Shown here: in pieces, positions 1 to 64,000 of the stretch | Numbering within the stretch: position 1 is the stretch's first letter | Layout of the letters: the number at the start of each line of letters is the position of its first letter | Assembly: GCA_900541685.1 (NCBI GenBank) | Contig: UQKM01000003.1 | Location: 69,576 to 133,575, forward strand | Reading direction: 5' to 3' | DNA: 64,000 nucleotides | Source: an uncultured Collinsella sp. | GTDB taxonomy: Bacteria; Actinomycetota; Coriobacteriia; Coriobacteriales; Coriobacteriaceae | Notes under the pieces: model-generated | The model's input: the letters and a program-made list of their open reading frames with translations, nothing else | Told to the model about the DNA's origin: nothing | Database searches by the model: none | Position numbers and translations under genes: made by a program

Positions 1-54
1 GCCTTCTACGAGCGCAACCTAACCATCAACGGCGCCGAAAGCGTGGAACTCTAA
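1..54 (+). CDS. 3' end of an upstream CDS (partial, product unknown)
   Basis: Open frame runs in from the window edge and ends at TAA 52-54; it overlaps the next ATG (TAAATG). Confidence 0.3.
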   Translation, partial: AFYERNLTINGAESVEL

Positions 55-237
55 ATGCGAGCCGAAGAAATGAAGGCCGAGCGTGGGGCTCAGCTTATTG
101 ATCGGGGTTTACAGCTGTTCGTCGCCGCTTGCCATGAGTCAGGGGTCGACGTGTCCAAGGCGCGACCAACGAGTGCTGAAGAACTCAAGCGCAACGCCTA
201 TTCGGACCGCTATGACGAGGAGACGGACTGGCTCTAA
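55..237 (+). CDS. hypothetical small protein (60 aa)
   Basis: ORF is translationally coupled to the preceding stop (TAAATG). No recognisable domain. Confidence 0.3.
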   Translation: MRAEEMKAERGAQLIDRGLQLFVAACHESGVDVSKARPTSAEELKRNAYSDRYDEETDWL

Positions 238-346
238 TAAGCGAAGTGTCGAAAACGCTAGATGTATGTTTGATATCACTTTGGCGAGAGTGTCGCAGAC
301 AGAACTACCGGTATGGCGCAAGCCAACCTGACCCCATTGCGCCAAA

Positions 347-379
347 CCTACCAAAAAGGGACAGGTTTATTTTGGCAGG
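347..379 (+). repeat. hairpin repeat A1 (CCTACCAAAAAGGGACAGGTTTATTTTGGCAGG + conserved 3' flank TTTTATCTGGGCAAA)
   Basis: One of five near-identical copies. Confidence 0.9.
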
Positions 380-628
380 TTTTATCTGGGCAAATGCCAC
401 AACGCCAACGGCAAGACGGAACTGCTAAGGCTTGCAGATGAAGCCGACGCCAGCGAAACGCCGCAGGTAGAGCGCACGCCAGCGAGAGCCCGCCGTTTGA
501 GCCAAGGTGCCGTGAAATGAAAAGGCGCTGACCTTCTGGTCGCGTCTTTGAAATTGAACGGCAGATTGGCCAAACGGCGGGCTCGCAGCGTCGAGGGGTT
601 CCGGCGTTTGGTAAAACGCCGGAACAAA

Positions 629-1564
629 TCAGTGTTCGATCCAGCAGCGAAGCGTCTCGCCAGCCTGAAGATGACGAAGGTTCTCGGCGGCGATGTCGAC
701 GACGTTGTTGAGCGTGGCCTCTAGGTGGAACCAGCCGGAGACGTGCGGCGTGATGAGCATGTTGGGCGCATCCCACAGGGGGCTTGCCGCGGGCAGCGGC
801 TCGGGGTCGGTGACATCGACCGCGGCGCCGGCAAGGTGTCCGGACTCGAGTGCTGCAACCAGGTCGTCGGCAACCACAAGGTCACCGCGGCCGCCGTTGG
901 CAAAGAAGGCGCCCGGCTTCATCGCGGCGAAGAACTCGGCATTCGCAAGACCGCGGGTCTCGGGCGTGCTGGGCATAAAGGATGCGACGATATCAGCCTC
1001 GGCCAGGCGCTCGGACAGGGCGTCCATGCCGTCCATGTCCTCAAATACAATGGGGTAGACGAGCGGATGACGCTTGATGCCGCGGACGTGCGCGCCCATG
1101 TTGCGGCAGAGCGTTGCGAAGTGACCGCCAATGTCGCCCGCGCCCAGCACCAGCACATTGGCATTTTTGAGCGAGGTGACCGGGCCCAAGTCCTCCCAGC
1201 GATGCTCGCGCTGCAAGTCGTGGTAGCCGGGCAGGCGCTTCATCATGGAAAGGACCATGGCAAACATGTGCTCGCTCACGGCCTGGCCGTAGGCGCCGAT
1301 TGAGCAAGACAGCTTGGCGTCGGCCGGCACGGTGCCGGCGGCAAGGTAGTCGTCATAGCCCGCGGTCTGCAGTTGCAGCAGTTGAAGGTGCTCGCATGCG
1401 GGGAGCATGGCGGGGTCAACGTTGCCCAGAATCACGTCGGCGTCAGCGACTTGCTCGTGCGTGACAGCGTCGGCGCTCGTGTAGATAAAGTCCTCGCCCG
1501 GAGCGCTCGACTCGAGGATCGCTCGATGGCGGTCGTTGACGGGCAACAAAACCAAGATGTTCAC
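629..1564 (-). CDS. D-isomer-specific 2-hydroxyacid dehydrogenase, NAD-binding (PGDH-like)
   Basis: GAGDIGG Rossmann motif and the 2-hydroxyacid dehydrogenase catalytic region. Start re-called to the GTG at 1564, 6 nt after GGAGAGGA; the longer ORF N-terminus is a translation of repeat element A2. Confidence 0.85.
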   Translation of the reverse strand: MNILVLLPVNDRHRAILESSAPGEDFIYTSADAVTHEQVADADVILGNVDPAMLPACEHLQLLQLQTAGYDDYLAAGTVPADAKLSCSIGAYGQAVSEHMFAMVLSMMKRLPGYHDLQREHRWEDLGPVTSLKNANVLVLGAGDIGGHFATLCRNMGAHVRGIKRHPLVYPIVFEDMDGMDALSERLAEADIVASFMPSTPETRGLANAEFFAAMKPGAFFANGGRGDLVVADDLVAALESGHLAGAAVDVTDPEPLPAASPLWDAPNMLITPHVSGWFHLEATLNNVVDIAAENLRHLQAGETLRCWIEH

Positions 1565-1584
1565 AAGCAGTCCTCTCCGTTCAA

Positions 1585-1617
1585 CCTGCCAAAAAGGGAC
1601 AGGTTTATTTTGGCAGG
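1585..1617 (+). repeat. hairpin repeat A2
   Basis: CCTGCCAAAAAGGGACAGGTTTATTTTGGCAGG, between the map stop and the HDH start. Confidence 0.9.
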
Positions 1618-1693
1618 TTTTATCAGGCAAAACGTTCAAACGAAACGCCGGATGCAAGACGAGCATGCCCGTCAGCATCCGGCGCATCCACAG

Positions 1694-2581
1694 CTACCAG
1701 CTCAGCAGCTCGTAACCGTCCTCGGTCACCACGAGCTGTACTTCGCACTGGGCCGAATCGCTACCGTCCTTGGTGCGCACACACCAACCGTCACCCTTGC
1801 TGATCTTGATGTCGGGCGCTCCGGCATTGACCATGGGCTCGATGGTAAAGACCATGCCCGGAGCCATGATGGTGTCCACGTCGGGCGCCTCGGTGGTAAA
1901 GCCCACAAACGGGTCCTCGTGGAACTCCTTGCCAATGCCGTGTCCGCCGTACTCGCGCACCACGCTAAAACCGGCATCCTCGACGGTCTTTTGCACGGCC
2001 TCGGCCATAACGGAGAGCGGCAGCCACGGCTTGACGGCGGCCAGGCCCGCTTCCACGCTGGCGCGGGTGACATCGACCAGGCGCCGGCGCTCAGCTGAGA
2101 CCTCGCCGATGCAGAACATGCGGCTCGAGTCGCTAAAGTAGCCGTCCAAGATCGTGGAGCAGTCCACGTTGATGATGTCGCCCTCGTGCAGCACATCCGC
2201 ATCGCAGGGGATACCGTGGCAGACGACGTCGTTGATCGAGGTGCACACGCTCTTGGGGTAGCCCTCGTAGTTGAGGTCGGCCGGCGTGCCACCGTGCTCG
2301 ACGGTGTAGTCGTAGATCATCTGGTCGATCTGGTTGGTGGTCATGCCCGCGGCGGTGTGCTCGCCCACGTAGTCGAGCACGCCCACGTTGATAGCCGCCG
2401 AGCGCTTGATGCCCTCGATATCGGCGGGCGTTTTGTAGAGCGTGCGGGGCAGAACCTCCCAGCCCTCTTCCCACAAGCGCTCGAGGCGCTCATCAAAGGC
2501 GCTATGGCATTTCTTATATTTCTTGCCGCTGCCGCACCAGCAAGCGTCGTTGCGGCCGGGCATGGGTCCTTTGTCAAACAT
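1694..2581 (-). CDS. map: type I methionine aminopeptidase with N-terminal SEC-C zinc-finger motif
   Basis: MetAP fold residues (HGIGxxFHE) plus N-terminal PGRNDACWCGSGKKYKKCH. Start at the ATG 7 nt after GAAAGGAAG. Confidence 0.9.
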   Translation of the reverse strand: MFDKGPMPGRNDACWCGSGKKYKKCHSAFDERLERLWEEGWEVLPRTLYKTPADIEGIKRSAAINVGVLDYVGEHTAAGMTTNQIDQMIYDYTVEHGGTPADLNYEGYPKSVCTSINDVVCHGIPCDADVLHEGDIINVDCSTILDGYFSDSSRMFCIGEVSAERRRLVDVTRASVEAGLAAVKPWLPLSVMAEAVQKTVEDAGFSVVREYGGHGIGKEFHEDPFVGFTTEAPDVDTIMAPGMVFTIEPMVNAGAPDIKISKGDGWCVRTKDGSDSAQCEVQLVVTEDGYELLSW

Positions 2582-2666
2582 GGCTAACTTCCTTTCATTC
2601 GCAGCTAGTATAGCCCACCCGCAGCCCCGTCCCAAAAAGACTGCCCTGGGCGGCTGTGCGGCTCTG

Positions 2667-3443
2667 CTAGTAGCTCACCTGGCAGGGAATGCCGAGGGCT
2701 TGGACGCGCGCGGCAATGGCGTCGAGCACCTCGGGCGCCGCTTTAGCAAGGCCGGCGACCGGTGTCTCGCGCGCCACCGTGTAGATGGTCGCTTCTTGCG
2801 GGCGAATGCGCTCAAGCGCCGCGAGCCAGGGGGCAACGTACTCCTCGCCGGTGTTGTCGATGAGCTTGCCCTGATACTCACCGGTCAAAAAGATCGTCTG
2901 GATAATAACGTGACCGTCAAAGCTTGCGAACGTCTCGATCTGGTGCTCGACGTCGTAGGGGCCGACAGGCTGGTCGAGCAGCTGGATAAACGCCGGGTCG
3001 ACCGTATCGAGCTTAAGAATGTTGTCGTCGACCATCATGAGCGCATCGTGTACCTGGGGACGGTCGGCGCGCGTGCCGTTGGAGAGCACAGCAATCTTGG
3101 TGCTTGGGGCAAGTTCGTCGCGCAGTGCGACGGCACCGGCGATGGCCTGCGGAAACTCCGGCGCGGCGGTGGGCTCGCCGTTGCCTGCGAAGGTGATTAC
3201 ATCGGGGAGCTCGCCCTCGGCTGCCATCTCGTGTAACTTTGCCTCGAGCGCGTCGAGCACCACGGCAGCCGTGTTATACGGCTCGTGGCAGGGGCGCTCG
3301 GCGTTGAGGCCGTTTTCGCAGTAAATGCAGTCGAACGTGCAGATTTTGCCGCTGGCCGGCATCATGTTGACGCCGAGCGAGAGACCAAGGCGGCGGCTGC
3401 GAACGGGCCCAAAGATGGGGCTGGCATTCAAAAACGTAGACAT
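2667..3443 (-). CDS. radical SAM domain protein (COG0731-like Fe-S oxidoreductase)
   Basis: CTFDCIYC (CxxxCxxC) motif preceded by the conserved SRRLGLSLGVN segment. Start chosen at the ATG 9 nt after GAGGAG. Confidence 0.75.
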   Translation of the reverse strand: MSTFLNASPIFGPVRSRRLGLSLGVNMMPASGKICTFDCIYCENGLNAERPCHEPYNTAAVVLDALEAKLHEMAAEGELPDVITFAGNGEPTAAPEFPQAIAGAVALRDELAPSTKIAVLSNGTRADRPQVHDALMMVDDNILKLDTVDPAFIQLLDQPVGPYDVEHQIETFASFDGHVIIQTIFLTGEYQGKLIDNTGEEYVAPWLAALERIRPQEATIYTVARETPVAGLAKAAPEVLDAIAARVQALGIPCQVSY

Positions 3444-3668
3444 AGACATATGCTCCTCAAGACAATTGTGCCTAAGCATAGCATCGGCTCCGAAGCAAGG
3501 TGCGGGCTCTTGCTTTACAAGTTTCGTTTTTGCACGTCGCTCATTATGCCGTGCCATGAAAAGCCTCAGGTCGGGTACAGTTAATCTGTTAACAAAGCGT
3601 AAAGCAATGCGGGTCTATCCAACCGTACTGACGGGCAACTGGATGGGCATTGACGATGGGAACACAGT

Positions 3669-4466
3669 ATGGATTTTACGGTTGAGAATGCGGGCACCAC
3701 GATCGCCTGTCGCGAGTATGCCGGCCCGGTTGTATCGTCCGATACGCCCGCCTTGGTGTGCGTGCACGGCGCCTGCGTCGACGGCGTCTTCTTTGACGCC
3801 ATCGCCCGCGAGCTCAGCCAAGTGTGCCGCGTCATTGCCTACGACCGCCGCGGCTGCGGCGAGAGCGGCGACGCTGCAGACGGACGCTACGACCTCGCCG
3901 CCCAAGCCGCCGACCTGCAGGCCGTTATCGAGCATATCGGCGCTCCAGCAAACGTGCTCGCGCATAGTGCCGGTACGTTGGTGACCCTGGAGCTTCTCTG
4001 TGCCAACCCGACCTTTGTCTCGCGTGCGATTCTGCATGAACCCGCCGTGACAAGCGAAGGCGCCGGCCTGGGTGCGGCCCCGGTTTTACTCGAGATGATT
4101 GCTGCGGGAAAGGTCTCGAGGGCATTAAGGGTCTTCCTGGGCGCCATCGGCGATTCGGACCTTCAAGCCCCCAAGTTAACCGAGGCAGAAGCCAAGCATG
4201 CCCTGCGCAACGGTCGCAGTTTCATGGCAAACGAATACGAGACCACTATGACCTGCGTTCCCGATTGGAAACGCGTCCGCGCATCGAAAACGGTGGCCGC
4301 CGTGTTCCTGGGCGAGCTCTCGATTGGCACGCCCCGCGAGGCGGGCACGAGGACAGCGGCTGAGCTTTTGGATTGTCCGCTCGCAGTAGTTCCCGGCGCG
4401 CACAACGGGCTGCGCGATCGCCCAACAGCGGCCGCCCAGGCTGTTCGAGGCATCCTGGGGCTCTAG
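3669..4466 (+). CDS. alpha/beta-fold hydrolase
   Basis: VCVHGACVDG oxyanion region and HSAGT nucleophile elbow. Confidence 0.7.
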   Translation: MDFTVENAGTTIACREYAGPVVSSDTPALVCVHGACVDGVFFDAIARELSQVCRVIAYDRRGCGESGDAADGRYDLAAQAADLQAVIEHIGAPANVLAHSAGTLVTLELLCANPTFVSRAILHEPAVTSEGAGLGAAPVLLEMIAAGKVSRALRVFLGAIGDSDLQAPKLTEAEAKHALRNGRSFMANEYETTMTCVPDWKRVRASKTVAAVFLGELSIGTPREAGTRTAAELLDCPLAVVPGAHNGLRDRPTAAAQAVRGILGL

Positions 4467-4676
4467 CAGTCGCAATCATCAAAACAGGCTTTTCCGTAAA
4501 CGTTTCGGCTGTGTTAACAAGGGCGCTCAAAACCCAACGTCTGCGGCATCAGCCCTGCCGTCTGCCAACTCATAAAAAAGAAACGGTATTCACGTGCGTA
4601 CCTGCATCGACAAGGTGCTACCCTTGTAACATTTGGTACCCACTGCTACCAAGCGAAACTACTGAAAGGGCCCCCT

Positions 4677-6556
4677 ATGCTCAATAATCACGAGGCCAAT
4701 CTAACCGACGAGGAGGCTGCCGCCGAGGTCGCCCGTGTCGCGAAGACCTACCCCGTGGTACGTTTGCTGTCGGCCGACCAGATAACGGGCGATCCCAACT
4801 GCCTGCTCGCCGGCGATCGGTGTCCCTGTCTGCGCCAGTCAGGTCTGGAGGTCTTGGCAGGTTCCGGTGAGGTGTCGGAACGGCTGCTCAACGATGGCGT
4901 TGAGTACCGCGCTCGCTTGCGCCCTCTGAAGGTCGAGGGCGAGCCTCACGTCCTGCTGATGGTGCGTCCGATTGATGAACAGGAGACTGCAGAAGAGGAC
5001 CTTGTCTACACCGACGTGCTGACGAACGTGCGCAATCGCCGATATTACGAGGAAAAGCTTCGCAGCGCCCGCATGCAGGCCGGTGTGGCCATGATCGACC
5101 TTGATGATTTTAGGGCCTTCAACGATACGTATGGCCGCCATGCCGGCGACCTTGCGCTTGGTGCCGTGGCGACGGCCATACGCAGCGGTGTTCGTTCGAC
5201 TGACGAGCTTGTGCGTTTTGGCTGCGATAAGTTTGTGGCCGTCATGCCCAATATTCCCTCTGATGACTTTGCCCGTCGTCTGCGTCAAGTATCCGATGCC
5301 GTTCATTCCACGATTATTCCGGGGCATGAGCGCGTTAGCTTGACGGCATGCGTTGGTGGCGTTCGCATTAATGGCGAAACGGTCGATGAGGGCGTTAGCC
5401 AGGCTGTCCAATTATTGAGCCGCGCTAAGGCAAAAGCCGGTACAGTCGTGACCGATGCCGAATCCATCGAGGCCTTCCAAAGCGAAAAGCCTACGGTGCT
5501 TATTGTCGATGACTCCGAGATGAACCGAGCCATTCTCAACGAGATGCTCAAGGACGAGTATTGCATCCTCGAGGCCGATAACGGTCGCGCGGCGCTCGAC
5601 ATGGTCGACCGCTATGGCGATGAGTTGTCGCTCGTGCTGCTGGACATTGTCATGCCGGGCATGAACGGCTTTGAGGTGCTGGGCGATCTGTCGCGTCGAT
5701 CGAATATTGACAATTTGCCCGTCATCATGATCTCGAGCGAAGATTCCGACGAAGTGGTGCTGCGCGCGTATGAGCTGGGTGCCTCGGACTATGTCAACCG
5801 CCCGTTTGACTCCCGTGTCGTGCGCCGCCGTGTAAGCAACACCATCCGCCTGTACGCCAAACAGCGTCGTCTAACGAGCCTGCTGTCCCAACAGTACAAC
5901 GAGCGCGTCAAGAACAGCCGCATGCTCATTGACATCATGGCCGGCGTCATGGAGCTCCGCAATGGCGAGAGCGGCAGGCACGTTGCGAACATCGAGAAGC
6001 TGACCGAGCTACTGCTTGCCTGCCTGGTCCAGCGTAGCGACAACATCTCCCTCGACAACGAGGAGCGCTCCACGATTGCCCTGGCTTCGGCGCTGCACGA
6101 TATCGGCAAGATGTCGATTGACGATGCGATTCTCAACAAGCCCGGGCGCCTCACGCCCGAAGAGTTCGAGATTATGAAGACGCATACCACGATCGGCGCC
6201 GACATGCTGCGTGAGTTGGGTCGCCATCACGCCGGCAATGCGCTTATGGAATATGCGTACCAGATTGCGCCTGGCATCACGAGCGCTGGGACGGCAAAGG
6301 TTATCCCGACGGCCTTAAGGGCGACGATATTCCCATCGCCGCACAGGTGGTGTCGGTGGCTGACGTGTACGATGCGCTGACGAGCGTGCGCGTGTACAAG
6401 GATGCTATTCCGCACGAGGAGGCGATCCAGATGATCCTGGACGGCAAGTGCGGTACCTTTAACCCGCTGCTGCTCGACTGCCTGCTCGAGGTGCAAGACC
6501 GTATTGCCGAAACATTGGCGCGCCCCGCCGAGGTCGTTGCGCTTCCTACGATTTAG
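4677..6556 (+). CDS. degenerate GGDEF / REC receiver / HD-GYP c-di-GMP phosphodiesterase; apparent -1 frameshift near 6265-6280 splits it into ORFs 4677-6380 and 6347-6556
   Basis: GGDEF-domain core with RFGCDKF in place of GGDEF. REC domain (LIVDDSEMNR...LLDIVMPGMNG). HD-GYP motifs (HDIGK; HHERWDGKGYP...VADVYDALTS); the HHERWDG segment is read in frame +2 relative to the upstream part. Confidence 0.75.
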
Positions 6557-6579
6557 TTTGACCAAAGGAGTTTGAATCC

Positions 6580-6936
6580 ATGATTTCCATGCGTGAGGCG
6601 TATGAGAAAATCGGCGCCAATTATGATGACGCTTGCACTCGGCTGATGGGCGAGGAGATGCTTGCCCGTTTTGCCCTCAAGTTTTTGGATGACGAGAGCA
6701 TGGACAAGCTGGAAGCTGCCATGGCGGCAGGAGACGCCAGGGAAGCGTTTATGGCGGCGCACACGCTCAAGGGCGTGAGCCAGAACCTGGGATTCGATAA
6801 TCTGTTCGAGCCGGCGGTCGTGGTGACCGAAGCGCTGCGCGGTGCCGATACTGTTGACGGCGCTCGTGAGGGAATGCATGCGCTGCAGCAGCAATATGCG
6901 GCCACGATGTCGGCCCTGCGCGAGGCGGCTGAATAA
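6580..6936 (+). CDS. Hpt (histidine phosphotransfer) domain protein
   Basis: AHTLKGVSQNLG matches the Hpt HxxKG phosphorylatable-His motif. SD AAAGGAG present. Confidence 0.75.
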   Translation: MISMREAYEKIGANYDDACTRLMGEEMLARFALKFLDDESMDKLEAAMAAGDAREAFMAAHTLKGVSQNLGFDNLFEPAVVVTEALRGADTVDGAREGMHALQQQYAATMSALREAAE

Positions 6937-6962
6937 GAGCTTACGTGCATTGTGATGACTAT

Positions 6963-7026
6963 GAGCGTGGATAATCTCCCGTTTTAGGCCCGGTGGCGGT
7001 CTCAAAGTGGGAGATTATCCACGCTC
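6963..7026. repeat. 18-bp perfect inverted repeat (GAGCGTGGATAATCTCCC / GGGAGATTATCCACGCTC) with 28-nt loop
   Basis: Read directly from the sequence. It begins 27 nt after the Hpt stop, at the high-GC / lower-GC transition. Confidence 0.8.
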
Positions 7027-7141
7027 GTTCGGTAAGTGTCCAAAAATTCACTCTCGCGCACTGGCGGGGCTTTCCGCATGCAATCCATATCGTTGTTCGA
7101 TAAACTATTCGGATAACGATAGATTCGATGAGGGTGAGTGT

Positions 7142-7702
7142 ATGTCCAACAGCGTTCAGCGTATGGCCAAGGCGGGCGAGACTGTAAGGAAGCTTGGCTT
7201 TTGCATGGCGGTCGTTTTTGCGGGAATGCTCGTCGCTTTTGCCGCGTTGGTTGTTTACGTGATCTGGTATGCGGTTGCAAACGTTGTTTCTGTCGATTCT
7301 TTCGGTGTCGTGACGCTTCTCGATGGCGGGAGCATCGTTATCCCAAGCGGGCTGTGCCTGGCACTCGTCGTGAGTGTTTCGCTTGTCGTTTTGTGCGGAA
7401 TCAGCCGTGACATTTCGCGGGGCGTATCGCCCTTTACCAGGGCGCATGTGCGGCTTATCCGTGTTCTCGCGCTTGCCTTTGCTGTTAACGCCGCGGTTTC
7501 GCTTGTTGGTGCCTATGGATCGGTCAATCTTACCATTGGTGGGCTGGAGCTTTGCGTCGTGCCTCATTCCTTCGTTATCGCGATTTGCCAGGGCGTTGCC
7601 TTTGACGCGGGGTCGCTTATCGGCGCGGCCGTCTGTTTGTTTGTCTCGGTGATCTGGAGCTATGCCTCGCTGCTCCAGGAGCAGTCTGACGAGCTTGTGT
7701 AG
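7142..7702 (+). CDS. DUF2975-like small polytopic membrane protein
   Basis: About 4 TM helices and about 186 aa. Immediately upstream of a YozG-type XRE regulator, which is the classic DUF2975/HTH pairing. Start at the ATG after GAGGGTGAG. Confidence 0.6.
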   Translation: MSNSVQRMAKAGETVRKLGFCMAVVFAGMLVAFAALVVYVIWYAVANVVSVDSFGVVTLLDGGSIVIPSGLCLALVVSVSLVVLCGISRDISRGVSPFTRAHVRLIRVLALAFAVNAAVSLVGAYGSVNLTIGGLELCVVPHSFVIAICQGVAFDAGSLIGAAVCLFVSVIWSYASLLQEQSDELV

Positions 7703-7710
7703 GAGGAAAC

Positions 7711-8040
7711 ATGAGCTATCTCATCATCGAGCTTGAGACGCAGCTGCTTAAGACCGGAAAGACCAGCTCTGATCTGATTCGTGCCACGGGGCATACTCCG
7801 GCTAATATTTCTAAGCTAAGAAATGGAAAAATTAAAGCTATTCGTCTTAAGACGCTTCTTGAAATCTGTGATGAGCTTGATTGTCAACCGGGAGATATTA
7901 TTCAGCGCGTGAGCGAGAAAGAGCTCGAGGAACTTATTGTCGAGCGCGCGAAGAATGCCGTGAGGCAGATGCGGGATGGCAGAGGCAATGAGGCGTCGCT
8001 TCCGACATCGGTCTTCGCTGTAGATTTGAGCGACGAGTAG
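7711..8040 (+). CDS. XRE-family helix-turn-helix transcriptional regulator (YozG-like)
   Basis: HTH segment DLIRATGHTPANISKLRNGK. Strong SD GGAGGAAAC. Lower GC than the flanking DNA. Confidence 0.8.
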   Translation: MSYLIIELETQLLKTGKTSSDLIRATGHTPANISKLRNGKIKAIRLKTLLEICDELDCQPGDIIQRVSEKELEELIVERAKNAVRQMRDGRGNEASLPTSVFAVDLSDE

Positions 8041-8185
8041 CATAAAAAGAACAACTATAACGAAATATCAGTGTAACGGAACCCGTGTCTAACACGGATT
8101 CTTTGTTTATTAATTATCTTGACAAATATAAGTTATCGGCAAACAATAACATCAAGAACGAACGATAAAAGAAAGGAGGAACGAT

Positions 8186-8314
8186 ATGAGCTGGATTGTA
8201 AAGCCGAGTTATGTGGACCCCGGTGGTGGGTGCAACGGTTACTGCAAGGCATTCTGTGGAGCACGCGTCTGCGTCAATAACTGCAGCAAAAACTTGTGTG
8301 TTGTTAATTTCTAG
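8186..8314 (+). CDS. 42-aa six-cysteine RiPP precursor peptide candidate (MSWIVKPSYVDPGGG-CNGYCKAFCGARVCVNNCSKNLCVVNF)
   Basis: Below the ORF-track length cutoff. Strong SD AAAGGAGGA 6 nt upstream. Leader ends in GGG, then the core carries six Cys spaced every 3-4 residues. Followed by a stem-loop plus T-run, with a rSAM/SPASM enzyme and ABC transporters downstream. Confidence 0.6.
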   Translation: MSWIVKPSYVDPGGGCNGYCKAFCGARVCVNNCSKNLCVVNF

Positions 8315-8322
8315 CAGTTGCA

Positions 8323-8362
8323 GCTGCTGCCAGGCGACAGTCTGGCAGCAGCGGTTTTGTTA
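8323..8362 (+). terminator. intrinsic terminator/attenuator between precursor peptide and downstream ABC genes
   Basis: 11-bp stem GCTGCTGCCAG/CTGGCAGCAGC, loop GCGACAGT, then GGTTTTGTTAT. Confidence 0.6.
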
Positions 8363-8382
8363 TCAAGCAGAATAGGAGGCCA

Positions 8383-9108
8383 ATGAGCGCATCAGCGATA
8401 AAGCTATCAAAGGTGTCAAAGCGCTATGGAAAACGGTGTGTGTTGCATGACGTTTCCTTCGAGGTGAATCAGTCTGAACTTTGCGCCCTTGTTGGTGCAA
8501 ACGGGGCGGGCAAAAGCACGCTTATTAAAATAGTGCTGGGCCTCTGTGAGCCATCGTCGGGGAGCGTGGAGCTCTTTGGAGGCAAGTCGAAAAAAGAGCT
8601 GAGCCTGATGCGTACGCGTGTCGGCTATGTGCCAGATTCCAGCGGAGCATACCAATCCCTCAGTGCGGTGGAGAATCTTCGGATCCGATGTGCGGAATGG
8701 GGGCTCGATGAGACACGTGAGGTTCCTCGCGTCTTGGGCCTAGTCGGGCTGGACGTCGATGAGAAAAAGAGCGTGAGCAGTTTTTCTCTGGGAATGAAAC
8801 GGCGACTGGATATAGCTACGGCTTTGTTGGGCGACACCGATGTACTAATTTTCGATGAGCCGGCAAATGGGTTGGACCCGCTGGGCATCGAGAGTATATG
8901 GGCCCTTATCGGCCGATTGAATCGAGAACAGGGTAAGACCATGCTCATCTCTAGCCATGATTTGGATGAGTTGGCATCGGTTGCAACAAGTTGCGTGTTT
9001 CTTCATGACGGCGAACTGCTAAAAAAGGAATCGATGGACGTCATAAGGGATGGGGCGTCGTCCCTAAAAGAGTATTACAGGCGCTTGATGAAGGCGGTCT
9101 CGCTATGA
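8383..9108 (+). CDS. ABC transporter ATP-binding protein (immunity-type, ABC-2 partner)
   Basis: Walker A GANGAGKST, signature and Walker B motifs. SD AGGAGG. Confidence 0.9.
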   Translation: MSASAIKLSKVSKRYGKRCVLHDVSFEVNQSELCALVGANGAGKSTLIKIVLGLCEPSSGSVELFGGKSKKELSLMRTRVGYVPDSSGAYQSLSAVENLRIRCAEWGLDETREVPRVLGLVGLDVDEKKSVSSFSLGMKRRLDIATALLGDTDVLIFDEPANGLDPLGIESIWALIGRLNREQGKTMLISSHDLDELASVATSCVFLHDGELLKKESMDVIRDGASSLKEYYRRLMKAVSL

Positions 9109-9929
9109 AGCGGGCGATCCATCCCATAAAGGCGGACATGATGCGTTTACACAGGATGTTTCCGGCGCAGTTTTGTCTTGCGCTTATGCTGGCGTTCGGC
9201 CTTCTCTTCGGTGTCTTTCTAAAAAGCGGAACAACGTTGCTAGCCTTTGGCAATAGCGTCTGCGGGGAGGATATTGGATTCTTTTGGAATGTAATCGACT
9301 CTTCTGCACCTGATGAGTCCCTTGTGCGCAGTGCTTTTGCTGGCACCTCTCTGTTCGTTCCGCTCATCGTTTGCCTGGTGATTTTACAGGAGCGCGGCTA
9401 TGAAGAGGGATGCCGAATTTCTTCAGCAAGAGGTCTTGCCCGCTTTAACGGGGTTCTGGCACATGTACTTTCGTCTGCTTTAATAATCGGCGCAGCATAT
9501 AGTGCGCTTTGCCTTCTTCTTTTTGCAATAGCCGTAACACGTGGAGGGCAAAACTACGTGCATGGCATGCTGGCTGCATTTTTGCCTGCGATGATAATCA
9601 ACGCCGTATTGGTGATATCGGTTGCGTTGGAGACGATGACCATCTATCGGATTACAGACAGCGCTGTATTGAGCGGGGCTGTAATAATAATTGGATTTGT
9701 CATGAGCTTGACGCTCTACGGAACCTTCCTTCAGGCACCTATACCATCCTTGCGATGGATCTTCCTCCTTCCGGGGCCGTACCTTGGAGCCGGATGTGCC
9801 CTTGGGTATAGCGATATGGGGCAGCTGACGCTTCTGGGATATGGCGTGGCAGCTGGCTGTCTATCGGTATTGATTTACGCTCTCGTGACCTGTCGTGTCG
9901 GAGGTGTGCTCAATGGCTCGTCAGATTAA
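9105..9929 (+). CDS. polytopic membrane protein, ABC-2-type permease candidate
   Basis: ATGA start/stop overlap with the ATPase gene; about 6 predicted TM segments. Confidence 0.55.
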   Translation: MKRAIHPIKADMMRLHRMFPAQFCLALMLAFGLLFGVFLKSGTTLLAFGNSVCGEDIGFFWNVIDSSAPDESLVRSAFAGTSLFVPLIVCLVILQERGYEEGCRISSARGLARFNGVLAHVLSSALIIGAAYSALCLLLFAIAVTRGGQNYVHGMLAAFLPAMIINAVLVISVALETMTIYRITDSAVLSGAVIIIGFVMSLTLYGTFLQAPIPSLRWIFLLPGPYLGAGCALGYSDMGQLTLLGYGVAAGCLSVLIYALVTCRVGGVLNGSSD

Positions 9930-10731
9930 AAGGTTCCTCCATTCAGAATTGAAGCATGTGAGCGAATGGACGTACGTCTTAATCCTGGCAATTTATGCGT
10001 GTATGGTGATATTGCAGCTTAATTCTTTCCCGATGTGGTTCTGTAGCCTCCGCGAGGGCAGTTTCTTGGGCTTTTTCCCAGACCCGACGCTTAAACTGTC
10101 GGCAGAGGACGCCCTTCTATTTGGTAATGCAGAGGTTTTTCGCGGCTTGCTGTTCAATGTGGCCCCGTTGGCTCATGCATTGTTCTTTCCGCTTATCGCG
10201 CCTTGCGTTGTCCCACGCTTTGCCAGTTCGAGCTTTGTCGAGGAACCGTGGGGGCTGTCGGAGGCTCGGGGAGGGAAGCGGGCGTGCGTTACCGTTGCGC
10301 GAGTGATGCTGTCTTCTTTCGCCCTATTGGGCGCGTTTATCCTGTCAAGTGTCGTTTTGTACTGTCTTAACTGCGCAATCGTTTTGGATGCTCAACAGTA
10401 TTTCAACCTGAATATGTTTTGCGATCGACTTCTTCTGGCGAGTGCGGTCTGCCTTGCATACGTGGTCTCTTGCGTGATCGTTGTTTCCTATTTTGGATCC
10501 GGCTTCGGTCCTATTGGCATGCTGTTGCTTGTCAACGTCGTAACGATCTACATACAGGTCGGAGCCAATTCCATGCTTCCGCTTCCAGCCTCGATGCTCA
10601 TGTGGATTTGCGGCGTGACCCCGTTGGGGGACGGTCAATGCGTTTCGATTTTAATTGACTGCCTCATAAACGTAGCAAGCGTTTTTGCCATCTGCTTTAC
10701 GGTCGACCGATTGCGGTCGAGATTTCTTTGA
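9913..10731 (+). CDS. polytopic membrane protein, second permease candidate
   Basis: Start re-called to the ATG after GGAGGTG. Hydrophobic throughout. Confidence 0.5.
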   Translation: MARQIKRFLHSELKHVSEWTYVLILAIYACMVILQLNSFPMWFCSLREGSFLGFFPDPTLKLSAEDALLFGNAEVFRGLLFNVAPLAHALFFPLIAPCVVPRFASSSFVEEPWGLSEARGGKRACVTVARVMLSSFALLGAFILSSVVLYCLNCAIVLDAQQYFNLNMFCDRLLLASAVCLAYVVSCVIVVSYFGSGFGPIGMLLLVNVVTIYIQVGANSMLPLPASMLMWICGVTPLGDGQCVSILIDCLINVASVFAICFTVDRLRSRFL

Positions 10732-10752
10732 TTGTTTGTGAGGGATAAACAT

Positions 10753-12045
10753 ATGAGGCCGTCTCAATACAACCTGATTGAAGACCACGGCGAAAGAACG
10801 CTGGTGATGAATTCAAAGACTGGCGCAATCCTTTCGTTGGATAAACAACATGCAGAAAGTATGTGCCGCATGGTATCGGGAACCGAATGGGAGCCAGATG
10901 AATTGCGCGAAGCGTTGCTTCAAGGAGGAATGCTGTTAGAAGATGATCGTGACGAAAAAGAGGAAATGAAGGCGATGGGCCGTCTTGTTCGATTTTCCAA
11001 TCGCTCTCTAGGCATGACGATAGCACCGACATTGGAGTGCAACTTCTGTTGCCCATACTGTTATGAAAAAGGACAACGCAAAACGACAATGACTCCGGAG
11101 GTTGAAGACCGGCTTGTCTCATTCGTGAAGGAGCGTTCACGGGGGCTGAGCGAGCTTGAGATCGGTTGGTATGGTGGAGAGCCGTTGCTGCAAGTCGATA
11201 GAATTCAGCGGCTTACGGAGCGTATAAAGGCGATCCTTAATCCAGAGTGCTCCTATTCGGCATCCATCGTTACAAATGGATATCTTCTGACGCCAGAAGT
11301 GGCCGAGACTCTCGCGGCTTGTGACGTCAAGATGGCTCAAATAACCTTGGACGGGTCTCGAAAGGACCACGATTCTCGGCGGTTCTTGCGGAACGGACAG
11401 CCGACGTACGATGCGATTCTAGACAACGTTTCTAAAGTCACGCATCTGTTGGATATTTCCATCAGGTGCAATGTCGATGCCCATAACATTGTCGGTGCTG
11501 GCGATTTGCTGGATGCACTCGAGGAAAAGGGCCTTAAAAACAAGGTTGGATTCTATCTGGCGCCTGTCGACAATATTAACGATACGTGCCCAAGTGACAG
11601 TAGTTGTTTTTCGATGGAGGCGTTTTCTCAGGAAGAGCTGGACTTTTATAGTCATGCAGTTGATAGGGGGTTCCACGTTGACCTGACGGTGCGCTTTAAT
11701 CCGGCTATATGTGGCGCCGTTTGTGCAGGGTCGTTTGTAGTGGATCCGGAGGGCTATCTTTATAAATGTTGGGACGAAATCGGGATGCGTGAACGCTGCG
11801 TCGGTACGCTTGCCGAAGGGCCGAGGATGAATGCTCAGCTGGTCCAATGGCTAAACTATGAGCCGAGCGATCATGAGTGTGAAGAGTGTTTTGCCTATCC
11901 CTCATGCATGGGAGGTTGCCCTAATCACGCTCTTCATGGAGGGTCAAAACAGTGCGTATCTCAAAGGTATCAGGTGCGCCAACGAATGATTTTGACCGAG
12001 AAGGCTCAGCGATTGCTTTCGGAACTGGATTCAGCTCATGTTTAA
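10753..12045 (+). CDS. radical SAM/SPASM peptide-modifying enzyme with N-terminal RRE-like domain (sactipeptide/ranthipeptide-type maturase)
   Basis: CNFCCPYC rSAM cluster motif. C-terminal Cys-rich SPASM region (CGAVCAGS...KCW...CEECFAYPSCMGGCPNH). About 90-aa N-terminal beta-strand/helix segment consistent with a PqqD-like recognition element (RRE). Start at the ATG 7 nt after GAGGGA. Confidence 0.85.
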   Translation: MRPSQYNLIEDHGERTLVMNSKTGAILSLDKQHAESMCRMVSGTEWEPDELREALLQGGMLLEDDRDEKEEMKAMGRLVRFSNRSLGMTIAPTLECNFCCPYCYEKGQRKTTMTPEVEDRLVSFVKERSRGLSELEIGWYGGEPLLQVDRIQRLTERIKAILNPECSYSASIVTNGYLLTPEVAETLAACDVKMAQITLDGSRKDHDSRRFLRNGQPTYDAILDNVSKVTHLLDISIRCNVDAHNIVGAGDLLDALEEKGLKNKVGFYLAPVDNINDTCPSDSSCFSMEAFSQEELDFYSHAVDRGFHVDLTVRFNPAICGAVCAGSFVVDPEGYLYKCWDEIGMRERCVGTLAEGPRMNAQLVQWLNYEPSDHECEECFAYPSCMGGCPNHALHGGSKQCVSQRYQVRQRMILTEKAQRLLSELDSAHV

Positions 12046-13657
12046 TCTCTGCGCAAGAACAATAATTAAGAATCCAAAGTATATAACCTATCTTCTAATG
12101 TGCCTGCTCTCGCTTGTGGTTGGTCTCGCAATTCCTTTTCTGACGGGACAACTGGTCAACAACTTTGTCGGTGTCGCGCGAGATGGGGAAAGCGCAATCG
12201 CCATCGGCGCTGAGATAGCAGCGCTGGGTATTGTGCGAGCCGGTTTGAATTGCGTCAGTGAGCTGGTCTATGTCGATCTGCAAACACATGTGGGATTTGC
12301 ATTGAATGAAGAGGTGATAAGTCACGTTCAAAGGCTACCACGGGTCTTCTTTTCTAATTTTGATGCCTCATATTGCAACCAACAGATTAATCATGACGCT
12401 AACGATTTGGTGATATTTGTTATAAACGCAAGTGTCCAAAGCGTGAGCAATATAGTGACGTTGCTTGTGGTGTTTGTTGTCCTGGCGACCATAAACGGTC
12501 ACCTGGCAATGCTGTGTATGGCTCTTGGCTTAATAGGTGGCGCGGTCTATTCGCTTTTCAAAAAGTGTTTGTTCGCAAGAAGTTTCGAGGCTCAAGAGCA
12601 GGAGGCTCGATTCTTTTCCGATCTGGAGAAGCAGCTTAGCAACGCACAATTTATCCGCAGACATGTTCTATTCGAGGTTTTCAAGCAAAGGCTTGAGCAC
12701 TCTTTTGCAGAGCTATATCGTTGCGTTTATCAGAACCAGCAAATTAATGCGACCTTTACGTTTGCCAACACTGTCGTCACATCTTTGGCACAGGGTGGAA
12801 TCTTGATCCTGGGCGCAAAGGAAGTTCTCGACGGCAATTTGCTGCCCGGCTATCTTATGACGGCGCTAAGCTATTACTCCTATTATTCTTCGGCTATTGA
12901 ATTCTTCCTTGCGCTGGGCAAGGACTATCAAACGTCAAAAGTATCCTACGAGCGTTTACGGCGCTTGCTGGACATGCCAGAGGGCTCAAACGGGGCCATT
13001 ATCCTCGCCGATGTTTTCGAGGTGAGCTGTTCCGAGCTGGCGTATAGCTATCCTGAGTCTGAAAAAACCGCGTTCAGAGACATTCGAGCTTCTTTGGAAA
13101 AAGGAAAGGTATACGGAATCGTTGGGCCGAACGGTTCCGGTAAGAGCACGCTGCTGGATGTGATAAGCGGTTGCGATCCAGAAAACTGCAAGGGTGATAT
13201 TTGGATTAACGACAAGCCCCTGAGCTCTCTGGACCGCTATGCGCTGCGGAAGCGCAATATCGGGATTACTGAGCAGGAGCCGCCCCTGACCGAGGGGTCG
13301 ATACGGGACAATTTAACTCTTTGCTGCAGAAGCACTGAAGAGCGTGACCTTGAGAGCCTCATTGAGAGAATGGGGCTTAAAAAGATGGTCGATTCAAGTG
13401 GTGGACTTGATGTCGAGCTGGACGATAAGCAGAACAACATTTCAGGAGGGGAGAAGCAAAAAATGGCGATAATTCGCCAGCTGCTGAAAAACCCGGACGT
13501 GATGATGTTTGATGAGCCGACATCTGCACTTGACAGTCAAAGCAAGCAGGCGTTTATCGAAATCCTTAAGGAAAGAAAGGGGCGACATATCACGGTCATC
13601 GCTACGCACGACCCTGTGCTTATTTCGGCATGCGATGAGGTGATTGAAATTGCCTGA
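12038..13657 (+). CDS. fused ABC transporter permease/ATP-binding protein (exporter type, no C39 peptidase domain)
   Basis: N-terminal 6-TM domain. C-terminal GPNGSGKST, LSGGEKQK and DEPTSALD motifs. ATG overlaps the maturase stop. Confidence 0.9.
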   Translation: MFNLCARTIIKNPKYITYLLMCLLSLVVGLAIPFLTGQLVNNFVGVARDGESAIAIGAEIAALGIVRAGLNCVSELVYVDLQTHVGFALNEEVISHVQRLPRVFFSNFDASYCNQQINHDANDLVIFVINASVQSVSNIVTLLVVFVVLATINGHLAMLCMALGLIGGAVYSLFKKCLFARSFEAQEQEARFFSDLEKQLSNAQFIRRHVLFEVFKQRLEHSFAELYRCVYQNQQINATFTFANTVVTSLAQGGILILGAKEVLDGNLLPGYLMTALSYYSYYSSAIEFFLALGKDYQTSKVSYERLRRLLDMPEGSNGAIILADVFEVSCSELAYSYPESEKTAFRDIRASLEKGKVYGIVGPNGSGKSTLLDVISGCDPENCKGDIWINDKPLSSLDRYALRKRNIGITEQEPPLTEGSIRDNLTLCCRSTEERDLESLIERMGLKKMVDSSGGLDVELDDKQNNISGGEKQKMAIIRQLLKNPDVMMFDEPTSALDSQSKQAFIEILKERKGRHITVIATHDPVLISACDEVIEIA

Positions 13658-13687
13658 CGGGTTAGTGGGCCTAGCATATCAAATTCA

Positions 13688-13721
13688 GGGGGGCGGGCAC
13701 TGTAGCTGGTGCCCGCCCCCC
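13688..13721. terminator. GC-rich hairpin between convergent genes (13-bp stem GGGGGGCGGGCAC/GTGCCCGCCCCCC)
   Basis: Read directly. No strong T-run on either side; it marks the island's downstream edge. Confidence 0.5.
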
Positions 13722-13756
13722 TGGCATGAAAGGCTTTAGCCTGTGTGGTTCGTGAA

Positions 13757-14566
13757 CTAACGGGCCTGCTTAACCTTGGCCGCTGCTTCGACAAACGACT
13801 TCCACAGGTTAAAGTCGGTCTCGAGCGTCTTCCACGTGTACTCAGGGTGCCATTGCACGCCCAAGCAGAATGGCTGGCCTTCGACCTCGATGCACTCGGG
13901 AACGCCGTCGGTTGCCTTGGCGACCAAACGCGTGCTCTTACCCAGATGATCGACGCAGCAGTGGTGTGCGGAGTTGGTCTGGATCAGCCTGTGCCCGCCA
14001 AGCGCGCGCTCCAACAGCGAGCCCGGCACGACCTCGACGGGATGCACGGGGTCGTTGAGCACGTGGCTATGGCGCCACTGCGTGCGGCCCTCGCGAGCGC
14101 CCAGGCTCGGCACGTCCATGCACAGGGTGCCGCCAGTGGCGACATTGAGCAACTGCGTGCCGCGGCAGGTGGTAAAGAGCGGCTTTTTGGCGCGGAGTAC
14201 CTCGCCGACCAGCTTAAACTCAAAGCTATCGCGGATCTCGCAGCAGAGGGTGGGGTCGTAGGGTCGATCATCGCCCCAACGTTTGGGGTTGACATCGGGG
14301 CCGCCGGGAATGGCGATGCCGTCGGCGATATCGACGTAATGACGGATGACCTCAATGTCCTCGGTGATGGACATCTGCAGCGGCAGGCCGCCGGCGGCAA
14401 GGATGGCATCGACAAAGACACTTGCGATTTCCTCGTTGGGGGAGAGCGTTTCGCTTAAAAACGGCTTCGCCTCTTCCCAGCGCGGCGCCACCAGGATGAG
14501 CGGACGGTCGGCGGGGTCGACGTTGACGTGCGGGGTGTATGACGATGAAGTGCGAGTTCCGATCAT
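13757..14566 (-). CDS. class I glutamine amidotransferase-like / gamma-glutamyl hydrolase (peptidase C26, PuuD-like)
   Basis: GATase-1 catalytic Cys region (TCRGTQLLNVATGG) and His near the C-terminus. Start taken at MIGTRT; it cannot extend past the glnQ stop at 14619. Confidence 0.7.
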   Translation of the reverse strand: MIGTRTSSSYTPHVNVDPADRPLILVAPRWEEAKPFLSETLSPNEEIASVFVDAILAAGGLPLQMSITEDIEVIRHYVDIADGIAIPGGPDVNPKRWGDDRPYDPTLCCEIRDSFEFKLVGEVLRAKKPLFTTCRGTQLLNVATGGTLCMDVPSLGAREGRTQWRHSHVLNDPVHPVEVVPGSLLERALGGHRLIQTNSAHHCCVDHLGKSTRLVAKATDGVPECIEVEGQPFCLGVQWHPEYTWKTLETDFNLWKSFVEAAAKVKQAR

Positions 14567-14618
14567 AGGTGTTGCTTTCGAGTTTGGATGGTCATGGCGA
14601 GCGGATATGGCAATTGGG

Positions 14619-15383
<765 letters not shown>

Positions 15384-15419
15384 GGTGCTCGGCTCCTTAT
15401 GACTCGAAATGGTAAATCG

Positions 15420-16253
15420 TTAGCGAATGATGGTCGCGCCGGTCTTGTGCGAAACGTAGACAGCGGCCTTGTTGATTGCGACGTTGATGAGGATATAGAT
15501 GACCGCGATCACCAGGTAGACCGACACGAGGGCGTCGTAGTTGGTAATGAGCACGCGGGCGTTTTGCATAAGGTCGGGGTAGCTCACCACGTAGGCGACG
15601 GTGGTGTCTTTGACGACGACTACAAGCTGCGAAATCAACGACGGAATAATAAATCGAATAGCCTGCGGCAGCACGATTTTAAAGGTGATTTTAGCCTTGG
15701 AGAGACCGAGCGCCTGGGCGGCCTCGACCTGGCCGCGCGGCACGGCGTTTACGCCGGCGCGGAAGATCTCGGCAAGCACGCCGGCTGCAGCGAGCGCGAC
15801 GGGAAGCGTAAGCATCCAAAACGACGGCAGCGCGATCTTGTACTGGGGCAGCACCAAAAAGAAGAAGTAGATGAACAGCAGGCTCGGCACGCCGCGGAAG
15901 AAATCGGTGAGCACGCGGCAGACCAGCTGCAGCGGCTTAATGTCGCTGGTGCGACCGAGCATAAGGGCAAGGCCGAGCACCAGCGCGATGGCGCCGGCGG
16001 TGAGCGCGACCTTAACGGTGCCCTCAAAGCCGGCAAGCAAAAACTTCCAGGTGGTGAGGTGCGTAAAGAAGTACCAGTAATGGACCGAAAGCTGGCCGGT
16101 CACATAAAAGCGCTGCAGTACCAGAGCGATGAGCGCGGCCACGGCAACAAGTGAGATGGCGGTGCCGACGCGAATCTTGGCGCGCATCTTGGGGCCGGGA
16201 GCCTCGTAGAGCGCATCGCGCATGGTGAGCGCGGAGGTGGAGTGCTTGCTCAT
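15420..16253 (-). CDS. amino-acid ABC transporter permease
   Basis: His/Gln-permease family EAA-loop region; polytopic. Confidence 0.85.
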   Translation of the reverse strand: MSKHSTSALTMRDALYEAPGPKMRAKIRVGTAISLVAVAALIALVLQRFYVTGQLSVHYWYFFTHLTTWKFLLAGFEGTVKVALTAGAIALVLGLALMLGRTSDIKPLQLVCRVLTDFFRGVPSLLFIYFFFLVLPQYKIALPSFWMLTLPVALAAAGVLAEIFRAGVNAVPRGQVEAAQALGLSKAKITFKIVLPQAIRFIIPSLISQLVVVVKDTTVAYVVSYPDLMQNARVLITNYDALVSVYLVIAVIYILINVAINKAAVYVSHKTGATIIR

Positions 16254-16909
16254 CGGAGGATCCTCACCTTCTTATCGATATAGTTGCCAATGTGGCTCAC
16301 CACAAAGGCCGTGCCCAGGTAGCCGAGCGCCGAGATAAAGAACGCGGCGACGCCGCCGAGCGAGCGCGTGTTGATGTAGCTCACCACGCCGGTGAGCTCC
16401 TGCGGTTTAAGCGGCACCTGACTGCCGAGCGCGGTGGTGAGCATGACGGCGATAAAGAGGTTGGTCATGGGCAGCACGCTCGAGCGCAGCGCCTGCGGAA
16501 TCACGATCTTGGCGAGGATACGGCTGAAGCTCATGCCCAGCGAGCGGGCGGCTTCCACCTGGCCGACACCGACGGTGTTGATGCCGCTCATAAAGTTCTC
16601 GGAGCCAAAGGCAGAACCCAAGAGCACTGTGGCGACGATGACGCAGGTGCGGTAGGGCAGGACGACCTTGAGCGGCGGCAGCGCGTAGACGACGATAATG
16701 AGCAGCGCGATGCCGGGGATGTTACGGAAGACCTGGACATACAGGTCGCCAAAGACGCGCAGCGGCTTGAGCGGCGACACGCGCATCACGGTGACGGCGA
16801 CGGCCAGCACCATGGCGATGGCAAACGACTCAAGCGTCATGCCCCAGGTTGCTAGCAGCGCGTCGATATAGTTCTGGCCATAGAGCGACCAGAGTTCGGA
16901 GAGACTCAT
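16250..16909 (-). CDS. amino-acid ABC transporter permease
   Basis: Second permease subunit; its start overlaps the downstream gene by 4 nt. Confidence 0.85.
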   Translation of the reverse strand: MSLSELWSLYGQNYIDALLATWGMTLESFAIAMVLAVAVTVMRVSPLKPLRVFGDLYVQVFRNIPGIALLIIVVYALPPLKVVLPYRTCVIVATVLLGSAFGSENFMSGINTVGVGQVEAARSLGMSFSRILAKIVIPQALRSSVLPMTNLFIAVMLTTALGSQVPLKPQELTGVVSYINTRSLGGVAAFFISALGYLGTAFVVSHIGNYIDKKVRILR

Positions 16910-17047
16910 GCGGACCTCCCGCCGGTAAGGAAAGGGGCTCCCGTGTGTACGGAAGCCCCGACAACTCAGTGAGGAAACAGTTTACCGCAATAAAGCGCAT
17001 CATGCGTTTCCATATGGTTTCGTTGCGGCCGTTACCAGGCTCGCTGC

Positions 17048-18043
17048 CTAGGCGCCGATCTCGGGCAGCTCGGGAACATTGGTGTCGCCCGTACGGTCAC
17101 CGATGCAGATCTGCCACAGCTCAGTCCAGGTGCCGTCGTCCTCGATCTTCTTAAGGAAGTCGTTAACGAAGGTGACGCCGTCGGAATCGAGCGGCAGACC
17201 GATACCATAGGGCTCCTTGCTGCCGAAGGGCTTGCCGGCGATCTTGTACTTACCGGGCTCGCGGACCAGGGCGCTCTGCTGCATGTTGTTATCGATGACG
17301 TAGGCGTCAACGCGGCCCTGCTGGAGTGCCTGGCGGGCCTCCTCGTCGGTCTTGAACTCCTGCTGGCTGGCCTTGGGAGCGAACTCCTCCAGGATGGCGG
17401 GGCCGTTGGAGCCGGACTGGACGGCGACGTTCTTGTCGGCCAGGTCGTCGACGCTCTTGATGTCGTCGTTATCGGCGAGCACCAGGATGGCCTGCTGGGT
17501 GTAGTAGTAGGGGCCGGCGAAAGAGACGAGCTTCTTGCGCTCGTCAGTGATGGTGTAGGTGGCAAAGACGGCGTCGACCTGGCCATTCTGCAGGACGGAC
17601 TCGCGCGTGTCCGAGGTCACCTGGGTGATCTCGACCTTGTTCTCGCCCAGAATGTAGTTGGACAGGAGCTGTGCGATACCGGCGTCGAAGCCGCGGGTCT
17701 GACCGTCTTTCTCGTTGAGGAGGGAGAAGAGCGTGGAGGTCTGAACGCCACCGATCTTAAAGACGCCGGCGTCCTTGACGGCCGTGGCCCAGGTGCTGGC
17801 GGCGATGGCATCGTCATCGGCCTTGGGGCCGTTGTCGACGAGCTTGTCGAATGCCTTGGCGTCGAGCGTGGTGGAAACTTCGGTATCCTCGGAGCTCTTG
17901 GAGGAGCCGGCGGCGGAACCCTTGTCAGCCTCGGCGCTGGTGTCGGAGCAGCCGGCAAGACCAAGGCCGGCGACGGTTGCGAAGGTGGCGGCAACGAAGC
18001 CGCGGCGGTCGAGAACGACCTGCTGGGAGAGGTTCTTGCTCAT
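17048..18043 (-). CDS. amino-acid ABC transporter substrate-binding lipoprotein
   Basis: LAGC lipobox and periplasmic-binding-protein family 3 fold. Confidence 0.85.
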   Translation of the reverse strand: MSKNLSQQVVLDRRGFVAATFATVAGLGLAGCSDTSAEADKGSAAGSSKSSEDTEVSTTLDAKAFDKLVDNGPKADDDAIAASTWATAVKDAGVFKIGGVQTSTLFSLLNEKDGQTRGFDAGIAQLLSNYILGENKVEITQVTSDTRESVLQNGQVDAVFATYTITDERKKLVSFAGPYYYTQQAILVLADNDDIKSVDDLADKNVAVQSGSNGPAILEEFAPKASQQEFKTDEEARQALQQGRVDAYVIDNNMQQSALVREPGKYKIAGKPFGSKEPYGIGLPLDSDGVTFVNDFLKKIEDDGTWTELWQICIGDRTGDTNVPELPEIGA

Positions 18044-18160
18044 AGTAGAACACCTTTCTCAATAAAATCCCTAGCGGTTGAGTAGAGTTATACCCTATCC
18101 CGCTCAAATGGGTCAACACGAAATAACTCAGAAACATACTTGCCTTATGGGTAATTCTAC

Positions 18161-18193
18161 CTACCAAAAAGGGACAGGTTTATTTTGGCAGGT
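18161..18193 (+). repeat. hairpin repeat A3
   Basis: Identical to A1 including the flank TTTTATCTGGGCAAACG. Confidence 0.9.
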
Positions 18194-18268
18194 TTTATCT
18201 GGGCAAACGTCAGTTATTACAGCTGAGATAGCGCTTTGCAGACGGCATGATCGCTCGAAGCGGTCGCT

Positions 18269-18274
18269 ATAATG
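18269..18274 (+). promoter_or_regulatory. TATAAT -10-like hexamer upstream of a mini-ORF (no good -35)
   Basis: Perfect TATAAT at 18269-18274, 32 nt upstream of an AAGGAG SD. Confidence 0.3.
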
Positions 18275-18318
18275 GCGGCAATGCGACGCATATGCATATA
18301 TAAGTAAGGAGATCGCGT

Positions 18319-18357
18319 ATGAACGGTTATTCGTTTTTCGCTCCGACCATGATTTAA
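18319..18357 (+). CDS. 12-codon mini-ORF (MNGYSFFAPTMI) with canonical SD; leader-peptide-like
   Basis: AAGGAG at 18306-18311 with a 7-nt spacer to the ATG. Stop codon is followed 2 nt later by hairpin repeat B1. Confidence 0.3.
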   Translation: MNGYSFFAPTMI

Positions 18358-18359
18358 AA

Positions 18360-18392
18360 CCACCACAAAGGGGACAGGCACCTTTGTGGTGG
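18360..18392 (+). repeat. hairpin repeat B1 (CCACCACAAAGGGGACAGGCACCTTTGTGGTGG)
   Basis: 12-bp perfect stem with loop GGACAGGCA; 2 nt after the mini-ORF stop. Confidence 0.9.
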
Positions 18393-18426
18393 TTCTGGCC
18401 GATGCAGTGGCATGCCTTGCTGCTTT

Positions 18427-18565
18427 GTCTCGATCTGTAACATCTGCAGCCGTTTTTGCCGAGTAACTGTTACAGATTGAGACAAAGGTTTGGGACTAAG
18501 ACGTCTTATCTCGATCTGTAACAGTTAGACGGGAATTCGGGCCCTAGATGTTACAGATTGAGATA
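18427..18565 (+). repeat. two tandem ~58-nt inverted-repeat units (16-17-bp arms TCTCGATCTGTAACA ... TGTTACAGATTGAGA, about 25-nt spacers), 80-nt periodicity
   Basis: Read directly: unit 1 at 18427-18483 and unit 2 at 18507-18565. Both carry the same single arm mismatch. Confidence 0.75.
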
Positions 18566-18586
18566 ATCGCGTCGCGAAAATAAAAA

Positions 18587-18621
18587 CCTCCGCAGGGGTG
18601 CTTCCCTTGCGGAGGTTTTTT
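18587..18621. terminator. bidirectional intrinsic terminator (dxs on minus strand; small plus-strand transcript)
   Basis: AAAAACCTCCGCAGGGG-tgcttc-CCTTGCGGAGGTTTTTT; the T-run overlaps the dxs stop codon. Confidence 0.8.
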
Positions 18622-20401
18622 ACTCGTTCAGTAGCCTTACGGCTTCGGCGGCCATGTTCTCGACCGTCATGCCGTTCCGCGCAAGCAGTTCGTTGGGGTC
18701 GTAGCGGTCGGGGAAGCCCTTGGCGATGCCAAAGGTGCGCGTGCGCAGCGGCGTGCAGGCCAGATAACATGCCACGCGCTCGCCCCAGCCACCGTCCAAG
18801 ATGCCGTCCTCGAGGGTGACGACAACGCGATGCTCGGCGGCAAGGCTGTCGAGGAACTCACGGTCAAGCTCGGTTGCAAAGCGCGGGTTGACGAGCGTGG
18901 CCTCGATGCCGTACTCGGCGGCTAGGCGGTTTGCCACGCGTTCGCCCAGCTCAAAGAAATCGCCGAGCGCGAGCACGGCCACGTCGCGGCCCTGGCGCAC
19001 CACGTTGTAGTGCGCGAAACCGTAATCGGCGTCCTCGGCGGGCGCCAGATCGGGGCGGCTTACCAAGCCAATGCCCGGCACGCGAATCGCCACGGGATGC
19101 TCGCGGTGGTCGAGCGACCAGCTCAGCATGGACAGATATTCCTCCATGCAGGAAGGCGCCAGGTAGCGCATGTTGGGAAGAGCGCCCAGCATGGAAATAT
19201 CGAAGAACGAGAGGTGCGTCTCGGATGTGGTGCCAAAGATTGATGCGCCAAACACCAGGATCGTCGCCGGGGCATCGTTGAGACACAGGTCGTGCCACAG
19301 CTCGTCGTAGGCACGCTGCAAAAACGTGCCGTACACACCAAAGACTGGCTTGGCGCCCGAGCGCGCAAGCGCGGTGGCAAAGGTCACGGCGTGCTCCTCG
19401 GCAATGCCCACATCGACGAACTGTTTGCCGGCGGCAGCCCGAAGCTCGGGTGTAAAGCCCATGATGTAGGGCGTGGCGGCCGTGATGCCCACAACCTGCG
19501 GATCGCGCTCGATGGCGGCGCTGAGCGCCTCGCCCGTAATGTCGGCATAGGTGCGCGGCGCAGGCTCGCTCGGATGGCCCGGGCAGAGCTTGCGCCCAGT
19601 CGCCATGTCAAACGGACCCACGTGGTGCCAGCGCTCGGGGTCGCTCTGGGCTGGCTCAAAGCCCTTGCCCTTGGCGGTGGAGACGTGCAGTACGATGGGA
19701 TGATCGATATCGCGCAGTTCCTGCAGCGCGTCGACCAAGGCCAACACATCGTTACCGGCGTCCAGATAGCGGTAGTCGAGCCCCATCGCGCGGAAAACGT
19801 TGCGCTCACAGGCGCCGTTGCTGGCGCGCAGCTCGGCCAGATTGCGATACAGGCCGCCATGGTTCTCGGCAATGGACTGGTCGTTATCGTTGACGATGAT
19901 GATCAGGTTGCTGTCGAGATCGGCGGCATTGTTAAAGCCCTCAAACGCCAGACCGCCCGAAAGCGAGCCGTCGCCAATAACAGTAATGACGTTATACGTG
20001 TCACCCGCCAGGTCGCGCGCGTGGGCAAGGCCGCAGCCCAAGCTCACCGAGGTCGAGGTGTGACCCATGGCGAACAGGTCGTGCTCGGACTCGTCAGGAT
20101 TGGCAAAGCCAGAAGCCTCACCATAACGCTCCGGATCGATATAGGTGTACGCGCGCCCGGTCAGCGCTTTGTGTGCGTAGGTCTGGTGCGACACGTCAAA
20201 GACAATTTTGTCGGTGGGGGAGTTAAACACGCGGTGGAGCGCGACCGTGAGCTCAACGACGCCCAGGTTGGGGGCAACGTGCCCGCCGACGGTGGCGGAG
20301 CTTTCGAGGATGGCGTGGCGAATCTCGTCGCAGAGCTGCGGGAGCTCGGCGCGATTAAGAGCCTTGACGTCCTCGGGCGTTGTCGTTTGCGTAAGCAGCA
20401 T
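18620..20401 (-). CDS. dxs: 1-deoxy-D-xylulose-5-phosphate synthase
   Basis: TPP-binding GDG...N motif, transketolase-like pyrimidine domain. Full-length 593 aa. Confidence 0.95.
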   Translation of the reverse strand: MLLTQTTTPEDVKALNRAELPQLCDEIRHAILESSATVGGHVAPNLGVVELTVALHRVFNSPTDKIVFDVSHQTYAHKALTGRAYTYIDPERYGEASGFANPDESEHDLFAMGHTSTSVSLGCGLAHARDLAGDTYNVITVIGDGSLSGGLAFEGFNNAADLDSNLIIIVNDNDQSIAENHGGLYRNLAELRASNGACERNVFRAMGLDYRYLDAGNDVLALVDALQELRDIDHPIVLHVSTAKGKGFEPAQSDPERWHHVGPFDMATGRKLCPGHPSEPAPRTYADITGEALSAAIERDPQVVGITAATPYIMGFTPELRAAAGKQFVDVGIAEEHAVTFATALARSGAKPVFGVYGTFLQRAYDELWHDLCLNDAPATILVFGASIFGTTSETHLSFFDISMLGALPNMRYLAPSCMEEYLSMLSWSLDHREHPVAIRVPGIGLVSRPDLAPAEDADYGFAHYNVVRQGRDVAVLALGDFFELGERVANRLAAEYGIEATLVNPRFATELDREFLDSLAAEHRVVVTLEDGILDGGWGERVACYLACTPLRTRTFGIAKGFPDRYDPNELLARNGMTVENMAAEAVRLLNE

Positions 20402-20629
20402 CGTTGTGGGTTACTCCATGCGAATCGTGCGCCGGCACTCCCTCGGCCGGCACAATTGCACAAGACAGTCTCGCACATTTTGGCGTTTGATATGTGACGG
20501 CGGCGCGGTAATTCGCCAACTGGTGGGGCAAAACGTTTTGTCCGATGCCATACTGATGTGTTCCATGATGTTTTTATCGATTGTGCACAGGCCGTAGCTT
20601 GTCGCCGTGAGTCGCTGGAAGGAGACAGC

Positions 20630-21187
20630 ATGTCTGATGTCGTTCGTGCCGAGAAAATCGCGCGCGAAGTAGACCATGCTGCCCGTCAACTGGCACAGGC
20701 GGGCCGCTTGGGCCTGACGCGCGAGTTTATCCAGCATGGTGACGTGACGGTGTATGCGCATGTGACCTCGGTCGCGCGGGCAAGCCTGTCCTTTGCCGAG
20801 CGTCTTGACCGTGTTGGTATTTCGGTCGACCGCGCCTCGCTGCTGCGCGGAGCCCTGCTGCACGACTATTTTCTCTACGATTGGCACGATCCTGATCCGA
20901 GCCATCGACTGCACGGATTTCGGCATCCATTTTTTGCCCTGGCGCGTGCCGAGGAAGATTTTGAGCTGACGTCGCGCGAACGGAACATTATCGTGCGGCA
21001 TATGTTTCCGCTGGTGCCGGTGCCGCCGACGTGTCGTGAGGCATGGATTGTGTGCCTGGCGGATAAATGGTGCGCTCTGCGCGAGACGATCGCCGGCCGT
21101 CTGCCGCGCAAAGGCGGCGCGAACGATTTGAACGAGGGCACGAGTGACGGTTCGAGCAAAGATTCGAGCGAGAAGAGGAGAGGGTAG
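20630..21187 (+). CDS. HD-domain phosphohydrolase
   Basis: H...HD...H...D metal-binding pattern (AHVTSVA / LLHDYF / HGFRH). Start at the ATG after GGAAGGAGA. Confidence 0.7.
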   Translation: MSDVVRAEKIAREVDHAARQLAQAGRLGLTREFIQHGDVTVYAHVTSVARASLSFAERLDRVGISVDRASLLRGALLHDYFLYDWHDPDPSHRLHGFRHPFFALARAEEDFELTSRERNIIVRHMFPLVPVPPTCREAWIVCLADKWCALRETIAGRLPRKGGANDLNEGTSDGSSKDSSEKRRG

Positions 21188-21190
21188 ACG

Positions 21191-22210
21191 GTGGAAACCG
21201 CGATCGACATGGCATTTGACGGCGCGACGCTTGCCGCCTGTCCGCTTTCGGCGCTGGTGCTCTCGTTTGCCTTCTACGGTTTTTGCGGCTGGGTGTGGGA
21301 GTCGACAGTCTGCGCCATGCTCAACTACGGACGATTTGCCAACAGTGGCTTTTTGCTGGGGCCGTGTTGTCCTATCTATGGTGCGGGCGGTATAGCCTGC
21401 TGGCTGTTGCTGCGTGGGATTCCGGATGCCTCGAGCCAGTTTGTCGCTGCAGCGCTCGTATGCAGCGTGATTGAATACAGTGTTGGTGTGCTGTTGGAAA
21501 AAACAACGGGCGCTCGCTTTTGGGACTATTCGCATCTGCCGTTTAACCTGCACGGGCGCATCTGTCTGTACTGGGCCTGCGCGTTTGGCTTGGGTGCGCT
21601 GTGCATTTGCCGTTTAGTGGAGCCGGCATTGCTGGGGTTGCTTGGCCATCTGCCGGCGCTGATTGTGCGGCTGTCCGCCTTTATCGTCGCGGTCGCGATG
21701 ATGGTCGACGCGGTGTGCTCTTTGGCCAGCTGGCGTCGCCTGTCCGATCAGCTGGAGCGTGTGCGCGCCGACCTTGCCGACCGCATCAACGAGTCGCTTG
21801 CCGATGCCTCGGATTCAATGCTCGAACGCATTCCCGAATCGACGATTGACTCGGTGGCACAGACGCACATCCGCAGCCGTGCCGTTAACGCGTGGCTGGC
21901 CGAGCTGGGTGACGCCGCGCTCGATGCCTTGCGCGATAAGGCTTCGATGCCGACGTTTATCGCGGATGGTGCTCGCGGCCTGGCGCTTGCCGCCCGCCGC
22001 GTGGCCGATGCCGCGCCGAGCATGCCGCGTCCGTCGCTCAGTCGTCGCCTTGCCGGCAAGCGCATGAGCCGTCCGGTGCCAAGCGTGTCGCTCAGCCGAC
22101 GCGACCTGCGCTTCTTCAATGCCTTCCCGCGCTTGCGCATCAACCGCTACGAGGGCGTCATCCGAGCCACCGACCTTCGCGACCGAGCTCGCGAGCTGTT
22201 CCGGCGCTAG
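21191..22210 (+). CDS. membrane protein of the PF06541-like (DUF1113, so-called ABC-transporter type IV) family with long C-terminal Ala/Arg-rich tail
   Basis: WESTVCA...GPCCPIYGAGG motif typical of that family. GTG start after AGGAGAGGG. Confidence 0.5.
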   Translation: METAIDMAFDGATLAACPLSALVLSFAFYGFCGWVWESTVCAMLNYGRFANSGFLLGPCCPIYGAGGIACWLLLRGIPDASSQFVAAALVCSVIEYSVGVLLEKTTGARFWDYSHLPFNLHGRICLYWACAFGLGALCICRLVEPALLGLLGHLPALIVRLSAFIVAVAMMVDAVCSLASWRRLSDQLERVRADLADRINESLADASDSMLERIPESTIDSVAQTHIRSRAVNAWLAELGDAALDALRDKASMPTFIADGARGLALAARRVADAAPSMPRPSLSRRLAGKRMSRPVPSVSLSRRDLRFFNAFPRLRINRYEGVIRATDLRDRARELFRR

Positions 22211-22408
22211 CTGGGACGGGCGCGCTCACGGCTTCCTTGCTCGCGTATTTCCCGTTCGTTTCGCGTCCGTTGCCGCGTCGTTTCCAAGATTGCGGCACCG
22301 TTTCCATTCGACAACGCAGCGTTTAACAACGCCGTATCTGGTCTACACCAGTTGTTCCTCGGCCGCATTATGGGCGCCGACAACGTCCATGCGACCAAGG
22401 GGGAGCGA

Positions 22409-23686
22409 ATGTACGATACGGGATCGACAACGTTTATGCTCATCTGCACTATGCTCGTGTTTTTAATGACACCGGGTCTGGCGTTTTTCTATGGCGGCCT
22501 GTCCAGGCGCAAAAATGTCATCAACACCATGCTCATGTGCTTTGGCGCCATTGGCCTGGTCGGTGTGCTGTGGATTGTTGCCGGCTGGTCGCTGGCCTAC
22601 GGCGGCGACGGCTCGAGTCCGTTTATTGGAGGCCTTGACCAGCTGCTGTGCCTGCCGGTGCTCAACCAGGTGCTGCAGGCGGCCGAGGGCAGTGCCGCGG
22701 ACGGCGCCGTCTACCCCCAGATCATCAACATCGCCTTCCAGATGGCGTTTGCCATGATCACGGCCGCTATCGTGACGGGCAGCCTAGCCGGTCGCGTTAA
22801 GTTTGGCGCCATGACGGCTTTCCTGGGTATTTGGCTGCTCGTGGTCTATGCGCCACTCGCCCACATGGTCTGGGGCGGCGATGGCTCTTTTATCGGCAAC
22901 ATCATCGGCGCGCTCGACTTTGCCGGCGGCGACGTGGTGCACATTTCGTCTGGTCTTACCGGCCTGATCCTCTGCTTAATGCTCGGTCGCCGTCGCGGTT
23001 TTGGCATGGTGAGCTATCGCCCGCATAACGTGCCGTTTGTGGCGCTGGGCGCCGGCCTGCTTTGGTTTGGCTGGTTTGGCTTTAACGGCGGCAGTGAGTT
23101 TAAGGCCGACGCCGTGGCGGCGCTTGCCATCCTTAACACCGTGACGGCCAGCGCGGCGGGTATGGTCTCGTGGCTTGTCGTCGAGCGCGTGCGCACCGGT
23201 CGCCCCACGCTGGTGGGCGCCAGCACCGGTCTGGTCGCGGGCCTCGTGGTGGTCACGCCGGGCGCGGGCTTTGTCGAGCCGTGGGCGGCGCTGGTCATGG
23301 GCCTAATCGTCTCGCCCGTCTGCTACTTGGCTATCAGTCATCTCAAGACCAAGTTTGGCTACGACGATGCGCTCGACGCGTTCGGTTGCCACGGTATCGG
23401 CGGTATCTTGGGCGGCGTGCTCACGGGCCTGTTCTGCGTGCCGGAGCTCTCGTGGACCGGCAAGGGCGGCCTGTTCTACACGGGCGACGTGTCACTGCTC
23501 ATCTCGCAGATTTTGGGCATTGTGGTGACGGTCGCTATTGTACTGGTGCTCGATTTGGTCATCGCCGCGGTAGTCAAGGCGCTGTTCCACGGCAGCCTGC
23601 GCGTGGACGAGGCCGACGAGGCGCTGGGCCTGGATGCGAGTCAACACGGCGAGAGCGCATACCCCTCCTTCTCGGGACTCGATTAG
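22409..23686 (+). CDS. amt: ammonium transporter
   Basis: Amt/MEP signature regions, 11 TM. Start at the ATG after AAGGGGGAG. Confidence 0.9.
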   Translation: MYDTGSTTFMLICTMLVFLMTPGLAFFYGGLSRRKNVINTMLMCFGAIGLVGVLWIVAGWSLAYGGDGSSPFIGGLDQLLCLPVLNQVLQAAEGSAADGAVYPQIINIAFQMAFAMITAAIVTGSLAGRVKFGAMTAFLGIWLLVVYAPLAHMVWGGDGSFIGNIIGALDFAGGDVVHISSGLTGLILCLMLGRRRGFGMVSYRPHNVPFVALGAGLLWFGWFGFNGGSEFKADAVAALAILNTVTASAAGMVSWLVVERVRTGRPTLVGASTGLVAGLVVVTPGAGFVEPWAALVMGLIVSPVCYLAISHLKTKFGYDDALDAFGCHGIGGILGGVLTGLFCVPELSWTGKGGLFYTGDVSLLISQILGIVVTVAIVLVLDLVIAAVVKALFHGSLRVDEADEALGLDASQHGESAYPSFSGLD

Positions 23687-23842
23687 CAGCACGGCTTTCT
23701 CAGGCACCCGACCTTGCCCCTCAAACCGTCGCATGCGTACCGAAGTACGCGGCGCTCCTCTTTCGGGACAATCTCGGGCACCTGGAAAACCCGTGCCATG
23801 TGAAGGTAAATCAATTTCTTTTATTGAAGAGAGGAATTCACT

Positions 23843-24181
23843 ATGAAGAAGATTACGGCGATTGTTCGTGCCGAGAAGCTTGAGGTTCTTAAAGACGCGC
23901 TGTTTGCTGCCAATGTTCGTGGTATGACTATCAATCAAGTGCAGGGCTGCGGCGCGCAGCATGGCTGGAAGGAATACGTGCGCGGCAACGAGCTGCTTGT
24001 CAACACGATCCCTAAGGTGCAGTTCACGCTCATTTGCGCTGATGAACATGTCGATGGCATTGTCGACATCATCTGTAACGCCGCACGCACCGGTGCCGTT
24101 GGAGATGGCAAGATTTGGGTCGAGCCGGTCGAAGAAGTCATCCGCATACGCACCGGCGAACACGGCCCCGCCGCGGTGTAG
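23843..24181 (+). CDS. glnK: P-II nitrogen regulatory protein
   Basis: 112 aa. T-loop region RGNELLVNT...KVQ (uridylylation-site region of the P-II family) and P-II C-terminal signature. Confidence 0.9.
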   Translation: MKKITAIVRAEKLEVLKDALFAANVRGMTINQVQGCGAQHGWKEYVRGNELLVNTIPKVQFTLICADEHVDGIVDIICNAARTGAVGDGKIWVEPVEEVIRIRTGEHGPAAV

Positions 24182-24255
24182 AATCGACCGCCTACCATCC
24201 GCAACGTTAAAATGCTGCAATGAGGCACAAGACTTGCGTTGCGGATGGGCGGATT

Positions 24256-24918
24256 ATGGGTCGCAATAAATATCCCGAGGAGACGGTCGCGAAGATTCTC
24301 GACGCGGCACTGGAGCTATTCTGCGCACAGGGTTATGAGGGGACGAGCATTCAAGATATCGTTGACCGTCTCGATGGCATGACCAAGGGCGCTGTCTATC
24401 ATCACTTCAAGAGCAAAGAAGAGATTTTTAACGCCGCTTTTGATCGGGCGATGACTCCGATTGTTGAGCACCGCCGCTCGATGCTTGGCGTCGGTAATAT
24501 GACCGGAGCCCAAAAGCTCAAGCGACTGTACGCGCCCGAGTCCGTAGTTCCGCAAATTGAGCTATGGGCACGTATGCGTCCTGCAGCAGATCCGGTAAAA
24601 AGCTCGCGTCTTCTGGCGATGCAGTACCAGGGTTCGTTTGGCGAGTCTACCGATGGCTGTCTCTTGCCAGTGATCGAGGAGGGCATCGCCGACGGCTCCA
24701 TTGCGTGCGAATGCCCGCGCGAAGCGGCTGAGGCCGTATCGTTGTTGGCGAATCTTTGGCTGCTGCCGCTGTTCCGTCCGCTTGAGACCAAGGATCGAAT
24801 GCTCTCTCGCGCTCAATGTTTGGCGCAGATGGCTGCCGCGGTGGGACTCGATTTGGGCGAGGAAGTGCTCCAGACAACGGCTCGGATTTGGGACGTATGG
24901 AACAGTGCCGGGTGGTAA
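24256..24918 (+). CDS. TetR/AcrR family transcriptional regulator
   Basis: N-terminal HTH (TSIQDIVDRLDGMTKGAVYHHFKSKEE). Start is uncertain. Confidence 0.8.
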   Translation: MGRNKYPEETVAKILDAALELFCAQGYEGTSIQDIVDRLDGMTKGAVYHHFKSKEEIFNAAFDRAMTPIVEHRRSMLGVGNMTGAQKLKRLYAPESVVPQIELWARMRPAADPVKSSRLLAMQYQGSFGESTDGCLLPVIEEGIADGSIACECPREAAEAVSLLANLWLLPLFRPLETKDRMLSRAQCLAQMAAAVGLDLGEEVLQTTARIWDVWNSAGW

Positions 24919-24920
24919 TA

Positions 24921-25004
24921 TAGATACTGACGGTATGTAATTGATTTGAGAGGGCAGCTTCGGTTGCCCTTTTCAAGTCAATAATTACATACTAACGGTA
25001 TGTA
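24921..25004. promoter_or_regulatory. two near-identical 19-nt palindromes (TAGATAC-TGACG-GTATGTA; TACATAC-TAACG-GTATGTA) flanking a UUCG-loop terminator; candidate TetR operators for the MFS gene
   Basis: Read directly. The second palindrome lies 15-33 nt upstream of the MFS ATG. The intervening hairpin GGGCAGC-TTCG-GTTGCCC is followed by TTTTC. Confidence 0.5.
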
Positions 25005-25018
25005 TAGGGGGCGGACTT

Positions 25019-26281
25019 ATGGCTGGGCTGAGAGACGTCGGCGTCTCGTTGAAATCAAAAACAGTGCGGTCAATCAGGCTCGCGGAACTTCTGGTTGCGC
25101 AGCTGTGCACGTATTCGATGCTGTCGGCGCTGTGCTTTGCGTATCCACTTTACTTGTTCGATTGCAGTGGATCGTCAACGTTATATGGCGTCGTCGTGGC
25201 GACGGCGTTCATACCCGGCGTACTCGCAACTCCGGTTGGCGGAATCTTGGCGGATAGGGGAAGACATCGCGAGATCCTCGTGGCCCTCGGTATTGCTCTG
25301 ATGACTACATCGCTGTTGTCTATCCCCATGAAGCGCTCGTTGCCTCTCGCGGTCGTCGTAGTAGCGATACTTTGTGTTCAATATGGTGTTCAATCGCTGC
25401 TAAAGCCAATGCTCCAAATTGAGACGGTGCGTATGGCGGGTGAAGAGAAGGTTGAGCGGGCCACTGCATTGGTTTCGCAGATGACCATGGTGAGCAATAT
25501 CTTGGGCCCTGCGGTCGGGACGGCAGTCTATGGGTGCTTTGGCATCGATACTCTTTGCACAACCGCGTCGGTGGCGTTTGCGATGTCAGCTCTCTTGTTT
25601 GGGGTCGCACTCAAGCAAAATGCCTCATCTGAAACAATGGGAGACGGCGCGACTCGCACGACATGCCGAAACGATTTTCGGGAGTCGATTCGGTATCTGT
25701 TGCAAAATGCATCATTGGCCGCTGTGATTTTGCTTGCGGCCGTTTTGAACCTTGCGTTGGTTGGGCTAACGATTGGCGCTCCCATTATTGTTACAAAGCA
25801 TTTCGGCATGCAATCGTCCTGCGTTGGGATAGTTGAGGTTGCTCTGGGCTTGGGTGGTCTTGCCGGTAGTGGCTTGGTCGGCATTTGGCCGCATCGCTTT
25901 TCTCTCAATGGCATATGTCGATATGTTGCGATGATCTGTTTTGGAGTCGTACCGATTATTGTTACGCTACTGTTCGGCGCAGATGTATGCGTGTTCACCG
26001 TGTTTGCGGTTGGTTCGGCATGGATCATGGTGTGGGCAAGCATTGCGTCGGTTGAAATCACCGCGTTTGTTCAGCGGGCAGCGCCGACTGAGCTCTGCGG
26101 AAAAGTGCTTTCGGTCGTTTACATGGTCCTTTCCTGCGCAACACCTATCGGCCAATTGACGTACGGGGTTGCATATGATCGATGGACACCGGTGATTGTA
26201 TTCGCAGGCATGCTGGCGGTGCTGACGTTGACGACGGCGCTGTTTTATCGGCTGAAAAGCTGCTTGTGGCGATTGTCTTAA
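25019..26281 (+). CDS. MFS transporter
   Basis: 12-TM major facilitator architecture; motif-A-like GGILADRGRHRE. Confidence 0.85.
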   Translation: MAGLRDVGVSLKSKTVRSIRLAELLVAQLCTYSMLSALCFAYPLYLFDCSGSSTLYGVVVATAFIPGVLATPVGGILADRGRHREILVALGIALMTTSLLSIPMKRSLPLAVVVVAILCVQYGVQSLLKPMLQIETVRMAGEEKVERATALVSQMTMVSNILGPAVGTAVYGCFGIDTLCTTASVAFAMSALLFGVALKQNASSETMGDGATRTTCRNDFRESIRYLLQNASLAAVILLAAVLNLALVGLTIGAPIIVTKHFGMQSSCVGIVEVALGLGGLAGSGLVGIWPHRFSLNGICRYVAMICFGVVPIIVTLLFGADVCVFTVFAVGSAWIMVWASIASVEITAFVQRAAPTELCGKVLSVVYMVLSCATPIGQLTYGVAYDRWTPVIVFAGMLAVLTLTTALFYRLKSCLWRLS

Positions 26282-26342
26282 CGCGCTGGGGCACCGTGAA
26301 TTTGCGGAGGCAGTGGCCCGCCGCGCCGGGACGGCATTGTTT

Positions 26343-26396
26343 GGGCATGCCTCTCCTTCGTCTACAATATCGTGCAGACGAAGGAGAGGCATGCCC
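26343..26396 (+). promoter_or_regulatory. 21-bp perfect inverted repeat (GGGCATGCCTCTCCTTCGTCT / AGACGAAGGAGAGGCATGCCC) with 12-nt loop ACAATATCGTGC; it encloses the SD and first ATG of the HAD gene
   Basis: Read directly. The SD AAGGAGAGG lies within the right arm and the gene ATG at 26397 abuts the stem. The loop contains a TACAAT -10-like hexamer. Confidence 0.7.
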
Positions 26397-27254
26397 ATGA
26401 TCAAGATGTTCGCAAGTGACCTAGACGGAACGCTGCTTAACGCCCTGCATGAGGCGGATGGGACCATCCGCCGTGCCATTCGCGAGCTGACTGAGGTTGG
26501 CCTGCACGTGGTTCCCGCGACCGGACGCTCGACGCTGCCGATCGGCGAACATGGCTTTACGGGGCTGGCGCTTGACGCCTGCTGCTCTAACGGCTCCATC
26601 GTGCGCGACAGCCATGGAGAGGTGCTCAAGACCTGGACTATCGATCCGCAGATTACCGAGGAGCTGCTCAAGGAGTTTCCGGACATTTGCTTTGATTGCT
26701 CCACGCCCGATGGCATGTTCTCGAGCGGCTCGTTCGAGATGCACCAGGCGGGCTTTAAAAGGGACAGTCCTATCAAGCGCATCGTGATGCGCGGTATGCG
26801 TGCGCGTGGCGGGTACCACGAGGAACAGTATTTCGATCAGTCGATCGGCGATATCTTGCGTCACGATGTATGCAAGATCAATTGTCGCGTGATCTCGCCC
26901 GAGTTGGAGCGCGACCTTAAGGCGTATCTTGCCGAGCGTTCGGACCGCGTGGTCAACGCGCCGTTCGATCCGGTGATGTTCGAGATCACGGACGTGGCAT
27001 GCAACAAGGGCGAGAGTGTGGCCTGGCTGGCGGGCTACTACGGCATTGCCGAGGACGAGGTTGCGGTTTATGGCGACGGCGGAAACGACATCGCCATGCT
27101 CAAGCGTTTCCGCCACAGCTACGCGACCAAAAACGCTAGCGATGCAGCTAAAGCCGCCGCGAGCGCAACTATCGGCAGCTGCATGGTCCACGCCGTTCCC
27201 AAACACATGCTCGCCACCATGCGCAAGCAGAACTCTCACACTGTCATCGAATAA
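26397..27254 (+). CDS. Cof-type HAD-IIB family hydrolase
   Basis: DLDGTLL motif I and C-terminal GDGGNDIAML motif. Confidence 0.8.
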   Translation: MIKMFASDLDGTLLNALHEADGTIRRAIRELTEVGLHVVPATGRSTLPIGEHGFTGLALDACCSNGSIVRDSHGEVLKTWTIDPQITEELLKEFPDICFDCSTPDGMFSSGSFEMHQAGFKRDSPIKRIVMRGMRARGGYHEEQYFDQSIGDILRHDVCKINCRVISPELERDLKAYLAERSDRVVNAPFDPVMFEITDVACNKGESVAWLAGYYGIAEDEVAVYGDGGNDIAMLKRFRHSYATKNASDAAKAAASATIGSCMVHAVPKHMLATMRKQNSHTVIE

Positions 27255-27283
27255 TGTGACAAAGGGACTGTCCCTTTGTCACA
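27255..27283 (+). repeat. palindromic variant D (TGTGACAAAGGGAC-T-GTCCCTTTGTCACA)
   Basis: Shares the AAAGGGAC core; starts 0 nt after the HAD hydrolase stop. Confidence 0.75.
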
Positions 27284-27410
27284 CTGAGCCATGATCCCTT
27301 GGAGTACGAACACATATTCGTATATATGAGCAAGCTCTGTTAGAATCGGTATCGTTGGCGGCAGTTCCATGTGCCGGGCAGCGCCCTCCATTTGATGGGA
27401 GGTGATGCCC

Positions 27411-27536
27411 ATGACCGATTTGATTGATTTTGTGAGGCTCCTGACCGCCTTGGTCTCGCTCCTCACGACGCTCATCGGACTTTCCGAGGCACTCAAGCAA
27501 CGTTCGAAGCAACGTAAGAGGGGTCGCCGCCGTTAA
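27411..27536 (+). CDS. 41-aa small membrane peptide candidate (MTDLIDFVRLLTALVSLLTTLIGLSEALKQRSKQRKRGRRR), type-I-toxin-like architecture
   Basis: GGAGGTG SD 7 nt upstream. A single TM helix followed by a strongly basic tail. It lies in an otherwise gene-free 560-bp region and is followed by a hairpin. Confidence 0.35.
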   Translation: MTDLIDFVRLLTALVSLLTTLIGLSEALKQRSKQRKRGRRR

Positions 27537-27811
27537 GGCGTTGACCCCCTAAAACAAGCAACGGCGCTGCCCAGCCAGCTACAACTTGGGCTGCCGTCGA
27601 CACTATTCTACCCATGAATGACATTTTGGACAATCGGTAATGCCGCTCCAAAAGCCAGGCACAATCGACACGACCCAGGCGGTCGCTGAACGTGACAAAG
27701 AAACTGCTCCTCTGTCACATCCCAAATATTGCCTTTACGTGTTGATGCACACGGTGTGCAATAATACTCGCACTGTGCAATAGCGCACAGGTTGAGTAAC
27801 AAGGAGGACGC

Positions 27812-28522
27812 TTGTCCCAGCTTGAGAAATGCGATCGCCGGTCCCTTCGCTCGCAGCGTGCCCTTCGCCAGGCGCTTGCCAGCGAGCTTGCCGAAAGCGG
27901 CGACCTTTCGCGCATTAATGTCGCGTCGCTCACCGAGCGTGCCGGCCTTACGCGCCGCACGTTCTATTCGCACTACCGCGATATCCCCGACTTTATCAAT
28001 CAAATCGAGGACGGCTTGCTGGCCGAGATCCGTGAGCGCATTGAGCTCATCACCGCAGCTCAGCTGCCCGATCTTTACCGTAACATTGACGAGCTCGAGC
28101 CGGCGCCCGGTTCGGTTGAGCTGCTGCGTTATCTTGCGGCCAACCGCGACTTAATCGGTGCGCTGCTGGGTCCGGGCGGCGACCAGGCCTTCATTAAAAG
28201 GATTATCGACACCGCACGTGAGGCCGTGGCGCCGCGTGCGCAGACGGGCATTTTGGGCCTGGCGCTGGGCACGTTCTTTGACTACTACGTCACCTACGTC
28301 GTGAGTGCCGAGGTCGGCATGATTCAGCGCTGGTTTGAGCGTGACCTTTCCGAATCGCCCGAGACCATGGCGCGCATCATGACGGTTATCGCCTTTGTGC
28401 GCCCCGGCGACCTGTATGGCCAACCCATCGATATCAACGTGCCGGAATACGGCATGAAGCTATTGAATCTGCAGCTCGAGGACGCGGGCGACACCGCCGC
28501 AACCGTCGAGTCCAACAACTAA
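27812..28522 (+). CDS. TetR/AcrR family transcriptional regulator
   Basis: HTH VASLTERAGLTRRTFYSHY. TTG start 4 nt after AAGGAGG. Confidence 0.75.
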   Translation: MSQLEKCDRRSLRSQRALRQALASELAESGDLSRINVASLTERAGLTRRTFYSHYRDIPDFINQIEDGLLAEIRERIELITAAQLPDLYRNIDELEPAPGSVELLRYLAANRDLIGALLGPGGDQAFIKRIIDTAREAVAPRAQTGILGLALGTFFDYYVTYVVSAEVGMIQRWFERDLSESPETMARIMTVIAFVRPGDLYGQPIDINVPEYGMKLLNLQLEDAGDTAATVESNN

Positions 28523-28533
28523 GAGGAGAGACA

Positions 28534-31500
28534 ATGAGCAAACTCGTCGAGGGCATTAAGGACCGCATGGTCGCTGCCGCACGCGAGGCCGCGCCCGCCG
28601 TGGTGGACGCCGCGCAGAAGGCCGCGACCGCTGCTGCCGAGAAGGTTGCCGAGGCTGTTGCCGAGGCCAAGAATGCGGCGGGAGAGACGCTTGCCGCCGA
28701 CGCAGCCACGCCCACCGCCGCCGAGCCCGTAGCCGCCGCCCAGGCCCCCGAAGGCGCGATCTTCAACCCCGACAACGCCCACGGCAACCTGCACCTGGGC
28801 ATCGACGTGGGCTCCACTACCGTCAAGCTCGCCGTGCTCAACGACGACAACCAGATCGTCTACGCCAAGTACCAGCGCCATCACACCGACGTCCGCGCCT
28901 GCGCCCGCGACTTGTTCGAGGGTGCTGCGACCGTGCTGCCGACGGCCCAGATGACCTGCGCCATTACCGGATCGGGCGGCTTGCTGCTGTCCCAGTGGCT
29001 CGACCTGGAGTTTGTCCAGGAGGTCATCGCCAGCAAGCGCGCCGTCGAGACCCTCATTCCGGCCACCGATGTCGCCATCGAGCTGGGCGGCGAGGACGCC
29101 AAGATCATCTACTTTGACAACGGCATCGAGCAGCGCATGAACGGCACCTGCGCCGGCGGTACGGGCGCCTTCATCGACCAGATGGCAACCCTGCTGCACA
29201 CCGACGCGAGCGGCCTCAACGAGCTCGCGGCCAACGCCACCACCATCTATCCCATCGCCAGCCGCTGCGGTGTCTTTGCCAAGACCGACGTGCAGCCGCT
29301 GCTCAACGAGGGTGCCCGCCCCGAGGACGTCGCCGCTTCCATCTTCCAGGCCGTCGTGACCCAGACCATCTCGGGCCTGGCGTGCGGCCGTCCCATCCGC
29401 GGCAACGTCGCCTTCTTGGGCGGCCCGCTACAGTATCTCTCCGAGCTGCGCCACCGCTTCTACCTCACGCTCAACCTGGACGAGGAGCACCGTATCGTGC
29501 CCCAAAACGCTCACCTGTTTGTGGCGAGCGGTGCCGCCATGGCGCACGAGTCCAATAAGCTCAGCACGTTCCCGCAGCTCATCGAGGCCATCGATGCCCT
29601 GGGTGACACACAGGGTGCTGAGGTCGAGCGCCTGGACCCGCTCTTTGCCACCGACGAGGATTTTGCCGAGTTCAAAACCCGCCACGACCAGGAAGTCGTC
29701 CCCAAGGGCAAACTCGAAGGCTACACCGGCCGCGTGTTCATCGGCATCGACGCCGGCTCCACCACCATGAAGGCCGCGCTCGTGGGCGAGGACGGCCAGC
29801 TGTTGCACACTTGGTACGGCAACAACAACGGCGACATCCTGGGCACGGCCAAGGTCATCATGGCCGATTTCTACAACCACATCCCCGCCGGCTGCACCAT
29901 CGGCCATGTGACCACCACCGGTTATGGCGAGGCGCTGCTTATCGAGGCCCTCAAGGCCGACTCGGGCGAAATCGAGACCGTTGCGCACCTGCGCGGTGCC
30001 AAGGCATTCCTGCCCGGCGTCGAGTTTATCCTGGACATTGGCGGCCAGGACATGAAGTGCCTGCGCGTGAAGGACGGCGTCATCGAGCACATCATGCTCA
30101 ACGAGGCCTGCTCGTCGGGCTGTGGCAGCTTTATCGAGAGCTTCGCCGTGTCTATGAACATGGACGTGCGCGCGTTCGCCGATGCCGCCATCCATGCTAA
30201 GGCCCCCGTCGATTTGGGCAGCCGCTGCACGGTCTTTATGAACTCGCGCGTTAAGCAGGCGCAAAAGGAAGGCGCCACGGTGGGCGACATCGCGGCCGGT
30301 CTGTCCTATTCCGTCATCAAGAATGCCCTGTTCAAGGTCATTAAGCTGCGCGACCCCAAGGAGATCGGCAGCCAGGTGATCGTCCAGGGCGGCACCTTTA
30401 TGTCCGACGCCACGCTGCGTGCATTTGAGCAGCTCACCGGCGTGCACGCCGTGCGCCCCGACATCGCCGGATGCATGGGCGCCTATGGTGCGGCCCTGCT
30501 CGCCCGCGATCGCGCCGGCGCCGATGGCACCTCGACCATCCTTTCGGCCGAAGACATCGCGCACCTCACTGTGACGCAAAAGCATGTCCGCTGCGGCCGC
30601 TGCTCCAACAACTGCCAGCTCACCGTCAACGACTTTGGCGGCGGCAGGCGCTTCATTACCGGCAACCGCTGCGAGAAGGGCGCCGGCCACAAAAAGCAGA
30701 AGACCGAGGCCCCCAACCTTTTCAAAAAGAAAAACGAGCTGCTCTTTGGCCGTGAGGTGCTGAGCCCCGACGAGGCCCCGCGCGGCACCGTCGGCATCCC
30801 CCGCGCGCTCAACATGTACGAGAACTACCCCTTCTGGCACGCGTTCTTTACGCGCCTGGGCTTTAGCGTGCAGCTGTCCGACCAGTCGAGCAAAAAGACC
30901 TATCAGGCGGGTATCGAGTCCATGCCGTCCGAGAGCGTGTGCTATCCGGCCAAGATGAGTCACGGCCACGTGATGAACCTTATCGACCGCGATGTCGACT
31001 TCATTTGGATGCCGTGCGTGCGCTGGGAGCGCAAGGAGGACCCGACGGCTGGCAACTGCTATAACTGCCCCATCGTCATGAGCTATCCCACGGCGTTGGC
31101 GCTCAATATCGACGAGATTCGCGAGCAGAACATCGAGTTCCTGTACCCGTTTGTGCCCTATCACGACAAGACCGAGCTCAAGCGCCGCCTGTACCAGGTG
31201 CTCGCCGTCGACCGTGTGGCCGATGCGCAGGCCGGTCGCGGTCGCGTGCGCGGTCCCAAGATCACGCGCTCCGAGGTCGATGCCGCCGTCAACGCTGCCT
31301 TTGAGGCCGATGCGCGTTTCCACGAGGACATCCAGACCATGGGTGAGGAGGCTCTTAAGTGGGTTGAGGACCACGGCGGACACGGCATTGTGCTCGCCGG
31401 TCGCCCTTACCACAACGACCCCGAGATCAACCACGCCCTGCCCGAGCTTATCTCGAGCTTTGGCTTCGCAGTCTTTACCGAGGATTCGCTTGCGCATCTC

Positions 31501-33318
31501 GTGAAGCCCGAGCGTCCGATTCGCGTCGTCGACCAGTGGATGTACCACAGCCGCCTGTACGCCGTGGCCCGTTTTGTGACGATGCGCAACGACCTGGACC
31601 TGATCCAGCTCAATTCCTTCGGCTGCGGTCTCGATGCCCTGACCACCGATCAGGTGCAGGAGATCCTGGAGGCCAGCGGCAAGATCTACACCGTGCTCAA
31701 GATCGACGAGGTGTCCAACCTGGGCGCCGCGCGCATCCGCATTCGCTCGCTCATGGCAGCGCTCAAGGACCAGGAGGCCGAGCGCTTGGCCGAGGCCACG
31801 GCCGCGGGCAAGGTCTTTGAGCAGGGCGACGCCGCGCCGGTGGCGCCCTCCACGGATGCCCCCGCGTTCGCGAGCCGCAAGTACGCCTTCGAGGCGCAGC
31901 GTGAGAGCGCCTCGACTGCATGGCCCAAGGTGCCCTTTACCGAGCAGATGCGCGACGAGGGCTACACCATCCTGTGCCCGCAGATGGCGCCGATTCACTT
32001 TGACCTGGTCAAAGAGGTATTCCGCGGTGCCGGCTATAACCTGGAGCTGCTGCCCTCGACCGATCACGATGCCGTCGAGGCTGGCCTGCGCTATGTGAAC
32101 AATGACATTTGCTACCCGTCGATTCTGGTGACGGGCCAGATTATGGAGGCCATCGAGAGCGGTCGGTACGACCTGTCCAAGACCGCCGTGGTCATCAGCC
32201 AGACCGGCGGCGGCTGCCGTGCCACCAACTACATCGCGCTCATCCGCAAGGCCCTGCGCGAGAGCGGCCACCCCGAGATCCCCGTGATCTCGCTTTCGGC
32301 CGTGGCGCTCGGCGAGGACAACCCCGGCTTTAAGATTACGCCGACGCTGCTTAAGCAGGCCGTGTACGCGGTGCTCTTTGGTGACGTGATGATGCAGATG
32401 CTCTACCGCTGCCGCCCGTACGAGGCCACGCCCGGTGCCGCCAACGCGCTCTACGAGGAGTACATGGCGCGCGCCCGCAAGCTCGCGCCCAAGTTCAACA
32501 GGCATAACTACACCAAGCTGTGCCGCGAGGCCATCCGCGCGTTCGACACCATGCCGCTCGTGGGCGAGGGCGCCAAGCCGCGCGTGGGCGTGGTCGGCGA
32601 GATCTTGGTCAAGTTCCACCCCACGGCCAACAACCACGTGGTCGATGTCATCGAGCGCGAGGGCTGCGAGGCCGTGGTACCGGGCCTGCTCGACTTCTTC
32701 CTGTACTCCATGAGTAACGCCGAGCTGCAGAAGGACGAGCTGGGAAGCTCTGCTACCACGCGCGCGGGTATGCAGGCGCTTATTAAGCTCGTGGACTGGA
32801 TGCGCACGCCGGTGGAGGAGATGCTCGAAAAGTCCCGCCGCTTTGAGGCGCCCGAGCGCATCGGCACCATGGCGGACAAGGCCCGCACGGTGCTTTCGGT
32901 GTGCAACAACATGGGCGAGGGCTGGTTGCTCACGGCCGAGATGCTCGACCTCATCGACCATGGTGCGCCCAACATCATCTGCACGCAGCCCTTCGCGTGC
33001 CTGCCTAACCATGTGGTGGGCAAGGCCGTGATCAAGGAGCTGCGCCGCCAGCATCCCGAGAGCAACATCGTCGCGGTGGACTACGACCCCGGTGCGTCCG
33101 AGGTCAACCAGCTCAACCGCATTAAGCTCATGATCAGCGTGGCAAAGGAGAACATGCGCGCCGGTAAGGGCTTTAAGCTCGAGAAGGTGGCGCCGCTCGC
33201 GATGGACGAGGTCACCGGCCAGATGCGTGCCCATGACGGCTGCGTGAGCTGCGGGCCGGCCAGGGAGGAGGCCGTGGCGTCGGTCGCCGAGCGTCTGGGG
33301 CGCGGCATCGAGAAGTAG
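28534..33318 (+). CDS. giant fused CoA-substrate-specific enzyme activase (two BadF/BadG/BcrA/BcrD ATPase domains) and 2-hydroxyacyl-CoA dehydratase-like domains, 1594 aa
   Basis: Two acetate/sugar-kinase-fold activase repeats (LGIDVGSTTVK...; IGIDAGSTTMK...), a central Cys4 zinc-ribbon-like motif (CGRCSNNCQ...CEKG) and an HgdB/HgdA-like C-terminal region. N-terminal about 90 aa is an Ala-rich low-complexity tail. Confidence 0.85.
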   Translation: MSKLVEGIKDRMVAAAREAAPAVVDAAQKAATAAAEKVAEAVAEAKNAAGETLAADAATPTAAEPVAAAQAPEGAIFNPDNAHGNLHLGIDVGSTTVKLAVLNDDNQIVYAKYQRHHTDVRACARDLFEGAATVLPTAQMTCAITGSGGLLLSQWLDLEFVQEVIASKRAVETLIPATDVAIELGGEDAKIIYFDNGIEQRMNGTCAGGTGAFIDQMATLLHTDASGLNELAANATTIYPIASRCGVFAKTDVQPLLNEGARPEDVAASIFQAVVTQTISGLACGRPIRGNVAFLGGPLQYLSELRHRFYLTLNLDEEHRIVPQNAHLFVASGAAMAHESNKLSTFPQLIEAIDALGDTQGAEVERLDPLFATDEDFAEFKTRHDQEVVPKGKLEGYTGRVFIGIDAGSTTMKAALVGEDGQLLHTWYGNNNGDILGTAKVIMADFYNHIPAGCTIGHVTTTGYGEALLIEALKADSGEIETVAHLRGAKAFLPGVEFILDIGGQDMKCLRVKDGVIEHIMLNEACSSGCGSFIESFAVSMNMDVRAFADAAIHAKAPVDLGSRCTVFMNSRVKQAQKEGATVGDIAAGLSYSVIKNALFKVIKLRDPKEIGSQVIVQGGTFMSDATLRAFEQLTGVHAVRPDIAGCMGAYGAALLARDRAGADGTSTILSAEDIAHLTVTQKHVRCGRCSNNCQLTVNDFGGGRRFITGNRCEKGAGHKKQKTEAPNLFKKKNELLFGREVLSPDEAPRGTVGIPRALNMYENYPFWHAFFTRLGFSVQLSDQSSKKTYQAGIESMPSESVCYPAKMSHGHVMNLIDRDVDFIWMPCVRWERKEDPTAGNCYNCPIVMSYPTALALNIDEIREQNIEFLYPFVPYHDKTELKRRLYQVLAVDRVADAQAGRGRVRGPKITRSEVDAAVNAAFEADARFHEDIQTMGEEALKWVEDHGGHGIVLAGRPYHNDPEINHALPELISSFGFAVFTEDSLAHLVKPERPIRVVDQWMYHSRLYAVARFVTMRNDLDLIQLNSFGCGLDALTTDQVQEILEASGKIYTVLKIDEVSNLGAARIRIRSLMAALKDQEAERLAEATAAGKVFEQGDAAPVAPSTDAPAFASRKYAFEAQRESASTAWPKVPFTEQMRDEGYTILCPQMAPIHFDLVKEVFRGAGYNLELLPSTDHDAVEAGLRYVNNDICYPSILVTGQIMEAIESGRYDLSKTAVVISQTGGGCRATNYIALIRKALRESGHPEIPVISLSAVALGEDNPGFKITPTLLKQAVYAVLFGDVMMQMLYRCRPYEATPGAANALYEEYMARARKLAPKFNRHNYTKLCREAIRAFDTMPLVGEGAKPRVGVVGEILVKFHPTANNHVVDVIEREGCEAVVPGLLDFFLYSMSNAELQKDELGSSATTRAGMQALIKLVDWMRTPVEEMLEKSRRFEAPERIGTMADKARTVLSVCNNMGEGWLLTAEMLDLIDHGAPNIICTQPFACLPNHVVGKAVIKELRRQHPESNIVAVDYDPGASEVNQLNRIKLMISVAKENMRAGKGFKLEKVAPLAMDEVTGQMRAHDGCVSCGPAREEAVASVAERLGRGIEK

Positions 33319-33342
33319 TTGGCCTACTTCGAGCCGGATGTA

Positions 33343-33378
33343 AGACAAACGGGTGGTAGCCGTACCGGCTACCACCCG
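33343..33378 (+). terminator. hairpin after giant CDS (15-bp stem AACGGGTGGTAGCCG / CGGCTACCACCCGTT)
   Basis: Read directly; followed by ATTACT. Confidence 0.5.
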
Positions 33379-33435
33379 TTATTACTGGACATATGTTGCG
33401 TAAATCGTTTTGTCGCAGCCTTCTGTGGACTCGAA

Positions 33436-33565
33436 TTTCGGAAGTGCGGGGAAAAACGCGAACCTCCCGAGCACACCGCCGTTTTAGACTCTTGCGACCT
33501 GCGGTTTTGTTGTCAAAAAAGCCGGTCTGGTCGGCGAACCCTGATTTTTCCCCGCACTTCCGAAA
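33436..33565. repeat. 21-bp perfect inverted repeats (TTTCGGAAGTGCGGGGAAAAA ... TTTTTCCCCGCACTTCCGAAA) enclosing an 88-nt core; MITE-like or a large RNA hairpin
   Basis: Read directly. No obvious target-site duplication. Confidence 0.7.
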
Positions 33566-33734
33566 ACAGCGGTTCAGCAGCGCCAAAAAATGGCCTCAAA
33601 ATCGAGAGTTAATGAACAGGTGTAGCCGTTCACCGCGTAAAAGCGTCCGTTTGTAGAACCAGCCCCCGGCTCGTAGCCTCCATACGGTTGAATAAATACA
33701 CATCTATGGAATTACGTAAGAGAGGATCGTTTCC

Positions 33735-34694
33735 ATGAGCTACAAGACTGTTTGTGTTGCCGGTGGCGGCGTGTTGGGAAGCCAGATTGCCTTTCAGGCT
33801 GCCTACTGCGGCTTTGATGTGACGATTTGGCTGCGCAGCGAGGGCAGCATCGGCCGCACCCAGCCCAAGATCGATCATGTGCGCGAGGAGTACATCGCTG
33901 CTATCGAGGGCATGGCGGACGGCACGGGCGAGTGGTGCTCCGGTATCGCCGATAGCGGCAAGCCCTTCGACAAAGAGGAGGCACTCGCCGCCGTTGAACG
34001 CGCTTATTCCACGATCAGGTTGGAGCTCGATCTTGCCAAGGCCGTGGCCGATGCCGACCTGGTCATCGAATCTATGGCCGAGGACACCCAGGCAAAGATT
34101 GACTTCTACAAGAAGCTCGCCCCGGTCCTCCCGCAAAAGACCGTCGTCGTGACCAACTCCTCCACGCTGCTGCCGAGCACCTTTGCCAAGTACACCGGCC
34201 GCCCCGAGAAGTACCTGTCGCTGCACTTTGCCAACTCCATCTGGAAAAACAACATGACCGAGGTCATGGCCCAGAGCCAAACCGACAAGCGCTATTTTGA
34301 CGAACTCGTCGACTTTGCTAACGACATCCGCATGCTGGCGCTTCCCGTCAACAAGGAAAAGAACGGCTACCTGCTCAACTCTATGCTGGTGCCATGGCTG
34401 CTTTCGGGCCTGGACTTGTACGTCTCGGGCGTGAGCGATCCCAAGAGCATCGACCTCGCATGGACGCGTGGTACCGGCGCTCCCAAGGGCCCGTTTCGCG
34501 TATTCGACACGGTGGGCATCCAGACGGCGTACAACATCGTCATGCAGTACCAAAAGGTGCCGGGTCTGGTGAGCCCGCTGCTCAAAAAGATGATGATGCC
34601 CTACAACTTTAAGGCCATGGCCTCCGTCCTCAAGAAAATGCTCGACGAAGGTAAGCTGGGCGAAAGCTCGGGCGAGGGCTTCTTTACGTACTAA
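33735..34694 (+). CDS. 3-hydroxyacyl-CoA (3-hydroxybutyryl-CoA) dehydrogenase family protein
   Basis: N-terminal NAD-binding VCVAGGGVLGSQIA and the 3HCDH catalytic region. Confidence 0.85.
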   Translation: MSYKTVCVAGGGVLGSQIAFQAAYCGFDVTIWLRSEGSIGRTQPKIDHVREEYIAAIEGMADGTGEWCSGIADSGKPFDKEEALAAVERAYSTIRLELDLAKAVADADLVIESMAEDTQAKIDFYKKLAPVLPQKTVVVTNSSTLLPSTFAKYTGRPEKYLSLHFANSIWKNNMTEVMAQSQTDKRYFDELVDFANDIRMLALPVNKEKNGYLLNSMLVPWLLSGLDLYVSGVSDPKSIDLAWTRGTGAPKGPFRVFDTVGIQTAYNIVMQYQKVPGLVSPLLKKMMMPYNFKAMASVLKKMLDEGKLGESSGEGFFTY

Positions 34695-34964
34695 AAATGA
34701 TCTCTTGGGGGCGGAAGCGTTGAGGATCTACGGTAGTATGCGACAAGATCTGAATAGGTCGAGCAAGAGCTGTAGCGCGCGTTGACGTTTGCCCAATAGA
34801 ACGCAAAAAGGCACCGTTCGCCGATACTCCTCTCGCGAGTGGTTGCCATATGGTTTGATGTTGGAAACATATGATTGCCGACAGGCCGTAGGTGACATTC
34901 GCCATGATATCGGAGGTACCAAGTATGTTTCGTGCTCCGTTAAACAAGTATCGGGCTGGCTGAC

Positions 34965-35414
34965 ATGAGCCGCCGTTTTGTCTCGATAACCGTTGCAGTG
35001 GTTTGCCTGGCAGTGCTTCTGGGCGCTACAGGGCAACTCGCCATAAGTCGAGAAACATCCTATATGCAGGAATGCGTTTCCGAAGGCTTTGCCATTGATG
35101 GTTACTATCGTGATGACGAAACAAGTCGGGAAACCCTGGCCTTTCTTGAAGAGGATAACCATCGGTGGCAACTGGTCGGCAAAGGCGGCGACTGCGTTGA
35201 TGGGCAGTTCGAGCGTATAGACGACCCCAACATTCTGGTATTAAAGAATGAAAACGGCGAAGAATTCGGTACGGTCCACGTGGCGTATATTTCGCGCCGA
35301 CGCGATCAGGGCTTGCTCTACCTATTTAGAGATACCAGGGTGACCCGTTTTTATCTGGTGAGTACCGGTCCGGCGTTTACAGTGGAGTCTGGCGATGTCG
35401 ATACGGACAGCTGA
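34965..35414 (+). CDS. hypothetical secreted/membrane-anchored protein
   Basis: N-terminal signal-like hydrophobic segment. Lower local GC. Followed by a GC hairpin terminator at 35435-35472. Confidence 0.45.
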   Translation: MSRRFVSITVAVVCLAVLLGATGQLAISRETSYMQECVSEGFAIDGYYRDDETSRETLAFLEEDNHRWQLVGKGGDCVDGQFERIDDPNILVLKNENGEEFGTVHVAYISRRRDQGLLYLFRDTRVTRFYLVSTGPAFTVESGDVDTDS

Positions 35415-35539
35415 TTCACGGCAATAAATCAGCGAGCGGGGCGCGGCCATGGACCGCGCCCCGCTATTTGCTCGTGGCCCGCGTCACGTCTGCGCCAAGT
35501 CGTGACTCGCGGCTGCGCGCATCCATCCCACGTCGCGTA

Positions 35540-36680
35540 TTACTGCACATCAAACTCCACGCGATCGAGCTCGGGCACATTGAGGTCGATGAGCTTGCGG
35601 GCTACACGGCGGTCGTGTGCCCCAAGCGCCTCGCTTGTCGTCACATGGGCGACAACCTCGCGCTCGACAAGGCCCTCCTCCTCGTCTTCGGTGGCCGAGG
35701 TCTCGACGGCAACGGTGTAATCCTTAAAGCCCGGCAGCACCGCGGCAAGCTCGCGCGTGGTTTCGGTGACGCCGTAACCGTCCTGCACGCCGGCCTGCGC
35801 CGAGCCAATAGACCCCGCCGTCATAACGATGCAGGGGATGGCAAAGATCACCGTGCCCACGATGATGCGGCGGCGCACCTTGTGTGACAGCTCATCGACC
35901 TCGGCGTTTTCCTCGGCGGTCACAATGCCGTCGCCGTTGAGGTCGCGCTTGAGCGGCACGCGCAAAAGAAGCAGCACGGCTTCGGCAGCCAGTGCGATAA
36001 AGACCACGTTGATGCCAAACTCGTAGAGGGCCGAGAGAAACAGCGACCCGCTCGCGATGGCGATGCCATAGCCCGCCGCGCACAGGGGCGGCATGAGCGC
36101 GGTCGCCACGGCCACGCCGGCGATGAGCGTGGCGGGTTCCTGGTCGCGCGAGTTGCCCAGGCCACCCGCAAAGCCGCCTGCGAGTGCGACGGCAAGGTCC
36201 CACACAGTCGGTGTCGAATTGTCGATGATGGCGGCCGTGGTGGTGCCAAGGGGCGAGAGCTTAAAATACAACGTGGACGTGACCAGGCAAAAGGCCATCT
36301 GTAGAGCCAAGCTCGCGATGGCCTCGACGGTAATCTCGCGGTCGAGCGTGGCGATGCCGTATGCCATGGCAAGGACCGAGCCCATGAGCGGGCAGATGAG
36401 CATGGCGCCTACAATGGCGATATCCGAGTCGATATCGAGGCCGATGCTCGCAATCAACATGGCAATGATCAGGATGCATAAGTGCGAGCCAGTCAGGCGC
36501 GCCCCGTTTACAAAGCGCTTGCGAATCACGTGATAGGGCGCGCGTCCCTCGCGAATGTTGAATGCCTGCTTTAGAAAGCGGCTTGCGTCCTTCATGGCCT
36601 CGCTGTGTGCGGGGCGTATACCGTGACGACGATGATGACGCTCGCGCAGCCGCTTGATCTGTTGTTTATCGAGTTCCATG
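35540..36680 (-). CDS. DUF389-family integral membrane protein
   Basis: Conserved N-terminal block RFVNGARLTGSHL...IIAMLIASIGL...AIVGAMLICPLMG. Start re-called to the ATG 5 nt after GAGG. Confidence 0.7.
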
Positions 36681-36895
36681 TTCACCTCGTATTGCCGCAG
36701 GAACGCGGATGTGTTCGCAGCATGTACTCTACACCGTGGCGCCCGTGGCGGTCATCTTGACATGGAACTTAGGCGAGCAGGCAAAGGAAGACACGCCACA
36801 TACGAGTACTGCCGAGGGTTTCGGCAGATACAGAAAGAGCGCGGGGCCGGATGGTCTCCGACCCCGCGCTCTGTACGGGTACGTTGTTGTTGGGT

Positions 36896-38599
36896 TTATC
36901 CCAGCAGGCTCAGGCCAACAGAGACAAACGCCAGGATAACGCCGACGATAGACTCGCCACCGAGCAGGCCGCTGGCGACAACCAGGCCCTGCTCCTGGAA
37001 GGCGGCGTCCTTGGCGGCCTTCTCCTCGTCCGAAAGACCGGCGGCGGCGTCGCGGTGAGCGGCCCACTTGTCGTAGGCGAGCTTAACGCAGGAGCCCAGG
37101 AAGGCCGTGAGCGACATGTAGAACGGCAGGTACACGCCCAGACCGATCATCATGGCCGGAATGCCGAGCCAGTACATGACGATGCCGGCGATAAAGCCGC
37201 CTGCGAACCACGGCACGCTCGGGATGCCCGAGACCATGGTGGCGACGACGCTTGCCTGCGCGGCCACAAAGCTCTTGTCGGGGCCGAAAGCATCCGGACC
37301 ATAGGCGGTGACGAGCGCGACCATGACGGCGGCGGCGACCAGGGCGCCCACGATGCCGCCGATGGCCTGGCCGACCCACTGTGCGCGCGGGTTGGTGCCC
37401 AGCACGGCGCCGGCCTTAAAGTCGTTCATGACGTCGCCTGCAAGGCCGCATGCCACGGCCACGATGCCGGCGATAAAGAACAGCTTGACCTGTGCGAGCT
37501 GCGCGAAGGCCGCCACGATGAGCATGACGATGAGGCCGAAGATCTCCATGGGGTCGATGCCCGTCTGGCCGCAGCTCTGCGCGCTCATGATGGTGGTGAC
37601 AAAGGTGAACAGCGTGACGATGACGGCCGGAACGGGACCAAGGTCGAGCGCGATAGCGACGATCACGGCGATGACGGCGGTGCCCAGGCCGATGATGCCG
37701 GCGTCGAGCTTAAGGGAGCCCGAGATGAGCGACTGCTCGTCGGTGTCGGTGGAGCTGTCGGCGGCGAGGCCACGGACGATGCCGGCGACCTGCGGCAGGA
37801 TGTCCTTGAGGACGACGGCGACGCCAAAGCCCATCATGAGGCCCATGCCGAGCGATTTGACGATGCCCTGCGCAGTCACAACGTCGAATAGACCGGCAGC
37901 GGTGCCGCCCACGATGATGCCAAAGTTGCCCAGCAGCGCGCCGGCAAACCAGCAGGCCACGGGGGCGAAGCCCACCAAAAAGCCAATGGACAGCAACATG
38001 GGCGAGTTGTAGATGGCAAAGGTCACGCCGGGGATATTGAGCGTGCACAGCATGCTGGGCACCACGCCCAGGGCGTCGCGAAGCACGCTGTAGATGCCTG
38101 CGATGGCCATGGAGCCAAAGAGCTGCTTGCCGGTCTTGCCGCCGGCCTCGGTGGCGCGCAGGGTCTGAGCTGCGGCGTTGCCGGTGGGGAACTCCAGCGC
38201 GGCGTCCACGATAAAGTGGCGGTGGATGAGCGCCGTTGCCAGAAGGCCCAAGATGGTGCCGGCGAGCGCCACGATAAACATGTCGAGCCAGCTGATCTGG
38301 TCGGCATAGCCCAGCATCCAGGCGCCCGGGATGGTAAACGCCAGGCCGCCGGCGACCATAGCGCCCGCGGACATGATGGTGTGGGTGACGTTGGCCTCGT
38401 TGAGGCTGGCGTTGCCCATGAGTTTCAGGAAGAACAGCGAAATGACGGCGGCGAAGATGATCGGCCAGGGGAGCGCGCCCATCTTGAGGGCCGTGTAGGC
38501 CGAGCTTGCCGTGATGATTACGCAACCGAGAACGCCGATGACGACGCCGCGCAGCGTGAGTTGACCGCGCATCGAGGCGCGGTTCGAGGGATTGCTCAT
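36896..38599 (-). CDS. OPT-family oligopeptide transporter
   Basis: About 16-TM OPT-superfamily architecture. SD AAGGAG. Intrinsic terminator at about 36836-36880 on the minus strand. Confidence 0.8.
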   Translation of the reverse strand: MSNPSNRASMRGQLTLRGVVIGVLGCVIITASSAYTALKMGALPWPIIFAAVISLFFLKLMGNASLNEANVTHTIMSAGAMVAGGLAFTIPGAWMLGYADQISWLDMFIVALAGTILGLLATALIHRHFIVDAALEFPTGNAAAQTLRATEAGGKTGKQLFGSMAIAGIYSVLRDALGVVPSMLCTLNIPGVTFAIYNSPMLLSIGFLVGFAPVACWFAGALLGNFGIIVGGTAAGLFDVVTAQGIVKSLGMGLMMGFGVAVVLKDILPQVAGIVRGLAADSSTDTDEQSLISGSLKLDAGIIGLGTAVIAVIVAIALDLGPVPAVIVTLFTFVTTIMSAQSCGQTGIDPMEIFGLIVMLIVAAFAQLAQVKLFFIAGIVAVACGLAGDVMNDFKAGAVLGTNPRAQWVGQAIGGIVGALVAAAVMVALVTAYGPDAFGPDKSFVAAQASVVATMVSGIPSVPWFAGGFIAGIVMYWLGIPAMMIGLGVYLPFYMSLTAFLGSCVKLAYDKWAAHRDAAAGLSDEEKAAKDAAFQEQGLVVASGLLGGESIVGVILAFVSVGLSLLG

Positions 38600-38791
38600 A
38601 TAGAACTCCTTTGCGTATATCCGCTTCCCCCGGGAGCGCCGCTACGGATGCGGCGCGGGAAGTCGGGTTACCAAGGGCCGCCGCGTGAGCTCGCAAACGA
38701 CCGCGCACCAGTATAGCCGCAAGTTAGTCATTTTGGGATGACTGGTTTAGGTAGGCGATATACTGCTGGGCAGACGAAAGGAGCGCCGACG

Positions 38792-39643
38792 ATGCTTAAT
38801 GGGTGCGCATATATATTGACGGTCGACGTGGGCAACACGTTCATTCGCTTTGGCCTGTTTGCCGAGGATTCGGCCGCGGCACAGGAATGCCCGCTTGCGA
38901 CGTGCGAGATCACGACGCCGTCGAGCATCACGGCCGACGAGGCGCGCATGCGACTTGTGCAGGTCATGGGCGCGCTCGCCGCCGATGCGGGTGTGCCCGG
39001 GGTGCTCGTACCCGCGGCTGCTGTGCTGAGCTGCGTGGTCCCGGCGCTCGAGCGTCCGTGGAAGGCGGCGCTTTCCCGTACCTGCACGGGGCGCGTGCTC
39101 ACTGTGGGGCCGGGACTTAAGACCGGCATGCCCGTGCACTACGACGATCCTGCCGAGATCGGTCCCGACCGCATCGCCGATGCCGTGGCGGCCCGCGCCG
39201 TCTACGGCTCGCCGTGCATCGTGATCGACCTGGGCACGACGACCAATATCGAGGTGATCGACGCGCACGGCACCTTTGTCGGCGGCGTTATCGCGCCGGG
39301 GCTGGCGCTCGGCGCCCGTTCGCTCTCGGCCGCTGCGGCGCGCCTGCCTCAGGTCGAGCCTTCGGCGCCAACGCACGTCATCGGCCGCAACACGCGCGAG
39401 GCCATGCGCTCGGGCGTGGTCTTGGGCGAGGTGGCCCGCATCGACGGCATGCTCGACATGGTGCTTGCCGAGATGCGCGCGACCAAGGCCGCGGGGGAGG
39501 GTGATGTGCCCATCGTCATTACCGGCGACGATGCCGAGGCACTTGCGGCGCTGGTCGGCCATAGCCTGACGGTCGATGACGCGCTGACGCTGCGGGGCCT
39601 CGCCGAGCTCTACCGCATCAACCAAAAGCCCCGTCGCGCGTAG
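38792..39643 (+). CDS. coaX: type III pantothenate kinase
   Basis: LTVDVGNT N-terminal motif and PanK-III fold. ATG 9 nt after AAAGGAG. Confidence 0.85.
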   Translation: MLNGCAYILTVDVGNTFIRFGLFAEDSAAAQECPLATCEITTPSSITADEARMRLVQVMGALAADAGVPGVLVPAAAVLSCVVPALERPWKAALSRTCTGRVLTVGPGLKTGMPVHYDDPAEIGPDRIADAVAARAVYGSPCIVIDLGTTTNIEVIDAHGTFVGGVIAPGLALGARSLSAAAARLPQVEPSAPTHVIGRNTREAMRSGVVLGEVARIDGMLDMVLAEMRATKAAGEGDVPIVITGDDAEALAALVGHSLTVDDALTLRGLAELYRINQKPRRA

Positions 39644-39725
39644 CGATGGTGCGGTGGGACAAAAACGTCTCCACCTTTCACCTGCTACAATGGGTCAAAC
39701 TATTGCGATTTCGGAGGTGTCTGCC

Positions 39726-40250
39726 ATGTCGGACGATCTTCATCAAACCGCGTCGGGCAAGCGCCGCGACGTCATTAGCTGGGATGAGTTCTTTATGAGC
39801 GTGGCCATCGCCGCTCAGCGCCGCAGCAAGGACCCCAACACGCAGGTGGGCGCGTGCATCGCCAACACCAACCACCGCATCCTTTCGGTGGGCTACAACG
39901 GTACGCCCTCGGCGCTCAACGACGACTTTTTCCCGTGGGGCACGAGCGACGACCCGCTGCAGGACAAGCACAACTACGTGGTCCATGCCGAGGCCAACGC
40001 CGTGCTCAACTATCGCGGCTCGCTCAAAGACCTTGAGGGTTCCACAGTCTACGTCACGCTGTTTCCGTGCCACGACTGCGCCAAGATCCTGGCGCAGGTA
40101 GGCGTGGGCGAGGTCGTCTACCTGGACAACAAGTATGCCGATACCGACGACGGCCGTATCAGCCGCCGCATTCTCGACTCCTGCGGCATCAGCTACCGCC
40201 AGGTTATCGTCGATGTCCAGATTGGTACCGGGGGGCAGGCTCGGCAGTAG
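39726..40250 (+). CDS. dCMP deaminase (ComEB-like)
   Basis: Zinc-binding HAEANA and PCHDCAK motifs. Confidence 0.85.
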   Translation: MSDDLHQTASGKRRDVISWDEFFMSVAIAAQRRSKDPNTQVGACIANTNHRILSVGYNGTPSALNDDFFPWGTSDDPLQDKHNYVVHAEANAVLNYRGSLKDLEGSTVYVTLFPCHDCAKILAQVGVGEVVYLDNKYADTDDGRISRRILDSCGISYRQVIVDVQIGTGGQARQ

Positions 40251-40420
40251 CGCGTGCCAACGCCAGCTGGCGGCAAAACAGCCAAAAGAGCCCCGTCCCA
40301 AATTGACTGCTCGTGAAAGTCGTGTCCGCACGCATGGCTGGCGCCTAAGCGGGTACATGGCTGTAGTAACATAGCCCCTGTCCGCGGGCGTGCCCGCGTT
40401 ATTGTGAGAAAGGAGCCCCT

Positions 40421-40699
40421 GTGGCTGTTAACGAAGAGCTGCTTAAGAAGGTTCTTGAAGAGATTCGCCCCAACCTGCAGGCCGACGGCGGCGATATGGA
40501 GTATGTGGGCGTCGACGACGAGGGCGTCGTCAAGCTGGAGCTGCAGGGCGCCTGCGCCGGCTGCCCCATGAGCTCGCTGACCCTTTCCATGGGTATCGAG
40601 CGCATCCTGAAGGAGCACGTGCCCGGCGTTACCCGCGTTGAGCAGGTCAATGCTTCCGGCGAGGCCGAGGACCTGTACGACGAGTACGCGCCGTTCTAA
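40421..40699 (+). CDS. NifU-like (Nfu-type) Fe-S cluster assembly domain protein
   Basis: CAGC motif in an Nfu C-terminal-type fold. GTG start 6 nt after AAAGGAG. Confidence 0.75.
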   Translation: MAVNEELLKKVLEEIRPNLQADGGDMEYVGVDDEGVVKLELQGACAGCPMSSLTLSMGIERILKEHVPGVTRVEQVNASGEAEDLYDEYAPF

Positions 40700-40808
40700 G
40701 ATGCGAAAGCTGCGGACGGTACGCTTCGCATAGACGTTACGCCCAAATATGCGGCTGCGAGCGTAAGGCCCGCGGCCGCATTTGTATGTAGGGAGCAGGG
40801 GGATCGAT

Positions 40809-41630
40809 ATGCTCAACGACCTCTACCATATGCTTGATCCCGTCGCGATCTCGGCGGGCCCCATCACCATCTACTGGTACGGCCTGGCCTACGTGGTCGG
40901 TGCTCTGCTCACGGCGGTTGTTATGTACCGCACGCAGCGTCGTTGGGGCTTCGACATTACGATTGATGACCTGACGAGCGTCGTGGTCGGCGCGGTCTTT
41001 GGCCTCATCATCGGCGCGCGCCTGTTTTACGTCGTCTTTTACGGCGATGGCTACTATTGGACCCACCCGTTCGAAATCTTTGCCACCAACGAGGGCGGCA
41101 TGAGCTTCCACGGCGGCCTGGTGGGCGGCATCTTGGGCGGCATCATCGTGTGCCGCATGTACAAGCTCGACGCCTGGACCATCGCCGACCTTGCTGTGAT
41201 CGGTGCTCCGCTGGCGCTGTGCCTGGGACGCTGCGCCAACTTCGTCAACGGTGAGCTGTGGGGTAAGCCGACCGATCTGCCCTGGGGTGTGGTCTTTGGC
41301 GGCACCGCGGGCGATATGCCGCGCCATCCCTCCCAGCTCTACGAGGCGTTTCTAGAGGGCATTGTGCTCTTTTGCATCCTGCAGGTGCTCAGTCGCAAAA
41401 AACCGCTGCTGCCCCAGGGTACGTTTATGGGCGTCTTTGTGATGGGCTACGGCATCGTTCGCTTTTTGATTGAGTTTGTGCGCGTGCCCGATGAGCAGCT
41501 GGGCTATCTGCTGGGCGGCGTCATCACCATGGGTCAGCTGCTGAGCCTGCCGCTCGTAATCGCGGGCCTGGCGCTCATCATCTTCGCCCGACACCGCAAT
41601 CGCCCCCAGCGCATCTACCTCGACGTCTAA
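40809..41630 (+). CDS. lgt: prolipoprotein diacylglyceryl transferase
   Basis: Lgt signature (FHGGLVGGILGG...; GRCANFVNGELWG). Confidence 0.9.
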   Translation: MLNDLYHMLDPVAISAGPITIYWYGLAYVVGALLTAVVMYRTQRRWGFDITIDDLTSVVVGAVFGLIIGARLFYVVFYGDGYYWTHPFEIFATNEGGMSFHGGLVGGILGGIIVCRMYKLDAWTIADLAVIGAPLALCLGRCANFVNGELWGKPTDLPWGVVFGGTAGDMPRHPSQLYEAFLEGIVLFCILQVLSRKKPLLPQGTFMGVFVMGYGIVRFLIEFVRVPDEQLGYLLGGVITMGQLLSLPLVIAGLALIIFARHRNRPQRIYLDV

Positions 41631-41663
41631 CCACCACAAAGGGGACAGGCACCTTTGTGGTGG
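41631..41663 (+). repeat. hairpin repeat B2
   Basis: Identical to B1; starts 0 nt after the lgt stop and lies 46 nt from A4. Confidence 0.9.
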
Positions 41664-41709
41664 TCTGCTGGGCAACGACGACAGAACCGTAACGTTTTCC
41701 CAGATAAAA

Positions 41710-41742
41710 CCTGCCAAAATAAACCTGTCCCTTTTTGGCAGG
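41710..41742 (-). repeat. hairpin repeat A4 (reverse orientation)
   Basis: CCTGCCAAAATAAACCTGTCCCTTTTTGGCAGG, preceded by CCCAGATAAAA (the reverse complement of the conserved flank). Confidence 0.9.
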
Positions 41743-41766
41743 TTTCTAGAAAGGCTCTTTGGACTG

Positions 41767-43949
41767 TGAAGGATTCCGACCTCTCCACAACGGCTGCGCG
41801 CGACGCTGCCCGCATCGTCTGGTTTAAGCGCTACCCCGCCAAGCAGACGCTCATCGCATTTCTGCTCGCGCTGTTGGCGACCACGGCGTTTTCCATCGAT
41901 CCCGCGCCGGTCTCGAGCAACGCAGTCTTGGCGATTGACCCCAAAGCCTCGGGCATGCTGTACGTGTGCTACGAGGTGCTCCTCTCGTTTGCCGGCCATA
42001 CCGACGCGGTCATGCTGCTTGCGCTTGCCTGCCTGCTCACTCTGCCGTTTCGCTACGTATTCTTTGGCCGCGGCGATGCTTGGCGTCCTTCGGTGATCCT
42101 TCCGTCGCTGTTCTTTGCCGTCTGCATGGTGTTTGGCCGCAGCTACGACCTCACCGATTCTGCCGAGATCGTACTCGGCGACAAGGCTCGCATCATCTGC
42201 GCCTGGATAGGCGGTGCGGGCTGGATGCTCTTGGCGGTCGTTGCCTTCTACCTGGCTTTTGAGTGTCTAGATTGGCTGAGCTCTCGGCGCATTCCGTTTT
42301 CCGAAGCGCACTTTGGCCGCGTATGGCGTGTGGCTCACGCCGTACTCTCGGTCCATCCCTTTGCCGGGCCCTTCCTGGTGCTTATGGTCGCCTGGGCGCC
42401 CATGCTCATCGCTTCGCTGCCCGGCCTTTTTATGGGAGATACGGGTGCGCAGATTCGCCAGTGGTTCAACTACCCCAACGGCACGAGTGACTACCTGCGT
42501 CTGCTCAATCCCAATGTGTTGCTCAACGGACATCACCCCGTGGTGCACACGGCTATCATCGGTTCGTGCGTCCAGCTGGGGCTTTCACTGTTCAACAGTG
42601 CCAACGCAGGTCTTGCCATCTACACCTGCGCTCAGTTCGTCATTACGGCCGCCTGCATGGCCTATTCCATCTCGTCGCTGCGCAAGCTGGGCGTGAGCTT
42701 GCCGATCCGCGGCGTGATCTTGCTGTTCTTTGTGTTTATGCCCATGTTCTCCAACTACGCGGCCCTGCTTACCAAAGATGTGCTGTTTGCCGACGCGTTT
42801 TTGGTGCTGTTGGTGCAGACCGTGAAGCTCGTGGCCTGCGGCCTGCCCCGTCGCGATGCCAATGCCGAGCGTGCGGGCGAACAGAGGCCCGTACTCTTTG
42901 CGCGCCATGACTGGCTGCTGCTCGCTCTGGGTGCCATGGGTTCCACGTTTCTGCGCAACGGCGGCCTGGTGTTTCCCCTGGCGGCATGCGTAATCGCGGC
43001 GGCGTTTTGCGCATGGGACGCGCATGTGGCTCGTCGTGCAGTCAAGCAGGCCGGTGCTGCGCCTTCGGGCGCCATCTCACGTTTCCGCTGGGTGGGAGTT
43101 CTTGCGGTGCTTGGACTCTGCCTTGCCTCTAATATGTACTTCACCAAGGTCTTTATGCCGGCGCACGACATTACGCCTGGTTCCAAGCGCGAAATCCTCT
43201 CGATTCCGTTCCAGCAGACGGCTCGTTTCGTCCAAAAGCACGACGGCCTCAACTCGGGTGTCAACCCTACGGTTAAGGAGGACGGTACTATCGTGGAGGC
43301 TCCTTGCGACGGCTTGGTGACCGACGAAGAGCGTGCCGTGATCGACCGTGTGCTCAAGTACGACAATCTGGGCCGCCGCTACAACCCGGATAAGTCGGAC
43401 GCCGTCAAAAATTGCTTTAACGAGTACGCCTCGCAGGAGGACATCAAGGCCTATTTTGAGGTCTGGGCGCAGATGTTCAAAAAGGATCCCGAGTGCTACA
43501 TCTCGGCGCTCATCAATAACTACTACGGCTACTTTTATCCGAGTGCCCGCGATGCGTGGGTCTACAGCACGGCGCGCAGTGCCGAGATTATGGCGAAGCC
43601 CGATAACCTCAAGTACTTTGACTTCCATCCGGTCGATAGCAAGGTTGTGCGCTGGTGCGACCACCTGATCAACCTGTATCGCGTGGCGGTGCAGCGCATT
43701 CCGTTTATCTCGCTCACCATGAGCTCGGCCACCTATGTGTGGATTATGATCGCCGTGGTGGTCTATCTGCTACGTCGTCATTCATGGCGCGGTCTGGCCA
43801 TTTGGTTGCCGCTGCTGGGCGTGCTTGCCGTGTGCCTGATCGGTCCCTGCAACGGTTCGACCTATATGCGCTACCTGTATCCGGTTATCGCCTGCATGCC
43901 CTTTGCCATCGGCGCCACCATCACTCGCAGCGACCTCCTCTGGTCCTAA
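41767..43949 (+). CDS. large polytopic membrane protein (about 730 aa; possible YfhO/DUF6020-like glycosyltransferase-type membrane protein). Start uncertain
   Basis: Many TM helices N-terminally plus a C-terminal soluble region. The annotated ORF start at 41655 is a translation of repeat elements B2 and A4, so the real start lies downstream (GTG 41767 or later). Confidence 0.55.
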
Positions 43950-43950
43950 T

Positions 43951-43983
43951 TTGGTGCAAAGGGGACAGGTTACTTTGCACCAA
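43951..43983 (+). repeat. hairpin repeat C (TTGGTGCAAAGGGGACAGGTTACTTTGCACCAA)
   Basis: Same loop motif with a third stem sequence; starts 1 nt after the large membrane protein stop. Confidence 0.85.
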
Positions 43984-44114
43984 AGGGTGGCATCATCACG
44001 ACGCCTTCATTTTGGGGTTTATCTCGCAGGCCAGTAGGTATATCATAACGACGTTTGTTTATATTGCCCGAGCATCTGCGCTGGGCTTTAGGTCGAAACC
44101 GATAGGAGACACGT

Positions 44115-44921
44115 ATGTCCGGACACTCTAAGTGGGCCACAACCAAGCATCGTAAGGGCGCGCAGGACGCCAAGCGTTCCGCCCTCTTCTCCAAGCTGAG
44201 CCGCAACATCACCGTTGCTGCCCGTCTCGGCGGTGACCCGCTGCCCGAGAACAACGCCAGCCTCGCCGCTGCCGTTGCTAAGGCCAAGGCTCAGTCCATG
44301 CCCAAGGACAAGATCAAGTCCGCTATCGACAAGGCCTTTGGTTCGGGTGCCGATGCCGCCGTCTACGAGAACATCGTGTACGAGGGCTATGGTCCCGCCG
44401 GTGTCGCCGTCTATGTTGACTGCCTGACCGACAACCGCAACCGTACTGCCGCCGATGTCCGTTCCGCCTTCTCCCACGCTGGTGGCAACCTGGGCACCTC
44501 CGGCTCCGTCGCCTTCCAGTTTGAGCGCAAGGGCCAGATCGTCGTCGCCAAGGAGATCCTGGACGAGAACGCCAAGAAGGAGACCATGATCGCCAACGGT
44601 GCTGCCGGTGACGAGGATGAGTTCATGATGGCAATCGCCGAGGCCGGTGGCGAGGACTACGAGGACGCCGGCGAGGAGTGGATCGTCTGGACCGCCGCTA
44701 ACGAGGTCATGGCTGTCTCCAAGGCGCTCGAGGAGCAGGGCGTCCAGGTCAAGGGCTCCGAGACCACCATGGTCCCGACCACCCCGACCGAGGTTTCCGG
44801 TGCCGACGCCAAGAAGGTTCAGCGCCTCATCGACCGTCTCGAGGAGCTCGACGACGTCCAGGACGTCTACAGCACCATGGACATGACCGACGAGGTCATC
44901 GCTGCCCTCGAGGAGGAGTAG
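44115..44921 (+). CDS. yebC: YebC/PmpR family DNA-binding transcriptional regulator
   Basis: MSGHSKWATTKHRKG N-terminal signature. Confidence 0.9.
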   Translation: MSGHSKWATTKHRKGAQDAKRSALFSKLSRNITVAARLGGDPLPENNASLAAAVAKAKAQSMPKDKIKSAIDKAFGSGADAAVYENIVYEGYGPAGVAVYVDCLTDNRNRTAADVRSAFSHAGGNLGTSGSVAFQFERKGQIVVAKEILDENAKKETMIANGAAGDEDEFMMAIAEAGGEDYEDAGEEWIVWTAANEVMAVSKALEEQGVQVKGSETTMVPTTPTEVSGADAKKVQRLIDRLEELDDVQDVYSTMDMTDEVIAALEEE

Positions 44922-45087
44922 CGCCTGCACGGGTTAAGCCGTGCATATCTGGGCATAATGAAGCGAGCATGCAAGCCTCGTGGAATAGATGAGCCGGATC
45001 CGCGTGCGTATGGCACCGGACCCGGCTCTTTTATAATGATGCGAATCGTTTTGCATTCTGTGGATCGAGATTTGAAGGGAGCGCCGC

Positions 45088-45633
45088 ATGCGCGTGCTCA
45101 AACGAGCCCTAGCGATCGTATATCTTGCCGCCGCCGTCGTGGCGCTGGGCACGTTGGTCTGCCAGTTTTGGGGGCCATATACCTACCGCTTTATGCTGCT
45201 GATGCGTGACCCTATGCCGCGCATTGTCGTTACGGTGTGCGCCGGTGTCGTGGCGCTCGGCGTGCTGGCGGTCTTCTTCCGCCTGATGTTTGCTCGCCGC
45301 GAGCCGTCCTGCGTGCATCCGGCAGGGGAGCGCAATATCGAGGTCACGCTCGCGGCTCTCTCCTCGTGTGCCCGCGCTGCTGCCGAACGCGATGACCGCG
45401 TGATGGTCGAGCATATCGAGGCGCGTGTTCAGGGTTCCGACGAATCGCACGTTCGTTTTAAGGTCGAAGCCATCGCGCTCGATGATAAAGACGTTGCTTC
45501 CCTTGCCACTGCGATGCAGCAGCGTATCGAGCGGGCCTGCGACACCATGCTCGGTACGCCGGGCACGACTGCGCGCGTTCGCTTTTTGCCGTCCAAGACT
45601 ACCGTCCAGACCGTGGAGGTTTCCGGTGAGTGA
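45088..45633 (+). CDS. AmaP-like alkaline-shock-response membrane anchor protein
   Basis: About 180 aa with two N-terminal TM helices, upstream of DUF2273 and Asp23 genes in the conserved operon order. ATG after GAAGGGAG. Confidence 0.5.
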   Translation: MRVLKRALAIVYLAAAVVALGTLVCQFWGPYTYRFMLLMRDPMPRIVVTVCAGVVALGVLAVFFRLMFARREPSCVHPAGERNIEVTLAALSSCARAAAERDDRVMVEHIEARVQGSDESHVRFKVEAIALDDKDVASLATAMQQRIERACDTMLGTPGTTARVRFLPSKTTVQTVEVSGE

Positions 45634-46003
45634 TACCAACCAAGACAAGACCGCCCGCACGCCGCGCCTGACGATCGATCAGAACGCTACGCCGGCAGGC
45701 GAGTCCGCCGACACCAAGCCCGAGGCCGGCGAGCAGCACGACAGCGCCGCCAACGACTTTGACGAGGCCATGGGTCTCATCAAAGGTACGGGCGCTGCTA
45801 TCTGGAGCTACGCCGTGCGCCACCCCAACACTACGCTCGGCGCCGTGGCAGGCTTTATCCTCGCCGTGCTGGTACTTACGTTGGGCCTGTGGGACACGCT
45901 CGTCATCGCATTCTTTGTGCTTATCGGTGCCGTGATCGGCCAGATTCGCGACGGCGAGAACGGTATCGTCAACTTCTTCGGCCGTCTGTTTAGCGGCCGC
46001 TAA
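45627..46003 (+). CDS. DUF2273-like small integral membrane protein
   Basis: GTG overlaps the upstream stop. Two TM helices near the C-terminus. Confidence 0.5.
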
Positions 46004-46048
46004 ATATGTATTCGACTGTCGCATCCGCGGCAGGCATAAGGAGGAACC

Positions 46049-46573
46049 ATGGCTTTTAACACGAAGGTCGATGTGGCCGATACCGAGCTCGAAGCGAATG
46101 AGGCCGTCGTCGATACCGGAGACGTGACGCTCGAGGACGAGGCGCTCGTCGAGGCCGAGTCCGATGCGGACGAGGACAACGAGGAGATGGACGAGGAGGC
46201 GGACGAGTCCGAGGACTCGCTGACCTATTCCAACGGCGTGATCGAGAAGATCGTCGCCATGGCCACCCGCGAGGTGCCGCACGTTCTGGGCATGAAGGGC
46301 AACCTCATGCACTTTGTGCAGGAGCAGTTTGGTGCCGAGAACCTGACCAAGGGCGTGACGGTCGAGGTCACCGACGACAACCGCGTGGTCGTCAACATCT
46401 CGGTCATCATCGAGTACGGCGCCTATGCGCCTGCGATCTTTGACGACGTTAAGGCGCGTGTCACCGAGCGTCTGGCCGCGATGACCGGCCTTGAGGTGGC
46501 GGGCGTCAACCTGCGCATCGAGGATGTCATCACCCCCGAGGAGTACGAGCACCGCACCAGCCAGCACGAGTAA
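46049..46573 (+). CDS. Asp23/Gls24 family alkaline shock protein
   Basis: LTYSNGVIEKIVAMATREV Asp23 core plus an acidic N-terminal tract. SD AAGGAGGAA. Confidence 0.85.
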   Translation: MAFNTKVDVADTELEANEAVVDTGDVTLEDEALVEAESDADEDNEEMDEEADESEDSLTYSNGVIEKIVAMATREVPHVLGMKGNLMHFVQEQFGAENLTKGVTVEVTDDNRVVVNISVIIEYGAYAPAIFDDVKARVTERLAAMTGLEVAGVNLRIEDVITPEEYEHRTSQHE

Positions 46574-46606
46574 CCTACCAAAAAGGGACAGGTTTGTTTT
46601 GGCAGG
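46574..46606 (+). repeat. hairpin repeat A5
   Basis: CCTACCAAAAAGGGACAGGTTTGTTTTGGCAGG, starting 0 nt after the asp23 stop. Confidence 0.9.
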
Positions 46607-46627
46607 TTTTATCTGCGTAAACGTCAA

Positions 46628-46670
46628 ACGGCCGGTCGCGCATGCAAAAGCGCGGCCGGCCGTTTTCTAT
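46628..46670 (+). terminator. intrinsic terminator after the Asp23 operon
   Basis: ACGGCCGGTCGCGC-atgcaaaa-GCGCGGCCGGCCGT followed by TTTCTATAT. Confidence 0.75.
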
Positions 46671-46780
46671 ATGCCCTCGATGCGGTCATACCGCTCGTCT
46701 AACTAAGGGTTGCAATCTTCGCGTTCCGCGTTACCCTAATGGGCGCATTGTTTCCAAATTGTTAACGAGGGGTTGCCGTA

Positions 46781-47803
46781 ATGGCCGACGAACACGAGAC
46801 CGAAAGCAAGGCATGGGCGATTGAAGCCGCTGCGGCAGAGGCGGCGTCGCGTGCCGCCGAGGAGGTACATCGTCCTCCGGTGGTGCCGATGGAGCGCGTT
46901 GTCGGTCGCGAGGATATCGAACGTGGCGAGCGCGCCGGCCGCAAGCGCAGCCAGGAGCCAGGCTTTCCGCGCTTTTTTGCCGAGCTCAATCTGGGCCTGA
47001 TTCTCACGGCGTTCGCCATCGTGGCCTTTAAAACCCCCAATCACTTTGCCTTCGGCGGCACCTCGGGCGTGTCGGTCATTCTTTCCACGCTGTTCCCGAC
47101 CCTGCCCGTCGGCGTCTTTATGTGGATTATCAACGCGGTCCTGGTCGTTCTGGGCTTTATCTTTTTGGAGCGCAAGGCGATTCTGTGGAGCGTCTTCGCT
47201 TCGTTTGCGCTTTCGGCCTACGTCTCGCTGTTTGAGCTCTTCATTCCGACGGATGTTTCGATGACGGGTGATATGTGGCTCGACCTGTGCTTTGCCGTCA
47301 TCTTGCCGGCGCTCGGCAGCGCTATTGTCTTTGATATCGGCGCCTCGACGGGTGGCACGGACATTCTTGCCATGATCCTCAAACGCCGCACCACGCTCGA
47401 GATTGGCCGCGCGCTGCTGCTGGTCGATATCGGCATCGTAACCATCGCGGCTTTCCTGTATGGCCCGCGCGTTGGCCTGTACTGCGTGCTTGGCCTGTTT
47501 GCCAAGACGCTCGTGGTCGATAAGGCTATCGAGAGCATTCACCTTCGTAAGGTCTGCACGATCATTTGCGCCGAACCGCGAAAAGTCGAGGAGTTTATTG
47601 TCAAGCATCTCAACCGCACGGCAACGATCAGCCGTGGCTACGGCGCCTTCTCGGGCAAGTGCGTCACGGTGATTATGAGCGTGCTGAGCCGTCGCGAGGC
47701 AGTGCAGCTGCGCCGCTATACCCGCGAGATTGACCCTGGCGCCTTCATCACCATCGTCGATAGCTCCGAAATCGTCGGCAAGGGCTTCCGCGGCACGAAC
47801 TAG
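46781..47803 (+). CDS. YitT-family membrane protein (DUF161 + DUF2179) with about 60-aa N-terminal extension
   Basis: Conserved YitT membrane core and C-terminal DUF2179-type domain (TISRGYGAFSG). Confidence 0.8.
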   Translation: MADEHETESKAWAIEAAAAEAASRAAEEVHRPPVVPMERVVGREDIERGERAGRKRSQEPGFPRFFAELNLGLILTAFAIVAFKTPNHFAFGGTSGVSVILSTLFPTLPVGVFMWIINAVLVVLGFIFLERKAILWSVFASFALSAYVSLFELFIPTDVSMTGDMWLDLCFAVILPALGSAIVFDIGASTGGTDILAMILKRRTTLEIGRALLLVDIGIVTIAAFLYGPRVGLYCVLGLFAKTLVVDKAIESIHLRKVCTIICAEPRKVEEFIVKHLNRTATISRGYGAFSGKCVTVIMSVLSRREAVQLRRYTREIDPGAFITIVDSSEIVGKGFRGTN

Positions 47804-47953
47804 CCCTGGTGCGCGCTTCGAATCATTGAATAAAGCCACCTGCGTTGCAAATCGGCCATCTTGGAGTATTTGTCCCCACATTGGGCGATAATGTTGCCAA
47901 AGACATCGTTTGCGATCCAGGTGATTCGCTCTAGATACGAAGGGATGATTTCG

Positions 47954-49315
47954 ATGTTCTGTTCGCAGTGTGGCGCCCCCATGGGCGATAACGACAAGTT
48001 CTGTGGCGCGTGCGGCGCTCCTAATGCCGGTGCTGCAACCCCTGCTCCTCAGGGGCAGTCTCAGCCTCAGCAGTTTGTTCCTCAGCCTAACGTGAACGTG
48101 CCCAAGGGCTGTGTAGCTCAGGCGTTTGAAGACATGACCAAGACGCCGGGCGTGCTGCAGCGCGTGTGCCAGATTGCCTTTTTGCCGGCGCTCATCTGTG
48201 TCGTGTCGGTGCTCGTGCTCTTCATTCCCGTTATCGGCGGTATCGCGGCTGCCTTCGGCTTTTTGGCTGCCTGTGTGGCAAGCGCGTGCGGTTCTGGCTT
48301 TGGCATCGAATGGGGTCGCGACCTGTCGCTCAAGGTCGATGACGGCATGGATCGTCCGTTGATGCGTTCCACGTCGTTTGGCCTTGGCGTCTTTTCGGGC
48401 GTTATTTCGAGCGTGCTCAAGGTTATCGCGGCTATTCCCGTTATTGGTGTAGCGCTTTCGCTGGTGGAGAGCGTGGTAATTGGTGCCGCGGGTGCGTACT
48501 CTTATTACGGCTCCTATGCGCTTGAGGCCGCTCTATTTGGCTCGCTGGGCCTGTTTGTTCTGGCTATGATTGCCACGGCGGTCCTGGGTGTCTTCTTTAC
48601 TATGTTCGCCGACATCGCCGTGATGCACTTTGCGGTGACCGGTCGCGTCGAGAGCGCGTTTTCGCTCGATAAGGTCTGGGCGGCCTTTAAGAACAATAAG
48701 ACCAAGCTGTTCTGCGCATCGTTCCTTCCCGAGTTTTTGACGGGTCTGGTCGCCAACGTTATCACATGGATCCTGACGCTCGTCTTTGGCACCATTGCCT
48801 CTGTCGGTATGTATAGCTACTACTACCGTCCTACGGCTATTGAGGCGCTTGTTACCGGCGGTGGCATTACGCTCGTATTGTTCTTGGTGCTGACGGCGTT
48901 TGTCACGGTATTCCTTACGGTCTTTGGCAACATGCTCAAGCATCGTGCCGTTGGCTATTGGGTGGCGCGCTACGCAAGCGAGTGGGCCGACGAGGACAAG
49001 GACGACGTCCTGACCTTTGTGCTGCCGTTTGAGAAGAAGTCTGCTCCTTCGGGTTACAGCGCTCCGGATGCTTCGCCGGCACCTGCGCCCGAGCCCGAGC
49101 CCGCGCCCGAGTCTGCGCCTGAGCCTGCACCCGAGCCGGCGCCTGTGCCTGAGCCGGCACCCGCACCTGCGCCTGCAACGTCGCCCGCGCCGAGTTCTGC
49201 TCCCGAGCAGGAGTGCCCGCCTGTTGGCGAACCTGCTGAGCAGACTGCGCCGGCGTTGGGCGATAAGGGCGATCAGGCAGCGACCGATCAGCCCGAAGAA
49301 GACCAGGCCGAATAG
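47954..49315 (+). CDS. zinc-ribbon + DUF4013-like membrane protein with C-terminal (P-A/E-P-E) tandem-repeat tail
   Basis: N-terminal CSQCGAP...CGACGAP zinc ribbon, multi-TM core, and a C-terminal PAPEPEPAPESAPEPAPEPAPVPEPAPAPAPA tract encoded by 6/12-nt DNA repeats at about 49080-49200. Confidence 0.65.
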   Translation: MFCSQCGAPMGDNDKFCGACGAPNAGAATPAPQGQSQPQQFVPQPNVNVPKGCVAQAFEDMTKTPGVLQRVCQIAFLPALICVVSVLVLFIPVIGGIAAAFGFLAACVASACGSGFGIEWGRDLSLKVDDGMDRPLMRSTSFGLGVFSGVISSVLKVIAAIPVIGVALSLVESVVIGAAGAYSYYGSYALEAALFGSLGLFVLAMIATAVLGVFFTMFADIAVMHFAVTGRVESAFSLDKVWAAFKNNKTKLFCASFLPEFLTGLVANVITWILTLVFGTIASVGMYSYYYRPTAIEALVTGGGITLVLFLVLTAFVTVFLTVFGNMLKHRAVGYWVARYASEWADEDKDDVLTFVLPFEKKSAPSGYSAPDASPAPAPEPEPAPESAPEPAPEPAPVPEPAPAPAPATSPAPSSAPEQECPPVGEPAEQTAPALGDKGDQAATDQPEEDQAE

Positions 49316-49484
49316 CTTGAGGGGGGCTGCGGTCCAGAGTGCCTAAGGCCATGGTCCGTTTTAGCCGATGCCGCCGGGTTGGTTGCCTTCATTTTGGTAA
49401 TCGACCCGGCGTGATTGAAGGTATCCCGTTGGGATGCGGCATGTGAGACCAAAGACGCATGTCGTCTTATGGGAAGGAGGATCT

Positions 49485-50066
49485 ATGTTTTGCGAAAAGT
49501 GCGGAGCACCCGTTTTGGATGATGCAAAGTTTTGTCCTGCTTGCGGCGAGCCCGTCAACGCTACGTCGGCTGCCGCGTCTGAGCCTCAGCCGGTACAGAT
49601 TCAGCCCGCCCCGGCACCTCAGCCTGCGCCTCAGGGCGCACCCACACCGCCACCCATGCCCGGTGCGGTTGAGCTCGATCGTAACTTTGGCATGATACTG
49701 CTGCTCGCTATTGTCACGTGCGGCATCTACGGCATCTATGCGTACTACAAAATATCTGAGGATGTCGCAACTATGTGCTCGGGCGACGGGGACGATATGC
49801 CCAACTACCTGATTGCAATCCTGCTGTCGTTCATTACCTGCGGCATCTATGGCCTGTGGTGGACATACCGTTTCGGCAATCGCATCCAGGCCAACGGTCC
49901 TCGCTATGGTCTTACCATTGCCGAGAGCGGCACGACGCTTCTGTTGTGGCAGCTGATCGGCGCCTTGCTGTGCGGCATCGGACCGATTATTGGTTTCTAT
50001 CTGATCGTCAAGAACGTCAACGCGATGGCGGCTGCCTACACTGCGCAGGTTACGGCACGTGCGTAG
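49485..50066 (+). CDS. zinc-ribbon + DUF4234-like membrane protein (paralogous N-terminus to the preceding gene)
   Basis: MFCEKCGAP...CPACGEP zinc ribbon, Pro-rich linker, 4 TM. SD GGAAGGAGG. Confidence 0.65.
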   Translation: MFCEKCGAPVLDDAKFCPACGEPVNATSAAASEPQPVQIQPAPAPQPAPQGAPTPPPMPGAVELDRNFGMILLLAIVTCGIYGIYAYYKISEDVATMCSGDGDDMPNYLIAILLSFITCGIYGLWWTYRFGNRIQANGPRYGLTIAESGTTLLLWQLIGALLCGIGPIIGFYLIVKNVNAMAAAYTAQVTARA

Positions 50067-50098
50067 CAACTCGGATTCACAAGCACGGTCCAAGACAA

Positions 50099-50135
50099 GG
50101 GGCGCGGCGGGGCTATTCCGCCGCGCCCTTTTGTT
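50099..50135 (+). terminator. intrinsic terminator (11-bp GC stem + TTTTGTT) lying inside the N-terminus of the next annotated ORF
   Basis: GGGGCGCGGCGG-ggctatt-CCGCCGCGCCC-TTTTGTT, read directly. Confidence 0.75.
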
Positions 50136-50145
50136 CGCCGCTATC

Positions 50146-50553
50146 TTGGCGCTGTCGTGCCTTGTGCTGTATGTGACGGGCATCGGCTGCCCGTTTAGGG
50201 CGCTTACGGGCATTCCGTGCCCGGGCTGCGGCATGACGCGCGCGTGGCTCGCGGCGTTTGGGCTCGATTGGCGTGCCGCGCTTGCGTATCATCCGCTGTT
50301 TTGGATGGTTCCCCCTATGTTTGCGCTGGCGTGCGCCAGGGACTATGTCACAACTTCGCGCACCCGAAAGACAATCGATGCGGCGCTGGTCGCAATATGC
50401 TTGCTGCTGGTTGCGGTGTGGGCAATCCGCCTGGTCAACCCCGCAGACGCCGGCCTGCTTTTTGGGGGCCATGTTCCTGTGGGGGTTCCTGCCGATATCA
50501 TTTATCTCGAGCAGCCACGCTGGCTCATCATCCTTCGCTCTTACCTGTCGTGA
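50146..50553 (+). CDS. DUF2752 domain membrane protein (start uncertain: TTG 50146, GTG 50164 or GTG 50173)
   Basis: CPFRALTGIPCPGCGMTRA motif. The ORF-track start at 50059 precedes a terminator, so it is implausible. Confidence 0.55.
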   Translation: MALSCLVLYVTGIGCPFRALTGIPCPGCGMTRAWLAAFGLDWRAALAYHPLFWMVPPMFALACARDYVTTSRTRKTIDAALVAICLLLVAVWAIRLVNPADAGLLFGGHVPVGVPADIIYLEQPRWLIILRSYLS

Positions 50554-50659
50554 CGGAGGATACGTTGGAAAAGCGGTCGACACATAAGCGGGGGCGAACG
50601 TTGAGATAACGTTCGCCCCCGCTTTGCTCTAGCCAGGTTGTTACGGGTGGGCGTGACGG

Positions 50660-52123
50660 CTACTCGTCGCGCTTCTCCTCGTGGCGAGCAGCGGCACGGG
50701 CATCGTGAATGCCCTTGATGGCGGCATGGCGGGCGGTGCGGGCGTCGTGCACGGCGTCGCGGGCCTCGGCGGCCGTTGCCTTGGCAGAGCGCAGCTTGGC
50801 CGCCAGGTCGGGATTGGTCTCGGCAACTGCGGCGATCGTGGGGCCGTCGAGCTCTTCTTGCGTGGGCTCGGCCAAAAAGTCGATGGCATACTGAGCGGCT
50901 ACCATGGAGCCCTTGGCGAGTACGCTCTCGTCGATCTTGTAGAAGCAGGAGTGCTGGGCATAGGTGGCGCCAATCTGGGGGTTGCGCGTGCCAACAAAGG
51001 CGAGCACGCCCGGCACACGGCGCAGGTACTCCGAGAAGTCCTCGCCCGAAAGCGTGCCGCGGTAATGGCCCTCGCCCGCGGGGCCCAGGCACTTGAGCAC
51101 AGCTTGGCGGCAGCGCTCGCTCGAGGCGGCATCGTTTTCGACCTTGTAGTTGGCGATGGTGTAGTCGGTGAGTTCGGCCTCGGCGCCCAGGGCCGCCGCA
51201 GTGTGCTCCACGATGCGGCGCATAAGCTCGGGCATCTCCTCATGCGTCTTGTCACCATAGGTGCGCACCGTGCCGGCGAGGTATGCCGTGCCGGCGATAA
51301 CGTTGCGCGCGGTGCCGCCGTGCAGTTCGCCGACGGTGATGACGGCGGGTTCGTAGGGGCTAATCTCGCGCGAGACGATGGTCTGCAGGGCGTTGACGAT
51401 TTCGGCGGCAACCATAACGGCGTCGTGGCCGCGCTGGGGCATGGCGCCATGGCACGAGGTGCCGCGGACGTCGATGCGGAACCAGTCGGTGTTTGCCATG
51501 CGCGGACCGGGCTCGCAGCTCACGGTGCCGGCATCGACCTCGCTCCAGATGTGCGCGGCATAGGCACCGTCGACGCCATCGAGTACGCCCGTGCCGATCA
51601 TGAGCTTGGCACCCTGGCCGTTTTCCTCGCTGGGCTGGAAAACGATGCGAATCTCGCCGTGGATGTCATCGGTCATGTGGCGCAGAATCTGCAACGTGCC
51701 GAGCATCATGGCGATATGGCAGTCGTGGCCGCAGGCGTGCATGCAGCCCTCGTTGACGCTGGCGAACTCCTCGCCGGTCTGCTCGGTGACGGGCAGGGCG
51801 TCGATGTCGGCGCGCAGCAGGATACGGCGGCGCGGCGTGCCGTCCTCGCGGTAGGCATCGGGCGCGGTGCCGCGGAGTGTCGCCACCAGGCCCGTCTTGA
51901 GTGGACGCTCGTAGGGGATATTCATGGCGTCGAGCTGGTTGGCGATGTCGGAAGTCGTGCGCTCCTCGGCAAGGCTCAGCTCCGGGTGCTTATGGAAGTG
52001 CCGGCGCTGCTTGATGATGTAGGGTTCAAACTCGGCGGCGATATCATGGATGGCCGCGGTGACGTCGTCTGCCGCGCGAACCTCGGTTGCTGCCATAATC
52101 TGCTGTGCCTTGGTTTTCGTCAT
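50660..52123 (-). CDS. M20D-family amidohydrolase (N-acyl-amino-acid / hippurate hydrolase-like) with about 70-aa C-terminal coiled tail
   Basis: M20 metal-binding regions (ACGHDCH; QPSEE). Start at the ATG 10 nt after GGAG. The ORF-track N-terminus beyond this point is antisense to the next gene. Confidence 0.8.
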   Translation of the reverse strand: MTKTKAQQIMAATEVRAADDVTAAIHDIAAEFEPYIIKQRRHFHKHPELSLAEERTTSDIANQLDAMNIPYERPLKTGLVATLRGTAPDAYREDGTPRRRILLRADIDALPVTEQTGEEFASVNEGCMHACGHDCHIAMMLGTLQILRHMTDDIHGEIRIVFQPSEENGQGAKLMIGTGVLDGVDGAYAAHIWSEVDAGTVSCEPGPRMANTDWFRIDVRGTSCHGAMPQRGHDAVMVAAEIVNALQTIVSREISPYEPAVITVGELHGGTARNVIAGTAYLAGTVRTYGDKTHEEMPELMRRIVEHTAAALGAEAELTDYTIANYKVENDAASSERCRQAVLKCLGPAGEGHYRGTLSGEDFSEYLRRVPGVLAFVGTRNPQIGATYAQHSCFYKIDESVLAKGSMVAAQYAIDFLAEPTQEELDGPTIAAVAETNPDLAAKLRSAKATAAEARDAVHDARTARHAAIKGIHDARAAARHEEKRDE

Positions 52124-52279
52124 GGTCGATTTGCTCCTTGCTGGGTTGATCGCAAAATCGTACAGGCTCTCTCCAGTATGCCACCTGCCGCTAGGGCTGG
52201 TAAAGTTGCCGTTTGCCGCTTGGAGTTTTGTTGCAAGGGCGGGGGAGTGCACTCGGGGGTGTTGAATTTCCTGCCAGAG

Positions 52280-53929
52280 ATGGGGATGCCCATGCAACAT
52301 ATCGATCGGATTATCCGCTCCAAGAACGTTTTTACCGCGCAAGACGGTATCGATACCGCCCGCGAGCTGGCGATTGCCATTGCGGGCGATCGCATCGTCG
52401 CAGTCGGTGCGCCCGATGACGTGATTGACGCCGCACCTGCCGCCACGCCGGTGGTCGATTACGGCGAGCAGTTTGTCTGCCCCGGTTTCCACGATGCGCA
52501 CCTGCATTTCTTCCATACCTCGGTTGGCTCCTCACCGTATATGCTCATGGATATGGGCACGTCCGAGGCGGCGCTGGTGCAGGACGCGCTCAAGTTTTCC
52601 CAGGACCTGCCCGACGACGCCTGGGTCGTGACGCAGGGCTGGCGCGATTACCGCTGGGATCCGCCCGAGCACCCTACCAAGGCCTCCCTCGATGCGGCAT
52701 TTCCTGATCGTCCCTGCGTTATGTACTCGGGCGACGGGCACACGCTGTGGCTCAACAGCCGCGCGCTCGAAGCACTCGGCGTGACGCGCGACAGCGAGCC
52801 GCCGGCGGGTGGCAGCTACGACAAGGATGCAAATGGCGAGCTCACGGGTATCGCTCACGAGGCTGCGGCCATGCAGCTGCTGCCGCGCTGTCTTGAGTGG
52901 CTGGGCGAGGATCGCATCGCGAGCGCGTATGCCGACCAAATGAAACGCATGGCCGAGCAGGGTATTACCTCGATTTGCGACATGTCGCTCATGCCCATGC
53001 CGGGCTGTGACTTTATTCGCGACGATGTTTACGACAAGCTGCAGGCCTCCGGCAAGCTGGGAATCCGCGCCCATTTGTTTCCCACGCTGTTGGATGACCA
53101 ATCGCGCTTGGAAGAGCTCCAGACCCGCTACGCGAACAATGCGCTGCTCTCGGCGCCAGGCTTTAAACAGTTCTTCGACGGCGTGTCGAGCGAGCATACT
53201 GCATACCTCACTGAGCCCTATACCAACCCGCGCTTCCCGGGCGACCAGGGCCGTCTGACGGTTCCTGTCGAGCGCATGCGCAAGTTGGTTCTGGCGGCAG
53301 CCGAGCGCGGCCACACCGTGCGCATCCACGTTATCGGCGACGGCGCCATCCATGCCGCACTCGATATCTTTGAGGAGGCGGCAGAGCTCTACGGTTTGCC
53401 CCCGCACGGCCATAATACGCTTGAGCATTTGGAGAATCTGCTGCCCGAGGACATCGATCGTCTGCGCAAGCTCAACGTCATTGCCTCGAGCCAGCCTTGC
53501 CACATCACGCTCGACCCGGGTGGCCCGGAGCGCGACCTGGGCCTGGAACGCAGCCGCATCATGTGGCCGTTCGCAACTTATCAGCAGCGCGGTATCCGTC
53601 AAGCTTTCGGTACCGACAGCCCCATCACGGCCGTTACCAGCATGAACGTGCTCTACACGGCTATCACGCGCCAAGATCCCCGCAGCCACTGGCCCGAGGG
53701 CGGCTGGCTGCCGAGCGAGCGTATCGACGCGGCAACGGCCCTGCGCAACTACACGCTTGGCAGCGCGTACGCAGCGGGCGACGAGCAAAAACTCGGCAGC
53801 CTAGAGCCCGGCAAATACGCCGACCTGGTAGTCCTGGACCAAAACCCGCTCGCCATCGACCCCCAAGAGCTGCAAGCCACCAAGGTTCAGGCCACCTACC
53901 TGGCGGGCAACTTAATCTACGAGCGCTAA
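52280..53929 (+). CDS. amidohydrolase-3 family metal-dependent hydrolase
   Basis: HDAHLHF metal-binding motif near the N-terminus and C-terminal D-aminoacylase-like region. Start among ATGs at 52280-52292 is uncertain. Confidence 0.8.
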   Translation: MGMPMQHIDRIIRSKNVFTAQDGIDTARELAIAIAGDRIVAVGAPDDVIDAAPAATPVVDYGEQFVCPGFHDAHLHFFHTSVGSSPYMLMDMGTSEAALVQDALKFSQDLPDDAWVVTQGWRDYRWDPPEHPTKASLDAAFPDRPCVMYSGDGHTLWLNSRALEALGVTRDSEPPAGGSYDKDANGELTGIAHEAAAMQLLPRCLEWLGEDRIASAYADQMKRMAEQGITSICDMSLMPMPGCDFIRDDVYDKLQASGKLGIRAHLFPTLLDDQSRLEELQTRYANNALLSAPGFKQFFDGVSSEHTAYLTEPYTNPRFPGDQGRLTVPVERMRKLVLAAAERGHTVRIHVIGDGAIHAALDIFEEAAELYGLPPHGHNTLEHLENLLPEDIDRLRKLNVIASSQPCHITLDPGGPERDLGLERSRIMWPFATYQQRGIRQAFGTDSPITAVTSMNVLYTAITRQDPRSHWPEGGWLPSERIDAATALRNYTLGSAYAAGDEQKLGSLEPGKYADLVVLDQNPLAIDPQELQATKVQATYLAGNLIYER

Positions 53930-54531
53930 TATTCATGCCGTACCGTTAAACGCGGCTCGGGCAGCCTATTCTGGGATGGCGCTCGAGCTGCGTTTGTTTG
54001 CCTATGGGGTCCGTTAGGAGCGCCCCCGCTCTGCTTGATTTGGGCGCGGGGCGGAGGCGCCGCTGCCCCGCGCTCAATTTGGACGTCAGTAATGCTGTCT
54101 CTTGGTGTTTTGAATACTTCCCATTGCAGATTGCATAAAAAGGTTGGATTGATTTTTCTGGTCCTGATGTACCCCCGCCTGGGCCGTGCAAAAAACGGAG
54201 TATTCAGCACCGCAAGCCCCGCCGGTGCCGCTACAGTCAGGTAACATCGCGGAGCTCGACGTTATTTTGCGGTCCGGTGTGGCGCGAAGCATGCCTTTTT
54301 GTCCTGACGGGGTTTGTCTGCCGACTCAAATCGCCGGTCGAAGGCATCCTTGGGACCAATATGGTTTGTCCGGCGCGTATGCAGCCGTCCTGGCCTGCTG
54401 AAAACTCCCAAAAATGCACGCTGCTCCCCAGGGGACCCGTGCGAGCGGCGAAAACCATGCCCAAGTCGCTGTCCGCATCGCCATTTTGCTGCACTGACTT
54501 TTCTGAATACCGGGCCCGAGATTGGTCAACC

Positions 54532-56595
54532 CTAGGCTCCCGGAGCTGCGTTGGGGTCGGTTTCGTTGGCGGCCGCCTGCTTATGGGTGGCAAAGACCGA
54601 GCCTTCGTGGTCGAAGAGCTTACGATATTGCATGCGGTCCAGGCGATCGCGCGCATTAGCGGTCTTGGCGGGAACGTTCTTGGCCTCGGCTGTATACCAA
54701 ACGCCGTGCGCATCCTGCGCCCCCACCACGTTTATCGCCGGCATGTGCGCTCGGTTTTGCAAGCGTGCGCGTTGGTAGGCGGTGAGCGGGGCACCGATGG
54801 CATTGAGTGCGAGTGCACCGACGTTATTGATGCTTGTGTTGAGTTCCCCACTCGTTTGTGCGTTGCCGGCGACATCGTAGTTCGCCCAGACCACATAGCG
54901 TGTCTGCCAGATGCGCTCGGTATGGGTGGCATCGTCCTCATCGGTAAAGTAGAGGTCGTTGTAGCGGTCGGTGAAGAACGGCTGGTGGTCGCCGTACATC
55001 ACCACGACGACGGGGCGGTCGAGATCACGCAGCTTTTCCAGGAAGGCGGCGAAGGCGGCATCGGACGCTTCCATGAGCGAGCAGTATTCATTGGTCCAGG
55101 TGATAACCTTGTCGGACACACCTTCGACGGCAAGGTGCAGTTGCTGGTCGGTGGGCACCAAGCCCGTGTCATAGGCGGAGTGGTTTTGCATCGTCACGTC
55201 GTGGATGAAGATCGGCTGGTCGCTCTGCTTTAGTACCTCGAGGCACTTGTCGTAGGTGGCGGCGTCGGTGACCTTGCGGCAGAGCTCGGGTGCGCCGGCG
55301 AAGTCCTCGATCGAGAGGAACTCGTCGAATCCCATGTCCGCGAAGACGTTCTCGCGATTCCAGTTGGTGGCGTGGTTGGGGTGCATGGCCACGGTGCGAT
55401 AGCCGAGTCTCTTGAACTGACGGGCGAGGTTCTCGCTCGGGGCCAGGTTGTAGGTCATGAACGGGTAGACGCCAGCGCCCAGGAATGCCATGGAGTGTCC
55501 GGTTAAGAACTCGAACTCGCTGTTACAGGTGCCGGCACCGAAGGCGCTCATGTAGCTCACTCCCTGCAGAAGCGCGTTGTCGATGGCTTTGAAGCGCTCG
55601 GGCCCCTTATAGCCGCAGCCCAGTTCGTTAAAGATTGAAAGGTCGGCGAAGGACTCGTTCATGATGCAGATGACTGAGGGCTTGAGCTGGTCAAACTGTT
55701 CGACGGCAGCGGCACGGGAGGGGTCGGCGATGCCGTTCGTGCCCGCGTTCCAGCGCGCGGCAAGGCGCTTGATGATCGCCGAGGCCTCACCGCTCTTGTA
55801 GTGCTTGGGTTTAGGCGGCACCATTTTTTGCGCGCTCGAAATGAAGGTGGGGAGAAACCCCTGACTGTAATAGCTCTCGAGGGGCTTCCAGGTATGAAGC
55901 TTGATGCCCAAGGTGTCGTAATAGCTGATGAAGGTCTGCGCCCCCAGCACGGCTCCGGCAACAAGTGCGGTACGACGGTCGACGGAGAGGGGGAGTTTGG
56001 ATTTGGTTGCGACTGGATGCTCCCTCGGCGCTGTCGATGTCCCCTCGGTTGCCGGAGACGCCTTTGGGTCCTTCGATTTCAAGGACGCAGACATCGTATG
56101 GTCGATGGGCTCGGGGGACGTTTCCGATGCGCGGTGCGGCGGTCGCCCACATGCATCATGCGGAATGAGGACGATAAGCGCGATTCCCAAGGCCGCGGCG
56201 GCAAGCCCCATGAAGCAGAAAGTGCTGAGCTCATAGGTGTAGCTGCCGGCGACCGTCGCAGCGGTCGAGAGGGCGAACAGGTCTCCGGGTTGGATGGGCA
56301 TCGATTTGAACGTGATTACGAAGTACTCGGCGATACCGATGCTGGCGAACGCAACGATGCCAACGATTGCGGGGGTCTTACGGCGGTGCGGCAGATAGAA
56401 CAACAGGCACAAGAAGCAGAAGATGAGCAAAAGCTCCAAAAGTGCCGGTCCGGGCTGCATCTTCCATAGTTCATGGTTGGAGGGCAGCTCGAGGGCGAGC
56501 ATCGAGCATATCGATGCGCCGCCGATCGTTGCCAGCGTACGGGGGTAGGGATGGTCGGTCATCCAGCTTTTCAGATGCTTCACGCTCATCTTCAT
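54532..56595 (-). CDS. LTA-synthase-family sulfatase-domain membrane protein (LtaS-like)
   Basis: N-terminal 5-TM region plus extracellular sulfatase domain. Confidence 0.85.
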   Translation of the reverse strand: MKMSVKHLKSWMTDHPYPRTLATIGGASICSMLALELPSNHELWKMQPGPALLELLLIFCFLCLLFYLPHRRKTPAIVGIVAFASIGIAEYFVITFKSMPIQPGDLFALSTAATVAGSYTYELSTFCFMGLAAAALGIALIVLIPHDACGRPPHRASETSPEPIDHTMSASLKSKDPKASPATEGTSTAPREHPVATKSKLPLSVDRRTALVAGAVLGAQTFISYYDTLGIKLHTWKPLESYYSQGFLPTFISSAQKMVPPKPKHYKSGEASAIIKRLAARWNAGTNGIADPSRAAAVEQFDQLKPSVICIMNESFADLSIFNELGCGYKGPERFKAIDNALLQGVSYMSAFGAGTCNSEFEFLTGHSMAFLGAGVYPFMTYNLAPSENLARQFKRLGYRTVAMHPNHATNWNRENVFADMGFDEFLSIEDFAGAPELCRKVTDAATYDKCLEVLKQSDQPIFIHDVTMQNHSAYDTGLVPTDQQLHLAVEGVSDKVITWTNEYCSLMEASDAAFAAFLEKLRDLDRPVVVVMYGDHQPFFTDRYNDLYFTDEDDATHTERIWQTRYVVWANYDVAGNAQTSGELNTSINNVGALALNAIGAPLTAYQRARLQNRAHMPAINVVGAQDAHGVWYTAEAKNVPAKTANARDRLDRMQYRKLFDHEGSVFATHKQAAANETDPNAAPGA

Positions 56596-56947
56596 CGTCT
56601 CTGTTCCTTACTCCTAGTTCAGCGTCTTCACGAGCTTCTCCAGGTTGTCGTTCATGATGGGTGGGTAATCCTCGCCGGCTTTAAGCTGTTTGTCAGTGAG
56701 CCCCTCGACGGGGTCGAGCTGGACGCATTGTCGTCAGAAGCGGCGAGAGCAAAGACCGCACTTAAAAGGGGCATATATGCCGCCGCCATGGGGCCAGGGT
56801 GACGAATAGGACGCCGCTTGGGATGGCGACGGTAGATTCGGTTGTCCATAGATTGCTCCTGAATTGAAAACGGCTGCGTCGGGGTGCCGACGGCCGAAGG
56901 CGATGCCGCTGTGGCACGCGGTAGCTATTTGATTCAATTGGGAGCCG

Positions 56948-57316
56948 CTAATCGTCCAGGCGGACCCTGAGGGATAATAGGGTGACCGGGGCATATGAAG
57001 ATCGCTCGGTGCCGATGACGGCTAGGGCGGAGATCAGCAAGAGGATGATGAACGATGTCGCGCCCACGGGGACGGTGTCACCGCCACGGGCGATCGACAG
57101 ATTGCCGGCGAGCTCGGCGCAGATGGTGCAGCCCGCGCCGGTGCAGTCATGATGCAACTCATGGGCGGCTGCGATGGGGGAGAGGATGGTTACCGCGAGA
57201 AGGGCGAAGACGAGAGCCAGGGCGAGCAGGCGAGTGCGAACGGGCGGCATGGAGTCGCGTGCATCGCGATTCGGTGCTATATCTCGCCATGCCGAGGTGC
57301 TCAGCTCATCAGTCAT
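56948..57316 (-). CDS. hypothetical small membrane protein with HHDCTGAGCTICA cysteine motif
   Basis: ATG after GGAAGGGAGGG. Two TM helices flanking a Cys/His-rich loop. Confidence 0.4.
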   Translation of the reverse strand: MTDELSTSAWRDIAPNRDARDSMPPVRTRLLALALVFALLAVTILSPIAAAHELHHDCTGAGCTICAELAGNLSIARGGDTVPVGATSFIILLLISALAVIGTERSSYAPVTLLSLRVRLDD

Positions 57317-57599
57317 CTGCCCTCCCTTCCTCTCATCTGGGCATATTTCATCTGGAGGATTGTAGTCTTGAGAAGCTGATTCACAAAGTTGCCGCGCTAA
57401 AACTTCATGCTTTCCGGTCCGCCTTGGGGCCGAGCATAAGTTATCCCCCGGCATTCAGAAAATCTAAGTGCCAAAAAATAAGATTTTTTGACTCTGTGTT
57501 GTATAACCCGCCATTCGTGGGTACCATTCAACGCGTACGCAAACAAAAAGGGTTAATTCGCGTGGCATAACCACGCGGCCCAAAAAGGAGGAGACAAGC

Positions 57600-57893
57600 A
57601 TGTCGTCTTTGAAGCCGCTTGCAGATCGTGTTCTGGTCAAGCCCGACGAGGCCGAGCAGAAGACCGCTTCTGGCCTGTATATCGCCAGCAACGCTCAGGA
57701 GAAGCCGCAGCGCGGCACCATCGTTGCCGTTGGCGCCGGTAAGGTCAACGACAAGGGCGAGCGCATCCCTATGGACGTTCAGGTCGGCGACGTTGTCATC
57801 TACGGTAAGTTCGGCGGCAACGAGGTCAAGGTCGACGGCGAGAAGTATCTGCTGATGCGCGCCGACGACATCTACGCCGTCGTCGAGGCCTAG
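57600..57893 (+). CDS. groES: co-chaperonin GroES
   Basis: Full-length Cpn10 (97 aa). Confidence 0.95.
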   Translation: MSSLKPLADRVLVKPDEAEQKTASGLYIASNAQEKPQRGTIVAVGAGKVNDKGERIPMDVQVGDVVIYGKFGGNEVKVDGEKYLLMRADDIYAVVEA

Positions 57894-57911
57894 TCTCGTC
57901 AGAATCTCTGA

Positions 57912-59627
<1,716 letters not shown>

Positions 59628-59653
59628 GGCCGACAAGGTCTAGAACTCCCACC

Positions 59654-59798
59654 GGGAATCCGGGGGCGTGACGGGGGTTTCTCTCCGGAACGTCCTCGGA
59701 CATGCAAAGAGGCTCCGCATCGCGCTTCGCGCTGCGGAGCCTCTTTGCGTCCTGCGGAATGTTCCGGAGAGAAACCCCCGTCACGCCCCCGGATTCCC
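59654..59798. repeat. 145-nt near-perfect palindrome 27 nt after groEL stop (38-bp outer stem, 12-nt internal bubble, 16-bp inner stem, 13-nt loop TCGCGCTTCGCGC)
   Basis: Read directly. Left arm 59654-59719, right arm 59733-59798. Confidence 0.8.
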
Positions 59799-60002
59799 TG
59801 CGTTTACGGCCTTGAGGTCGGCGGGCGGGGAAGGACGTGGTTGATAGGGATGCGTGTCCCCTTCGCTGTTTCGCGCTTTGCGCGAAAGGCGCGCTACTTT
59901 GGAATGGGTGGGGAACGTGGTTGTTGCGGCAACTGGTCCCAGCCATAAATTACCCTTGGCATACTTGCGCGAACGATTGCTCGTGCTACACTTGCAATTG
60001 CT

Positions 60003-60190
60003 GTTTCAGGGCGGGGTGGAATTCCCCACTGGCGGTAAATCGGGCGGTGTCAAAGGGGCGCCGTGGCGCAGGCGAGATGCCTGTGACCGAGCCGATGAGT
60101 CCGCGACCCGTGCGTACGTTGGTTCGCATGCCGGCTGAACTGGTGAAATCCCAGTACCAACGGTTAGAGTCCGGATGAAAGAGGCAGGTG
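60003..60190 (+). ncRNA. FMN riboswitch (RFN element)
   Basis: Conserved RFN segments GGGCGGGGTGGAATTCCCCACTGGCGGTAAA and CTGGTGAAATCCCAGTACCAACGGTTAGAGTCCGGATGAAAGAGGCAG, directly upstream of a RibU-type ECF S-component. Confidence 0.85.
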
Positions 60191-60195
60191 ATCTT

Positions 60196-60786
60196 ATGTC
60201 TGAACAGTCGCAGCATATCCATTTTGAGAACACGAATAGGTGGAGCACCAAACAGCTCGTTACTATGGCGTTGATGTGCGCCTTGGGAGCGCTGTTTATG
60301 TATGTGCAGCTGCCCATCCTTCCCTCGGCGCCGTTTTTGACGTATGACCCGTCGCTGGTGCCGGCGATGGTGTGTGGATTTGCGTATGGCCCTGGTGCCG
60401 GCACTGCCGTTGCCGCCATGGCGATCGTTATCCATGCGCTCACTACGGGTGACTGGGTCGGCGCGCTTATGAACCTGGTTGCCACGCTGGGCTACATTCT
60501 GCCTGCGGCTATCGTCTACCAAAAGATGCACACCTACAAGGGTGCCGTGATTGGCCTGGCGCTCGGCGTCATTGCCGCTACGGCGCTGTCCATGGTCGCG
60601 AACCTGACCATCGGCGTTTGGTTCTGGTATGGCTCGGTTGATGTGATCGCCCCGCTCATGCTTCCCGCCGTTTTGCCGTTTAACCTTATCAAGACCGTGC
60701 TCAACTCGGTGTTGACGCTGGCGGTGTACAAGGCGGTCTCTAATCTCATCACGCCCAAGAAGGACCAGGTCAAAGGCCGCGCATGA
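60196..60786 (+). CDS. ribU: ECF transporter S component, riboflavin-type
   Basis: 6-TM S-component under FMN riboswitch control. The ORF-track ATG at 60175 lies inside the riboswitch; the ATG at 60196 is preferred. Confidence 0.75.
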   Translation: MSEQSQHIHFENTNRWSTKQLVTMALMCALGALFMYVQLPILPSAPFLTYDPSLVPAMVCGFAYGPGAGTAVAAMAIVIHALTTGDWVGALMNLVATLGYILPAAIVYQKMHTYKGAVIGLALGVIAATALSMVANLTIGVWFWYGSVDVIAPLMLPAVLPFNLIKTVLNSVLTLAVYKAVSNLITPKKDQVKGRA

Positions 60787-62687
60787 TTGAGTGTCGGGGC
60801 GTTTCCTTTAGCTATGACGGTGCCACACCGGCACTCGACGGCATCGATCTGAACATCGAGGATGGCGAGTTTTTCTGCATCCTCGGCGGCAACGGGTCGG
60901 GCAAGTCGACGTTCGCCAAGCATTTGAACGCGCTGCTGCAGCCCGATACGGGAACGGTGCGCGTCAACGGCATGGACGCGTCCGATCCCGAGCTGGTCTA
61001 CGACATTCGCTCGACCGCGGGCATGGTATTCCAGAACCCGGATGATCAGCTGGTGGCGACGCTTGTCGAGGACGATGTTGCCTTTGGTCCCGAAAACCTT
61101 GGGGTGGAATCGGCCCAGATCGCGCAGCGCGTACGCGAGGCACTGAAGGGCGTGGGTTTGGTGGGCTTCGAGCGCCACGAGACCCATGCACTTTCGGGCG
61201 GACAAAAGCAGCGCGTGGCGCTTGCCGGCGTGCTCGCCATGGAACCGCGCGTGCTCATTTTGGACGAGGCGTCCTCGATGCTCGATCCGCGCGGGCGCAA
61301 GGGCCTTATGAAGGTTTGCCGCGTGTTGCACGCTCGCGGCATGACCATCGTGATGATTACGCACTTTATGGAAGAGGCCGCCGAGGCCGATCGTGTCGCG
61401 GTGTTTCGGGCGGGGCGCGTTGCCATGCTCGGTACGCCCGAGGAAATCTTGACGCGGGCGGACGAACTTGCGCAGCTCAACTTGGATATGCCGGCGTCGT
61501 GCTGTCTAGGTAGGGCACTTCGTGCGAAGGGCGTACCCGTTTGCGCGCAGGTGCGTGAGGCGGATATGGTCGCCGAGATTGCGCAGGCTTATGCCGAGCG
61601 GAGTGGGGTAGACATCGTGGGGCGGCCCTTTGAGTCCGATCCTCGTATGCTCGACAACGCATCCTCTGCAAACGATGGAACAGCAGCGTCGGAGCCCGTC
61701 ATAGAGCTATCCCATGTTTCGTACAGTTATTCGCTCAGTCCGCGCGAGCGCCGCCGCTGGCATAAGCGCTCGGTCACTGCGGGCAAATCGAGCAAACAGG
61801 CTCTCTGGGGAAACGACCCCAGCAGTCCGTGGGCGCTGCGCGATGTATCGCTGACGGTGCGTTGCGGCGAGTTCCTGGGCTTGGCAGGTCATACCGGTTC
61901 GGGTAAGTCGACGCTGGTCCAGCATCTCAACGGTTTGATTCGCCCCCAGGAGGGATCCGTTCGCGCGCTGGGGCTCGACCTATCAAACAAGAAAGACGCC
62001 GCTGCGGTTAAGGCCAAGGTCGGCGTGGTATTTCAGTATCCTGAGCGTCAGCTGTTTGCCGAAACCGTGGCGCAGGACGTGGCGTTTGGTCCGCACAACC
62101 TTGGCTTGCCGCAAGATGAAGTCGACCGTCGTGTCGAGTCATCACTCTCGCGCGTGGGCCTCGATCTTTCCACGGTCGGCGACAAGAGTCCCTTTGAGCT
62201 TTCGGGCGGTCAGCAACGGCGTGTGGCGTTTGCCGGCGTGCTTGCCATGGAACCCGAGGTCCTGGTGCTCGACGAGCCCATGGCGGGGCTCGATCCGGCG
62301 GCGCGCAGTGATTTCCTGGAGCTTATCGATCGACTTCACCATGGGGGCCTGACCGTCGTCATGGTCTCACACAGTATGGATGACCTTGCCAATTGCTGCG
62401 ACCGTATTGTCGTGATGAATGAGGGCGCGGTGTTTGCCGAGGGCACGCCCGCTCAGGTTTTTGCGCGTGCGGATGAGCTTAAATCAATCGGCTTGGGTGT
62501 TCCCGCTGCCCAGCGCATGGCGCTGGCGCTTGCGGAAGCGGGCGTGCCGCTGCGTTGCGGCGGGCTCTATACGGTTGAGTCGTTGGCCGACGAGTTGGCA
62601 GATTTGCTGATCGGTCGCTCAGACGGTTCTTCTAACGTCACGGACATTGCTAAATCCAAGACGGTCGCGCGAGAGGAGGGCTGCTAA
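60783..62687 (+). CDS. fused tandem ECF transporter ATPase (EcfA1-EcfA2)
   Basis: Two complete ABC domains (GGNGSGKST...; GHTGSGKST...) with ECF-type Q-helix regions. ATGA overlap with ribU. Confidence 0.9.
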   Translation: MIECRGVSFSYDGATPALDGIDLNIEDGEFFCILGGNGSGKSTFAKHLNALLQPDTGTVRVNGMDASDPELVYDIRSTAGMVFQNPDDQLVATLVEDDVAFGPENLGVESAQIAQRVREALKGVGLVGFERHETHALSGGQKQRVALAGVLAMEPRVLILDEASSMLDPRGRKGLMKVCRVLHARGMTIVMITHFMEEAAEADRVAVFRAGRVAMLGTPEEILTRADELAQLNLDMPASCCLGRALRAKGVPVCAQVREADMVAEIAQAYAERSGVDIVGRPFESDPRMLDNASSANDGTAASEPVIELSHVSYSYSLSPRERRRWHKRSVTAGKSSKQALWGNDPSSPWALRDVSLTVRCGEFLGLAGHTGSGKSTLVQHLNGLIRPQEGSVRALGLDLSNKKDAAAVKAKVGVVFQYPERQLFAETVAQDVAFGPHNLGLPQDEVDRRVESSLSRVGLDLSTVGDKSPFELSGGQQRRVAFAGVLAMEPEVLVLDEPMAGLDPAARSDFLELIDRLHHGGLTVVMVSHSMDDLANCCDRIVVMNEGAVFAEGTPAQVFARADELKSIGLGVPAAQRMALALAEAGVPLRCGGLYTVESLADELADLLIGRSDGSSNVTDIAKSKTVAREEGC

Positions 62688-63487
62688 TGGAGGCGTTTTC
62701 GTTTGGCAGCTACTATCCCGGCGATAGTGCAATCCACCGCCTGGACCCGCGAACTAAGTTGCTCTTGGGCTTTGTGTTTCTGATCACGACGCTCACGGTC
62801 GGCAGCTTCCGCGGGCTGGCCCCGGTCGCAATCTTCGTTGTCCTGATCTATACCGTGTCCCGGGTGCCGGCTCGTCGCGTCCTGTCATCGATGGCGCCAC
62901 TGCTGGCGATCGTCGCGGTGGTCGCGGTGCTCAACCTGTTTTCCGACCAAAGCGGGCGCATTCTGTGGCAGCTCGGCCTTTTGCAGATAAGCGAGGGCTC
63001 GCTGCATTCCGCCGCCTTTATGGCGTGCCGCCTGACCTTGATGATGGCCGGCATGAGCGCCATTACGCTCACCACACCGACGCTCGACCTCACCGCGGGC
63101 TTTGAGCGCCTGCTCGCGCCGTTTGCGCGTGTGGGACTTCCTGCGCACGAGCTCGGCATGATTATGGGTATCGCGCTGCGCTTTATGCCGCAGTTTGCCA
63201 CCGAGATGAAGCAGACGGCCGATGCGCAGGCGAGCCGCGGCGCGCGCGTGACGGGAGGCCCGCTCGGCGGCGTTCGTATGCTTGGCAGTGTGGCGATTCC
63301 GCTGTTCACGGGTGTGTTCCGTCATGCCGAGACGTTGTCTGCCGCCATGGATGCCCGTTGCTATCATGGCGAGCAGGGCCGCACGCGTTTGCATGCGCTT
63401 GCGTTTGGCCGTGGCGATGCGTTGGCGGCGGTGGTGACGACGTTGCTGCTCATCTGCGTCATCGTCATCAATCTTCAACTTGTTTAG
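62687..63487 (+). CDS. ecfT: ECF transporter transmembrane (T) component
   Basis: CbiQ/EcfT family. TAATG overlap with the ATPase gene. Confidence 0.9.
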   Translation: MEAFSFGSYYPGDSAIHRLDPRTKLLLGFVFLITTLTVGSFRGLAPVAIFVVLIYTVSRVPARRVLSSMAPLLAIVAVVAVLNLFSDQSGRILWQLGLLQISEGSLHSAAFMACRLTLMMAGMSAITLTTPTLDLTAGFERLLAPFARVGLPAHELGMIMGIALRFMPQFATEMKQTADAQASRGARVTGGPLGGVRMLGSVAIPLFTGVFRHAETLSAAMDARCYHGEQGRTRLHALAFGRGDALAAVVTTLLLICVIVINLQLV

Positions 63488-63517
63488 GCGCGATTCGAGC
63501 GCAGGAAAGGGGTCCCT

Positions 63518-63964
63518 ATGACCGACAACGACCGCACGGCGCAGCTCGAGCGCGCCTGTTCGTATCTTAGGCGTATTCCGGCGTGGTATCTCGCCACGAT
63601 CGACGTGACGGACGGACATCAGCCGCGCGTGAGGCCGTTCTCGTTTGCCATGGTCGATGATGGCAAGCTGTGGTTTTGCACCTCGCGCGATAAGGACGTG
63701 TGGGCCGAGCTCAGCGCGAACCCCAAGTTTGAGGTTTCGGGTTGGAAACCGGGGGAGTGTTGGATTGTGCTGACCGGCGAGGCCGCGCTCGAGGACGACG
63801 CGGTTGCGAGCGACAAGGTGCGTCAAGCGGGTTTTAAGCACATGGCGGGCATCGGCGAGGAACACGAGAGTGCCAATGACGGCCGCCTTGCGTTTTTCTC
63901 GGTCCGCAATATCGTCGCCCGCTTCTGCGATATCGACGGCAGCGAGGAGCGCCTGGAGCTTTAA
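63518..63964 (+). CDS. pyridoxamine 5'-phosphate oxidase-family FMN-binding split-barrel protein
   Basis: PNPOx-like fold segments (YLATID...RPFSFAMVDDGKLWFCTS). SD AGGAAAGGGG. Confidence 0.7.
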   Translation: MTDNDRTAQLERACSYLRRIPAWYLATIDVTDGHQPRVRPFSFAMVDDGKLWFCTSRDKDVWAELSANPKFEVSGWKPGECWIVLTGEAALEDDAVASDKVRQAGFKHMAGIGEEHESANDGRLAFFSVRNIVARFCDIDGSEERLEL

Positions 63965-64000
63965 CCCTAGGGCAGCTAAAGCAGCCCCGACCCAAAAAGA

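Follow-up and report, generated by a model that had tools for sequence, protein, structure and literature searches.

The closest described relatives of the repeat analyzed here are the REPtrons of Enterobacteria and Pseudomonas and the TIRtrons. In REPtrons, short extragenic palindromes lie at gene ends in hundreds of copies, several related sub-families occur per genome (the Y, Z1, and Z2 REPs of E. coli), and a single-copy, vertically inherited Y1 transposase sits between inverted repeats. Inverted doublets and IS elements beside copies are further features of these systems. In canonical REPs, the hairpin foot bears a conserved 5′ GT[AG]G tetranucleotide (PMC6006769, PMC3733652). The TIRtron and its transposase, TIRYT (Di Nocera et al. 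2013, PMC3733652), correspond to TnpA-Y1 subclass 2.1, or RAYT group 1 (Quentin et al. 2018, PMC6006769; Bertels et al. 2017, PMC5581495). The motif GGGGWSAS is common to the TIRs on either side of TIRYT genes (Di Nocera et al. 2013, PMC3733652), and in some species these TIRs occur as dispersed families of moderate abundance, in part as dimers. REP-like sequences were not found beside subclass 2.1 genes (Quentin et al. 2018, PMC6006769).

Within a 64-kb stretch of DNA from Collinsella, a gut bacterium, hereafter the window, we characterized a repeat of ~52 nt with the form AA-CCTRCCAAAAAGGGACAGGTTTRTTTTGGCAGG-TTTTATCTGGGCAAACG, which we call element A. Our analysis suggests that it is probably the main REP-like family of a REPtron/TIRtron-type system, whose cognate enzyme would be a single-copy, domesticated Y1 (HUH) RAYT/TIRYT transposase encoded elsewhere in the genome. 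We found no earlier report of a REP/RAYT-type system in Collinsella's group of bacteria. The window holds the following copies:

Copy 1: 345-396, plus strand; AA, 33-nt hairpin CCTACC..GGCAGG, and 17-nt tail; 71.7 bits; antisense to a 2-hydroxyacid dehydrogenase gene (629-1570, minus), ~230 nt downstream of its stop.
Copy 2: 1583-1634, plus strand; 66.3 bits; flanked by the stop of an M24 peptidase gene (1694-2635, minus) and the dehydrogenase start, with the hairpin end a few nt upstream of the dehydrogenase gene's GGAGAGGA ribosome-binding site.
Copy 3: 18158-18209, plus strand; 71.8 bits; separates dxs (18620-20401, minus) from a solute-binding-protein gene (17048-18043, minus) and is antisense to both.
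Copy 4: 41693-41744, minus strand; 71.5 bits; between lgt (stop at 41630) and a DUF6020 gene, with the hairpin end ~24 nt upstream of the latter's likely GTG start (41766).
Copy 5: 46572-46623, plus strand, in sense orientation; 66.1 bits; its AA completes the TAA stop of an Asp23-family gene (46049-46573).

An initial annotation of this DNA had reported a five-copy hairpin repeat, and the five copies are real. The core CCTRCCAAAAAGGGACAGG matches the window exactly five times with 0 mismatches (347, 1585, 18160, and 46574 on the plus strand and 41724-41742 on the minus strand) against a chance expectation of 0.03, and five copies were reached in 0 of 100 shuffles. A profile search of the window with nhmmer returned the same five and no degenerate copies. 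The positions first given stand for 347, 1585, 46574, and the minus-strand hairpin (41710-41742, within a copy at 41693-41742 before the AA is added), and 18161 should read 18160. An identity above 95% over ~50 nt had been claimed; pairwise values across the copies are 44-49 of 50 (88-98%), and the 33-nt hairpin is identical at 31-33 of 33 positions. All five copies are intergenic, as Pfam matches in the flanking genes also indicate. The recurring peptide containing PDKTCQNKPVPFW is the reverse-strand translation of element A; it is an artefactual N-terminal extension in ORFs 629-1687 and 41655-43949, as had been proposed, but in the spurious ORF 348-776 it sits at the C-terminus.

Position −1 holds A at 59 of 63 unique sites, and position −2 at 45 of 63. 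Because A prevails at both, we place the start of the unit 2 nt earlier than before, which yields a 12-bp stem, AACCTGCCAAAA/TTTTGGCAGGTT. The predicted folding agrees with the proposed hairpin, at approximately −16 to −24 kcal/mol, with z = −2.2 to −3.8 when position 4 is G; sense-strand copies bearing the A:C mismatch folded no better than shuffles. No compensation is seen in the G4/C30 polymorphism (GC 53, GT 32, AC 32, AT 9).

Element A is not confined to the window, since a genome scan found it in at least 120 loci, nearly all of them Collinsella. Using nhmmer, we counted ~175 copies in 937 kb of captured Collinsella loci, representing ~63 unique sites and a density of ~1 per 13-19 kb across Collinsella genomes. 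The copies are not parts of one longer coding mobile element. All 63 unique sites are intergenic, and the hairpin end always points toward a gene boundary. At 31 of them the element lies 0-3 nt from a stop codon, which is TAA in 26 cases, and at about half of the sites its 5′ AA overlaps the TAA; at most other sites the element is reversed and immediately precedes the ribosome-binding site of the following gene. In sense orientation (31 of 63 sites), CCUGCC/GGCAGG and UUUUAU come directly at the stop, and many such copies are followed 5-20 nt further on by an independent, strong, GC-rich terminator, such as the canonical one at 46628-46670 that lies 3′ of copy 5. At ~24 of 63 sites (~40%) the element is antisense to both neighbors, with no U-tract on the transcribed strand (for example GG, then UGGGAGG or UAGAAU). 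These adjoining terminators and antisense sites make it reasonable to hold, as the initial annotation did, that element A is not merely the local terminator. Close pairs are tail-to-tail in 17 of 17 instances, although only ~8 of the 63 sites are doublets and most copies are singlets.

The window also contains other hairpins built around the same loop sequence:

Hairpin B: 41631-41663, plus strand; CCACCACAAAGG-GGACAGGCA-CCTTTGTGGTGG; directly 3′ of the lgt TAA stop.
Hairpin B, second copy: 18358-18394, plus strand; AACCACCACAAAGG..CCTTTGTGGTGGTT; after a 12-codon mini-ORF.
Hairpin C: 43950-43984, plus strand; TTTGGTGCAAAG-GGGACAGGTTA-CTTTGCACCAAA; directly 3′ of the TAA stop of the DUF6020 gene.
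Hairpin D: 27255-27283, minus strand; TGTGACAAAGGGACAGTCCCTTTGTCACA; directly 3′ of the TAA stop of gene 26313-27254.

Hairpin B, itself a dispersed family, is 33 nt long like that of element A and has GGGACAG at the same positions, 12-18. Hairpin C shares this core on a different stem, and hairpin D carries it on the minus strand. The 8-mer GGGACAGG was observed 8 times in the window against 1.9 expected, every time within a hairpin. In a gapless alignment of 12 hairpin variants, G12-G18 (GGGACAG) is invariant while 9 of 10 stem pairs are altered on both sides, a covariation count that is partly circular because the variants were hand-picked. Hairpins B and C carry GGGGACAG, which matches GGGGWSAS at 8 of 8 positions, and element A carries AGGGACAG (7 of 8).

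A search for a RAYT/TnpA_REP-like gene, which the initial annotation had suggested, identified a Y1/HUH transposase gene outside the window (captured locus L075, 4503-5261, minus strand). Its 252-aa product matches the NCBIfam model NF047646, “REP-associated tyrosine transposase,” with E = 2.5e-19 over profile positions 2-146 of 146, at a score of 69.6 bits, under the equivalog cut-off of 80, and Pfam Y1_Tnp at 33.7 bits (cut-off 23). In the PDB, the product matches only 4ER8, the TnpA-REP of E. coli (E = 1.8e-5), and the alignment pairs the HUH and Tyr motifs of the two proteins. All 8 homologues compared retain H60, H62, Y119, N123, and P124 (H60-I-H62; Y119-IHL-N123-P124), and Y---NP is the class-2 signature (PMC6006769). 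A 110-aa C-terminal extension aligns with homologues carrying HTH_7 or Bac_DnaA_C, and the nearest non-Coriobacteriia homologues combine Y1_Tnp with one of these domains. The gene occupies a common locus in L075 and seven further contexts (L203-L209), argS / CarD-like / RAYT / HD / Aldedh, and this synteny is kept from 97% down to 48% protein identity. It was present in 1 of 120 randomly captured loci and absent from the window, which is consistent with one copy per genome. Judging from captured loci and synteny, the transposase appears to be single-copy and vertically inherited.

Inverted copies of element A flank the Y1 gene in L075 and L203-L209, with their tails inward. They lie at −300 nt (plus) and +80 nt (minus), with a third copy ~0.8 kb away, and both flanking copies also abut the stops of neighboring convergent genes, as copies do everywhere else. 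The flanking repeat is CCTGCAAATTAGGGACAGGTTTATTTTTGCAGG in the 65%-identical orthologue, CCACCCTTTTAGGGACAGGTTRTTATCGGGTGG in the 52% one, and AAAACCACCACAAGAGGGACAGTCCCTCTTGTGGTGGTTTT, with 5 copies in 20.7 kb, in the 48% one; a 41% orthologue at a different locus lies between inverted GGGACGTGTTT repeats. More distant orthologues have a flanking repeat with a changed stem and GGGACAG at a fixed register. Within Collinsella, the association concerns one syntenic locus and is therefore a single independent observation.

The arrangement resembles the TIRtron in its Y1/HUH transposase homologous to TnpA-REP, the C-terminal extension, and the inverted flanking repeats with a GGGGWSAS-type motif, and the Collinsella protein is a candidate member of subclass 2.1. 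The dispersed, partly dimeric repeat families of some TIRtron species are also similar. It differs in that the Collinsella repeat forms a 33-nt self-complementary hairpin, with the motif located at its loop and a conserved 17-nt tail behind it, and in that element A is abundant across a whole Actinomycetota genus. The subclass 2.1 TIRYTs have a C-terminal helix-turn-helix (Bac_DnaA_C, HTH_23, or HTH_28), whereas Pfam calls no domain in that region of the Collinsella protein. With the REPtron, the system shares the palindromes at gene ends in high numbers, the transposase gene between inverted repeats, the related sub-families, inverted doublets at a minority of sites, with one collapse to a singlet (at site L012), and the neighboring IS elements. 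However, the GT[AG]G tag is absent: the foot reads AACCTRCC / GGYAGGTT, the conserved determinant is in the loop, and GTAG occurs only within the stem of T30/A4 variants. In addition, the Collinsella copies are mostly singlets, the protein is ~23% identical to E. coli TnpA-REP, and the host is Gram-positive.

In such a system, the enzyme would bind the hairpin in single-stranded DNA and read the (A/G)GGGACAG core on the 5′ side of the loop, and its cleavage and rejoining activity could generate new copies. Copies may also spread or be homogenized through gene conversion between neighboring repeats, of which one case is visible. They would survive only where they are tolerated or useful, for instance where they overlap a TAA and the A-tract, GC-footed stem, and UUUUAU may act as a terminator or 3′ stabilizer, or just upstream of a ribosome-binding site. 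Mobilization by the Y1 transposase and any terminator role of element A are both putative. Several observations weigh against the REPtron/TIRtron-type reading: the single syntenic Collinsella locus, where the flanking copies adjoin stops like copies in general; the NCBIfam score under its cut-off; the missing GT[AG]G tag; the lack of a clean insertion footprint; the absence of an orientation bias with GC skew; the non-compensatory G4/C30 polymorphism; and the partly circular covariation count.

In 560 of 580 orthologous comparisons element A was present in both genomes, and no clean insertion footprint was found. The few lineage-specific gains, which hint at mobility only indirectly, include the L100 site, which resembles a 100-nt insertion at microhomology, and the L093 site, which resembles gene conversion anchored on hairpin B. 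We infer conversion at L093 because three states exist (B only, tail+B, and hairpin+tail+B) and a donor of 98% identity is present at a distance of 1.44 kb. Copy 4 of the window is mostly deleted in the related contig L121. Among orthologous copies chosen without ascertainment bias, divergence was 3.5% in the hairpin versus 5.3% in the upstream 120 nt (mostly coding) and 10.0% in the downstream non-coding DNA.

Intrinsic terminators built from repeated motifs exist, such as the DUS pairs of Neisseria and the TRIT motif of Mycobacterium. Element A could likewise consist of host terminators or mRNA-stabilizing hairpins that spread by duplication and gene conversion and are kept by selection, with no dedicated transposase, the adjoining Y1 gene being coincidental or landing on terminators. 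The form of the repeat (A-tract, 12-bp stem with a GC-rich foot, TTTTAT), which could permit bidirectional action, its proximity to stops, the L093 states, and the slow evolution of the hairpin all agree with this explanation, and unrelated native terminators in the window also begin at TAA (dxs, 18582-18620). A simple terminator scan did not call element A, but the loop exceeds the scan's 8-nt maximum, so this result is uninformative. We nevertheless consider the explanation unlikely, since half of the copies lack the orientation or the features for termination, a separate terminator often follows the element, and neither a 7-nt loop core that is invariant and fixed in register nor a conserved tail of 17 nt is needed for termination. 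Moreover, a cognate transposase is present, the core is the published motif of TIRYT-flanking repeats, and the type of flanking repeat varies along with the Y1 orthologue.

The recurrence of GGGACAG(G) in differing hairpins beyond expectation, its conservation across species, and its occurrence in either orientation relative to genes would also suit a DNA-level host recognition site, such as an uptake sequence in terminators (as in Neisseria and Haemophilus), a KOPS-like chromosome-orienting motif, or the operator of a global regulator. This is very improbable: at ~1 per 8 kb the site is 5-10× sparser than known uptake sequences, and the 8-mer is restricted to hairpins in the window. Against a KOPS-like role, orientation had no bias with GC skew (91 vs 71, t = 1.47, a comparison of low power with 8-kb loci), and neighboring copies share orientation in 25 cases and oppose it in 42. 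Near-identity over 50 nt, including spacer and tail, far exceeds what an operator needs. The initial annotation had used the label REP/MITE, of which the REP-like part is apt. A classical MITE derived from an IS and moved in trans by its DDE transposase would also be small, non-coding, multicopy, and intergenic, and IS200-like, IS608-like, and IS3-like elements occur in the sampled loci, some adjoining a copy. Yet the ends of element A (5′ AACCTGCC, 3′ GGGCAAACG) are not mutual inverted repeats, no target-site duplication was found at the 63 sites, and comparison of L017 with its orthologues reveals IS copies inserted beside elements already present rather than parents of them; we regard this origin as the least credible of those discussed.

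Returning to the REPtron/TIRtron-type reading, one could go further and propose that the Y1 transposase and the GGGACAG hairpins (A, B, C, and D) form a standard gene-boundary module of Collinsella, with the enzyme retained to maintain and renew repeats useful to the host. The repeat would then give many genes two thirds of their TAA stop along with a terminator or 3′ stabilizer, and others a 5′ hairpin. We offer this extension tentatively and consider it doubtful. If true, it would provide a tractable Gram-positive case of the REPIN-RAYT/host mutualism that has been proposed, and would for the first time link a high-copy hairpin family to the subclass 2.1 (TIRYT) enzymes reported as REP-less.

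No curated Rfam family matched the element A copies, and permissive scans of copies 3 and 4 produced chance matches only (miRNA, snoRNA, and other unrelated models). The sole Rfam match above its gathering threshold was an FMN riboswitch elsewhere in the window.

Searching the window for the 19-nt core CCTRCCAAAAAGGGACAGG gave five zero-mismatch matches (347, 1585, 18160 and 46574 on the forward strand and 41724-41742 on the reverse), against 0.03 expected from shuffles. The dispersed hairpin described in the initial annotation is real and was correctly read there. The flanks of the matches extend to a common unit of about 50 nt, CCTRCCAAAAAGGGACAGGTTTRTTTTGGCAGG then TTTTATCTGGGCAAACG, and the copies share 44-49/50 positions pairwise overall and 31-33/33 within the hairpin. 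A profile search of the window, using a profile built from many copies, recovered these five and nothing weaker. We refer to the unit as element A and to the repeat as family A; its copies and the related hairpins discussed below are as follows.

Copies of element A and related hairpins in the window
345-396 (+), element A copy 1
1583-1634 (+), element A copy 2, reversed, near a Shine-Dalgarno sequence
18158-18209 (+), element A copy 3
41693-41744 (-), element A copy 4, reversed, near a Shine-Dalgarno sequence
46572-46623 (+), element A copy 5
350, 18163 and 46577, examples of polymorphic element positions 4/30
18358-18394 and 41631-41663, hairpin B, CCACCACAAAGG-GGACAGGCA-CCTTTGTGGTGG
27255-27283, hairpin D
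43950-43984, hairpin C

The hairpin folds with an energy of -16 to -24 kcal/mol. An A at position 4 produces an A:C mismatch on the sense strand of that copy, which bears out the mismatch reported earlier for some copies. The flanking genes are ordinary housekeeping genes (2-hydroxyacid dehydrogenase, M24 peptidase, solute-binding protein, dxs, lgt, a DUF6020 protein, an Asp23-family protein and YitT), and all copies are therefore intergenic, as the initial annotation held. The peptide ..PDKTCQNKPVPFW.. is element A translated on the reverse strand, and the family thus explains recurrent spurious ORF extensions in annotations. The earlier claim that three N-termini are artefacts of this kind stands for ORFs 629-1687 and 41655-43949, which are over-extended N-terminally, but the spurious ORF 348-776 carries the peptide at its C-terminal end. 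Element A has no ATG and no conserved frame that would give it small-ORF coding potential, and Rfam returned no matching or relevant family, whether at its gathering threshold or in permissive scans of copies 3 and 4. Pattern scans for sigma-70 promoters and terminators did not call the element, an uninformative result given a loop longer than the scanner's 8-nt limit, and -35/-10 hexamers read by eye on both strands are weak matches only.

The genome-wide pattern search suggested in the initial annotation places element A well beyond the window. An exact scan for the 25-mer CCAAAAAGGGACAGGTTTNTTTTGG, with one genome per species, returned at least 120 loci, essentially all from Collinsella isolates or MAGs, which identifies the window as Collinsella DNA. 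Using nhmmer, we counted about 175 copies in 937 kb of captured loci, and clustering by upstream flank gave 63 distinct genomic sites. The density is about 1 per 13 kb in the window (59.6% GC) and about 1 per 17-19 kb for non-index copies. Collinsella genomes are roughly 2.3-2.5 Mb, and multiplying density by this size puts the copy number on the order of 100-200 per genome. A metagenome scan with YebC yielded mostly distant taxa and only about four useful Collinsella contigs. Among viral contigs there were two matches, L201 and L202; the latter, an IMG/VR contig catalogued as viral, is collinear over 1-2526 with window 41526-44052 at 92.6% identity, and is chromosomal Collinsella DNA or a prophage-adjacent region.

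The placement of the copies defines the anatomy of the element. The base before CCTRCC is A in 59/63 unique sites and the next base out is A in 45/63; element A thus starts with AA, and its stem is AACCTGCCAAAA/TTTTGGCAGGTT. About 60% of unbiased copies have the 17-nt tail, and the remainder lack it. In every case, the hairpin end lies toward a gene boundary. A stop codon is found 0-3 nt upstream in 31/63 sites, and 26 of these 31 stops are TAA, compared with only about 15 of 44 predicted genes in the window; the AA of the element therefore overlaps the stop codon, raising the question of whether element A shapes gene 3' ends. At about 24/63 sites, including many in other loci besides window copies 2 and 4, both neighbouring genes run opposite to the element, whose hairpin end lies a few nt upstream of the next gene's Shine-Dalgarno sequence. 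Close pairs are tail-to-tail without exception (17/17), and sense copies very often have an unrelated GC-rich terminator next downstream. Orientation was unrelated to GC skew, and adjacent copies were not co-oriented, which speaks against a KOPS-like or replication-oriented motif. Copies 1 and 2, in direct orientation on either side of one gene, had prompted the idea of an integron attC-like cassette boundary; this is ruled out, as the copies are dispersed rather than arrayed and have no GTTRRRY core. Between the stop of the left-edge gene (TAA, 52-54) and copy 1 lie about 290 nt (window 55-346) that include a 60-codon ORF (55-237). In three loci from other Collinsella species (L056, L054 and L082), element A directly abuts the stop of that gene's counterpart, and there has therefore been an insertion in the window or a deletion in the other species.

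The initial annotation had also suggested looking for a RAYT/TnpA_REP-like gene elsewhere, and a Y1 transposase was found. An exploratory tblastn search, with three Y1 transposase sequences as queries, matched L075:4836-5255, in a captured Collinsella locus, within a 252-aa ORF (L075:4503-5261, reverse strand). The protein matches the whole NCBIfam profile NF047646, "REP-associated tyrosine transposase" (E 2.5e-19; 69.6 bits, under the cut-off of 80), and Pfam Y1_Tnp (33.7 bits, cut-off 23). In the PDB it has a single relative, E. coli TnpA-REP (4ER8), with which the HUH motif and catalytic Tyr align. H60, H62, Y119, N123 and P124 are invariant among homologues, and the last three form the class-2 Y---NP signature (Quentin et al. 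2018, PMC6006769). Gut metagenomes contain abundant homologues of 81-97% identity, with 2701 members in one 90% cluster. In L075 and seven further contexts, the gene order is the same (argS, CarD-like, RAYT, HD, Aldedh), and inverted A copies with tails inward lie on both sides of the transposase gene, with a third copy nearby. The gene lies outside the window and in only 1 of 120 random loci captured, which fits a single copy per genome.

As the transposase diverges, so does the repeat that flanks it. A 65%-identity orthologue at the same locus is flanked by CCTGCAAATTAGGGACAGGTTTATTTTTGCAGG, in which C6-G28 has become A-T, a 52% orthologue by CCACCCTTTTAGGGACAGGTTRTTATCGGGTGG, and a 48% orthologue by AAAACCACCACAAGAGGGACAGTCCCTCTTGTGGTGGTTTT, present in 5 copies in 20.7 kb. 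At a different locus, inverted GGGACGTGTTT repeats flank a 41% orthologue. Family A itself is absent from the loci of these 41-65% orthologues. In a gapless alignment of 12 hairpin variants, GGGACAG is invariant at positions 12-18 and 9 of 10 stem pairs are changed on both sides; because the variants were chosen for being hairpins, more weight attaches to the constant register of the core than to the pairing.

The same core recurs in the window on other stems. GGGACAGG occurs 8 times, compared with 1.9 expected, every time within a hairpin, and hairpins B, C and D each lie immediately 3' of a TAA stop. Hairpin B is itself a dispersed family. One B copy immediately follows a 12-codon mini-ORF (MNGYSFFAPTMI; window 18320-18394, +) that has a good ribosome-binding site, is encoded opposite to the dxs and solute-binding-protein genes around it, and may represent a small gene or a leader peptide. 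Beyond it are two palindromes of about 60 nt (18423-18487 and 18506-18566) with arms TCTCGATCTGTAACA / TGTTACAGATTGAGA, a motif also found after an A copy in the viral-catalogued contig L201; they are another repeat family or an operator pair.

To our knowledge, nearly all work on REP/RAYT systems has been done in Proteobacteria, and our literature search turned up no account of repeats of this type from Collinsella or from other Coriobacteriia. Element A does not carry the GT[AG]G tag and so is not a canonical GTAG REP. RAYT-like genes with flanking terminal inverted repeats are known as TIRtrons or TIRYTs, and their repeats share the motif GGGGWSAS and form moderately abundant families in some species (Di Nocera et al. 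2013, PMC3733652). The motif is fitted exactly by GGGGACAG in hairpins B and C, and at 7/8 positions by AGGGACAG in A. TIRYTs correspond to TnpA-Y1 subclass 2.1 (RAYT group 1), with C-terminal HTH extensions, and no REP-like structures were found beside subclass 2.1 genes (Quentin et al. 2018, PMC6006769); high-copy flanking 16-mers were reported for RAYT groups 2 and 3 only (Bertels et al. 2017, PMC5581495). From these comparisons, the Collinsella system is a member of the REPtron/TIRtron kind; the TIRYT branch is its best likeness, from which it differs by a true, abundant hairpin repeat.

We consider it probable that element A is a repeat family serviced by the L075-type Y1 enzyme. The association of gene and repeat, the catalytic motifs and the conserved core are established by the comparisons above. 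The enzyme would recognise single-stranded hairpins, cleaving and joining them; gene conversion, of which one case was seen, may add to the spread, and the element may serve the host as a terminator or stabiliser that overlaps the stop codon. The principal competing view, that element A is a terminator family independent of any transposase, accounts for the placement of the copies, but we regard it as unlikely, as it leaves the antisense copies, the tail, the invariant core and the co-variation of repeat and enzyme unexplained.

An exact hairpin match had been used to collect the loci, so divergence was computed only from copies whose loci would have entered the set regardless. Orthologous pairwise divergence was 3.5% in the hairpin, 5.6% in the tail, 5.3% in the upstream 120 nt (mostly coding) and 10.0% in the downstream 120 nt. 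The hairpin, though not frozen, is thus under constraint or being homogenised. The principal polymorphism replaces the C of GGCAGG with T in either arm (positions 4 and 30; 32 + 32 of 131 copies). The combinations (GC 53, GT 32, AC 32, AT 9) show the two positions varying independently, and the change is thus not compensatory. With independent arms and variants that do not track the transcribed strand, RNA-level compensatory evolution within family A is rejected, and the pattern points to a hotspot of deamination or methylation instead of structural selection.

Occupancy is stable, element A being present in both genomes in 560/580 orthologous comparisons. The same comparisons revealed no clean empty site; in L121, window copy 4 is partially deleted. 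Where L012 has a doublet, three other species carry one hairpin that lacks the tail, a difference that is a collapse between repeated arms. At L100, an extra segment of about 100 nt that includes element A is bounded by the microhomology GGTTGGTT/GGCAGGTT, and three species have none. The L093 site has three states across species (B only; tail, spacer and B; TAA, hairpin, tail, spacer and B), with a 98%-identical donor 1.44 kb away in the same locus. The final four codons of the gene at this site are gone, and the TAA of the junction serves as its stop. The pattern resembles gene conversion that is anchored on B and varies in tract length.

Family A is genus-wide in an abundant human gut actinobacterium, offers a handle for strain typing, and may break or mis-join contigs in the many Collinsella MAGs. 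It also ties a TIRYT-type enzyme and GGGGWSAS to a true hairpin repeat that carries this motif at a constant place in its loop, a concrete candidate substrate for biochemistry on this RAYT class.

Several insertion sequences lie near A copies. An IS200-like tnpA (L017:1321-1749) is inserted directly beside an A-variant copy where five orthologous loci are IS-free, IS3-like ORFs (L107:3335-4947) adjoin a truncated copy, and an IS608-like tnpA (L020:4485-4904) is 1.5 kb from a doublet. REP-like elements in Collinsella may serve as IS landing sites, a role reported for REPs in other organisms. Elsewhere in the window, an FMN riboswitch (RF00050, 93.4 bits; 59998-60190, +) lies upstream of genes starting at 60175. 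The region at about 7000-14000, where few ORFs reach the high third-position GC that characterises the remainder of the window, may have been horizontally acquired.

Follow-up and report, generated by a model that had tools for sequence, protein, structure and literature searches.

Near one end of a 64-kb stretch of DNA from an uncultured Collinsella sp. (64,000 nucleotides, hereafter the window), a tightly packed set of genes encodes a short cysteine-rich peptide, a radical-SAM enzyme and two ABC systems. This raises the question of what the peptide becomes and what purpose the two transporters serve. The preliminary description of this DNA placed a RiPP cluster at 8041-13722. Its gene order and coordinates (42-aa ORF, hairpin, ATPase, two membrane proteins, maturase, exporter) were all recovered, with the six listed genes, the ORF and the hairpin intact. 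The tight coupling that it described is seen at the gene junctions, which comprise a 4-nt overlap, a 17-nt overlap, a 21-nt gap and an 8-nt overlap. The listed genes were rightly included, but the unit is larger: its start lies some 1.1 kb before the one given there, at 6953, and it spans 6.8 kb to 13741. In two empty-site contigs (L097 and L099), window position 6952 is joined to 13742 with ~74 bp of unrelated sequence between them. GC content is 47 to 52% in the island versus 58 to 63% in the flanks, about 10 points lower inside. The features, in window coordinates, are as follows.

6953..13741, no strand assigned: whole island, absent from otherwise collinear Collinsella contigs
7142..7702, + strand: small membrane protein, 186 aa, ~4-5 hydrophobic segments by hydropathy; first cassette gene, conserved
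7711..8040, + strand: HTH_26 (Cro/C1-type) regulator, 109 aa (PF13443, E = 1.5e-17)
8083..8105, + strand: terminator-like hairpin CCGTGTCTAACACGG followed by a T-rich tail, 3' of the regulator gene
8119..8147, + strand: promoter-like site 5' of the precursor, TTGACA-17-AACAAT, 10/12 consensus positions
8133..8149, + strand: putative operator, an inverted repeat (TTATCG-N5-CAATAA) that overlaps the -10 element
8186..8314, + strand: precursor, 42 aa, MSWIVKPSYVDPGGGCNGYCKAFCGARVCVNNCSKNLCVVNF, with leader MSWIVKPSYVDPGGG and six-Cys core
8323..8362, + strand: stem-loop with short T-tract between precursor and ATPase
8383..9108, + strand: ABC ATPase, LanF-like (PF00005, 2.2e-29)
9105..9929, + strand: membrane subunit 1, 274 aa, ~6 TM by hydropathy
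9913..10731, + strand: membrane subunit 2, 272 aa, ~6 TM by hydropathy
10753..12045, + strand: predicted RRE-rSAM-SPASM peptide maturase, 430 aa (PF04055; TIGR04085)
12038..13657, + strand: ABC half-transporter, TMD-NBD (PF00664 and PF00005)
13686..13723, no strand assigned: terminator, a GC-rich palindrome of 15 bp, lying between the exporter and a convergent Peptidase_C26 gene

The 42-aa ORF is preceded by a ribosome binding site (AAGGAGG, 6 nt upstream of the ATG), and its cysteines are spaced C-x3-C-x3-C-x4-C-x3-C-x4-C. In Collinsella clades whose maturases are 46 to 57% identical, and in Olsenella, homologous peptides are encoded at the corresponding position. The leader motif M-x-[WFY]-I-x-x-P recurs near 34 to 42% identical maturases in Lachnospiraceae, Paraclostridium, Halanaerobiales, and others, with tandem precursor copies sharing the leader in Paraclostridium (nine) and Halanaerobiales (five). 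Because homologues occur at the same position at loci with 34 to 57% identical maturases, the ORF is no chance ORF. The "unannotated precursor" of that description is indeed a real ORF, but metagenome gene callers do call it. Throughout the family the leader is invariant, the cysteines are conserved, and the core is hypervariable. Close variants, for example, share the leader and every cysteine but differ at eight non-Cys core positions; across clades, the cysteines (six, five, or four to five, depending on the clade) are the only strictly conserved core residues. A GG-leader junction, as previously suggested, was not supported: the first cysteine follows AAA, EPM, or APA in other clades, and the exporter has no C39 domain.

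The enzyme encoded at 10753-12045 contains a CxxxCxxC motif and a full seven-Cys SPASM motif with an additional upstream cysteine (invariant residues C96/C100/C103, C285, C320, C339, C376/C379/C385/C389, and C401). Its SPASM domain scored 47.8 bits against TIGR04085, above the cut-off of 27. In the AF2 model (pLDDT 90), an N-terminal domain of three strands and three helices is predicted to be RRE-like. These motifs and the model support the assignment, also made in the preliminary description, of a radical-SAM/SPASM RiPP maturase. We propose that the RRE-like domain would bind the leader M-x-W-I-x-x-P, and that the radical-SAM cluster and two SPASM auxiliary clusters would cross-link the core. 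Since the maturase passes no curated equivalog cut-off among the NCBIfam models, its chemistry is not transferable from a characterized enzyme. Nearest to it were TIGR04463, with 295 bits for a cut-off of 525, and Clo7bot, with 280 bits for a cut-off of 600; ten homologues tested (40 to 54% identity) also fell below both cut-offs. The six best NCBIfam matches (TIGR04463, Clo7bot, CefB, geopeptide, FlmE/OhkG, and PapB) are all maturases of Cys-rich peptides; the ranthipeptide enzyme PapB scored 129 bits (cut-off 340) and the RumMC sactisynthase model 50 bits (cut-off 720). The best solved relative was CteB, which forms thioethers (sequence E = 1.3e-16; fold E = 3e-19 over the full length). By analogy with these enzymes, the products most likely carry intramolecular thioether links from Cys, as in sacti- or ranthipeptides; read from the genes alone, alpha (sacti) and beta/gamma (ranthi) links are both possible. 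We consider it unlikely that the enzyme instead forms C-C or C-O cross-links to aromatic residues or epimerizes the peptide, leaving the cysteines for disulfides or metal binding. Such chemistry would suit a maturase outside every curated family whose fold relatives include SuiB (C-C cross-link), ChlB, TigE, and EpeE (epimerase), and aromatic residues do recur in the cores (Y19, F23, and F42 here; FFY or WIY in the 52 to 57% clades). However, the six best-matching families, the thioether chemistry of CteB, and the strict conservation of cysteines alone in the core all argue against it.

On the basis of its domains, the TMD-NBD ABC protein, whose membrane domain begins at residue 17, is proposed to export the product. 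It gave no C39 peptidase match and no leader protease is encoded in the island; leader removal is presumed. The second ABC system resembles a self-protection transporter. The best NCBIfam match of its ATPase was the lantibiotic-protection ATPase TIGR03740 (181 bits, cut-off 310), and the Q-loop position is occupied by Asp85 here and by Glu in Firmicutes orthologues. The E-loop of LanF proteins is the same kind of acidic Q-loop change (bioRxiv 10.1101/2025.10.09.681468). The two membrane subunits (the second counted from ATG 9913; the listed ORF opens at GTG 9895) are paralogous (hhalign probability 97.6%, E = 4.7e-12). Neither matched a permease family, including the MutE/MutG and ABC-2 models, and subunit 1, which diverges fast between clades, had a predicted structure with pLDDT 39. 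A permease role is assigned to both because of operon coupling, topology, and paralogy. One ATPase with two distinct paralogous 6-TM subunits matches the composition of LanFEG transporters (NisFEG, NukFEG), in which LanE and LanG are the membrane subunits; the trio also shares with them its best ATPase family, the acidic replacement of the Q-loop Gln, and its retention alone as an orphan immunity module. In contrast to LanFEG, the ATPase is below the family cut-off and has Asp rather than Glu, the membrane subunits fall outside the LanFEG-type models, and the cognate peptide is no lanthipeptide. By this analogy, the trio supports LanFEG-like self-protection, in which an F2EG transporter would guard the producer. 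The earlier reading of an immunity-type ABC system with a separate exporter is supported.

The island also carries candidate regulatory elements. The small membrane protein gave no Pfam or NCBIfam match even at E <= 10; its positional orthologue (29 to 35% identity) is present in the 46 to 57% maturase clades, always adjoining the HTH gene. Across clades, no other cassette protein is as well conserved as HTH_26 (61 to 72% identity versus 42 to 57% for maturase and exporter), and we propose that this regulator represses the precursor promoter. The promoter-like site, a match to consensus only, is one of the two best such matches in the scanned interval 6900-13900; its -35 TTGA is kept in all clades, as is a hairpin at the position of 8083-8105. 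The operator-like repeat occurs only once in the window, where shuffling gives an expectation of 0 matches. It is found at the same relative position in the clades at >=91%, 52%, 54% (L046), and 46% and in immunity-only alleles; in the 46% clade its palindrome is perfect. Presumably this putative operator is the binding site of the cassette-encoded HTH_26, which would cooperate with its membrane-protein partner and so control a promoter driving the precursor gene. Downstream of that gene, a 13-bp stem (8323-8352) is followed by GGTTTTGTT. The stem-loop folds at -35 kcal/mol (z = -4.6), with 0/200 shuffles folding as well, and a GC-rich stem-loop likewise follows the last precursor gene in the 52 to 54% clade loci folded (L011, L013, and L028). 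We propose that it is a leaky terminator or an mRNA-stabilizing element; only some transcripts would then continue into the five downstream genes. The upstream membrane-protein/HTH_26 pair, the conserved operator, and the allelic states were absent from the preliminary description.

The neighborhood comparison suggested earlier as a check on strain specificity revealed three states at this site among Collinsella contigs: full island, empty, and a common immunity-only allele. All three were seen among contigs with an identical flanking Hpt protein, and the immunity reading finds its strongest support in them. The immunity-only allele differs from the full island by two precise deletions, of window 8192-8349 (precursor and hairpin, leaving no 8323-8362 stem-loop) and 10754-13669 (maturase and exporter). 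The regulator pair, including HTH_26, and the ABC trio are kept, and the 13686-13723 terminator is still present. Because scars of the deleted genes remain (the precursor ribosome binding site with ATGAGC, the terminator T-tract, and the maturase ribosome binding site), this allele is a descendant of the full cassette. All five genes that it retains are intact and under purifying selection (dN/dS 0.04 to 0.32). Two abundant perm1 clusters were sampled, P0185 with 258 index blocks and P0183 with 53, and all seven contexts shown were immunity-only. A rough count, subject to the effects of gene length and assembly fragmentation, gave ~11,900 sequences in the best 120 perm1 clusters and ~1,640 for the maturase. 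Of 10 species-representative genomes, 4 carry a pseudogenized maturase.

These alleles also bear on whether the modified peptide could be a quorum-sensing-type signal, sensed by the membrane protein and HTH regulator and handled or removed by the ABC trio. In Clostridia, a link between ranthipeptides and quorum sensing has been described. The cassette has its own conserved regulator pair and operator, and strains retaining regulator and trio without production could be listeners. However, the core is hypervariable beside an invariant leader, divergence of the membrane subunits is fast, the LanF-like ATPase bears an acidic residue in its Q-loop, and production has been repeatedly lost while the trio was held under purifying selection; a bacteriocin with immunity therefore fits better. 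A signal receiver would also have no obvious need for an ATP-driven F2EG transporter, and we regard the signal explanation as quite improbable.

Among families defined in NCBIfam and not characterized experimentally, TIGR04463 (rSAM_vs_C_rich) and Clo7bot (TIGR04334 maturase with TIGR04333 peptide), both radical-SAM/SPASM systems acting on short Cys-rich peptides, are the closest full-length matches. Along its full length the precursor gives a weak match to the Clo7bot peptide model (E = 0.036, 13.9 bits, cut-off 31), and its leader motif is common to tandem arrays near 34 to 35% identical maturases. Unlike those systems, the Collinsella maturase scores far under both cut-offs, the window holds a single precursor gene rather than an array, and the cassette adds the LanFEG-like trio, exporter, and regulator pair. 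PapA/PapB (freyrasin) and CteA/CteB (thermocellin, SCIFF) share the RRE-rSAM-SPASM architecture and a multi-Cys core, but the maturase misses the PapB and SCIFF cut-offs, freyrasin's C-x3-D/E acceptor motifs are missing from the core, and the island has dedicated immunity and export genes. The preliminary description had called the locus SCIFF-like, and a SCIFF (six-cysteines-in-forty-five) system could be suspected from six cysteines in ~42 residues beside a radical-SAM/SPASM enzyme whose best solved relative is the SCIFF maturase CteB. SCIFF membership is nevertheless ruled out, with next to no probability left for it: the maturase scored 86 bits against TIGR03974 (cut-off 425) and 71 against not_ScfB (cut-off 855), the precursor matched no SCIFF peptide model even at E <= 10, identity to CteB is ~19 to 20%, and leader motif, Cys spacing, and gene context differ. 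Equally far-fetched is an enzyme acting on a non-RiPP substrate beside a fortuitous small ORF, as weak anSME (69 bits, cut-off 349) and QhpD (66 bits, cut-off 453) matches might hint for a sulfatase or quinohemoprotein subunit, since the island has no sulfatase or qhp genes, the ORF is conserved in position, leader, and cysteines across distant loci, and the immunity-only allele lost precursor and maturase together.

The subtilosin sbo-alb, thuricin CD trn, and ruminococcin C loci combine a short-leader precursor, a radical-SAM/SPASM maturase, and ABC export or immunity in one operon, and such sactipeptide bacteriocin loci yield antagonistic peptides of Gram-positive gut or soil bacteria. The overall logic of the Collinsella island is the same, but its sactisynthase scores are low, its precursor belongs to another family, and its host is an actinobacterium (Coriobacteriia). 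Cassettes in other clades occupy different genomic contexts, near T4SS, integrase, and toxin-antitoxin genes. Together, these data are best explained by a horizontally acquired, bacteriocin-type island in Collinsella, a bacterium of the human gut. It is probable that this 6.8-kb unit provides for the synthesis and export of a small cross-linked Cys-rich peptide and for protection against it, and the peptide would most likely act against related Collinsella strains.

Every feature named in the preliminary description was found at its position, from a promoter-like site through a small precursor gene and a stem-loop to five tightly coupled genes downstream of that stem-loop:

8119-8147, promoter-like site (TTGACA-17-AACAAT), 5' of the precursor gene
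8186-8314, precursor ORF of 42 aa, MSWIVKPSYVDPGGGCNGYCKAFCGARVCVNNCSKNLCVVNF, with an AAGGAGG site 6 nt 5' of the ATG
8323-8352, 13-bp stem-loop followed by a short T-tract, 3' of the precursor ORF
8383-9108, ABC ATPase
9105-9929, membrane protein 1 (membrane subunit 1)
9913-10731, membrane protein 2 (membrane subunit 2)
10753-12045, radical-SAM enzyme (the maturase)
12038-13657, TMD-NBD ABC protein (the exporter)

The stem-loop has a folding energy of -35 kcal/mol (z = -4.6), and none of 200 shuffled sequences folded as well. The three genes of the ABC trio (ATPase and membrane subunits 1 and 2) overlap. The left limit of the unit had been set too far to the right. Where the maturase is 46 to 57% identical to that of the window, loci of Collinsella and Olsenella have the same eight genes in the same order: small membrane protein, HTH_26 regulator, peptide(s), ATPase, membrane subunit 1, membrane subunit 2, maturase, and exporter. 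These loci lie in unrelated genomic contexts, adjoining type IV secretion system (T4SS), integrase, and toxin-antitoxin genes. Given this conserved order in other clades, the unit starts farther upstream and also takes in window positions 7142-7702 and 7711-8040.

The window Collinsella belongs to the aerofaciens group, and metagenome contigs as long as 129 kb encode an identical maturase. Among contigs encoding an identical flanking Hpt protein, the site was found in three states: full island, empty site, and immunity-only. In the empty site, window position 6952 is joined to 13742, which sets the limits of the island at 6953 and 13741. GC content within these limits is 47 to 52%, versus 58 to 63% in the flanks; a search of both island ends for target-site duplications or repeats of at least 8 bp found none. 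Immediately within the left boundary lies an 18-bp perfect inverted repeat (6962-6979, GAGCGTGGATAATCTCCC; 7008-7025, GGGAGATTATCCACGCTC) with a 28-nt spacer. To the right, a Peptidase_C26/GATase gene (13757-14743, minus strand) and an amino-acid ABC importer operon (14619-17291) are core genes that are also present beside the empty site, outside the island. On the 5' side, a response-regulator/GGDEF/HD-GYP gene is split into ORFs of 567 aa (4677-6380) and 69 aa (6347-6556), probably by a frameshift; the gene is unsplit, at 626 aa, in related contigs (L002 and L003, for example).

The immunity-only allele lacks 8192-8349 (the precursor past ATGAGC, together with the hairpin stem) and 10754-13669 (maturase and exporter). 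It retains the precursor ribosome-binding site and first two codons, the terminator T-tract, and the maturase ribosome-binding site, and these scars mark it as a descendant of the full cassette. Reading from the precursor ATG now continues in frame into the ATPase, with a called product of 253 aa, and the same junctions recur in loci sharing 98% and 91% identity with the window. All five genes that this allele keeps are intact, with dN/dS of 0.04 to 0.32. Clustering at 90% identity gave at least 177 clusters for membrane subunit 1, with roughly 11,900 sequences in the best 120; for the maturase there were two full-length clusters at ≥89% identity plus fragments, about 1,640 sequences. In the two abundant subunit-1 clusters sampled, all contexts shown were immunity-only. 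Taking these contexts together with the cluster counts, which are rough, immunity-only appears to be the commoner state. A further compared locus, L100, matched window positions 7142-10731 with mosaic identity (membrane-protein gene, 100%; HTH and ATPase genes, 94 to 96%; both permease genes, 99.5%), which suggests recombination within the cassette between strains.

The radical-SAM enzyme of the island has the sequence hallmarks of a peptide maturase. Its CxxxCxxC radical-SAM motif (C96-x3-C100-x2-C103) is invariant across 29 homologues, and PF04055 matched at 53.7 bits (cut-off, 29.5). The SPASM domain proposed for it was borne out by TIGR04085 (47.8 bits; cut-off, 27) and by a complete seven-Cys motif (C320-x13-G-x4-C339, C376-x2-C379-x5-C385-x3-C389, and C401), whose cysteines, along with C285, are invariant in the 29 homologues; such a motif serves two auxiliary 4Fe-4S clusters. 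By motif and domain, the enzyme belongs to the general radical-SAM/SPASM peptide maturase class. Its top family matches were maturases of Cys-rich peptides throughout, and none reached the curated cut-off:

Scores of the window maturase against peptide-maturase families
TIGR04463 (best of all families), 295.3 bits, cut-off 525
Clo7bot (TIGR04334), 280.4 bits, cut-off 600
CefB, 219 bits, cut-off 600
Geopeptide, 211 bits, cut-off 400
PapB, 129 bits, cut-off 340
SCIFF (TIGR03974), 85.9 bits, cut-off 425

Ten homologues of 40 to 54% identity were likewise below the family cut-offs (275 to 342 bits for TIGR04463), so the entire maturase clade lies in un-modelled space. The nearest solved protein is the thioether-forming enzyme CteB (sequence E = 1.3e-16; fold E = 3e-19), aligned by Foldseek over 446 to 460 columns against the 430-residue query at ∼20% identity. 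In the AF2 model (pLDDT 90), the N terminus folds into three strands (residues 7-12, 15-20, and 26-29) and three helices (31-42, 49-57, and 68-80), a domain predicted to be of the RRE type. The length of the Foldseek alignment suggests that it takes in the N-terminal domain of CteB; Pfam PqqD gave no match in the maturase. As a separate observation, the maturase carries a nonsense mutation or frameshift in 4 of 10 species-representative Collinsella genomes having the full cassette (loci L020, L023, L025, and L065). The L065 maturase lies at about 8001-9290 of its locus, where the precursor is truncated too, and the maturase of a further locus, L101, is 15 aa short. All five loci retain an intact exporter ORF.

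The precursor belongs to a peptide family whose shared trait is an N-terminal M-x-[WFY]-I-x-x-P motif followed by a variable multi-Cys core. With clades grouped by the identity of their maturase to that of the window, representative peptides are as follows:

53% clade, MDWINEPEEGVAPACGNCFFYAHGGCTKRCPNQSCTFRF
53% clade, often as two tandem genes, MEWITEPSAGAEPMCNNCFFYAHGSCSTKCSSQECTIRF
46% clade, MNWVIDPCSNVQGGGSGGCRNYHPCSRCSCFGVYVHF
39% Collinsella clade, MEYIQKPVNTQMPASSRDISTCVSCAAHICWSYSGGGPCGLRICITKFCGWNYS

The motif extends to distant loci in Lachnospiraceae, Eubacteriales, and one gammaproteobacterial MAG. Tandem copies number five in a Halanaerobiales locus and nine in Paraclostridium, where the peptides start with MKFIKKPARKFEEG. 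Peptides of the ≥91% clade share an unchanged 15-residue leader and all six Cys and differ from one another at eight other positions of the core. As expected of a sactipeptide or ranthipeptide locus, the island pairs its maturase with an adjacent conserved precursor whose leader can be recognised and whose core is rich in Cys. The window itself contained no further precursor-like ORFs. In five Collinsella loci of the 52-57% clades (L011, L013, L014, L028, and L046), the HTH and ATPase genes flank a tandem pair of precursor genes that have diverged and encode five Cys apiece; the more distant loci L091 and L093 have five to nine copies in tandem.

Homology to maturases of Cys-rich peptides and the strict conservation of the cysteines lead us to infer that the Cys residues are thioether cross-linked. 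One of the two main rival explanations accepts the same maturase and precursor and proposes a modification other than thioethers. Several other readings were rejected. The preliminary description had likened the cluster and its peptide to SCIFF (six-cysteines-in-forty-five) systems; a SCIFF system was ruled out by the TIGR03974 score of the maturase and by the peptide, for which TIGR03973 gave no match at E ≤ 10, a search in which HMMER filters may mask very weak matches. Membership in the TIGR04463 family was rejected on the maturase score, and membership in the Clo7bot family on both components, the peptide model TIGR04333 matching the window peptide only weakly (13.9 bits, E = 0.036; cut-off, 31). 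The double glycine before the first Cys, earlier read as the leader junction, is not conserved and is absent from the 52-57% clades. On this basis, and with an exporter in which the membrane domain comes first and C39 gave no match, a PCAT/double-glycine mechanism was rejected. An anSME- or QhpD-type enzyme, or a non-peptide substrate, was rejected on the features tested.

The ABC trio resembles LanFEG immunity transporters in architecture and genetics but falls outside the LanFEG families by score cut-offs. The best family for the ATPase was the lantibiotic-protection model TIGR03740 (181.4 bits, below its cut-off of 309.75). Membrane subunits 1 and 2, each with ∼6 hydrophobic (transmembrane) segments, are mutual paralogues (hhalign probability, 97.6%; E = 4.7e-12), giving the LanFEG operon layout of one ATPase with two distinct, paralogous membrane subunits. 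Pfam and NCBIfam searches at E ≤ 10 gave nothing meaningful for either subunit or for the upstream membrane protein, and a profile search with diverged subunit-1 orthologues recovered only the close clade and no distant relatives with Pfam annotation. An AF2 model of subunit 1, built from close homologues (83 to 96% identity), was unusable (pLDDT 39). In LanF proteins, Glu replaces the Q-loop Gln to form an E-loop (bioRxiv 10.1101/2025.10.09.681468). At this position the ATPase has Asp in the Collinsella clades (VGYVPD, IGYMPD, and IGFVPD) and Glu in Firmicutes orthologues from Blautia and Lachnospiraceae (IGCLIE and AGAMIE). That the trio stays intact under purifying selection after deletion of the production genes lends indirect support to the hypothesis that it protects against the cognate peptide.

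Regulation also appears to be encoded within the cassette. An inverted repeat, TTATCG-N5-C[GA]ATAA, at 8133-8149 overlaps the -10 element and is unique in the 64-kb window, where 0 matches were expected. Its relative position is shared by the ≥91%, 52%, 54% (L046), and 46% clades, in the last of which it is a perfect palindrome, and by the immunity-only alleles. The HTH_26 protein, which is better conserved (61 to 72% identity) than any other cassette protein, is predicted to bind this operator-like repeat. A stem-loop 3' of the last precursor gene also folded in loci of the 52-54% clades (L011, L013, and L028).

The best-supported model is a RiPP island of the bacteriocin type. The radical-SAM maturase would cross-link the precursor cysteines under guidance of the leader, the dedicated exporter would release the peptide, the LanFEG-like trio would provide self-protection, and the island would carry its own repressor and operator. 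We infer in addition that the leader is removed and that the product is antimicrobial; the second main rival assigns the peptide a signalling role. Only tentatively do we advance a broader, joint reading: that a producer/immune-only/sensitive polymorphism at one chromosomal site structures competition among Collinsella strains, and that the M-x-[WFY]-I-x-x-P family and its maturase clade make a cross-link pattern or acceptor chemistry undescribed for sactipeptides and ranthipeptides. Under that reading, the immune-only allele would have arisen by two surgical deletions, leaving the precursor promoter, operator, and start codon to drive the ATPase without the attenuator.

Collinsella aerofaciens and its relatives are abundant human gut commensals, and the genus is among the most strain-diverse in the gut. 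Our literature searches turned up no report of a bacteriocin system in these bacteria. The searchable literature yielded no account of the island system, nor any of the TIGR04463 and Clo7bot families; the searches returned generic antiSMASH surveys or unrelated acronyms instead. Thousands of predicted sactipeptide and ranthipeptide clusters have already been catalogued (PMC10288494), and surveys of gut MAGs list such clusters generically. The island system is uncharacterised so far, the kind of locus is already known, and its polymorphism in a prominent gut genus adds interest. It leaves the known principles of RiPP biosynthesis and bacteriocin ecology unchanged. No curated model covers the maturase clade or its precursor family. 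Because 4,402 proteins matched the maturase at E ≤ 1e-10, one solved product would annotate thousands of homologues. The locus is a compact, intact, and testable eight-gene system, and its flanks are near-identical in immunity-only and empty-site strains, which provide natural controls for peptide-mediated strain exclusion in the gut.

Follow-up and report, generated by a model that had tools for sequence, protein, structure and literature searches.

The open reading frame (ORF) at positions 8186–8314 (+) of the window, a 64,000-nucleotide stretch from a genome of Collinsella (C. aerofaciens group), is a real gene under selection whose 42-residue product is split into a conserved leader and a variable, cysteine-rich core. 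We judge it probable, at about three chances in four, that this gene encodes a RiPP precursor whose core is thioether-crosslinked by the radical SAM/SPASM enzyme (rSAM) of the same cluster, that the product is secreted and the producer protected by an ABC-2-type transporter, and that the gene is expressed from its own HTH-regulated promoter ahead of a leaky hairpin. The ORF combines the features expected of a RiPP precursor, namely a conserved leader, a variable core, an adjoining enzyme and co-occurrence with that enzyme across taxa, and the linkage of the peptide gene to this rSAM clade is obligate across phyla. In its workings the system resembles the thioether RiPPs, and it is conventional in kind; it is also uncharacterised, and its precursor family is unmodelled. 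Our literature search found no account of the Collinsella locus, of the peptide, of any product or activity of it, or of the sister families (Clo7bot, CefB and the related TIGR/NF families), and a prior description elsewhere is possible. Few genera of the human gut are as prevalent or as rich in species as Collinsella; this prevalence, together with the allelic diversification of the peptide and the recurrent, gene-specific inactivation of its maturase, adds to the interest of the system.

Organization of the gene cluster

The peptide gene belongs to a co-directional cluster, counted here as seven genes, which encodes a membrane protein, an HTH regulator, the peptide, an ABC-2-like transporter (three genes), the rSAM/SPASM maturase and an ABC exporter. 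The cluster forms a low-GC island, with a GC content of about 0.45–0.53 over 7.8–13.8 kb versus 0.56–0.64 in the flanks. Its first gene (7142..7702, +; longest ORF from a GTG at 7007) encodes a membrane protein of ~186 residues with no Pfam match, and is followed by the gene of an XRE/Cro-type HTH regulator of 109 residues (7711..8040, +; Pfam HTH_26, 1.5e-17, 64 bits against a cutoff of 22). Homologues of the membrane protein, 189 residues long, adjoin HTH_26 genes at loci L039, L044, L047/48, L052 and L054, and the two are always paired in this cluster type, the HTH gene being co-conserved in all of the divergent loci.

On the far side of the peptide gene lie the genes for the ATPase of an ABC-2-type transporter (8383..9108, +; Pfam ABC_tran, 2.2e-29), with a putative role in self-immunity, and for two polytopic permeases of 274 and 278 residues (9105..9929 and 9895..10731, both +), neither of which has a Pfam match; permissive Pfam searches of the three membrane proteins of the cluster likewise returned nothing. 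The maturase gene (10753..12045, +) encodes 430 residues from an ATG at 10753, its ORF also opening at a TTG at 10732, and is followed by the gene for an ABC exporter of 539 residues in which permease and ATPase are fused (12038..13657, +; ABC_membrane and ABC_tran). This exporter carries no C39 peptidase: no peptidase domain was found in it with Pfam, its alignments to TIGR01193 and TIGR03796 start only at profile positions of about 164 and 156, and it falls outside the peptidase-containing (C39/double-glycine) class. The window contains no gene for a leader peptidase. A strong palindromic bidirectional terminator with a stem of 15 bp, 13 of them GC (13686..13723, unstranded), closes the cluster and marks the 3′ edge of the low-GC island.

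The peptide gene and its expression signals

The 42 codons of the ORF translate exactly to MSWIVKPSYVDPGGGCNGYCKAFCGARVCVNNCSKNLCVVNF before the stop codon, in agreement with the preliminary description of a six-cysteine small ORF at this position; the cysteines stand at residues 16, 20, 24, 29, 33 and 38, with spacings of 4, 4, 5, 4 and 5. The near-ideal Shine–Dalgarno sequence that had been placed 6 nt upstream is present as AAAGGAGGA (8172–8180, +), whose GGAGG ends 6 nt 5′ of the ATG, and it is conserved at loci L013, L025, L024 and L026. No other of the window's 837 ATG-initiated small-ORF candidates has both a GGAGG Shine–Dalgarno sequence and at least four cysteines.

A TTGACA hexamer had also been reported as a −35-like element, and it does exist and pair with AACAAT; its position is 8119–8124, one base off the 8120–8125 originally given. 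Together with the −10 element (AACAAT, 8142–8147) at a spacing of 17 nt, it makes up a promoter (8119..8150, +) that matches the consensus at 10 of 12 positions and is the best promoter-like (sigma-70-like) site in a promoter scan of positions 7600–14000. A terminator-like hairpin and T-run behind the HTH gene (8083..8097, +) set the peptide gene apart as a transcription start of its own. Overlapping the −10 element is a candidate operator, the imperfect palindrome GTTATCG-N5-CAATAAC (8132–8150, +), and the layout TTGAMA-N8-GTTATCG-N5-(C)GATAAC/CAATAAC occurs in the same position at L013, L025, L044, L052 and L047, the palindrome being perfect in L047, among loci whose proteins are only 46–54% identical to those of the window. 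Because the palindrome recurs in divergent loci and the HTH gene is co-conserved there, the pattern suggests that the adjacent HTH protein (7711–8040), a candidate repressor, may control the peptide promoter by acting at this site.

The stem-loop said to follow the ORF directly was recovered as a hairpin of 13 bp, 9 of them GC (8323–8352), continuing into GGTTTTGTTAT, so that a strong stem is joined to a weak U-tract (GGUUUUGUUAU; 8323..8363, +). Its energy of −33.2 kcal/mol was matched by none of 200 shuffled sequences (z = −4.75), and the structure is kept in all alleles, with one pair compensated from C-G to U-A. The gap between the hairpin and the start codon of the ATPase gene is just 30 nt, too short to hold a promoter, and transcription of the genes beyond it must therefore come by read-through from the promoter of the peptide gene. 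At L026 a natural deletion mediated by ATGAGC has joined the peptide promoter and Shine–Dalgarno sequence directly to the ATPase gene. The earlier proposal of a partial terminator fits this anatomy, in the short gap, the compensated stem pair and the promoter–ATPase fusion alike: the hairpin is likely a leaky terminator or attenuator between the peptide gene and the enzyme and transport genes, and would yield precursor mRNA in surplus over the genes downstream.

A conserved leader and a diversified core

The rSAM gene was found at 43 loci among species-representative genomes, and the peptide region is covered in 37 syntenic Collinsella loci. The preliminary description had named absence of the ORF from such loci as one observation that would speak against it; instead, an intact 42-residue ORF stands at the same offset in 34 of the 37. 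The other three comprise one frameshift and two clean ORF deletions: the gene was lost through short-repeat deletions at L024 and L026 and by a −1 shift in an A5 run at L041, and metagenome proteins such as P0006 carry the same kind of frameshift as the last. The further claim that the ORF had been missed by a length cutoff holds in so far as it is functionally unannotated, but not as to its being always overlooked, since an identical peptide is already deposited (CUP09264.1 / UniRef A0A174KB45, “Uncharacterised protein [Collinsella aerofaciens]”) and the exact peptide has been called on at least 1000 public contigs.

Selection divides the peptide into two parts. The leader (residues 1–15, MSWIVKPSYVDPGGG; 8186..8230, +) bears the family motif M-x-W-[ILV]-x-x-P, and in the nine full-length nucleotide alleles its codons have changed almost exclusively by synonymous substitution (pN about 0, pS 0.1–0.32). 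The core (residues 16–42, CNGYCKAFCGARVCVNNCSKNLCVVNF; 8231..8314 with the stop codon, +) ends in a C-terminal module, C-x3-C-x4-C-x3-F; over the same nine alleles its codons show a pN/pS of about 1, with all six cysteines fixed through synonymous TGC/TGT swaps. Replacements cluster at positions 22, 28, 30, 31, 37, 39, 41 and 42, and N17-G-Y-C20 is invariant in the Collinsella core alleles. Public protein data contain 28 distinct 42-residue alleles with the same leader/core pattern. The core types carried by different strains include A (KAF...VVNF), B (KTF...LVNL) and C (KKF...VVYF). An ORF that had arisen by chance and is no gene could be as short as this one and, like it, have no Pfam or NCBIfam match above threshold, and we give that explanation practically no weight: it is effectively refuted by the restriction of leader changes to synonymous ones, by the constant offset of the ORF, by its score with the family HMM described below and by the Shine–Dalgarno sequence.

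A precursor family across phyla

When the Collinsella peptide alleles were searched as a profile against 1.84 billion representative proteins, the only matches were their own frameshifted or read-through variants and two spurious long proteins, and the remote members of the family were therefore found through the genomic neighbours of the rSAM gene. They share a signature, an MxW[ILV]xxP N-terminus followed by a Cys-rich core ending in C-x3-C-x4-C-x3-F/Y, in one to three small ORFs beside rSAM relatives. On metagenomic contigs with rSAM relatives at 54%, 52%, 49% and 46% identity, the same architecture is found with one or two small ORFs in the peptide slot (MTWINEPDGGIAPACGNCFIFAHGTCPTKCSNQSCTIRF, MSWVNEPEDGVAAACGNCFFYAHGNCKTKCASQSCTIRF, MEWYMWPQGGGGGTCTAYCRDFNACIAKDICYVRISL and MNWVIDPCSNVQGGGSGGCRNYHPCSRCSCFGVYVHF), and more distant relatives at ~38–42% identity, from C. 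botulinum, C. perfringens, Lysinibacillus and Ruminiclostridium, have one to three such ORFs beside them (e.g., MRWINEPNVIEPNTRSCGANICWSRDGNNDCQADYCGVRVCLTRFCLVNF). The family thus spans Coriobacteriia and Clostridia/Bacilli at rSAM identities of 38–54%. Plasmid-borne rSAM relatives on megaplasmids of the B. cereus group (35% identity) lie in a degraded context and are uninformative.

An alignment of 15 sequences (the window peptide, one Collinsella allele and 13 peptides from other taxa) shows no variation at M1, W3 or the final three cysteines (C29, C33 and C38) and at least 90% conservation at P7 and C16; no acceptor motif for crosslinks is conserved in the family alignments. The preliminary description took the hydrophobic VVNF end of the window peptide as a hint of membrane targeting; that reading gained no support, the end being an instance of the C-terminal aromatic residue that is a feature of the family. 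A leave-out HMM, built from 15 non-Collinsella members only, three C. perfringens peptides among them, scores the window peptide at 22.2 bits (E 1.6e-5), against at most 9.8 bits for 2000 composition-matched shuffles and at most 8.7 bits for the other small ORFs of the window. The window peptide accordingly has each of the traits by which we propose to define the family: an N-terminal M-x-W-[ILVY]-x-x-P, a Cys-rich end of the form C-x3-C-x4-C-x3-aromatic and adjacency to the rSAM clade. The window peptide and 15 other precursors reach no curated NCBIfam cutoff, giving only weak sub-threshold matches to Clo7bot and CefA. The signature could serve as an annotation handle for unannotated small ORFs beside rSAM/SPASM genes in Coriobacteriia, Clostridium perfringens, C. 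botulinum, Lysinibacillus and Ruminiclostridium.

This breadth also bears on whether the ORF acts only in cis, as a regulatory leader peptide in which translation of the Cys-rich codons would control the hairpin and the ABC/rSAM operon while the peptide itself has no function. Such a leader would have the arrangement seen here, a short ORF with a strong terminator-like hairpin right behind it and an operon beyond. We hold this reading to be very improbable, because it is the N-terminal amino-acid sequence that is conserved across phyla and not the nucleotide sequence or the hairpin, because divergent paralogous precursors occur in tandem at some related loci, because the peptide gene lies on the strand opposite the rSAM gene in some relatives, and because the minimum-free-energy fold of the peptide/hairpin region shows no sign of an alternative antiterminator structure.

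The radical SAM/SPASM maturase

The suggestion that the peptide is a radical-SAM-modified precursor with a Gly-rich leader/core junction is supported by its context and its variation: the operon includes an rSAM/SPASM maturase gene 2.4 kb downstream of the ORF, purifying selection acts on the leader, the core varies around fixed cysteines, and homologous precursors occupy the same slot beside rSAM relatives of 38–54% identity. The enzyme matches Pfam PF04055 (Radical_SAM) at 53.7 bits against a cutoff of 29.5 and the SPASM domain TIGR04085 at 47.8 bits against a cutoff of 27. Its translation contains the CX3CX2C motif (C-NFC-C-PY-C) and the SPASM motifs CAGSFVVDPEGYLYKC (Cx9Gx4C) and CEECFAYPSCMGGC (Cx2Cx5Cx3C), and in 40 homologues C96, C100 and C103 of the former and C320, C339, C376, C379, C385, C389 and C401 of the latter are invariant. 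The enzyme thus has both a radical SAM core and a 7-Cys SPASM domain of the kind that holds two auxiliary [4Fe-4S] clusters.

The AF2 model of the enzyme (pLDDT 90.8) includes a confident N-terminal β3-α2 domain (residues 7–57), and its best PDB match by Foldseek is CteB, over the full length including this candidate RRE-like domain, at a TM-score of 0.68–0.69. CteB is also the best solved-structure match by sequence (E 1.3e-16, 18–19% identity). No Pfam PqqD/RRE match was found in the N-terminus. The nearest curated families are all maturases of Cys-rich peptides, and the enzyme lies below the cutoff of every one: TIGR04463 (295.3 bits versus 525), Clo7bot (TIGR04334, 280.4 versus 600), CefB (219.5 versus 600) and PapB (128.6 versus 340). 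The scores for SCIFF (TIGR03974, 85.9 versus 425) and RumMC (49.7 versus 720) are below cutoff as well. Five further enzymes of the clade likewise reach no curated NCBIfam cutoff.

Comparison with known thioether peptides

In the SCIFF/thermocellin system the precursor CteA is converted by the maturase CteB (PDB 5WGG/5WHY) into a ranthipeptide with a thioether from Cys-S to the γ-carbon of Thr. The Collinsella system resembles it in placing a small Cys-rich precursor beside an rSAM/SPASM enzyme, whose N-terminal domain in Collinsella is a candidate RRE, and in CteB being the closest solved relative by both sequence and fold. It differs in the low identity to CteB and the TIGR03974 score, in the position of the leader motif MxWxxxP at the extreme N-terminus and in the dedicated ABC-2 and exporter genes of the Collinsella cluster; the window peptide does not match the SCIFF peptide family TIGR03973 even at E ≤ 10. 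Short Cys-rich precursors paired with rSAM/SPASM enzymes also define Clo7bot (TIGR04333/TIGR04334), CefA/CefB (NF038108/NF038107) and TIGR04463 (“rSAM_vs_C_rich”), families curated by NCBI for which our literature search found no experimental characterisation. Here, too, all scores lie well below the curated cutoffs, on the enzyme side as given above and on the peptide side with 13.9 bits versus 31 for the window peptide against TIGR04333 and 19.3 bits versus 30 for the peptides of the C. perfringens relatives against CefA. The window peptide itself does not match CefA, the “Cys-every-fifth” family, its own cysteines being spaced by both four and five residues.

The β-thioether ranthipeptides freyrasin (PapA/PapB) and NxxcA/NxxcB share with the window peptide an even spread of cysteines through the core, and the segment N17-G-Y-C20 resembles NxxC, alongside a similarity of the enzyme to the PapB family at 3e-37. 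In contrast, the PapB cutoff is missed by a wide margin, the window core has no repeated CxxxD motifs, and NxxC is not a family-wide element. In sactipeptides (subtilosin/AlbA, ruminococcin C/RumMC and SkfA/SkfB) the cysteines usually lie in the N-terminal half and the acceptors in the C-terminal one, a layout that the window core lacks. Sactipeptides are alike in being antimicrobial peptides with rSAM/SPASM thioethers and with ABC transporters for immunity and export, as would be the case in Collinsella, and ruminococcin C comes from a gut commensal (PMC6760926). They are unlike in the RumMC score and in SkfB being a weaker fold match than CteB. As the curated thresholds for SCIFF, Clo7bot, TIGR04463, CefAB, PapB and RumMC were all failed, we place the Collinsella system in an unmodelled sister clade rather than in any named family.

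Proposed pathway and function of the product

The most likely product, by analogy with these systems, is a thioether-crosslinked (sacti- or ranthipeptide-like), secreted peptide with cognate ABC immunity. The peptide would be transcribed from its own promoter, where the operator is probably a site for the adjacent HTH regulator; the hairpin with its weak U-tract would halt most transcripts 3′ of the peptide gene, and read-through would express the genes downstream. The conserved N-terminal segment (MSWIVKP...GGG) would be bound by the RRE-like N-terminal domain of the rSAM/SPASM enzyme, which would use SAM-derived 5′-deoxyadenosyl radicals and two auxiliary Fe-S clusters to link the core's six cysteines with carbon atoms elsewhere in the peptide, in thioether bridges of the sactipeptide/ranthipeptide type as made by CteB, PapB, NxxcB and AlbA (for the mechanistic framework of rSAM thioether formation, see PMC9389541). 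The peptidase-less exporter (12038–13657) would secrete the product, and the ABC-2-type transporter (8383–10731) would shield the producer. The thioether chemistry is suggested by the Cys-invariant core and the CteB/PapB-like enzyme; since neither peptide nor enzyme reaches a curated family cutoff, it is extrapolated from distant relatives.

An antimicrobial function of the product, with an immunity role for the ABC-2 genes, is indicated by two features of the transporter. The best NCBIfam match of the ATPase (8383–9108) is the lantibiotic-protection ATPase TIGR03740 (2e-53, below its cutoff), and at L054/L055 the slot of the ATPase and two permeases is taken by a CPBP/Rce1-like (CPBP/Abi-type) membrane protein; judged by eye, L039 also carries a CPBP-like fragment upstream of the rSAM gene. 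The CPBP family is often associated with bacteriocin self-immunity. Co-variation of the permeases with the peptide allele was considered as a sign of cognate immunity and set aside: the association decays smoothly with distance from the peptide gene, which makes it indistinguishable from linkage.

The same biosynthesis could also serve signalling or quorum sensing, and the part of the ABC-2 transporter and the membrane protein/HTH pair would then lie in sensing or export and not in immunity. A link with quorum sensing in clostridia has been drawn for SCIFF-type ranthipeptides (Chen et al. 2020, as cited in PMC12940132), and a membrane protein and HTH pair with an operator-like palindrome accompanies the peptide gene in all of the divergent loci. 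Even so, we consider signalling unlikely, since allelic diversification of the core behind a conserved leader, tandem divergent precursors, a lantibiotic-protection-like ABC transporter and its exchange for a CPBP/Abi-type protein are all more typical of antagonistic peptides, and since repeated loss of a biosynthetic gene with retention of the transporters, described below, fits a pattern of producers and cheaters.

Recurrent inactivation of the maturase in Collinsella

Inactivating lesions of the rSAM gene are present in 13 of 37 full-length Collinsella loci, or in 15 loci when two partial ones are included. These are seven nonsense codons and eight 1-nt frameshifts, one in each null allele and all at different sites, and hence 15 independent lesions across about 40 Collinsella lineages. 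The affected genomes include two isolates (L020 and L034): strain 1001216st1_F6 (L020) has a nonsense mutation at codon 127, and Collinsella sp. i06-0019-1H4 (L034) a frameshift at nt 392. The indels agree with independently obtained locus lengths, and a split rSAM appears in independent metagenome gene calls, in which P0012 covers residues 183–430 only and has 52 member sequences. Elsewhere in the cluster such lesions are rare or absent: 0/41 in the exporter, 0/37 in the ATPase, 0/38 in permease 1, 1/38 in permease 2, and 0/37 each in the HTH regulator and the membrane protein, with 0/35 in four flanking housekeeping genes. Against the exporter, whose gene is longer and adjoins that of the maturase, the excess is significant (Fisher's exact p = 1.6e-5). 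In most of the rSAM-null loci both the peptide gene and the exporter are still intact. A reading of the lesions as selenocysteine codons or programmed frameshifts was rejected, as TAA and TAG are among the stop codons and each site is different.

With the enzyme broken in about 35–40% of the related lineages that retain the peptide gene, modification may not always be needed, and at its furthest this would mean that the peptide is active without it, for instance as a secreted Cys-rich peptide held by disulfide bonds, the rSAM being accessory or acting on another substrate. The null loci with intact peptide and exporter genes are what this explanation has to offer, and we nevertheless rate it a long shot. 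The lesions are single, unique and at the tips, and the long-term ω (dN/dS) of the rSAM, 0.09–0.14, is the lowest in the cluster, so the enzyme has been maintained over the long term and knocked out repeatedly at the tips; moreover, the precursor family is found only beside this rSAM clade, across phyla. Collinsella is also an anaerobic gut bacterium, in which spontaneous disulfides may be disfavoured.

Under the preferred reading of a maturase-dependent RiPP, the pattern fits the shedding of costly production while immunity and export are kept, with a relaxed need for modification as the alternative. Such gene-specific, recurrent loss is a clean signal, at the level of population genetics, of what making a RiPP costs and brings a commensal, and the several natural core alleles together with the rSAM-null and precursor-null strains form a ready genetic series for work on strain antagonism and immunity in the gut. 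More tentatively, and with the odds against it, the locus may represent an unrecognised, phylum-spanning RiPP family (MxWxxxP leader, Cys-rich core) with crosslinks perhaps unlike the known α-, β- and γ-thioethers, kept in Collinsella as a polymorphism of producers and non-producers. If so, the repeated knockout of the maturase, with the genes for the peptide, for export and for what resembles immunity retained, would indicate either “cheater” dynamics of a frequency-dependent kind or a second role for which the peptide need not be modified.

Two loci, L026 and L041, carry lesions in both the peptide gene and the rSAM gene, which raised the idea that the enzyme decays only after its precursor is lost. 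This order was rejected, as most rSAM-null loci keep the precursor and L024, without a precursor, has an intact rSAM gene.

Recurrent Inactivation of the Maturase and Precursor Genes

The gene encoding the radical SAM/SPASM maturase (window 10753-12045) has been inactivated repeatedly, with 15 independent lesions in its equivalents across approximately 40 Collinsella lineages (loci L011, L014, L015, L016, L020, L023, L026, L031, L034, L035, L037, L038, L041, L042 and L043). These comprise seven nonsense mutations and eight single-base frameshifts, no two of which share a site, whereas each of the neighboring cluster genes and flanking housekeeping genes carries zero or one lesion. Despite its lesions, the maturase gene has the lowest dN/dS within the cluster.

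The gene for the proposed precursor peptide has likewise been precisely deleted twice, independently, via short direct repeats (ATGAGC...). In L024 the deletion lies at 5610-5630 and is equivalent to window 8186-8352; in L026 it lies at 5645-5665, is equivalent to window 8186-8388, and joins the peptide promoter and Shine-Dalgarno sequence directly to the ABC ATPase gene. Frameshifts in the precursor recur at an A5 run within the core (window 8285-8292, AGCAAAAAC, codons 34-36), with a -1 shift in L041 and shifted variants in metagenomes (e.g., the protein P0006).

Origin and Mosaic History of the Cluster

The GC content over the entire cluster (window 7800-13800) is approximately 45-53%, versus 56-64% in the flanks, and several related clusters elsewhere adjoin other genes: a T4SS coupling protein in L044, an integrase with TIR/SIR2 genes in L052, a resolvase in L056, and a transposase and reverse transcriptase in L049. 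Together, the low-GC island and these neighbors suggest that the cluster was acquired horizontally, the source probably being Firmicutes. When window 7700-13700 is set against L013, L025 and L001, synonymous divergence varies in a mosaic fashion over the cluster. Between the window and L025 it is 0.03 for the HTH regulator, rises to 0.30 for the precursor and 0.17-0.23 for the ATPase and permeases, falls to 0.025 for the maturase and is 0.15 for the exporter, a pattern of sequence divergence that indicates movement of a peptide-plus-ABC-2 cassette among backgrounds by recombination.

Candidate Operator and Variant Architecture

The peptide promoter contains a conserved palindrome, GTTATCG-N5-CGATAAC/CAATAAC, whose span (window 8132-8150) overlaps the -10 element. 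The box also overlaps the -10 element 5' of the peptide genes in L047 (about 3403-3421), L044, L052, L013 and L025. It is kept between loci at only 46-54% protein identity, and the HTH_26 regulator, which is co-conserved with it, may use it as an operator.

In loci L054 (4066-4986) and L055 (3127-4047), an intramembrane protein resembling CPBP/Rce1, an assignment supported by Pfam, stands in place of the three ABC-2 transporter genes, and the membrane-protein/HTH pair is shifted to downstream of the exporter. A CPBP-like fragment, called by eye, is present at a contig edge in L039 (37-405).

Other Features of the Window

The gene for a GGDEF-REC-HD protein (ORF 4677-6380) carries a frameshifting indel at nt 1595 (window about 6271), so that the C-terminal tail of the HD domain is out of frame. 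The indel is peculiar to the window copy, being absent from all 33 of the 33 other Collinsella loci, and this copy is either a strain-specific pseudogene or the product of a sequencing error. Approximately 5 kb upstream of the cluster, in DNA of normal GC content, the opposite strand carries a second, unrelated radical-SAM-like ORF (window 2667-3557, minus strand, 296 aa, motif CTFDCIYC). The GC content also drops sharply, to 0.47 versus approximately 0.62, at window 18001-18600, an intergenic stretch 3' of an amino-acid ABC transporter operon.

Follow-up and report, generated by a model that had tools for sequence, protein, structure and literature searches.

Genes for TIRYT transposases are flanked by inverted repeats with a common GGGGWSAS motif, and some of these repeats also form dispersed families (PMC3733652). 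The flank consensus of TnpAY1 subclass 2.1 is GGGG[AT][CG]A[CG], and no REP-like structures were reported for this subclass by Quentin et al. in 2018 (PMC6006769). The E. coli TnpAREP binds and cuts single-stranded REP hairpins only (PMC3333891). No actinobacterial or Collinsella example was found either in Di Nocera et al. 2013 (PMC3733652) or in Quentin et al. 2018 (PMC6006769).

The window analysed here, a 64-kb stretch (64,000 nucleotides) of Collinsella DNA with a GC content of 59.6%, contains eight hairpins whose loop carries GGGACAGG (five of type A, two of type B and one of type C), in addition to a symmetrized hairpin D and a tenth hairpin E (Table 1). All eight exact GGGACAGG words of the window lie inside hairpin loops, those of family A being at 358, 1596, 18171 and 46585 on the plus strand and at 41731 on the minus strand. 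With at most one mismatch, AAAGGGGACAGG was matched nine times versus 0.13 expected from shuffled sequence; one of the nine matches (21237-21248, minus strand) was within a called gene and outside any hairpin. A covariance model built from diverse copies, a search already suggested in the initial annotation, recovered exactly the eight loop hairpins (E-values from 5e-11 to 1e-5) plus D. It gave no further sense-strand match at E<1 in the window, and the leftover sub-threshold matches were reverse-strand images of hairpins already found. The sequences and coordinates previously given for B (CCACCACAAAGGGGACAGGCACCTTTGTGGTGG, with exactly two occurrences at 18360 and 41631), C (43951), D (GTGACAAAGGGACTGTCCCTTTGTCAC at 27255) and the five A copies were all correct on re-examination, and hairpin E had been overlooked.

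Table 1. Hairpins found in the window, with covariance-model E-values and gene context
Hairpin	Position	Strand	Sequence	E-value	Context
E	310..348	-	GGTTTGGCGCAA-TGGGGTCAGGTTGGC-TTGCGCCATACC		adjoins A1, inverted orientation
A1	344..382	+	AAACCTACCAAAA-AGGGACAGGTTTA-TTTTGGCAGGTTT, then family tail TATCTGGGCAAA	6.9e-8	
A2	1583..1619	+		2.3e-8	antisense to both minus-strand neighbors, M24 peptidase (1694-2581) and 2-hydroxyacid dehydrogenase (629-1564)
A3	18159..18193	+	hairpin with tail TTTATCTGGGCAAACGTCA	1.2e-6	antisense to minus-strand genes on either side
B1	18356..18396	+	AAAACCACCACAAAG-GGGACAGGCAC-CTTTGTGGTGGTTCT	5e-11	2 nt past stop of putative 13-codon mini-ORF (18319-18357)
D	27253..27285		near-perfect palindrome TGTGACAAAGGGAC-T-GTCCCTTTGTCACA	about 0.01, both strands	0 nt from HAD hydrolase stop (26391-27254)
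B2	41630..41664	+		2.9e-10	0 nt from lgt stop (40809-41630)
A4	41707..41745	-	hairpin with tail	1e-8	DUF6020 start 20 nt beyond its end
C	43950..43984	+	TTTGGTGCAAAG-GGGACAGGTTA-CTTTGCACCAAA	1.8e-7	0-1 nt past DUF6020 stop (41766-43949)
A5	46572..46608	+	tail TTATCTGCGTAAACGTC	1.3e-5	overlaps or adjoins asp23 stop (46049-46573)

Distances to stop codons were taken from our own gene calls and Pfam assignments, which agreed with the earlier placement of B2, C, D and A5 directly after the stops of lgt, a membrane protein (DUF6020), a HAD hydrolase and asp23. The two A/B pairs within 200 nt were likewise found again, at 18159/18356 and 41630/41707. B1 and B2 are identical over a 33-nt core; the predicted RNA fold of B1 has an energy of -24.1 kcal/mol (z -5.4), and the dxs stop lies 223 nt upstream of it, on the opposite strand. 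A4 is the sole minus-strand A copy. Hairpin E and A1 form an inverted pair similar to a REP heterodimer, and the loop of E, given as GGGGTCAGG, agrees with GGGGWSAS by its GGGGTCAG. Hairpin D is a symmetrized relative of the loop-motif hairpins, and copies resembling it were found in other genomes (L074:6145 and L105:5467).

These hairpins belong to a large family of short palindromes repeated just 3' of Collinsella genes. Many Collinsella genomes carry the 41-nt B unit AAAACCACCACAAAGGGGACAGGCACCTTTGTGGTGGTTTT, which occupied dozens of distinct loci; units A and C are also recurrent, and the A unit extends beyond its hairpin by about 18 nt of conserved 3' tail. A common apical module was observed among families: an A run followed by GGGACAGG, three to four variable bases and a T run. 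The association of a fixed loop with differing but complementary stems, first noted in the window, held in the wider sample, with a stem covariation score of 0.367 versus 0.146 for shuffles (0/500 reached it) and at most 0.18 for slid registers. Compensatory stem variants were found in family B (CCACCGC/GCGGTGG and CCCCCAC/GTGGGGG). The stem difference between B and C is confined to the outer 6-7 bp, the inner stem being common to both (CAAAG/CTTTG).

Among 134 hairpins, collected from the window and some 0.6 Mb of DNA from other Collinsella, none was intragenic, 87 were in tandem, 28 in convergent and five in divergent contexts, and sense copies lay at a median distance of about 6 nt past the stop codon. 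Tandem-context copies were sense in 56 cases and antisense in 31, and orientation followed the gene strand at a ratio of 15:5 in cases of conflict with GC skew. A T-rich tail, with at least four T among the 8 nt that follow the hairpin as transcribed, accompanied about 55-60% of copies, whichever way the loop was facing. The sense bias, the dependence on gene strand rather than on GC skew, the proximity of stops and the T-rich tails all speak for a host-selected hairpin of the mRNA 3'-UTR with a G-rich apex (GGG:YNN pairs under an ACAGG pentaloop) that is the target of an RNA-binding protein or aids termination or 3'-end protection, in which case loop conservation would reflect RNA function and not mobilization. 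Pairing data point the same way: in 34 of 37 diverse copies, column 24 has a C or U with which G18 can pair; the G:T pairs function on the motif strand only, and stem mismatches are more often G:T (26) than A:C (17). Moreover, 3'-UTR roles are documented for E. coli REPs. This explanation nevertheless seems unlikely to us. Antisense copies, whose RNA would show CCUGUCCC, make up 36% of those in tandem contexts; no Rfam family matched the hairpins; those of the window fail a simple intrinsic-terminator scan; and separate canonical terminators are located downstream of A5 (a GC-rich hairpin with a T run at about 46625-46665) and of other A copies. An RNA function would also leave unexplained the occurrence of the same 8-mer as a DNA repeat upstream of transposase-gene promoters.

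Variation between strains is a further difficulty for an RNA element, since loops at orthologous sites are not conserved within a species and vary more than their flanks. The comparison was based on 11 sequences of one species, the window and ten related strains. Diversity was 0.23 and 0.041 in hairpins versus 0.029 and 0.009 in flanks. A4 was present in five of the 11 sequences and absent from six. The B2 loop was changed in four of the 11 strains (to GGGGGCAGG, to GGGGACAGA or by an AC insertion), and its 5' arm was partly duplicated in strains other than that of the window. Two loop alleles exist at the C locus, where other strains carry ATTGGGGTCAGG, and the loop type of hairpin E is itself an allele at that locus in other strains. 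Overall, the differences comprised changed loops, stem changes without compensation, duplicated arms and an indel. The initially proposed selection on a folded structure, if taken to act locus by locus, fits this comparison poorly, the hairpins being 4-8 times more variable than intergenic flanks among these 11 strains. This variability and the presence/absence of A4 fit selfish repeats better than per-locus constraint; the consensus therefore looks kept across the repeat family as a whole, through amplification, and not by site-wise purifying selection.

Outside Collinsella, 42 loci distributed over more than 15 phyla contained the same apex, with 57 instances in all. Its four unconstrained bases were CTAC in 28 of the 57, many instances were inverted pairs between housekeeping genes, and AAAAGGGGACAGGCTACTTTT recurred at the 3' ends of genes across many phyla. 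The motif is identical to that flanking transposase genes of other phyla: exact GGGACAGG was located on the gene strand, 45-145 nt upstream of RayT-like Y1/HUH genes (PF01797), at 26 of 71 metagenomic loci (about 0.4 expected within 150 nt upstream), and an inverted copy lay 100-350 nt downstream of the transposase gene at eight of 62. The word was also present 100-200 nt upstream of a RayT-like gene in five of five lineages (Flexistipes, Desulfacinum, Aminicenantes, Acidobacteriota and L093). RayT-like ORFs adjoin it in L125 (NCBIfam REP_Tyr_transpos, E=4e-12) and L093 (same model, E=2.7e-18), as does a RayT-like fragment detected by tblastn in L075. PF01797 was found in all 120 homologues listed, several of which are labelled RayT by their sources. 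Loop types GGGGACAG and GGGGTCAG both agree with GGGGWSAS, and family A, with AGGGACAG, deviates at the first base.

The word has a linear form beside TIRYT-like genes, immediately upstream of a -35-like TTGA, where it could be autoregulatory, and tandem direct copies were found in L093, L122 and L153. Such arrangements would suit a duplex-DNA binding site, i.e. an operator or nucleoid-protein site with GGGACAGG as half-site. In Collinsella, however, this non-palindromic word is always in the loop of a palindrome with covarying stems, and its near absence from divergent (promoter) regions (5/134) and complete absence from genes (0/134) bear out the earlier doubts about a duplex operator, which we consider highly improbable. 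Ordinary intrinsic terminators, related by chance duplication or gene conversion and with a passive loop that involves no mobilizing enzyme, would account for the position at gene 3' ends, the flanking A/T runs and the inverted pairs of other phyla, which resemble bidirectional terminators. However, identical 41-nt units occupy dozens of unrelated loci without flanking homology, which makes gene conversion a difficult route. Loops of 11-13 nt are atypical of terminators, a simple terminator scan misses the hairpins, and a passive loop explains neither the identity of 13-20-nt words across phyla nor the adjacency of Y1 transposases; this origin appears improbable.

Since the loop word GGGACAGG matches the flank motif of a widespread family of single-strand-DNA tyrosine transposases, the hairpins look like relatives of REPs and TIR repeats rather than a novel type of regulator. 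The matching transposase family, with flank consensus GGGGWSAS, is TIRYT (Di Nocera 2013), also known as TnpAY1 subclass 2.1 or RAYT group 1. A single-stranded DNA hairpin recognized by a protein, one of the options initially considered, is thus the better fit, given this match with the Y1/HUH flank motif (PMC3733652; PMC6006769). The hairpins probably represent several non-autonomous families of REP / TIR-repeat type that accumulated in Collinsella 3' untranslated regions and whose loop is read by a TIRYT-type transposase, which the genus would encode now or would have encoded formerly. The palindrome would fold when DNA becomes single-stranded, for instance at the replication fork, and GGGACAGG, unpaired in the loop, would be bound by the enzyme, the strand being cut and rejoined. 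Stems may be free to diverge between families yet stay complementary because nothing beyond the loop sequence and the capacity for pairing would be required. Copies would survive only at low-harm sites, directly past stop codons. Transcribed copies may play a secondary role at 3' ends as partial terminators or exonuclease barriers, like E. coli REPs, and the 3'-end stabilizer or terminator helper suggested at first could plausibly be such a side effect.

Several observations fit this transposase-based explanation less well. Searches of the window and of some 0.9 Mb of Collinsella DNA by tblastn and by profile found no RayT/TIRYT-like gene, although this sample is small enough for a single-copy gene to have been missed. 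Beside transposase genes of other phyla, the words do not form part of stable hairpins, and presentation in a hairpin loop could therefore be a Collinsella quirk unrelated to enzyme recognition. The gene-direction-dependent orientation (56:31; 15:5) and the proximity of stop codons, which a pure DNA-parasite model does not predict, hint at a constraint at the RNA or translation level. The family A loop is off the consensus at base 1, the classical REP tag GTAG is missing from Collinsella copies, and we know of no biochemistry on subclass 2.1 enzymes.

Among known systems, intrinsic (Rho-independent) terminators share with the Collinsella repeats a stable hairpin directly past the stop, often with a T run, and resemble the pairs of other phyla when bidirectional. 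They differ by the conserved 11-13-nt loop, the AT-rich upper stem, a T-rich tail in only about half of the copies and the repetition of one unit at many loci. The subterminal hairpins of IS200/IS605 and the REPINs are similar in that Y1 HUH transposases recognize single-stranded hairpins without target duplication, and inverted doublets of about 110 nt in L114 (Nitrospira) recall REPINs. Unlike these, the Collinsella element has neither an internal transposase nor a tetranucleotide target, its left and right ends are not defined, and its copies are mainly single hairpins. TIRtron/TIRYT elements (TnpAY1 subclass 2.1, RAYT group 1; PMC3733652; PMC6006769) share the GGGGWSAS core (compare GGGGACAG and GGGGTCAG in Collinsella), its inverted position on both sides of RayT-like Y1 transposase genes, dispersed copies that make up repeat families and in some cases occur as dimers or clusters, and a patchy distribution over phyla. 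In Collinsella, by contrast, the motif occupies the loop of a 10-15-bp hairpin instead of a linear inverted repeat, copies are close to stop codons, and no cognate gene was found in the DNA searched (about 0.9 Mb). The E. coli REP/BIME system with TnpAREP (RAYT) differs by its conserved GTAG tag at the stem foot, the conserved part being in the loop in Collinsella; GTAG/CTAC is missing from the Collinsella copies, although CTAC does come after the core in the cross-phylum word. Both nevertheless consist of short imperfect palindromes (30-40 nt) that are multicopy and extragenic, lie in 3' UTRs where the neighboring genes are in tandem or convergent, differ among strains, and occur as singles or inverted dimers; REPs likewise have side roles as terminators or decay barriers, and TnpAREP acts on single-stranded hairpins.

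The sequences and coordinates reported in the initial annotation were all recovered in the window, which has a G+C content of 59.6%. The core loop word GGGACAGG (of which GCGTCTGG would be a designed loop mutant) occurs there exactly eight times, and all eight copies lie in the loops of strong hairpins (five of family A, two of B and one of C). Allowing up to one mismatch in the 12-mer yielded nine matches against 0.13 expected; the ninth is located within a called gene and forms no hairpin (see table). An unbiased list of window hairpins with perfect stems of at least 9 bp contained 19 entries, among them D, the symmetrised relative, and five of the eight hairpins with the motif. Three A copies were missing from this list because of a stem mismatch, and the remaining entries were GC-rich hairpins whose loops were unrelated to the motif. 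The covariance-model search suggested in the initial annotation was performed with a model built from diverse copies and retrieved exactly the eight hairpins in the window, plus D at E ~0.01. Predicted RNA folds of the window hairpins ranged from -16 to -24 kcal/mol (z -4.5 to -5.6) on both strands. A tenth hairpin, E, had escaped the initial annotation.

Sequence features located in the window besides hairpins A to D
Feature	Position	Strand	Sequence	Remarks
E hairpin	310-348	-	loop TGGGGTCAGGTTGGC	abuts A1
Weak codon-bias stretch	~7800-13700			scores weaker than elsewhere in the window
13-codon ORF	18319-18357	+	MNGYSFFAPTMI	between A3 and B1
Canonical bidirectional terminator-like hairpin	18582-18620		AAAAACCTCCGC ... 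GCGGAGGTTTTT	at dxs stop
Ninth 12-mer match	21237-21248	-
Perfect 21-bp inverted repeat	26342-26397		TGGGCATGCCTCTCCTTCGTC ... GACGAAGGAGAGGCATGCCCA	spans predicted HAD hydrolase start
FMN riboswitch (RF00050)	59998-60190	+		93.4 bits; upstream of ORF 60175-60786

Only the FMN riboswitch passed the Rfam gathering threshold in the window. At E values up to 10, no Rfam model (Collinsella-1 included) overlapped the window hairpins, and the pairs of the cross-phylum word described below matched spurious miRNA models only. The terminator-like hairpin at the dxs stop shows that the window has ordinary terminators as well as GGGACAGG hairpins. The 21-bp inverted repeat carries a Shine-Dalgarno-like GGAGAGG in its 3' arm and may be a translational control hairpin. 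Recent acquisition is a possibility for the region at ~7800-13700, where codon bias scored weakly.

Window genes were called by codon bias and cross-checked with database calls and Pfam. Hairpins B2, C, D and A5 begin 0-1 nt 3' of the stop codons of lgt, a DUF6020 membrane protein gene, a HAD hydrolase gene and asp23, respectively. The initial claim that five of nine hairpins follow stop codons was thus borne out for four real genes, the fifth stop being that of the putative 13-codon ORF. This ORF, preceded by a strong AAGGAG ribosome-binding site in the spacer between two minus-strand genes, could be a small gene, a leader or a chance occurrence. Hairpins A2, A3 and B1 carry the motif on the plus strand between minus-strand genes and are therefore antisense to the transcripts; A4 is also antisense, 20 nt upstream of the DUF6020 start.

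A census of 134 hairpins from Collinsella loci and the window found none within called genes. Their contexts were tandem in 87 cases, convergent in 28 and divergent in only 5, and tandem copies were sense more often than antisense (56 versus 31). Sense copies lay at a median of ~6 nt past the stop, 68 of 91 being within 18 nt, and antisense copies were more scattered relative to stops. Where gene strand and GC skew were in conflict, orientation matched the gene in 15 cases and the skew in 5, the skew, computed over 8-kb pieces, being noisy. Read in the transcribed direction, ~55-60% of a wider sample had four or more T among the 8 nt following the hairpin, for either loop orientation. A terminator scan of positions 41000-47000 (GC-rich stem, loop of 3-8 nt, at least five T in the 8 nt after the stem) flagged none of B2, A4, C and A5.

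Scanning 185,579 species genomes with AAAGGGGACAGGNNNNTTT identified at least 120 loci, and among the matches listed ~75 were from Collinsella and 42 from other taxa. The 41-nt unit AAAACCACCACAAAGGGGACAGGCACCTTTGTGGTGGTTTT was found at many different Collinsella loci; A and C were also recurrent, and further families displayed related loops (GGGACGGGG, GGGACAGAC, GGGACATGCC and GGGGTCAGG). The family A unit exceeds the hairpin by a conserved tail, TTTTATCTGGGCAAACGTC, and frequently has a TAA stop on one side and a distinct canonical terminator on the other. Dimers were observed at 310-382 in the window and at two loci from other genomes (L081:4819/4909 and L096:3976/4018). The lower stem covaried across 37 diverse copies drawn from both Collinsella and other phyla, with a score of 0.367, compared with 0.146 for shuffles (0 of 500 reaching the observed value) and at most 0.18 for slid registers. 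In 34 of these 37, the G preceding ACAGG could pair with a C or U three bases past the core, a pairing that would reduce the loop to the five bases ACAGG. Family B contained compensatory stem variants, and single stem mismatches on the motif strand leaned weakly towards G:T (26) over A:C (17). At one gene end (...GCTCTCTAA), B copies from different Collinsella species (L054, L057, L076, L083 and L099 versus L062 and L081) shared the left flank and the hairpin and had unrelated right flanks, so that some hairpins lie at synteny breakpoints.

Variation within one species was evaluated by comparing the same 20 kb in ten related strains and the window (11 sequences). A4 (~61 nt) was present in five and absent from six, the 'empty' allele retaining a degenerate piece of the 3' arm. 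The B2 loop was altered in four of the 11, with one uncompensated stem change. The C locus displayed two alleles, AAAGGGGACAGG and ATTGGGGTCAGG, as well as arm duplications, and A5 had a 2-nt loop deletion in one strain. Diversity in hairpin columns was 0.23 for C and 0.041 for A5, versus 0.029 and 0.009 in the respective flanking intergenic DNA. It follows that single copies are not kept constant and that the consensus belongs to the family. The initial interpretation, selection on a folded single-stranded structure, was partly supported: the fixed loop with covarying stems stood, and constancy at each site did not. The Asp23 protein of the window was unchanged in GCA_902485705.1, GCA_028209515.1 and ENA assemblies, one of them labelled human gut metagenome. 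Transposases of families IS256 (L004 17320-18444) and IS110 (L006 20506-20525) were found near groES in only some strains of one species.

The 42 listed loci outside Collinsella were scattered over Aminicenantes, Nitrospirota, Geobacter relatives, Clostridia, Elusimicrobia, Myxococcota, Acidobacteriota, Planctomycetota and others. In the 57 instances among these matches, the four unconstrained bases were CTAC in 28, the base 5' of the pattern was A in 51 and the base 3' was T in 42. Pairing past the fixed bases averaged 2.0, against 1.07 in permutations (maximum 1.42). The resulting consensus, AAAAGGGGACAGGCTACTTTT, often occurred as an inverted pair forming a perfect ~20-bp stem between convergent housekeeping genes, or alternatively as a single copy 0-30 nt past a long ORF. 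BLAST searches of plasmids and phages with the paired word gave nothing meaningful. The 13 matches to the word in IMG/VR lacked the A/T context and hence look like chance; RayT-like loci in viral contigs numbered only three. There was no tRNA adjacency, and literature searches for the strings GGGACAGG, GGACAGGCTAC and their reverse complements returned primers and unrelated matches only.

Other known classes of short sequences were considered and rejected. Mimicry of, or complementarity to, rRNA gave no convincing match to E. coli 16S, 23S or 5S, and the published intrastrand-triplex repeats (PMC4666352) are unrelated. KOPS or Chi sites were dismissed, every copy lying in a hairpin loop and none in coding DNA; uptake sequences, which are species-specific and also present in coding DNA, were ruled out. 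No R''/R' boxes (RYYYAAC ... GTTRRRY) of integron attC sites were found in A, B, C or D, and the genes flanking the hairpins were syntenic housekeeping genes. Binding by CsrA or a Shine-Dalgarno-like role would rest on a mere 7-nt resemblance, with sites at 3' ends. As for a DDE-type MITE, the flanking A run and T run are a continuation of the palindrome and include no direct repeat such as a target-site duplication.

When ORFs near the cross-phylum word were compared all against all by BLAST, no recurrent neighbour family emerged at first; the link to transposases surfaced through the Nitrospira repeats. In Nitrospira loci the word terminates longer repeats, and adjoining ORFs carry the catalytic-tyrosine (Y) motif of REP-associated tyrosine transposases; the full-length ORF of locus L093 also has a HUH motif (NHFHLL). 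The NCBIfam model REP_Tyr_transpos matched L125 (E=4e-12) and L093 (E=2.7e-18). The L093 protein had 7,757 homologues at E <=1e-10, of which the best 120 all contained PF01797, several being named 'REP element-mobilizing transposase RayT'. The sequence (A/T)GGGGACAGG(Y)AAAT was located 100-200 nt upstream of the gene in L093 and in all four homologues examined (Flexistipes, Desulfacinum, Aminicenantes and Acidobacteriota). A protein profile found 80 metagenomic loci; 26 of 71 had exact GGGACAGG on the gene strand no more than 150 nt upstream, compared with ~0.4 expected from a background of 0.04 per kb-strand, and an inverted copy lay 100-350 nt downstream in 8 of 62. Some of these loci carried word arrays. 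Loci outside Collinsella at which the word flanked such a gene include L093, L125 and L145-L152. Words near transposase genes were not in stable hairpins.

Three loci carrying the word deserve separate mention. Metagenomic locus L153 (300-2900 and 4330-4370) has eight CGTAAAAGGGGACAGGCAAACTATGCTTGA around one RayT-like gene, mostly in one orientation and each followed by a -35-like TTGA, suggesting that the word there adjoins promoters or is an autoregulatory site. Positions 1-730 of L125 (Nitrospira) contain a tandem duplication of a RayT-like C-terminal fragment with its adjoining GTAGCCTGTCCCC word, in two ~480-nt units, which looks like a decaying or rearranged TIRtron. In L114 (Nitrospiraceae; 1822-1925 and 3340-3445), ~110-nt elements hold two inverted word copies ~70 nt apart, an architecture resembling that of REPINs.

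TIRYTs, or TIRtrons, are RAYT-like genes flanked by inverted repeats with the common motif GGGGWSAS, and some of their repeats form dispersed families in a REP-like arrangement (Di Nocera et al. 2013, PMC3733652). The loop motifs of B and C (GGGGACAG) and of E and the alternative C allele (GGGGTCAG) fit this consensus, and that of family A (AGGGACAG) is one base off. On the simplest account, hairpins A, B, C and E are REP-like repeats of TIRYT type and D a symmetrised derivative. Such an origin would explain why the loop is fixed and the stems vary, why there are several families, why copies are unstable between strains and why the word is identical across phyla: GGGACAGG would be the part necessarily kept for copying, and stems would merely need to pair. 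The sense bias and the stop-codon proximity of sense copies are not explained by this account alone and may reflect insertion tolerance or an added RNA-level role. The account is weakest on the enzyme itself: searches of the window and ~0.9 Mb of Collinsella loci yielded no TIRYT-like gene.

Most TIRYTs belong to TnpAY1 subclass 2.1, equivalent to RAYT group 1 (Quentin et al. 2018, PMC6006769). This subclass, which is large, widespread and not limited to one taxon, occurs in 14.9% of strains. It is characterized by the HuH motif NH[YF]H, the Y motif YIxLNP and a C-terminal HTH-like domain, and was reported with 'no REP' near the gene and without REP-like structure (PMC6006769). It is conceivable, if somewhat improbable as a whole, that hairpins with a GGGACAGG loop are the ssDNA substrates ('REPs') of subclass 2.1/TIRYT transposases, read via the loop and not via a GTAG foot, that they have colonised the first nucleotides past stop codons, both in Collinsella and, in the form of AAAAGGGGACAGGCTACTTTT words or pairs, in many other phyla, and that they double there as 3'-end hairpins tuning the upstream gene. 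If the link holds, it provides a concrete hairpin-oligonucleotide substrate for the second-largest Y1/HUH transposase subclass and extends REP-type repeats to a dominant human-gut actinobacterium. Should it fail, a 20-nt cross-phylum word at gene 3' ends would still be unexplained and of interest in itself. Each Collinsella genome holds hundreds of near-identical, strain-variable hairpins 0-15 nt past stops, which are likely sources of strain differences in mRNA 3' ends, assembly breaks and synteny breakpoints.

The E. coli enzyme TnpAREP binds and cleaves REP hairpins only when these are single-stranded, and it depends on their GTAG tag (PMC3333891). In 3' UTRs, E. coli REPs serve as terminators and as barriers to decay, depending on context (bioRxiv 10.64898/2026.03.23.713779). 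Like REPs, the Collinsella hairpins are extragenic imperfect palindromes of 20-40 nt in high copy number; like TIRtron repeats, they are dispersed as families, with some dimers or clusters. Unlike GTAG-type REPs, units A, B and C of Collinsella show no conservation of GTAG/CTAC at either stem foot, CTAC following the core in the cross-phylum word only and not in the Collinsella units. They further differ from known REP and TIR repeats in having the presumed recognition motif in the hairpin loop, in their host lineage and in their location right after stop codons.
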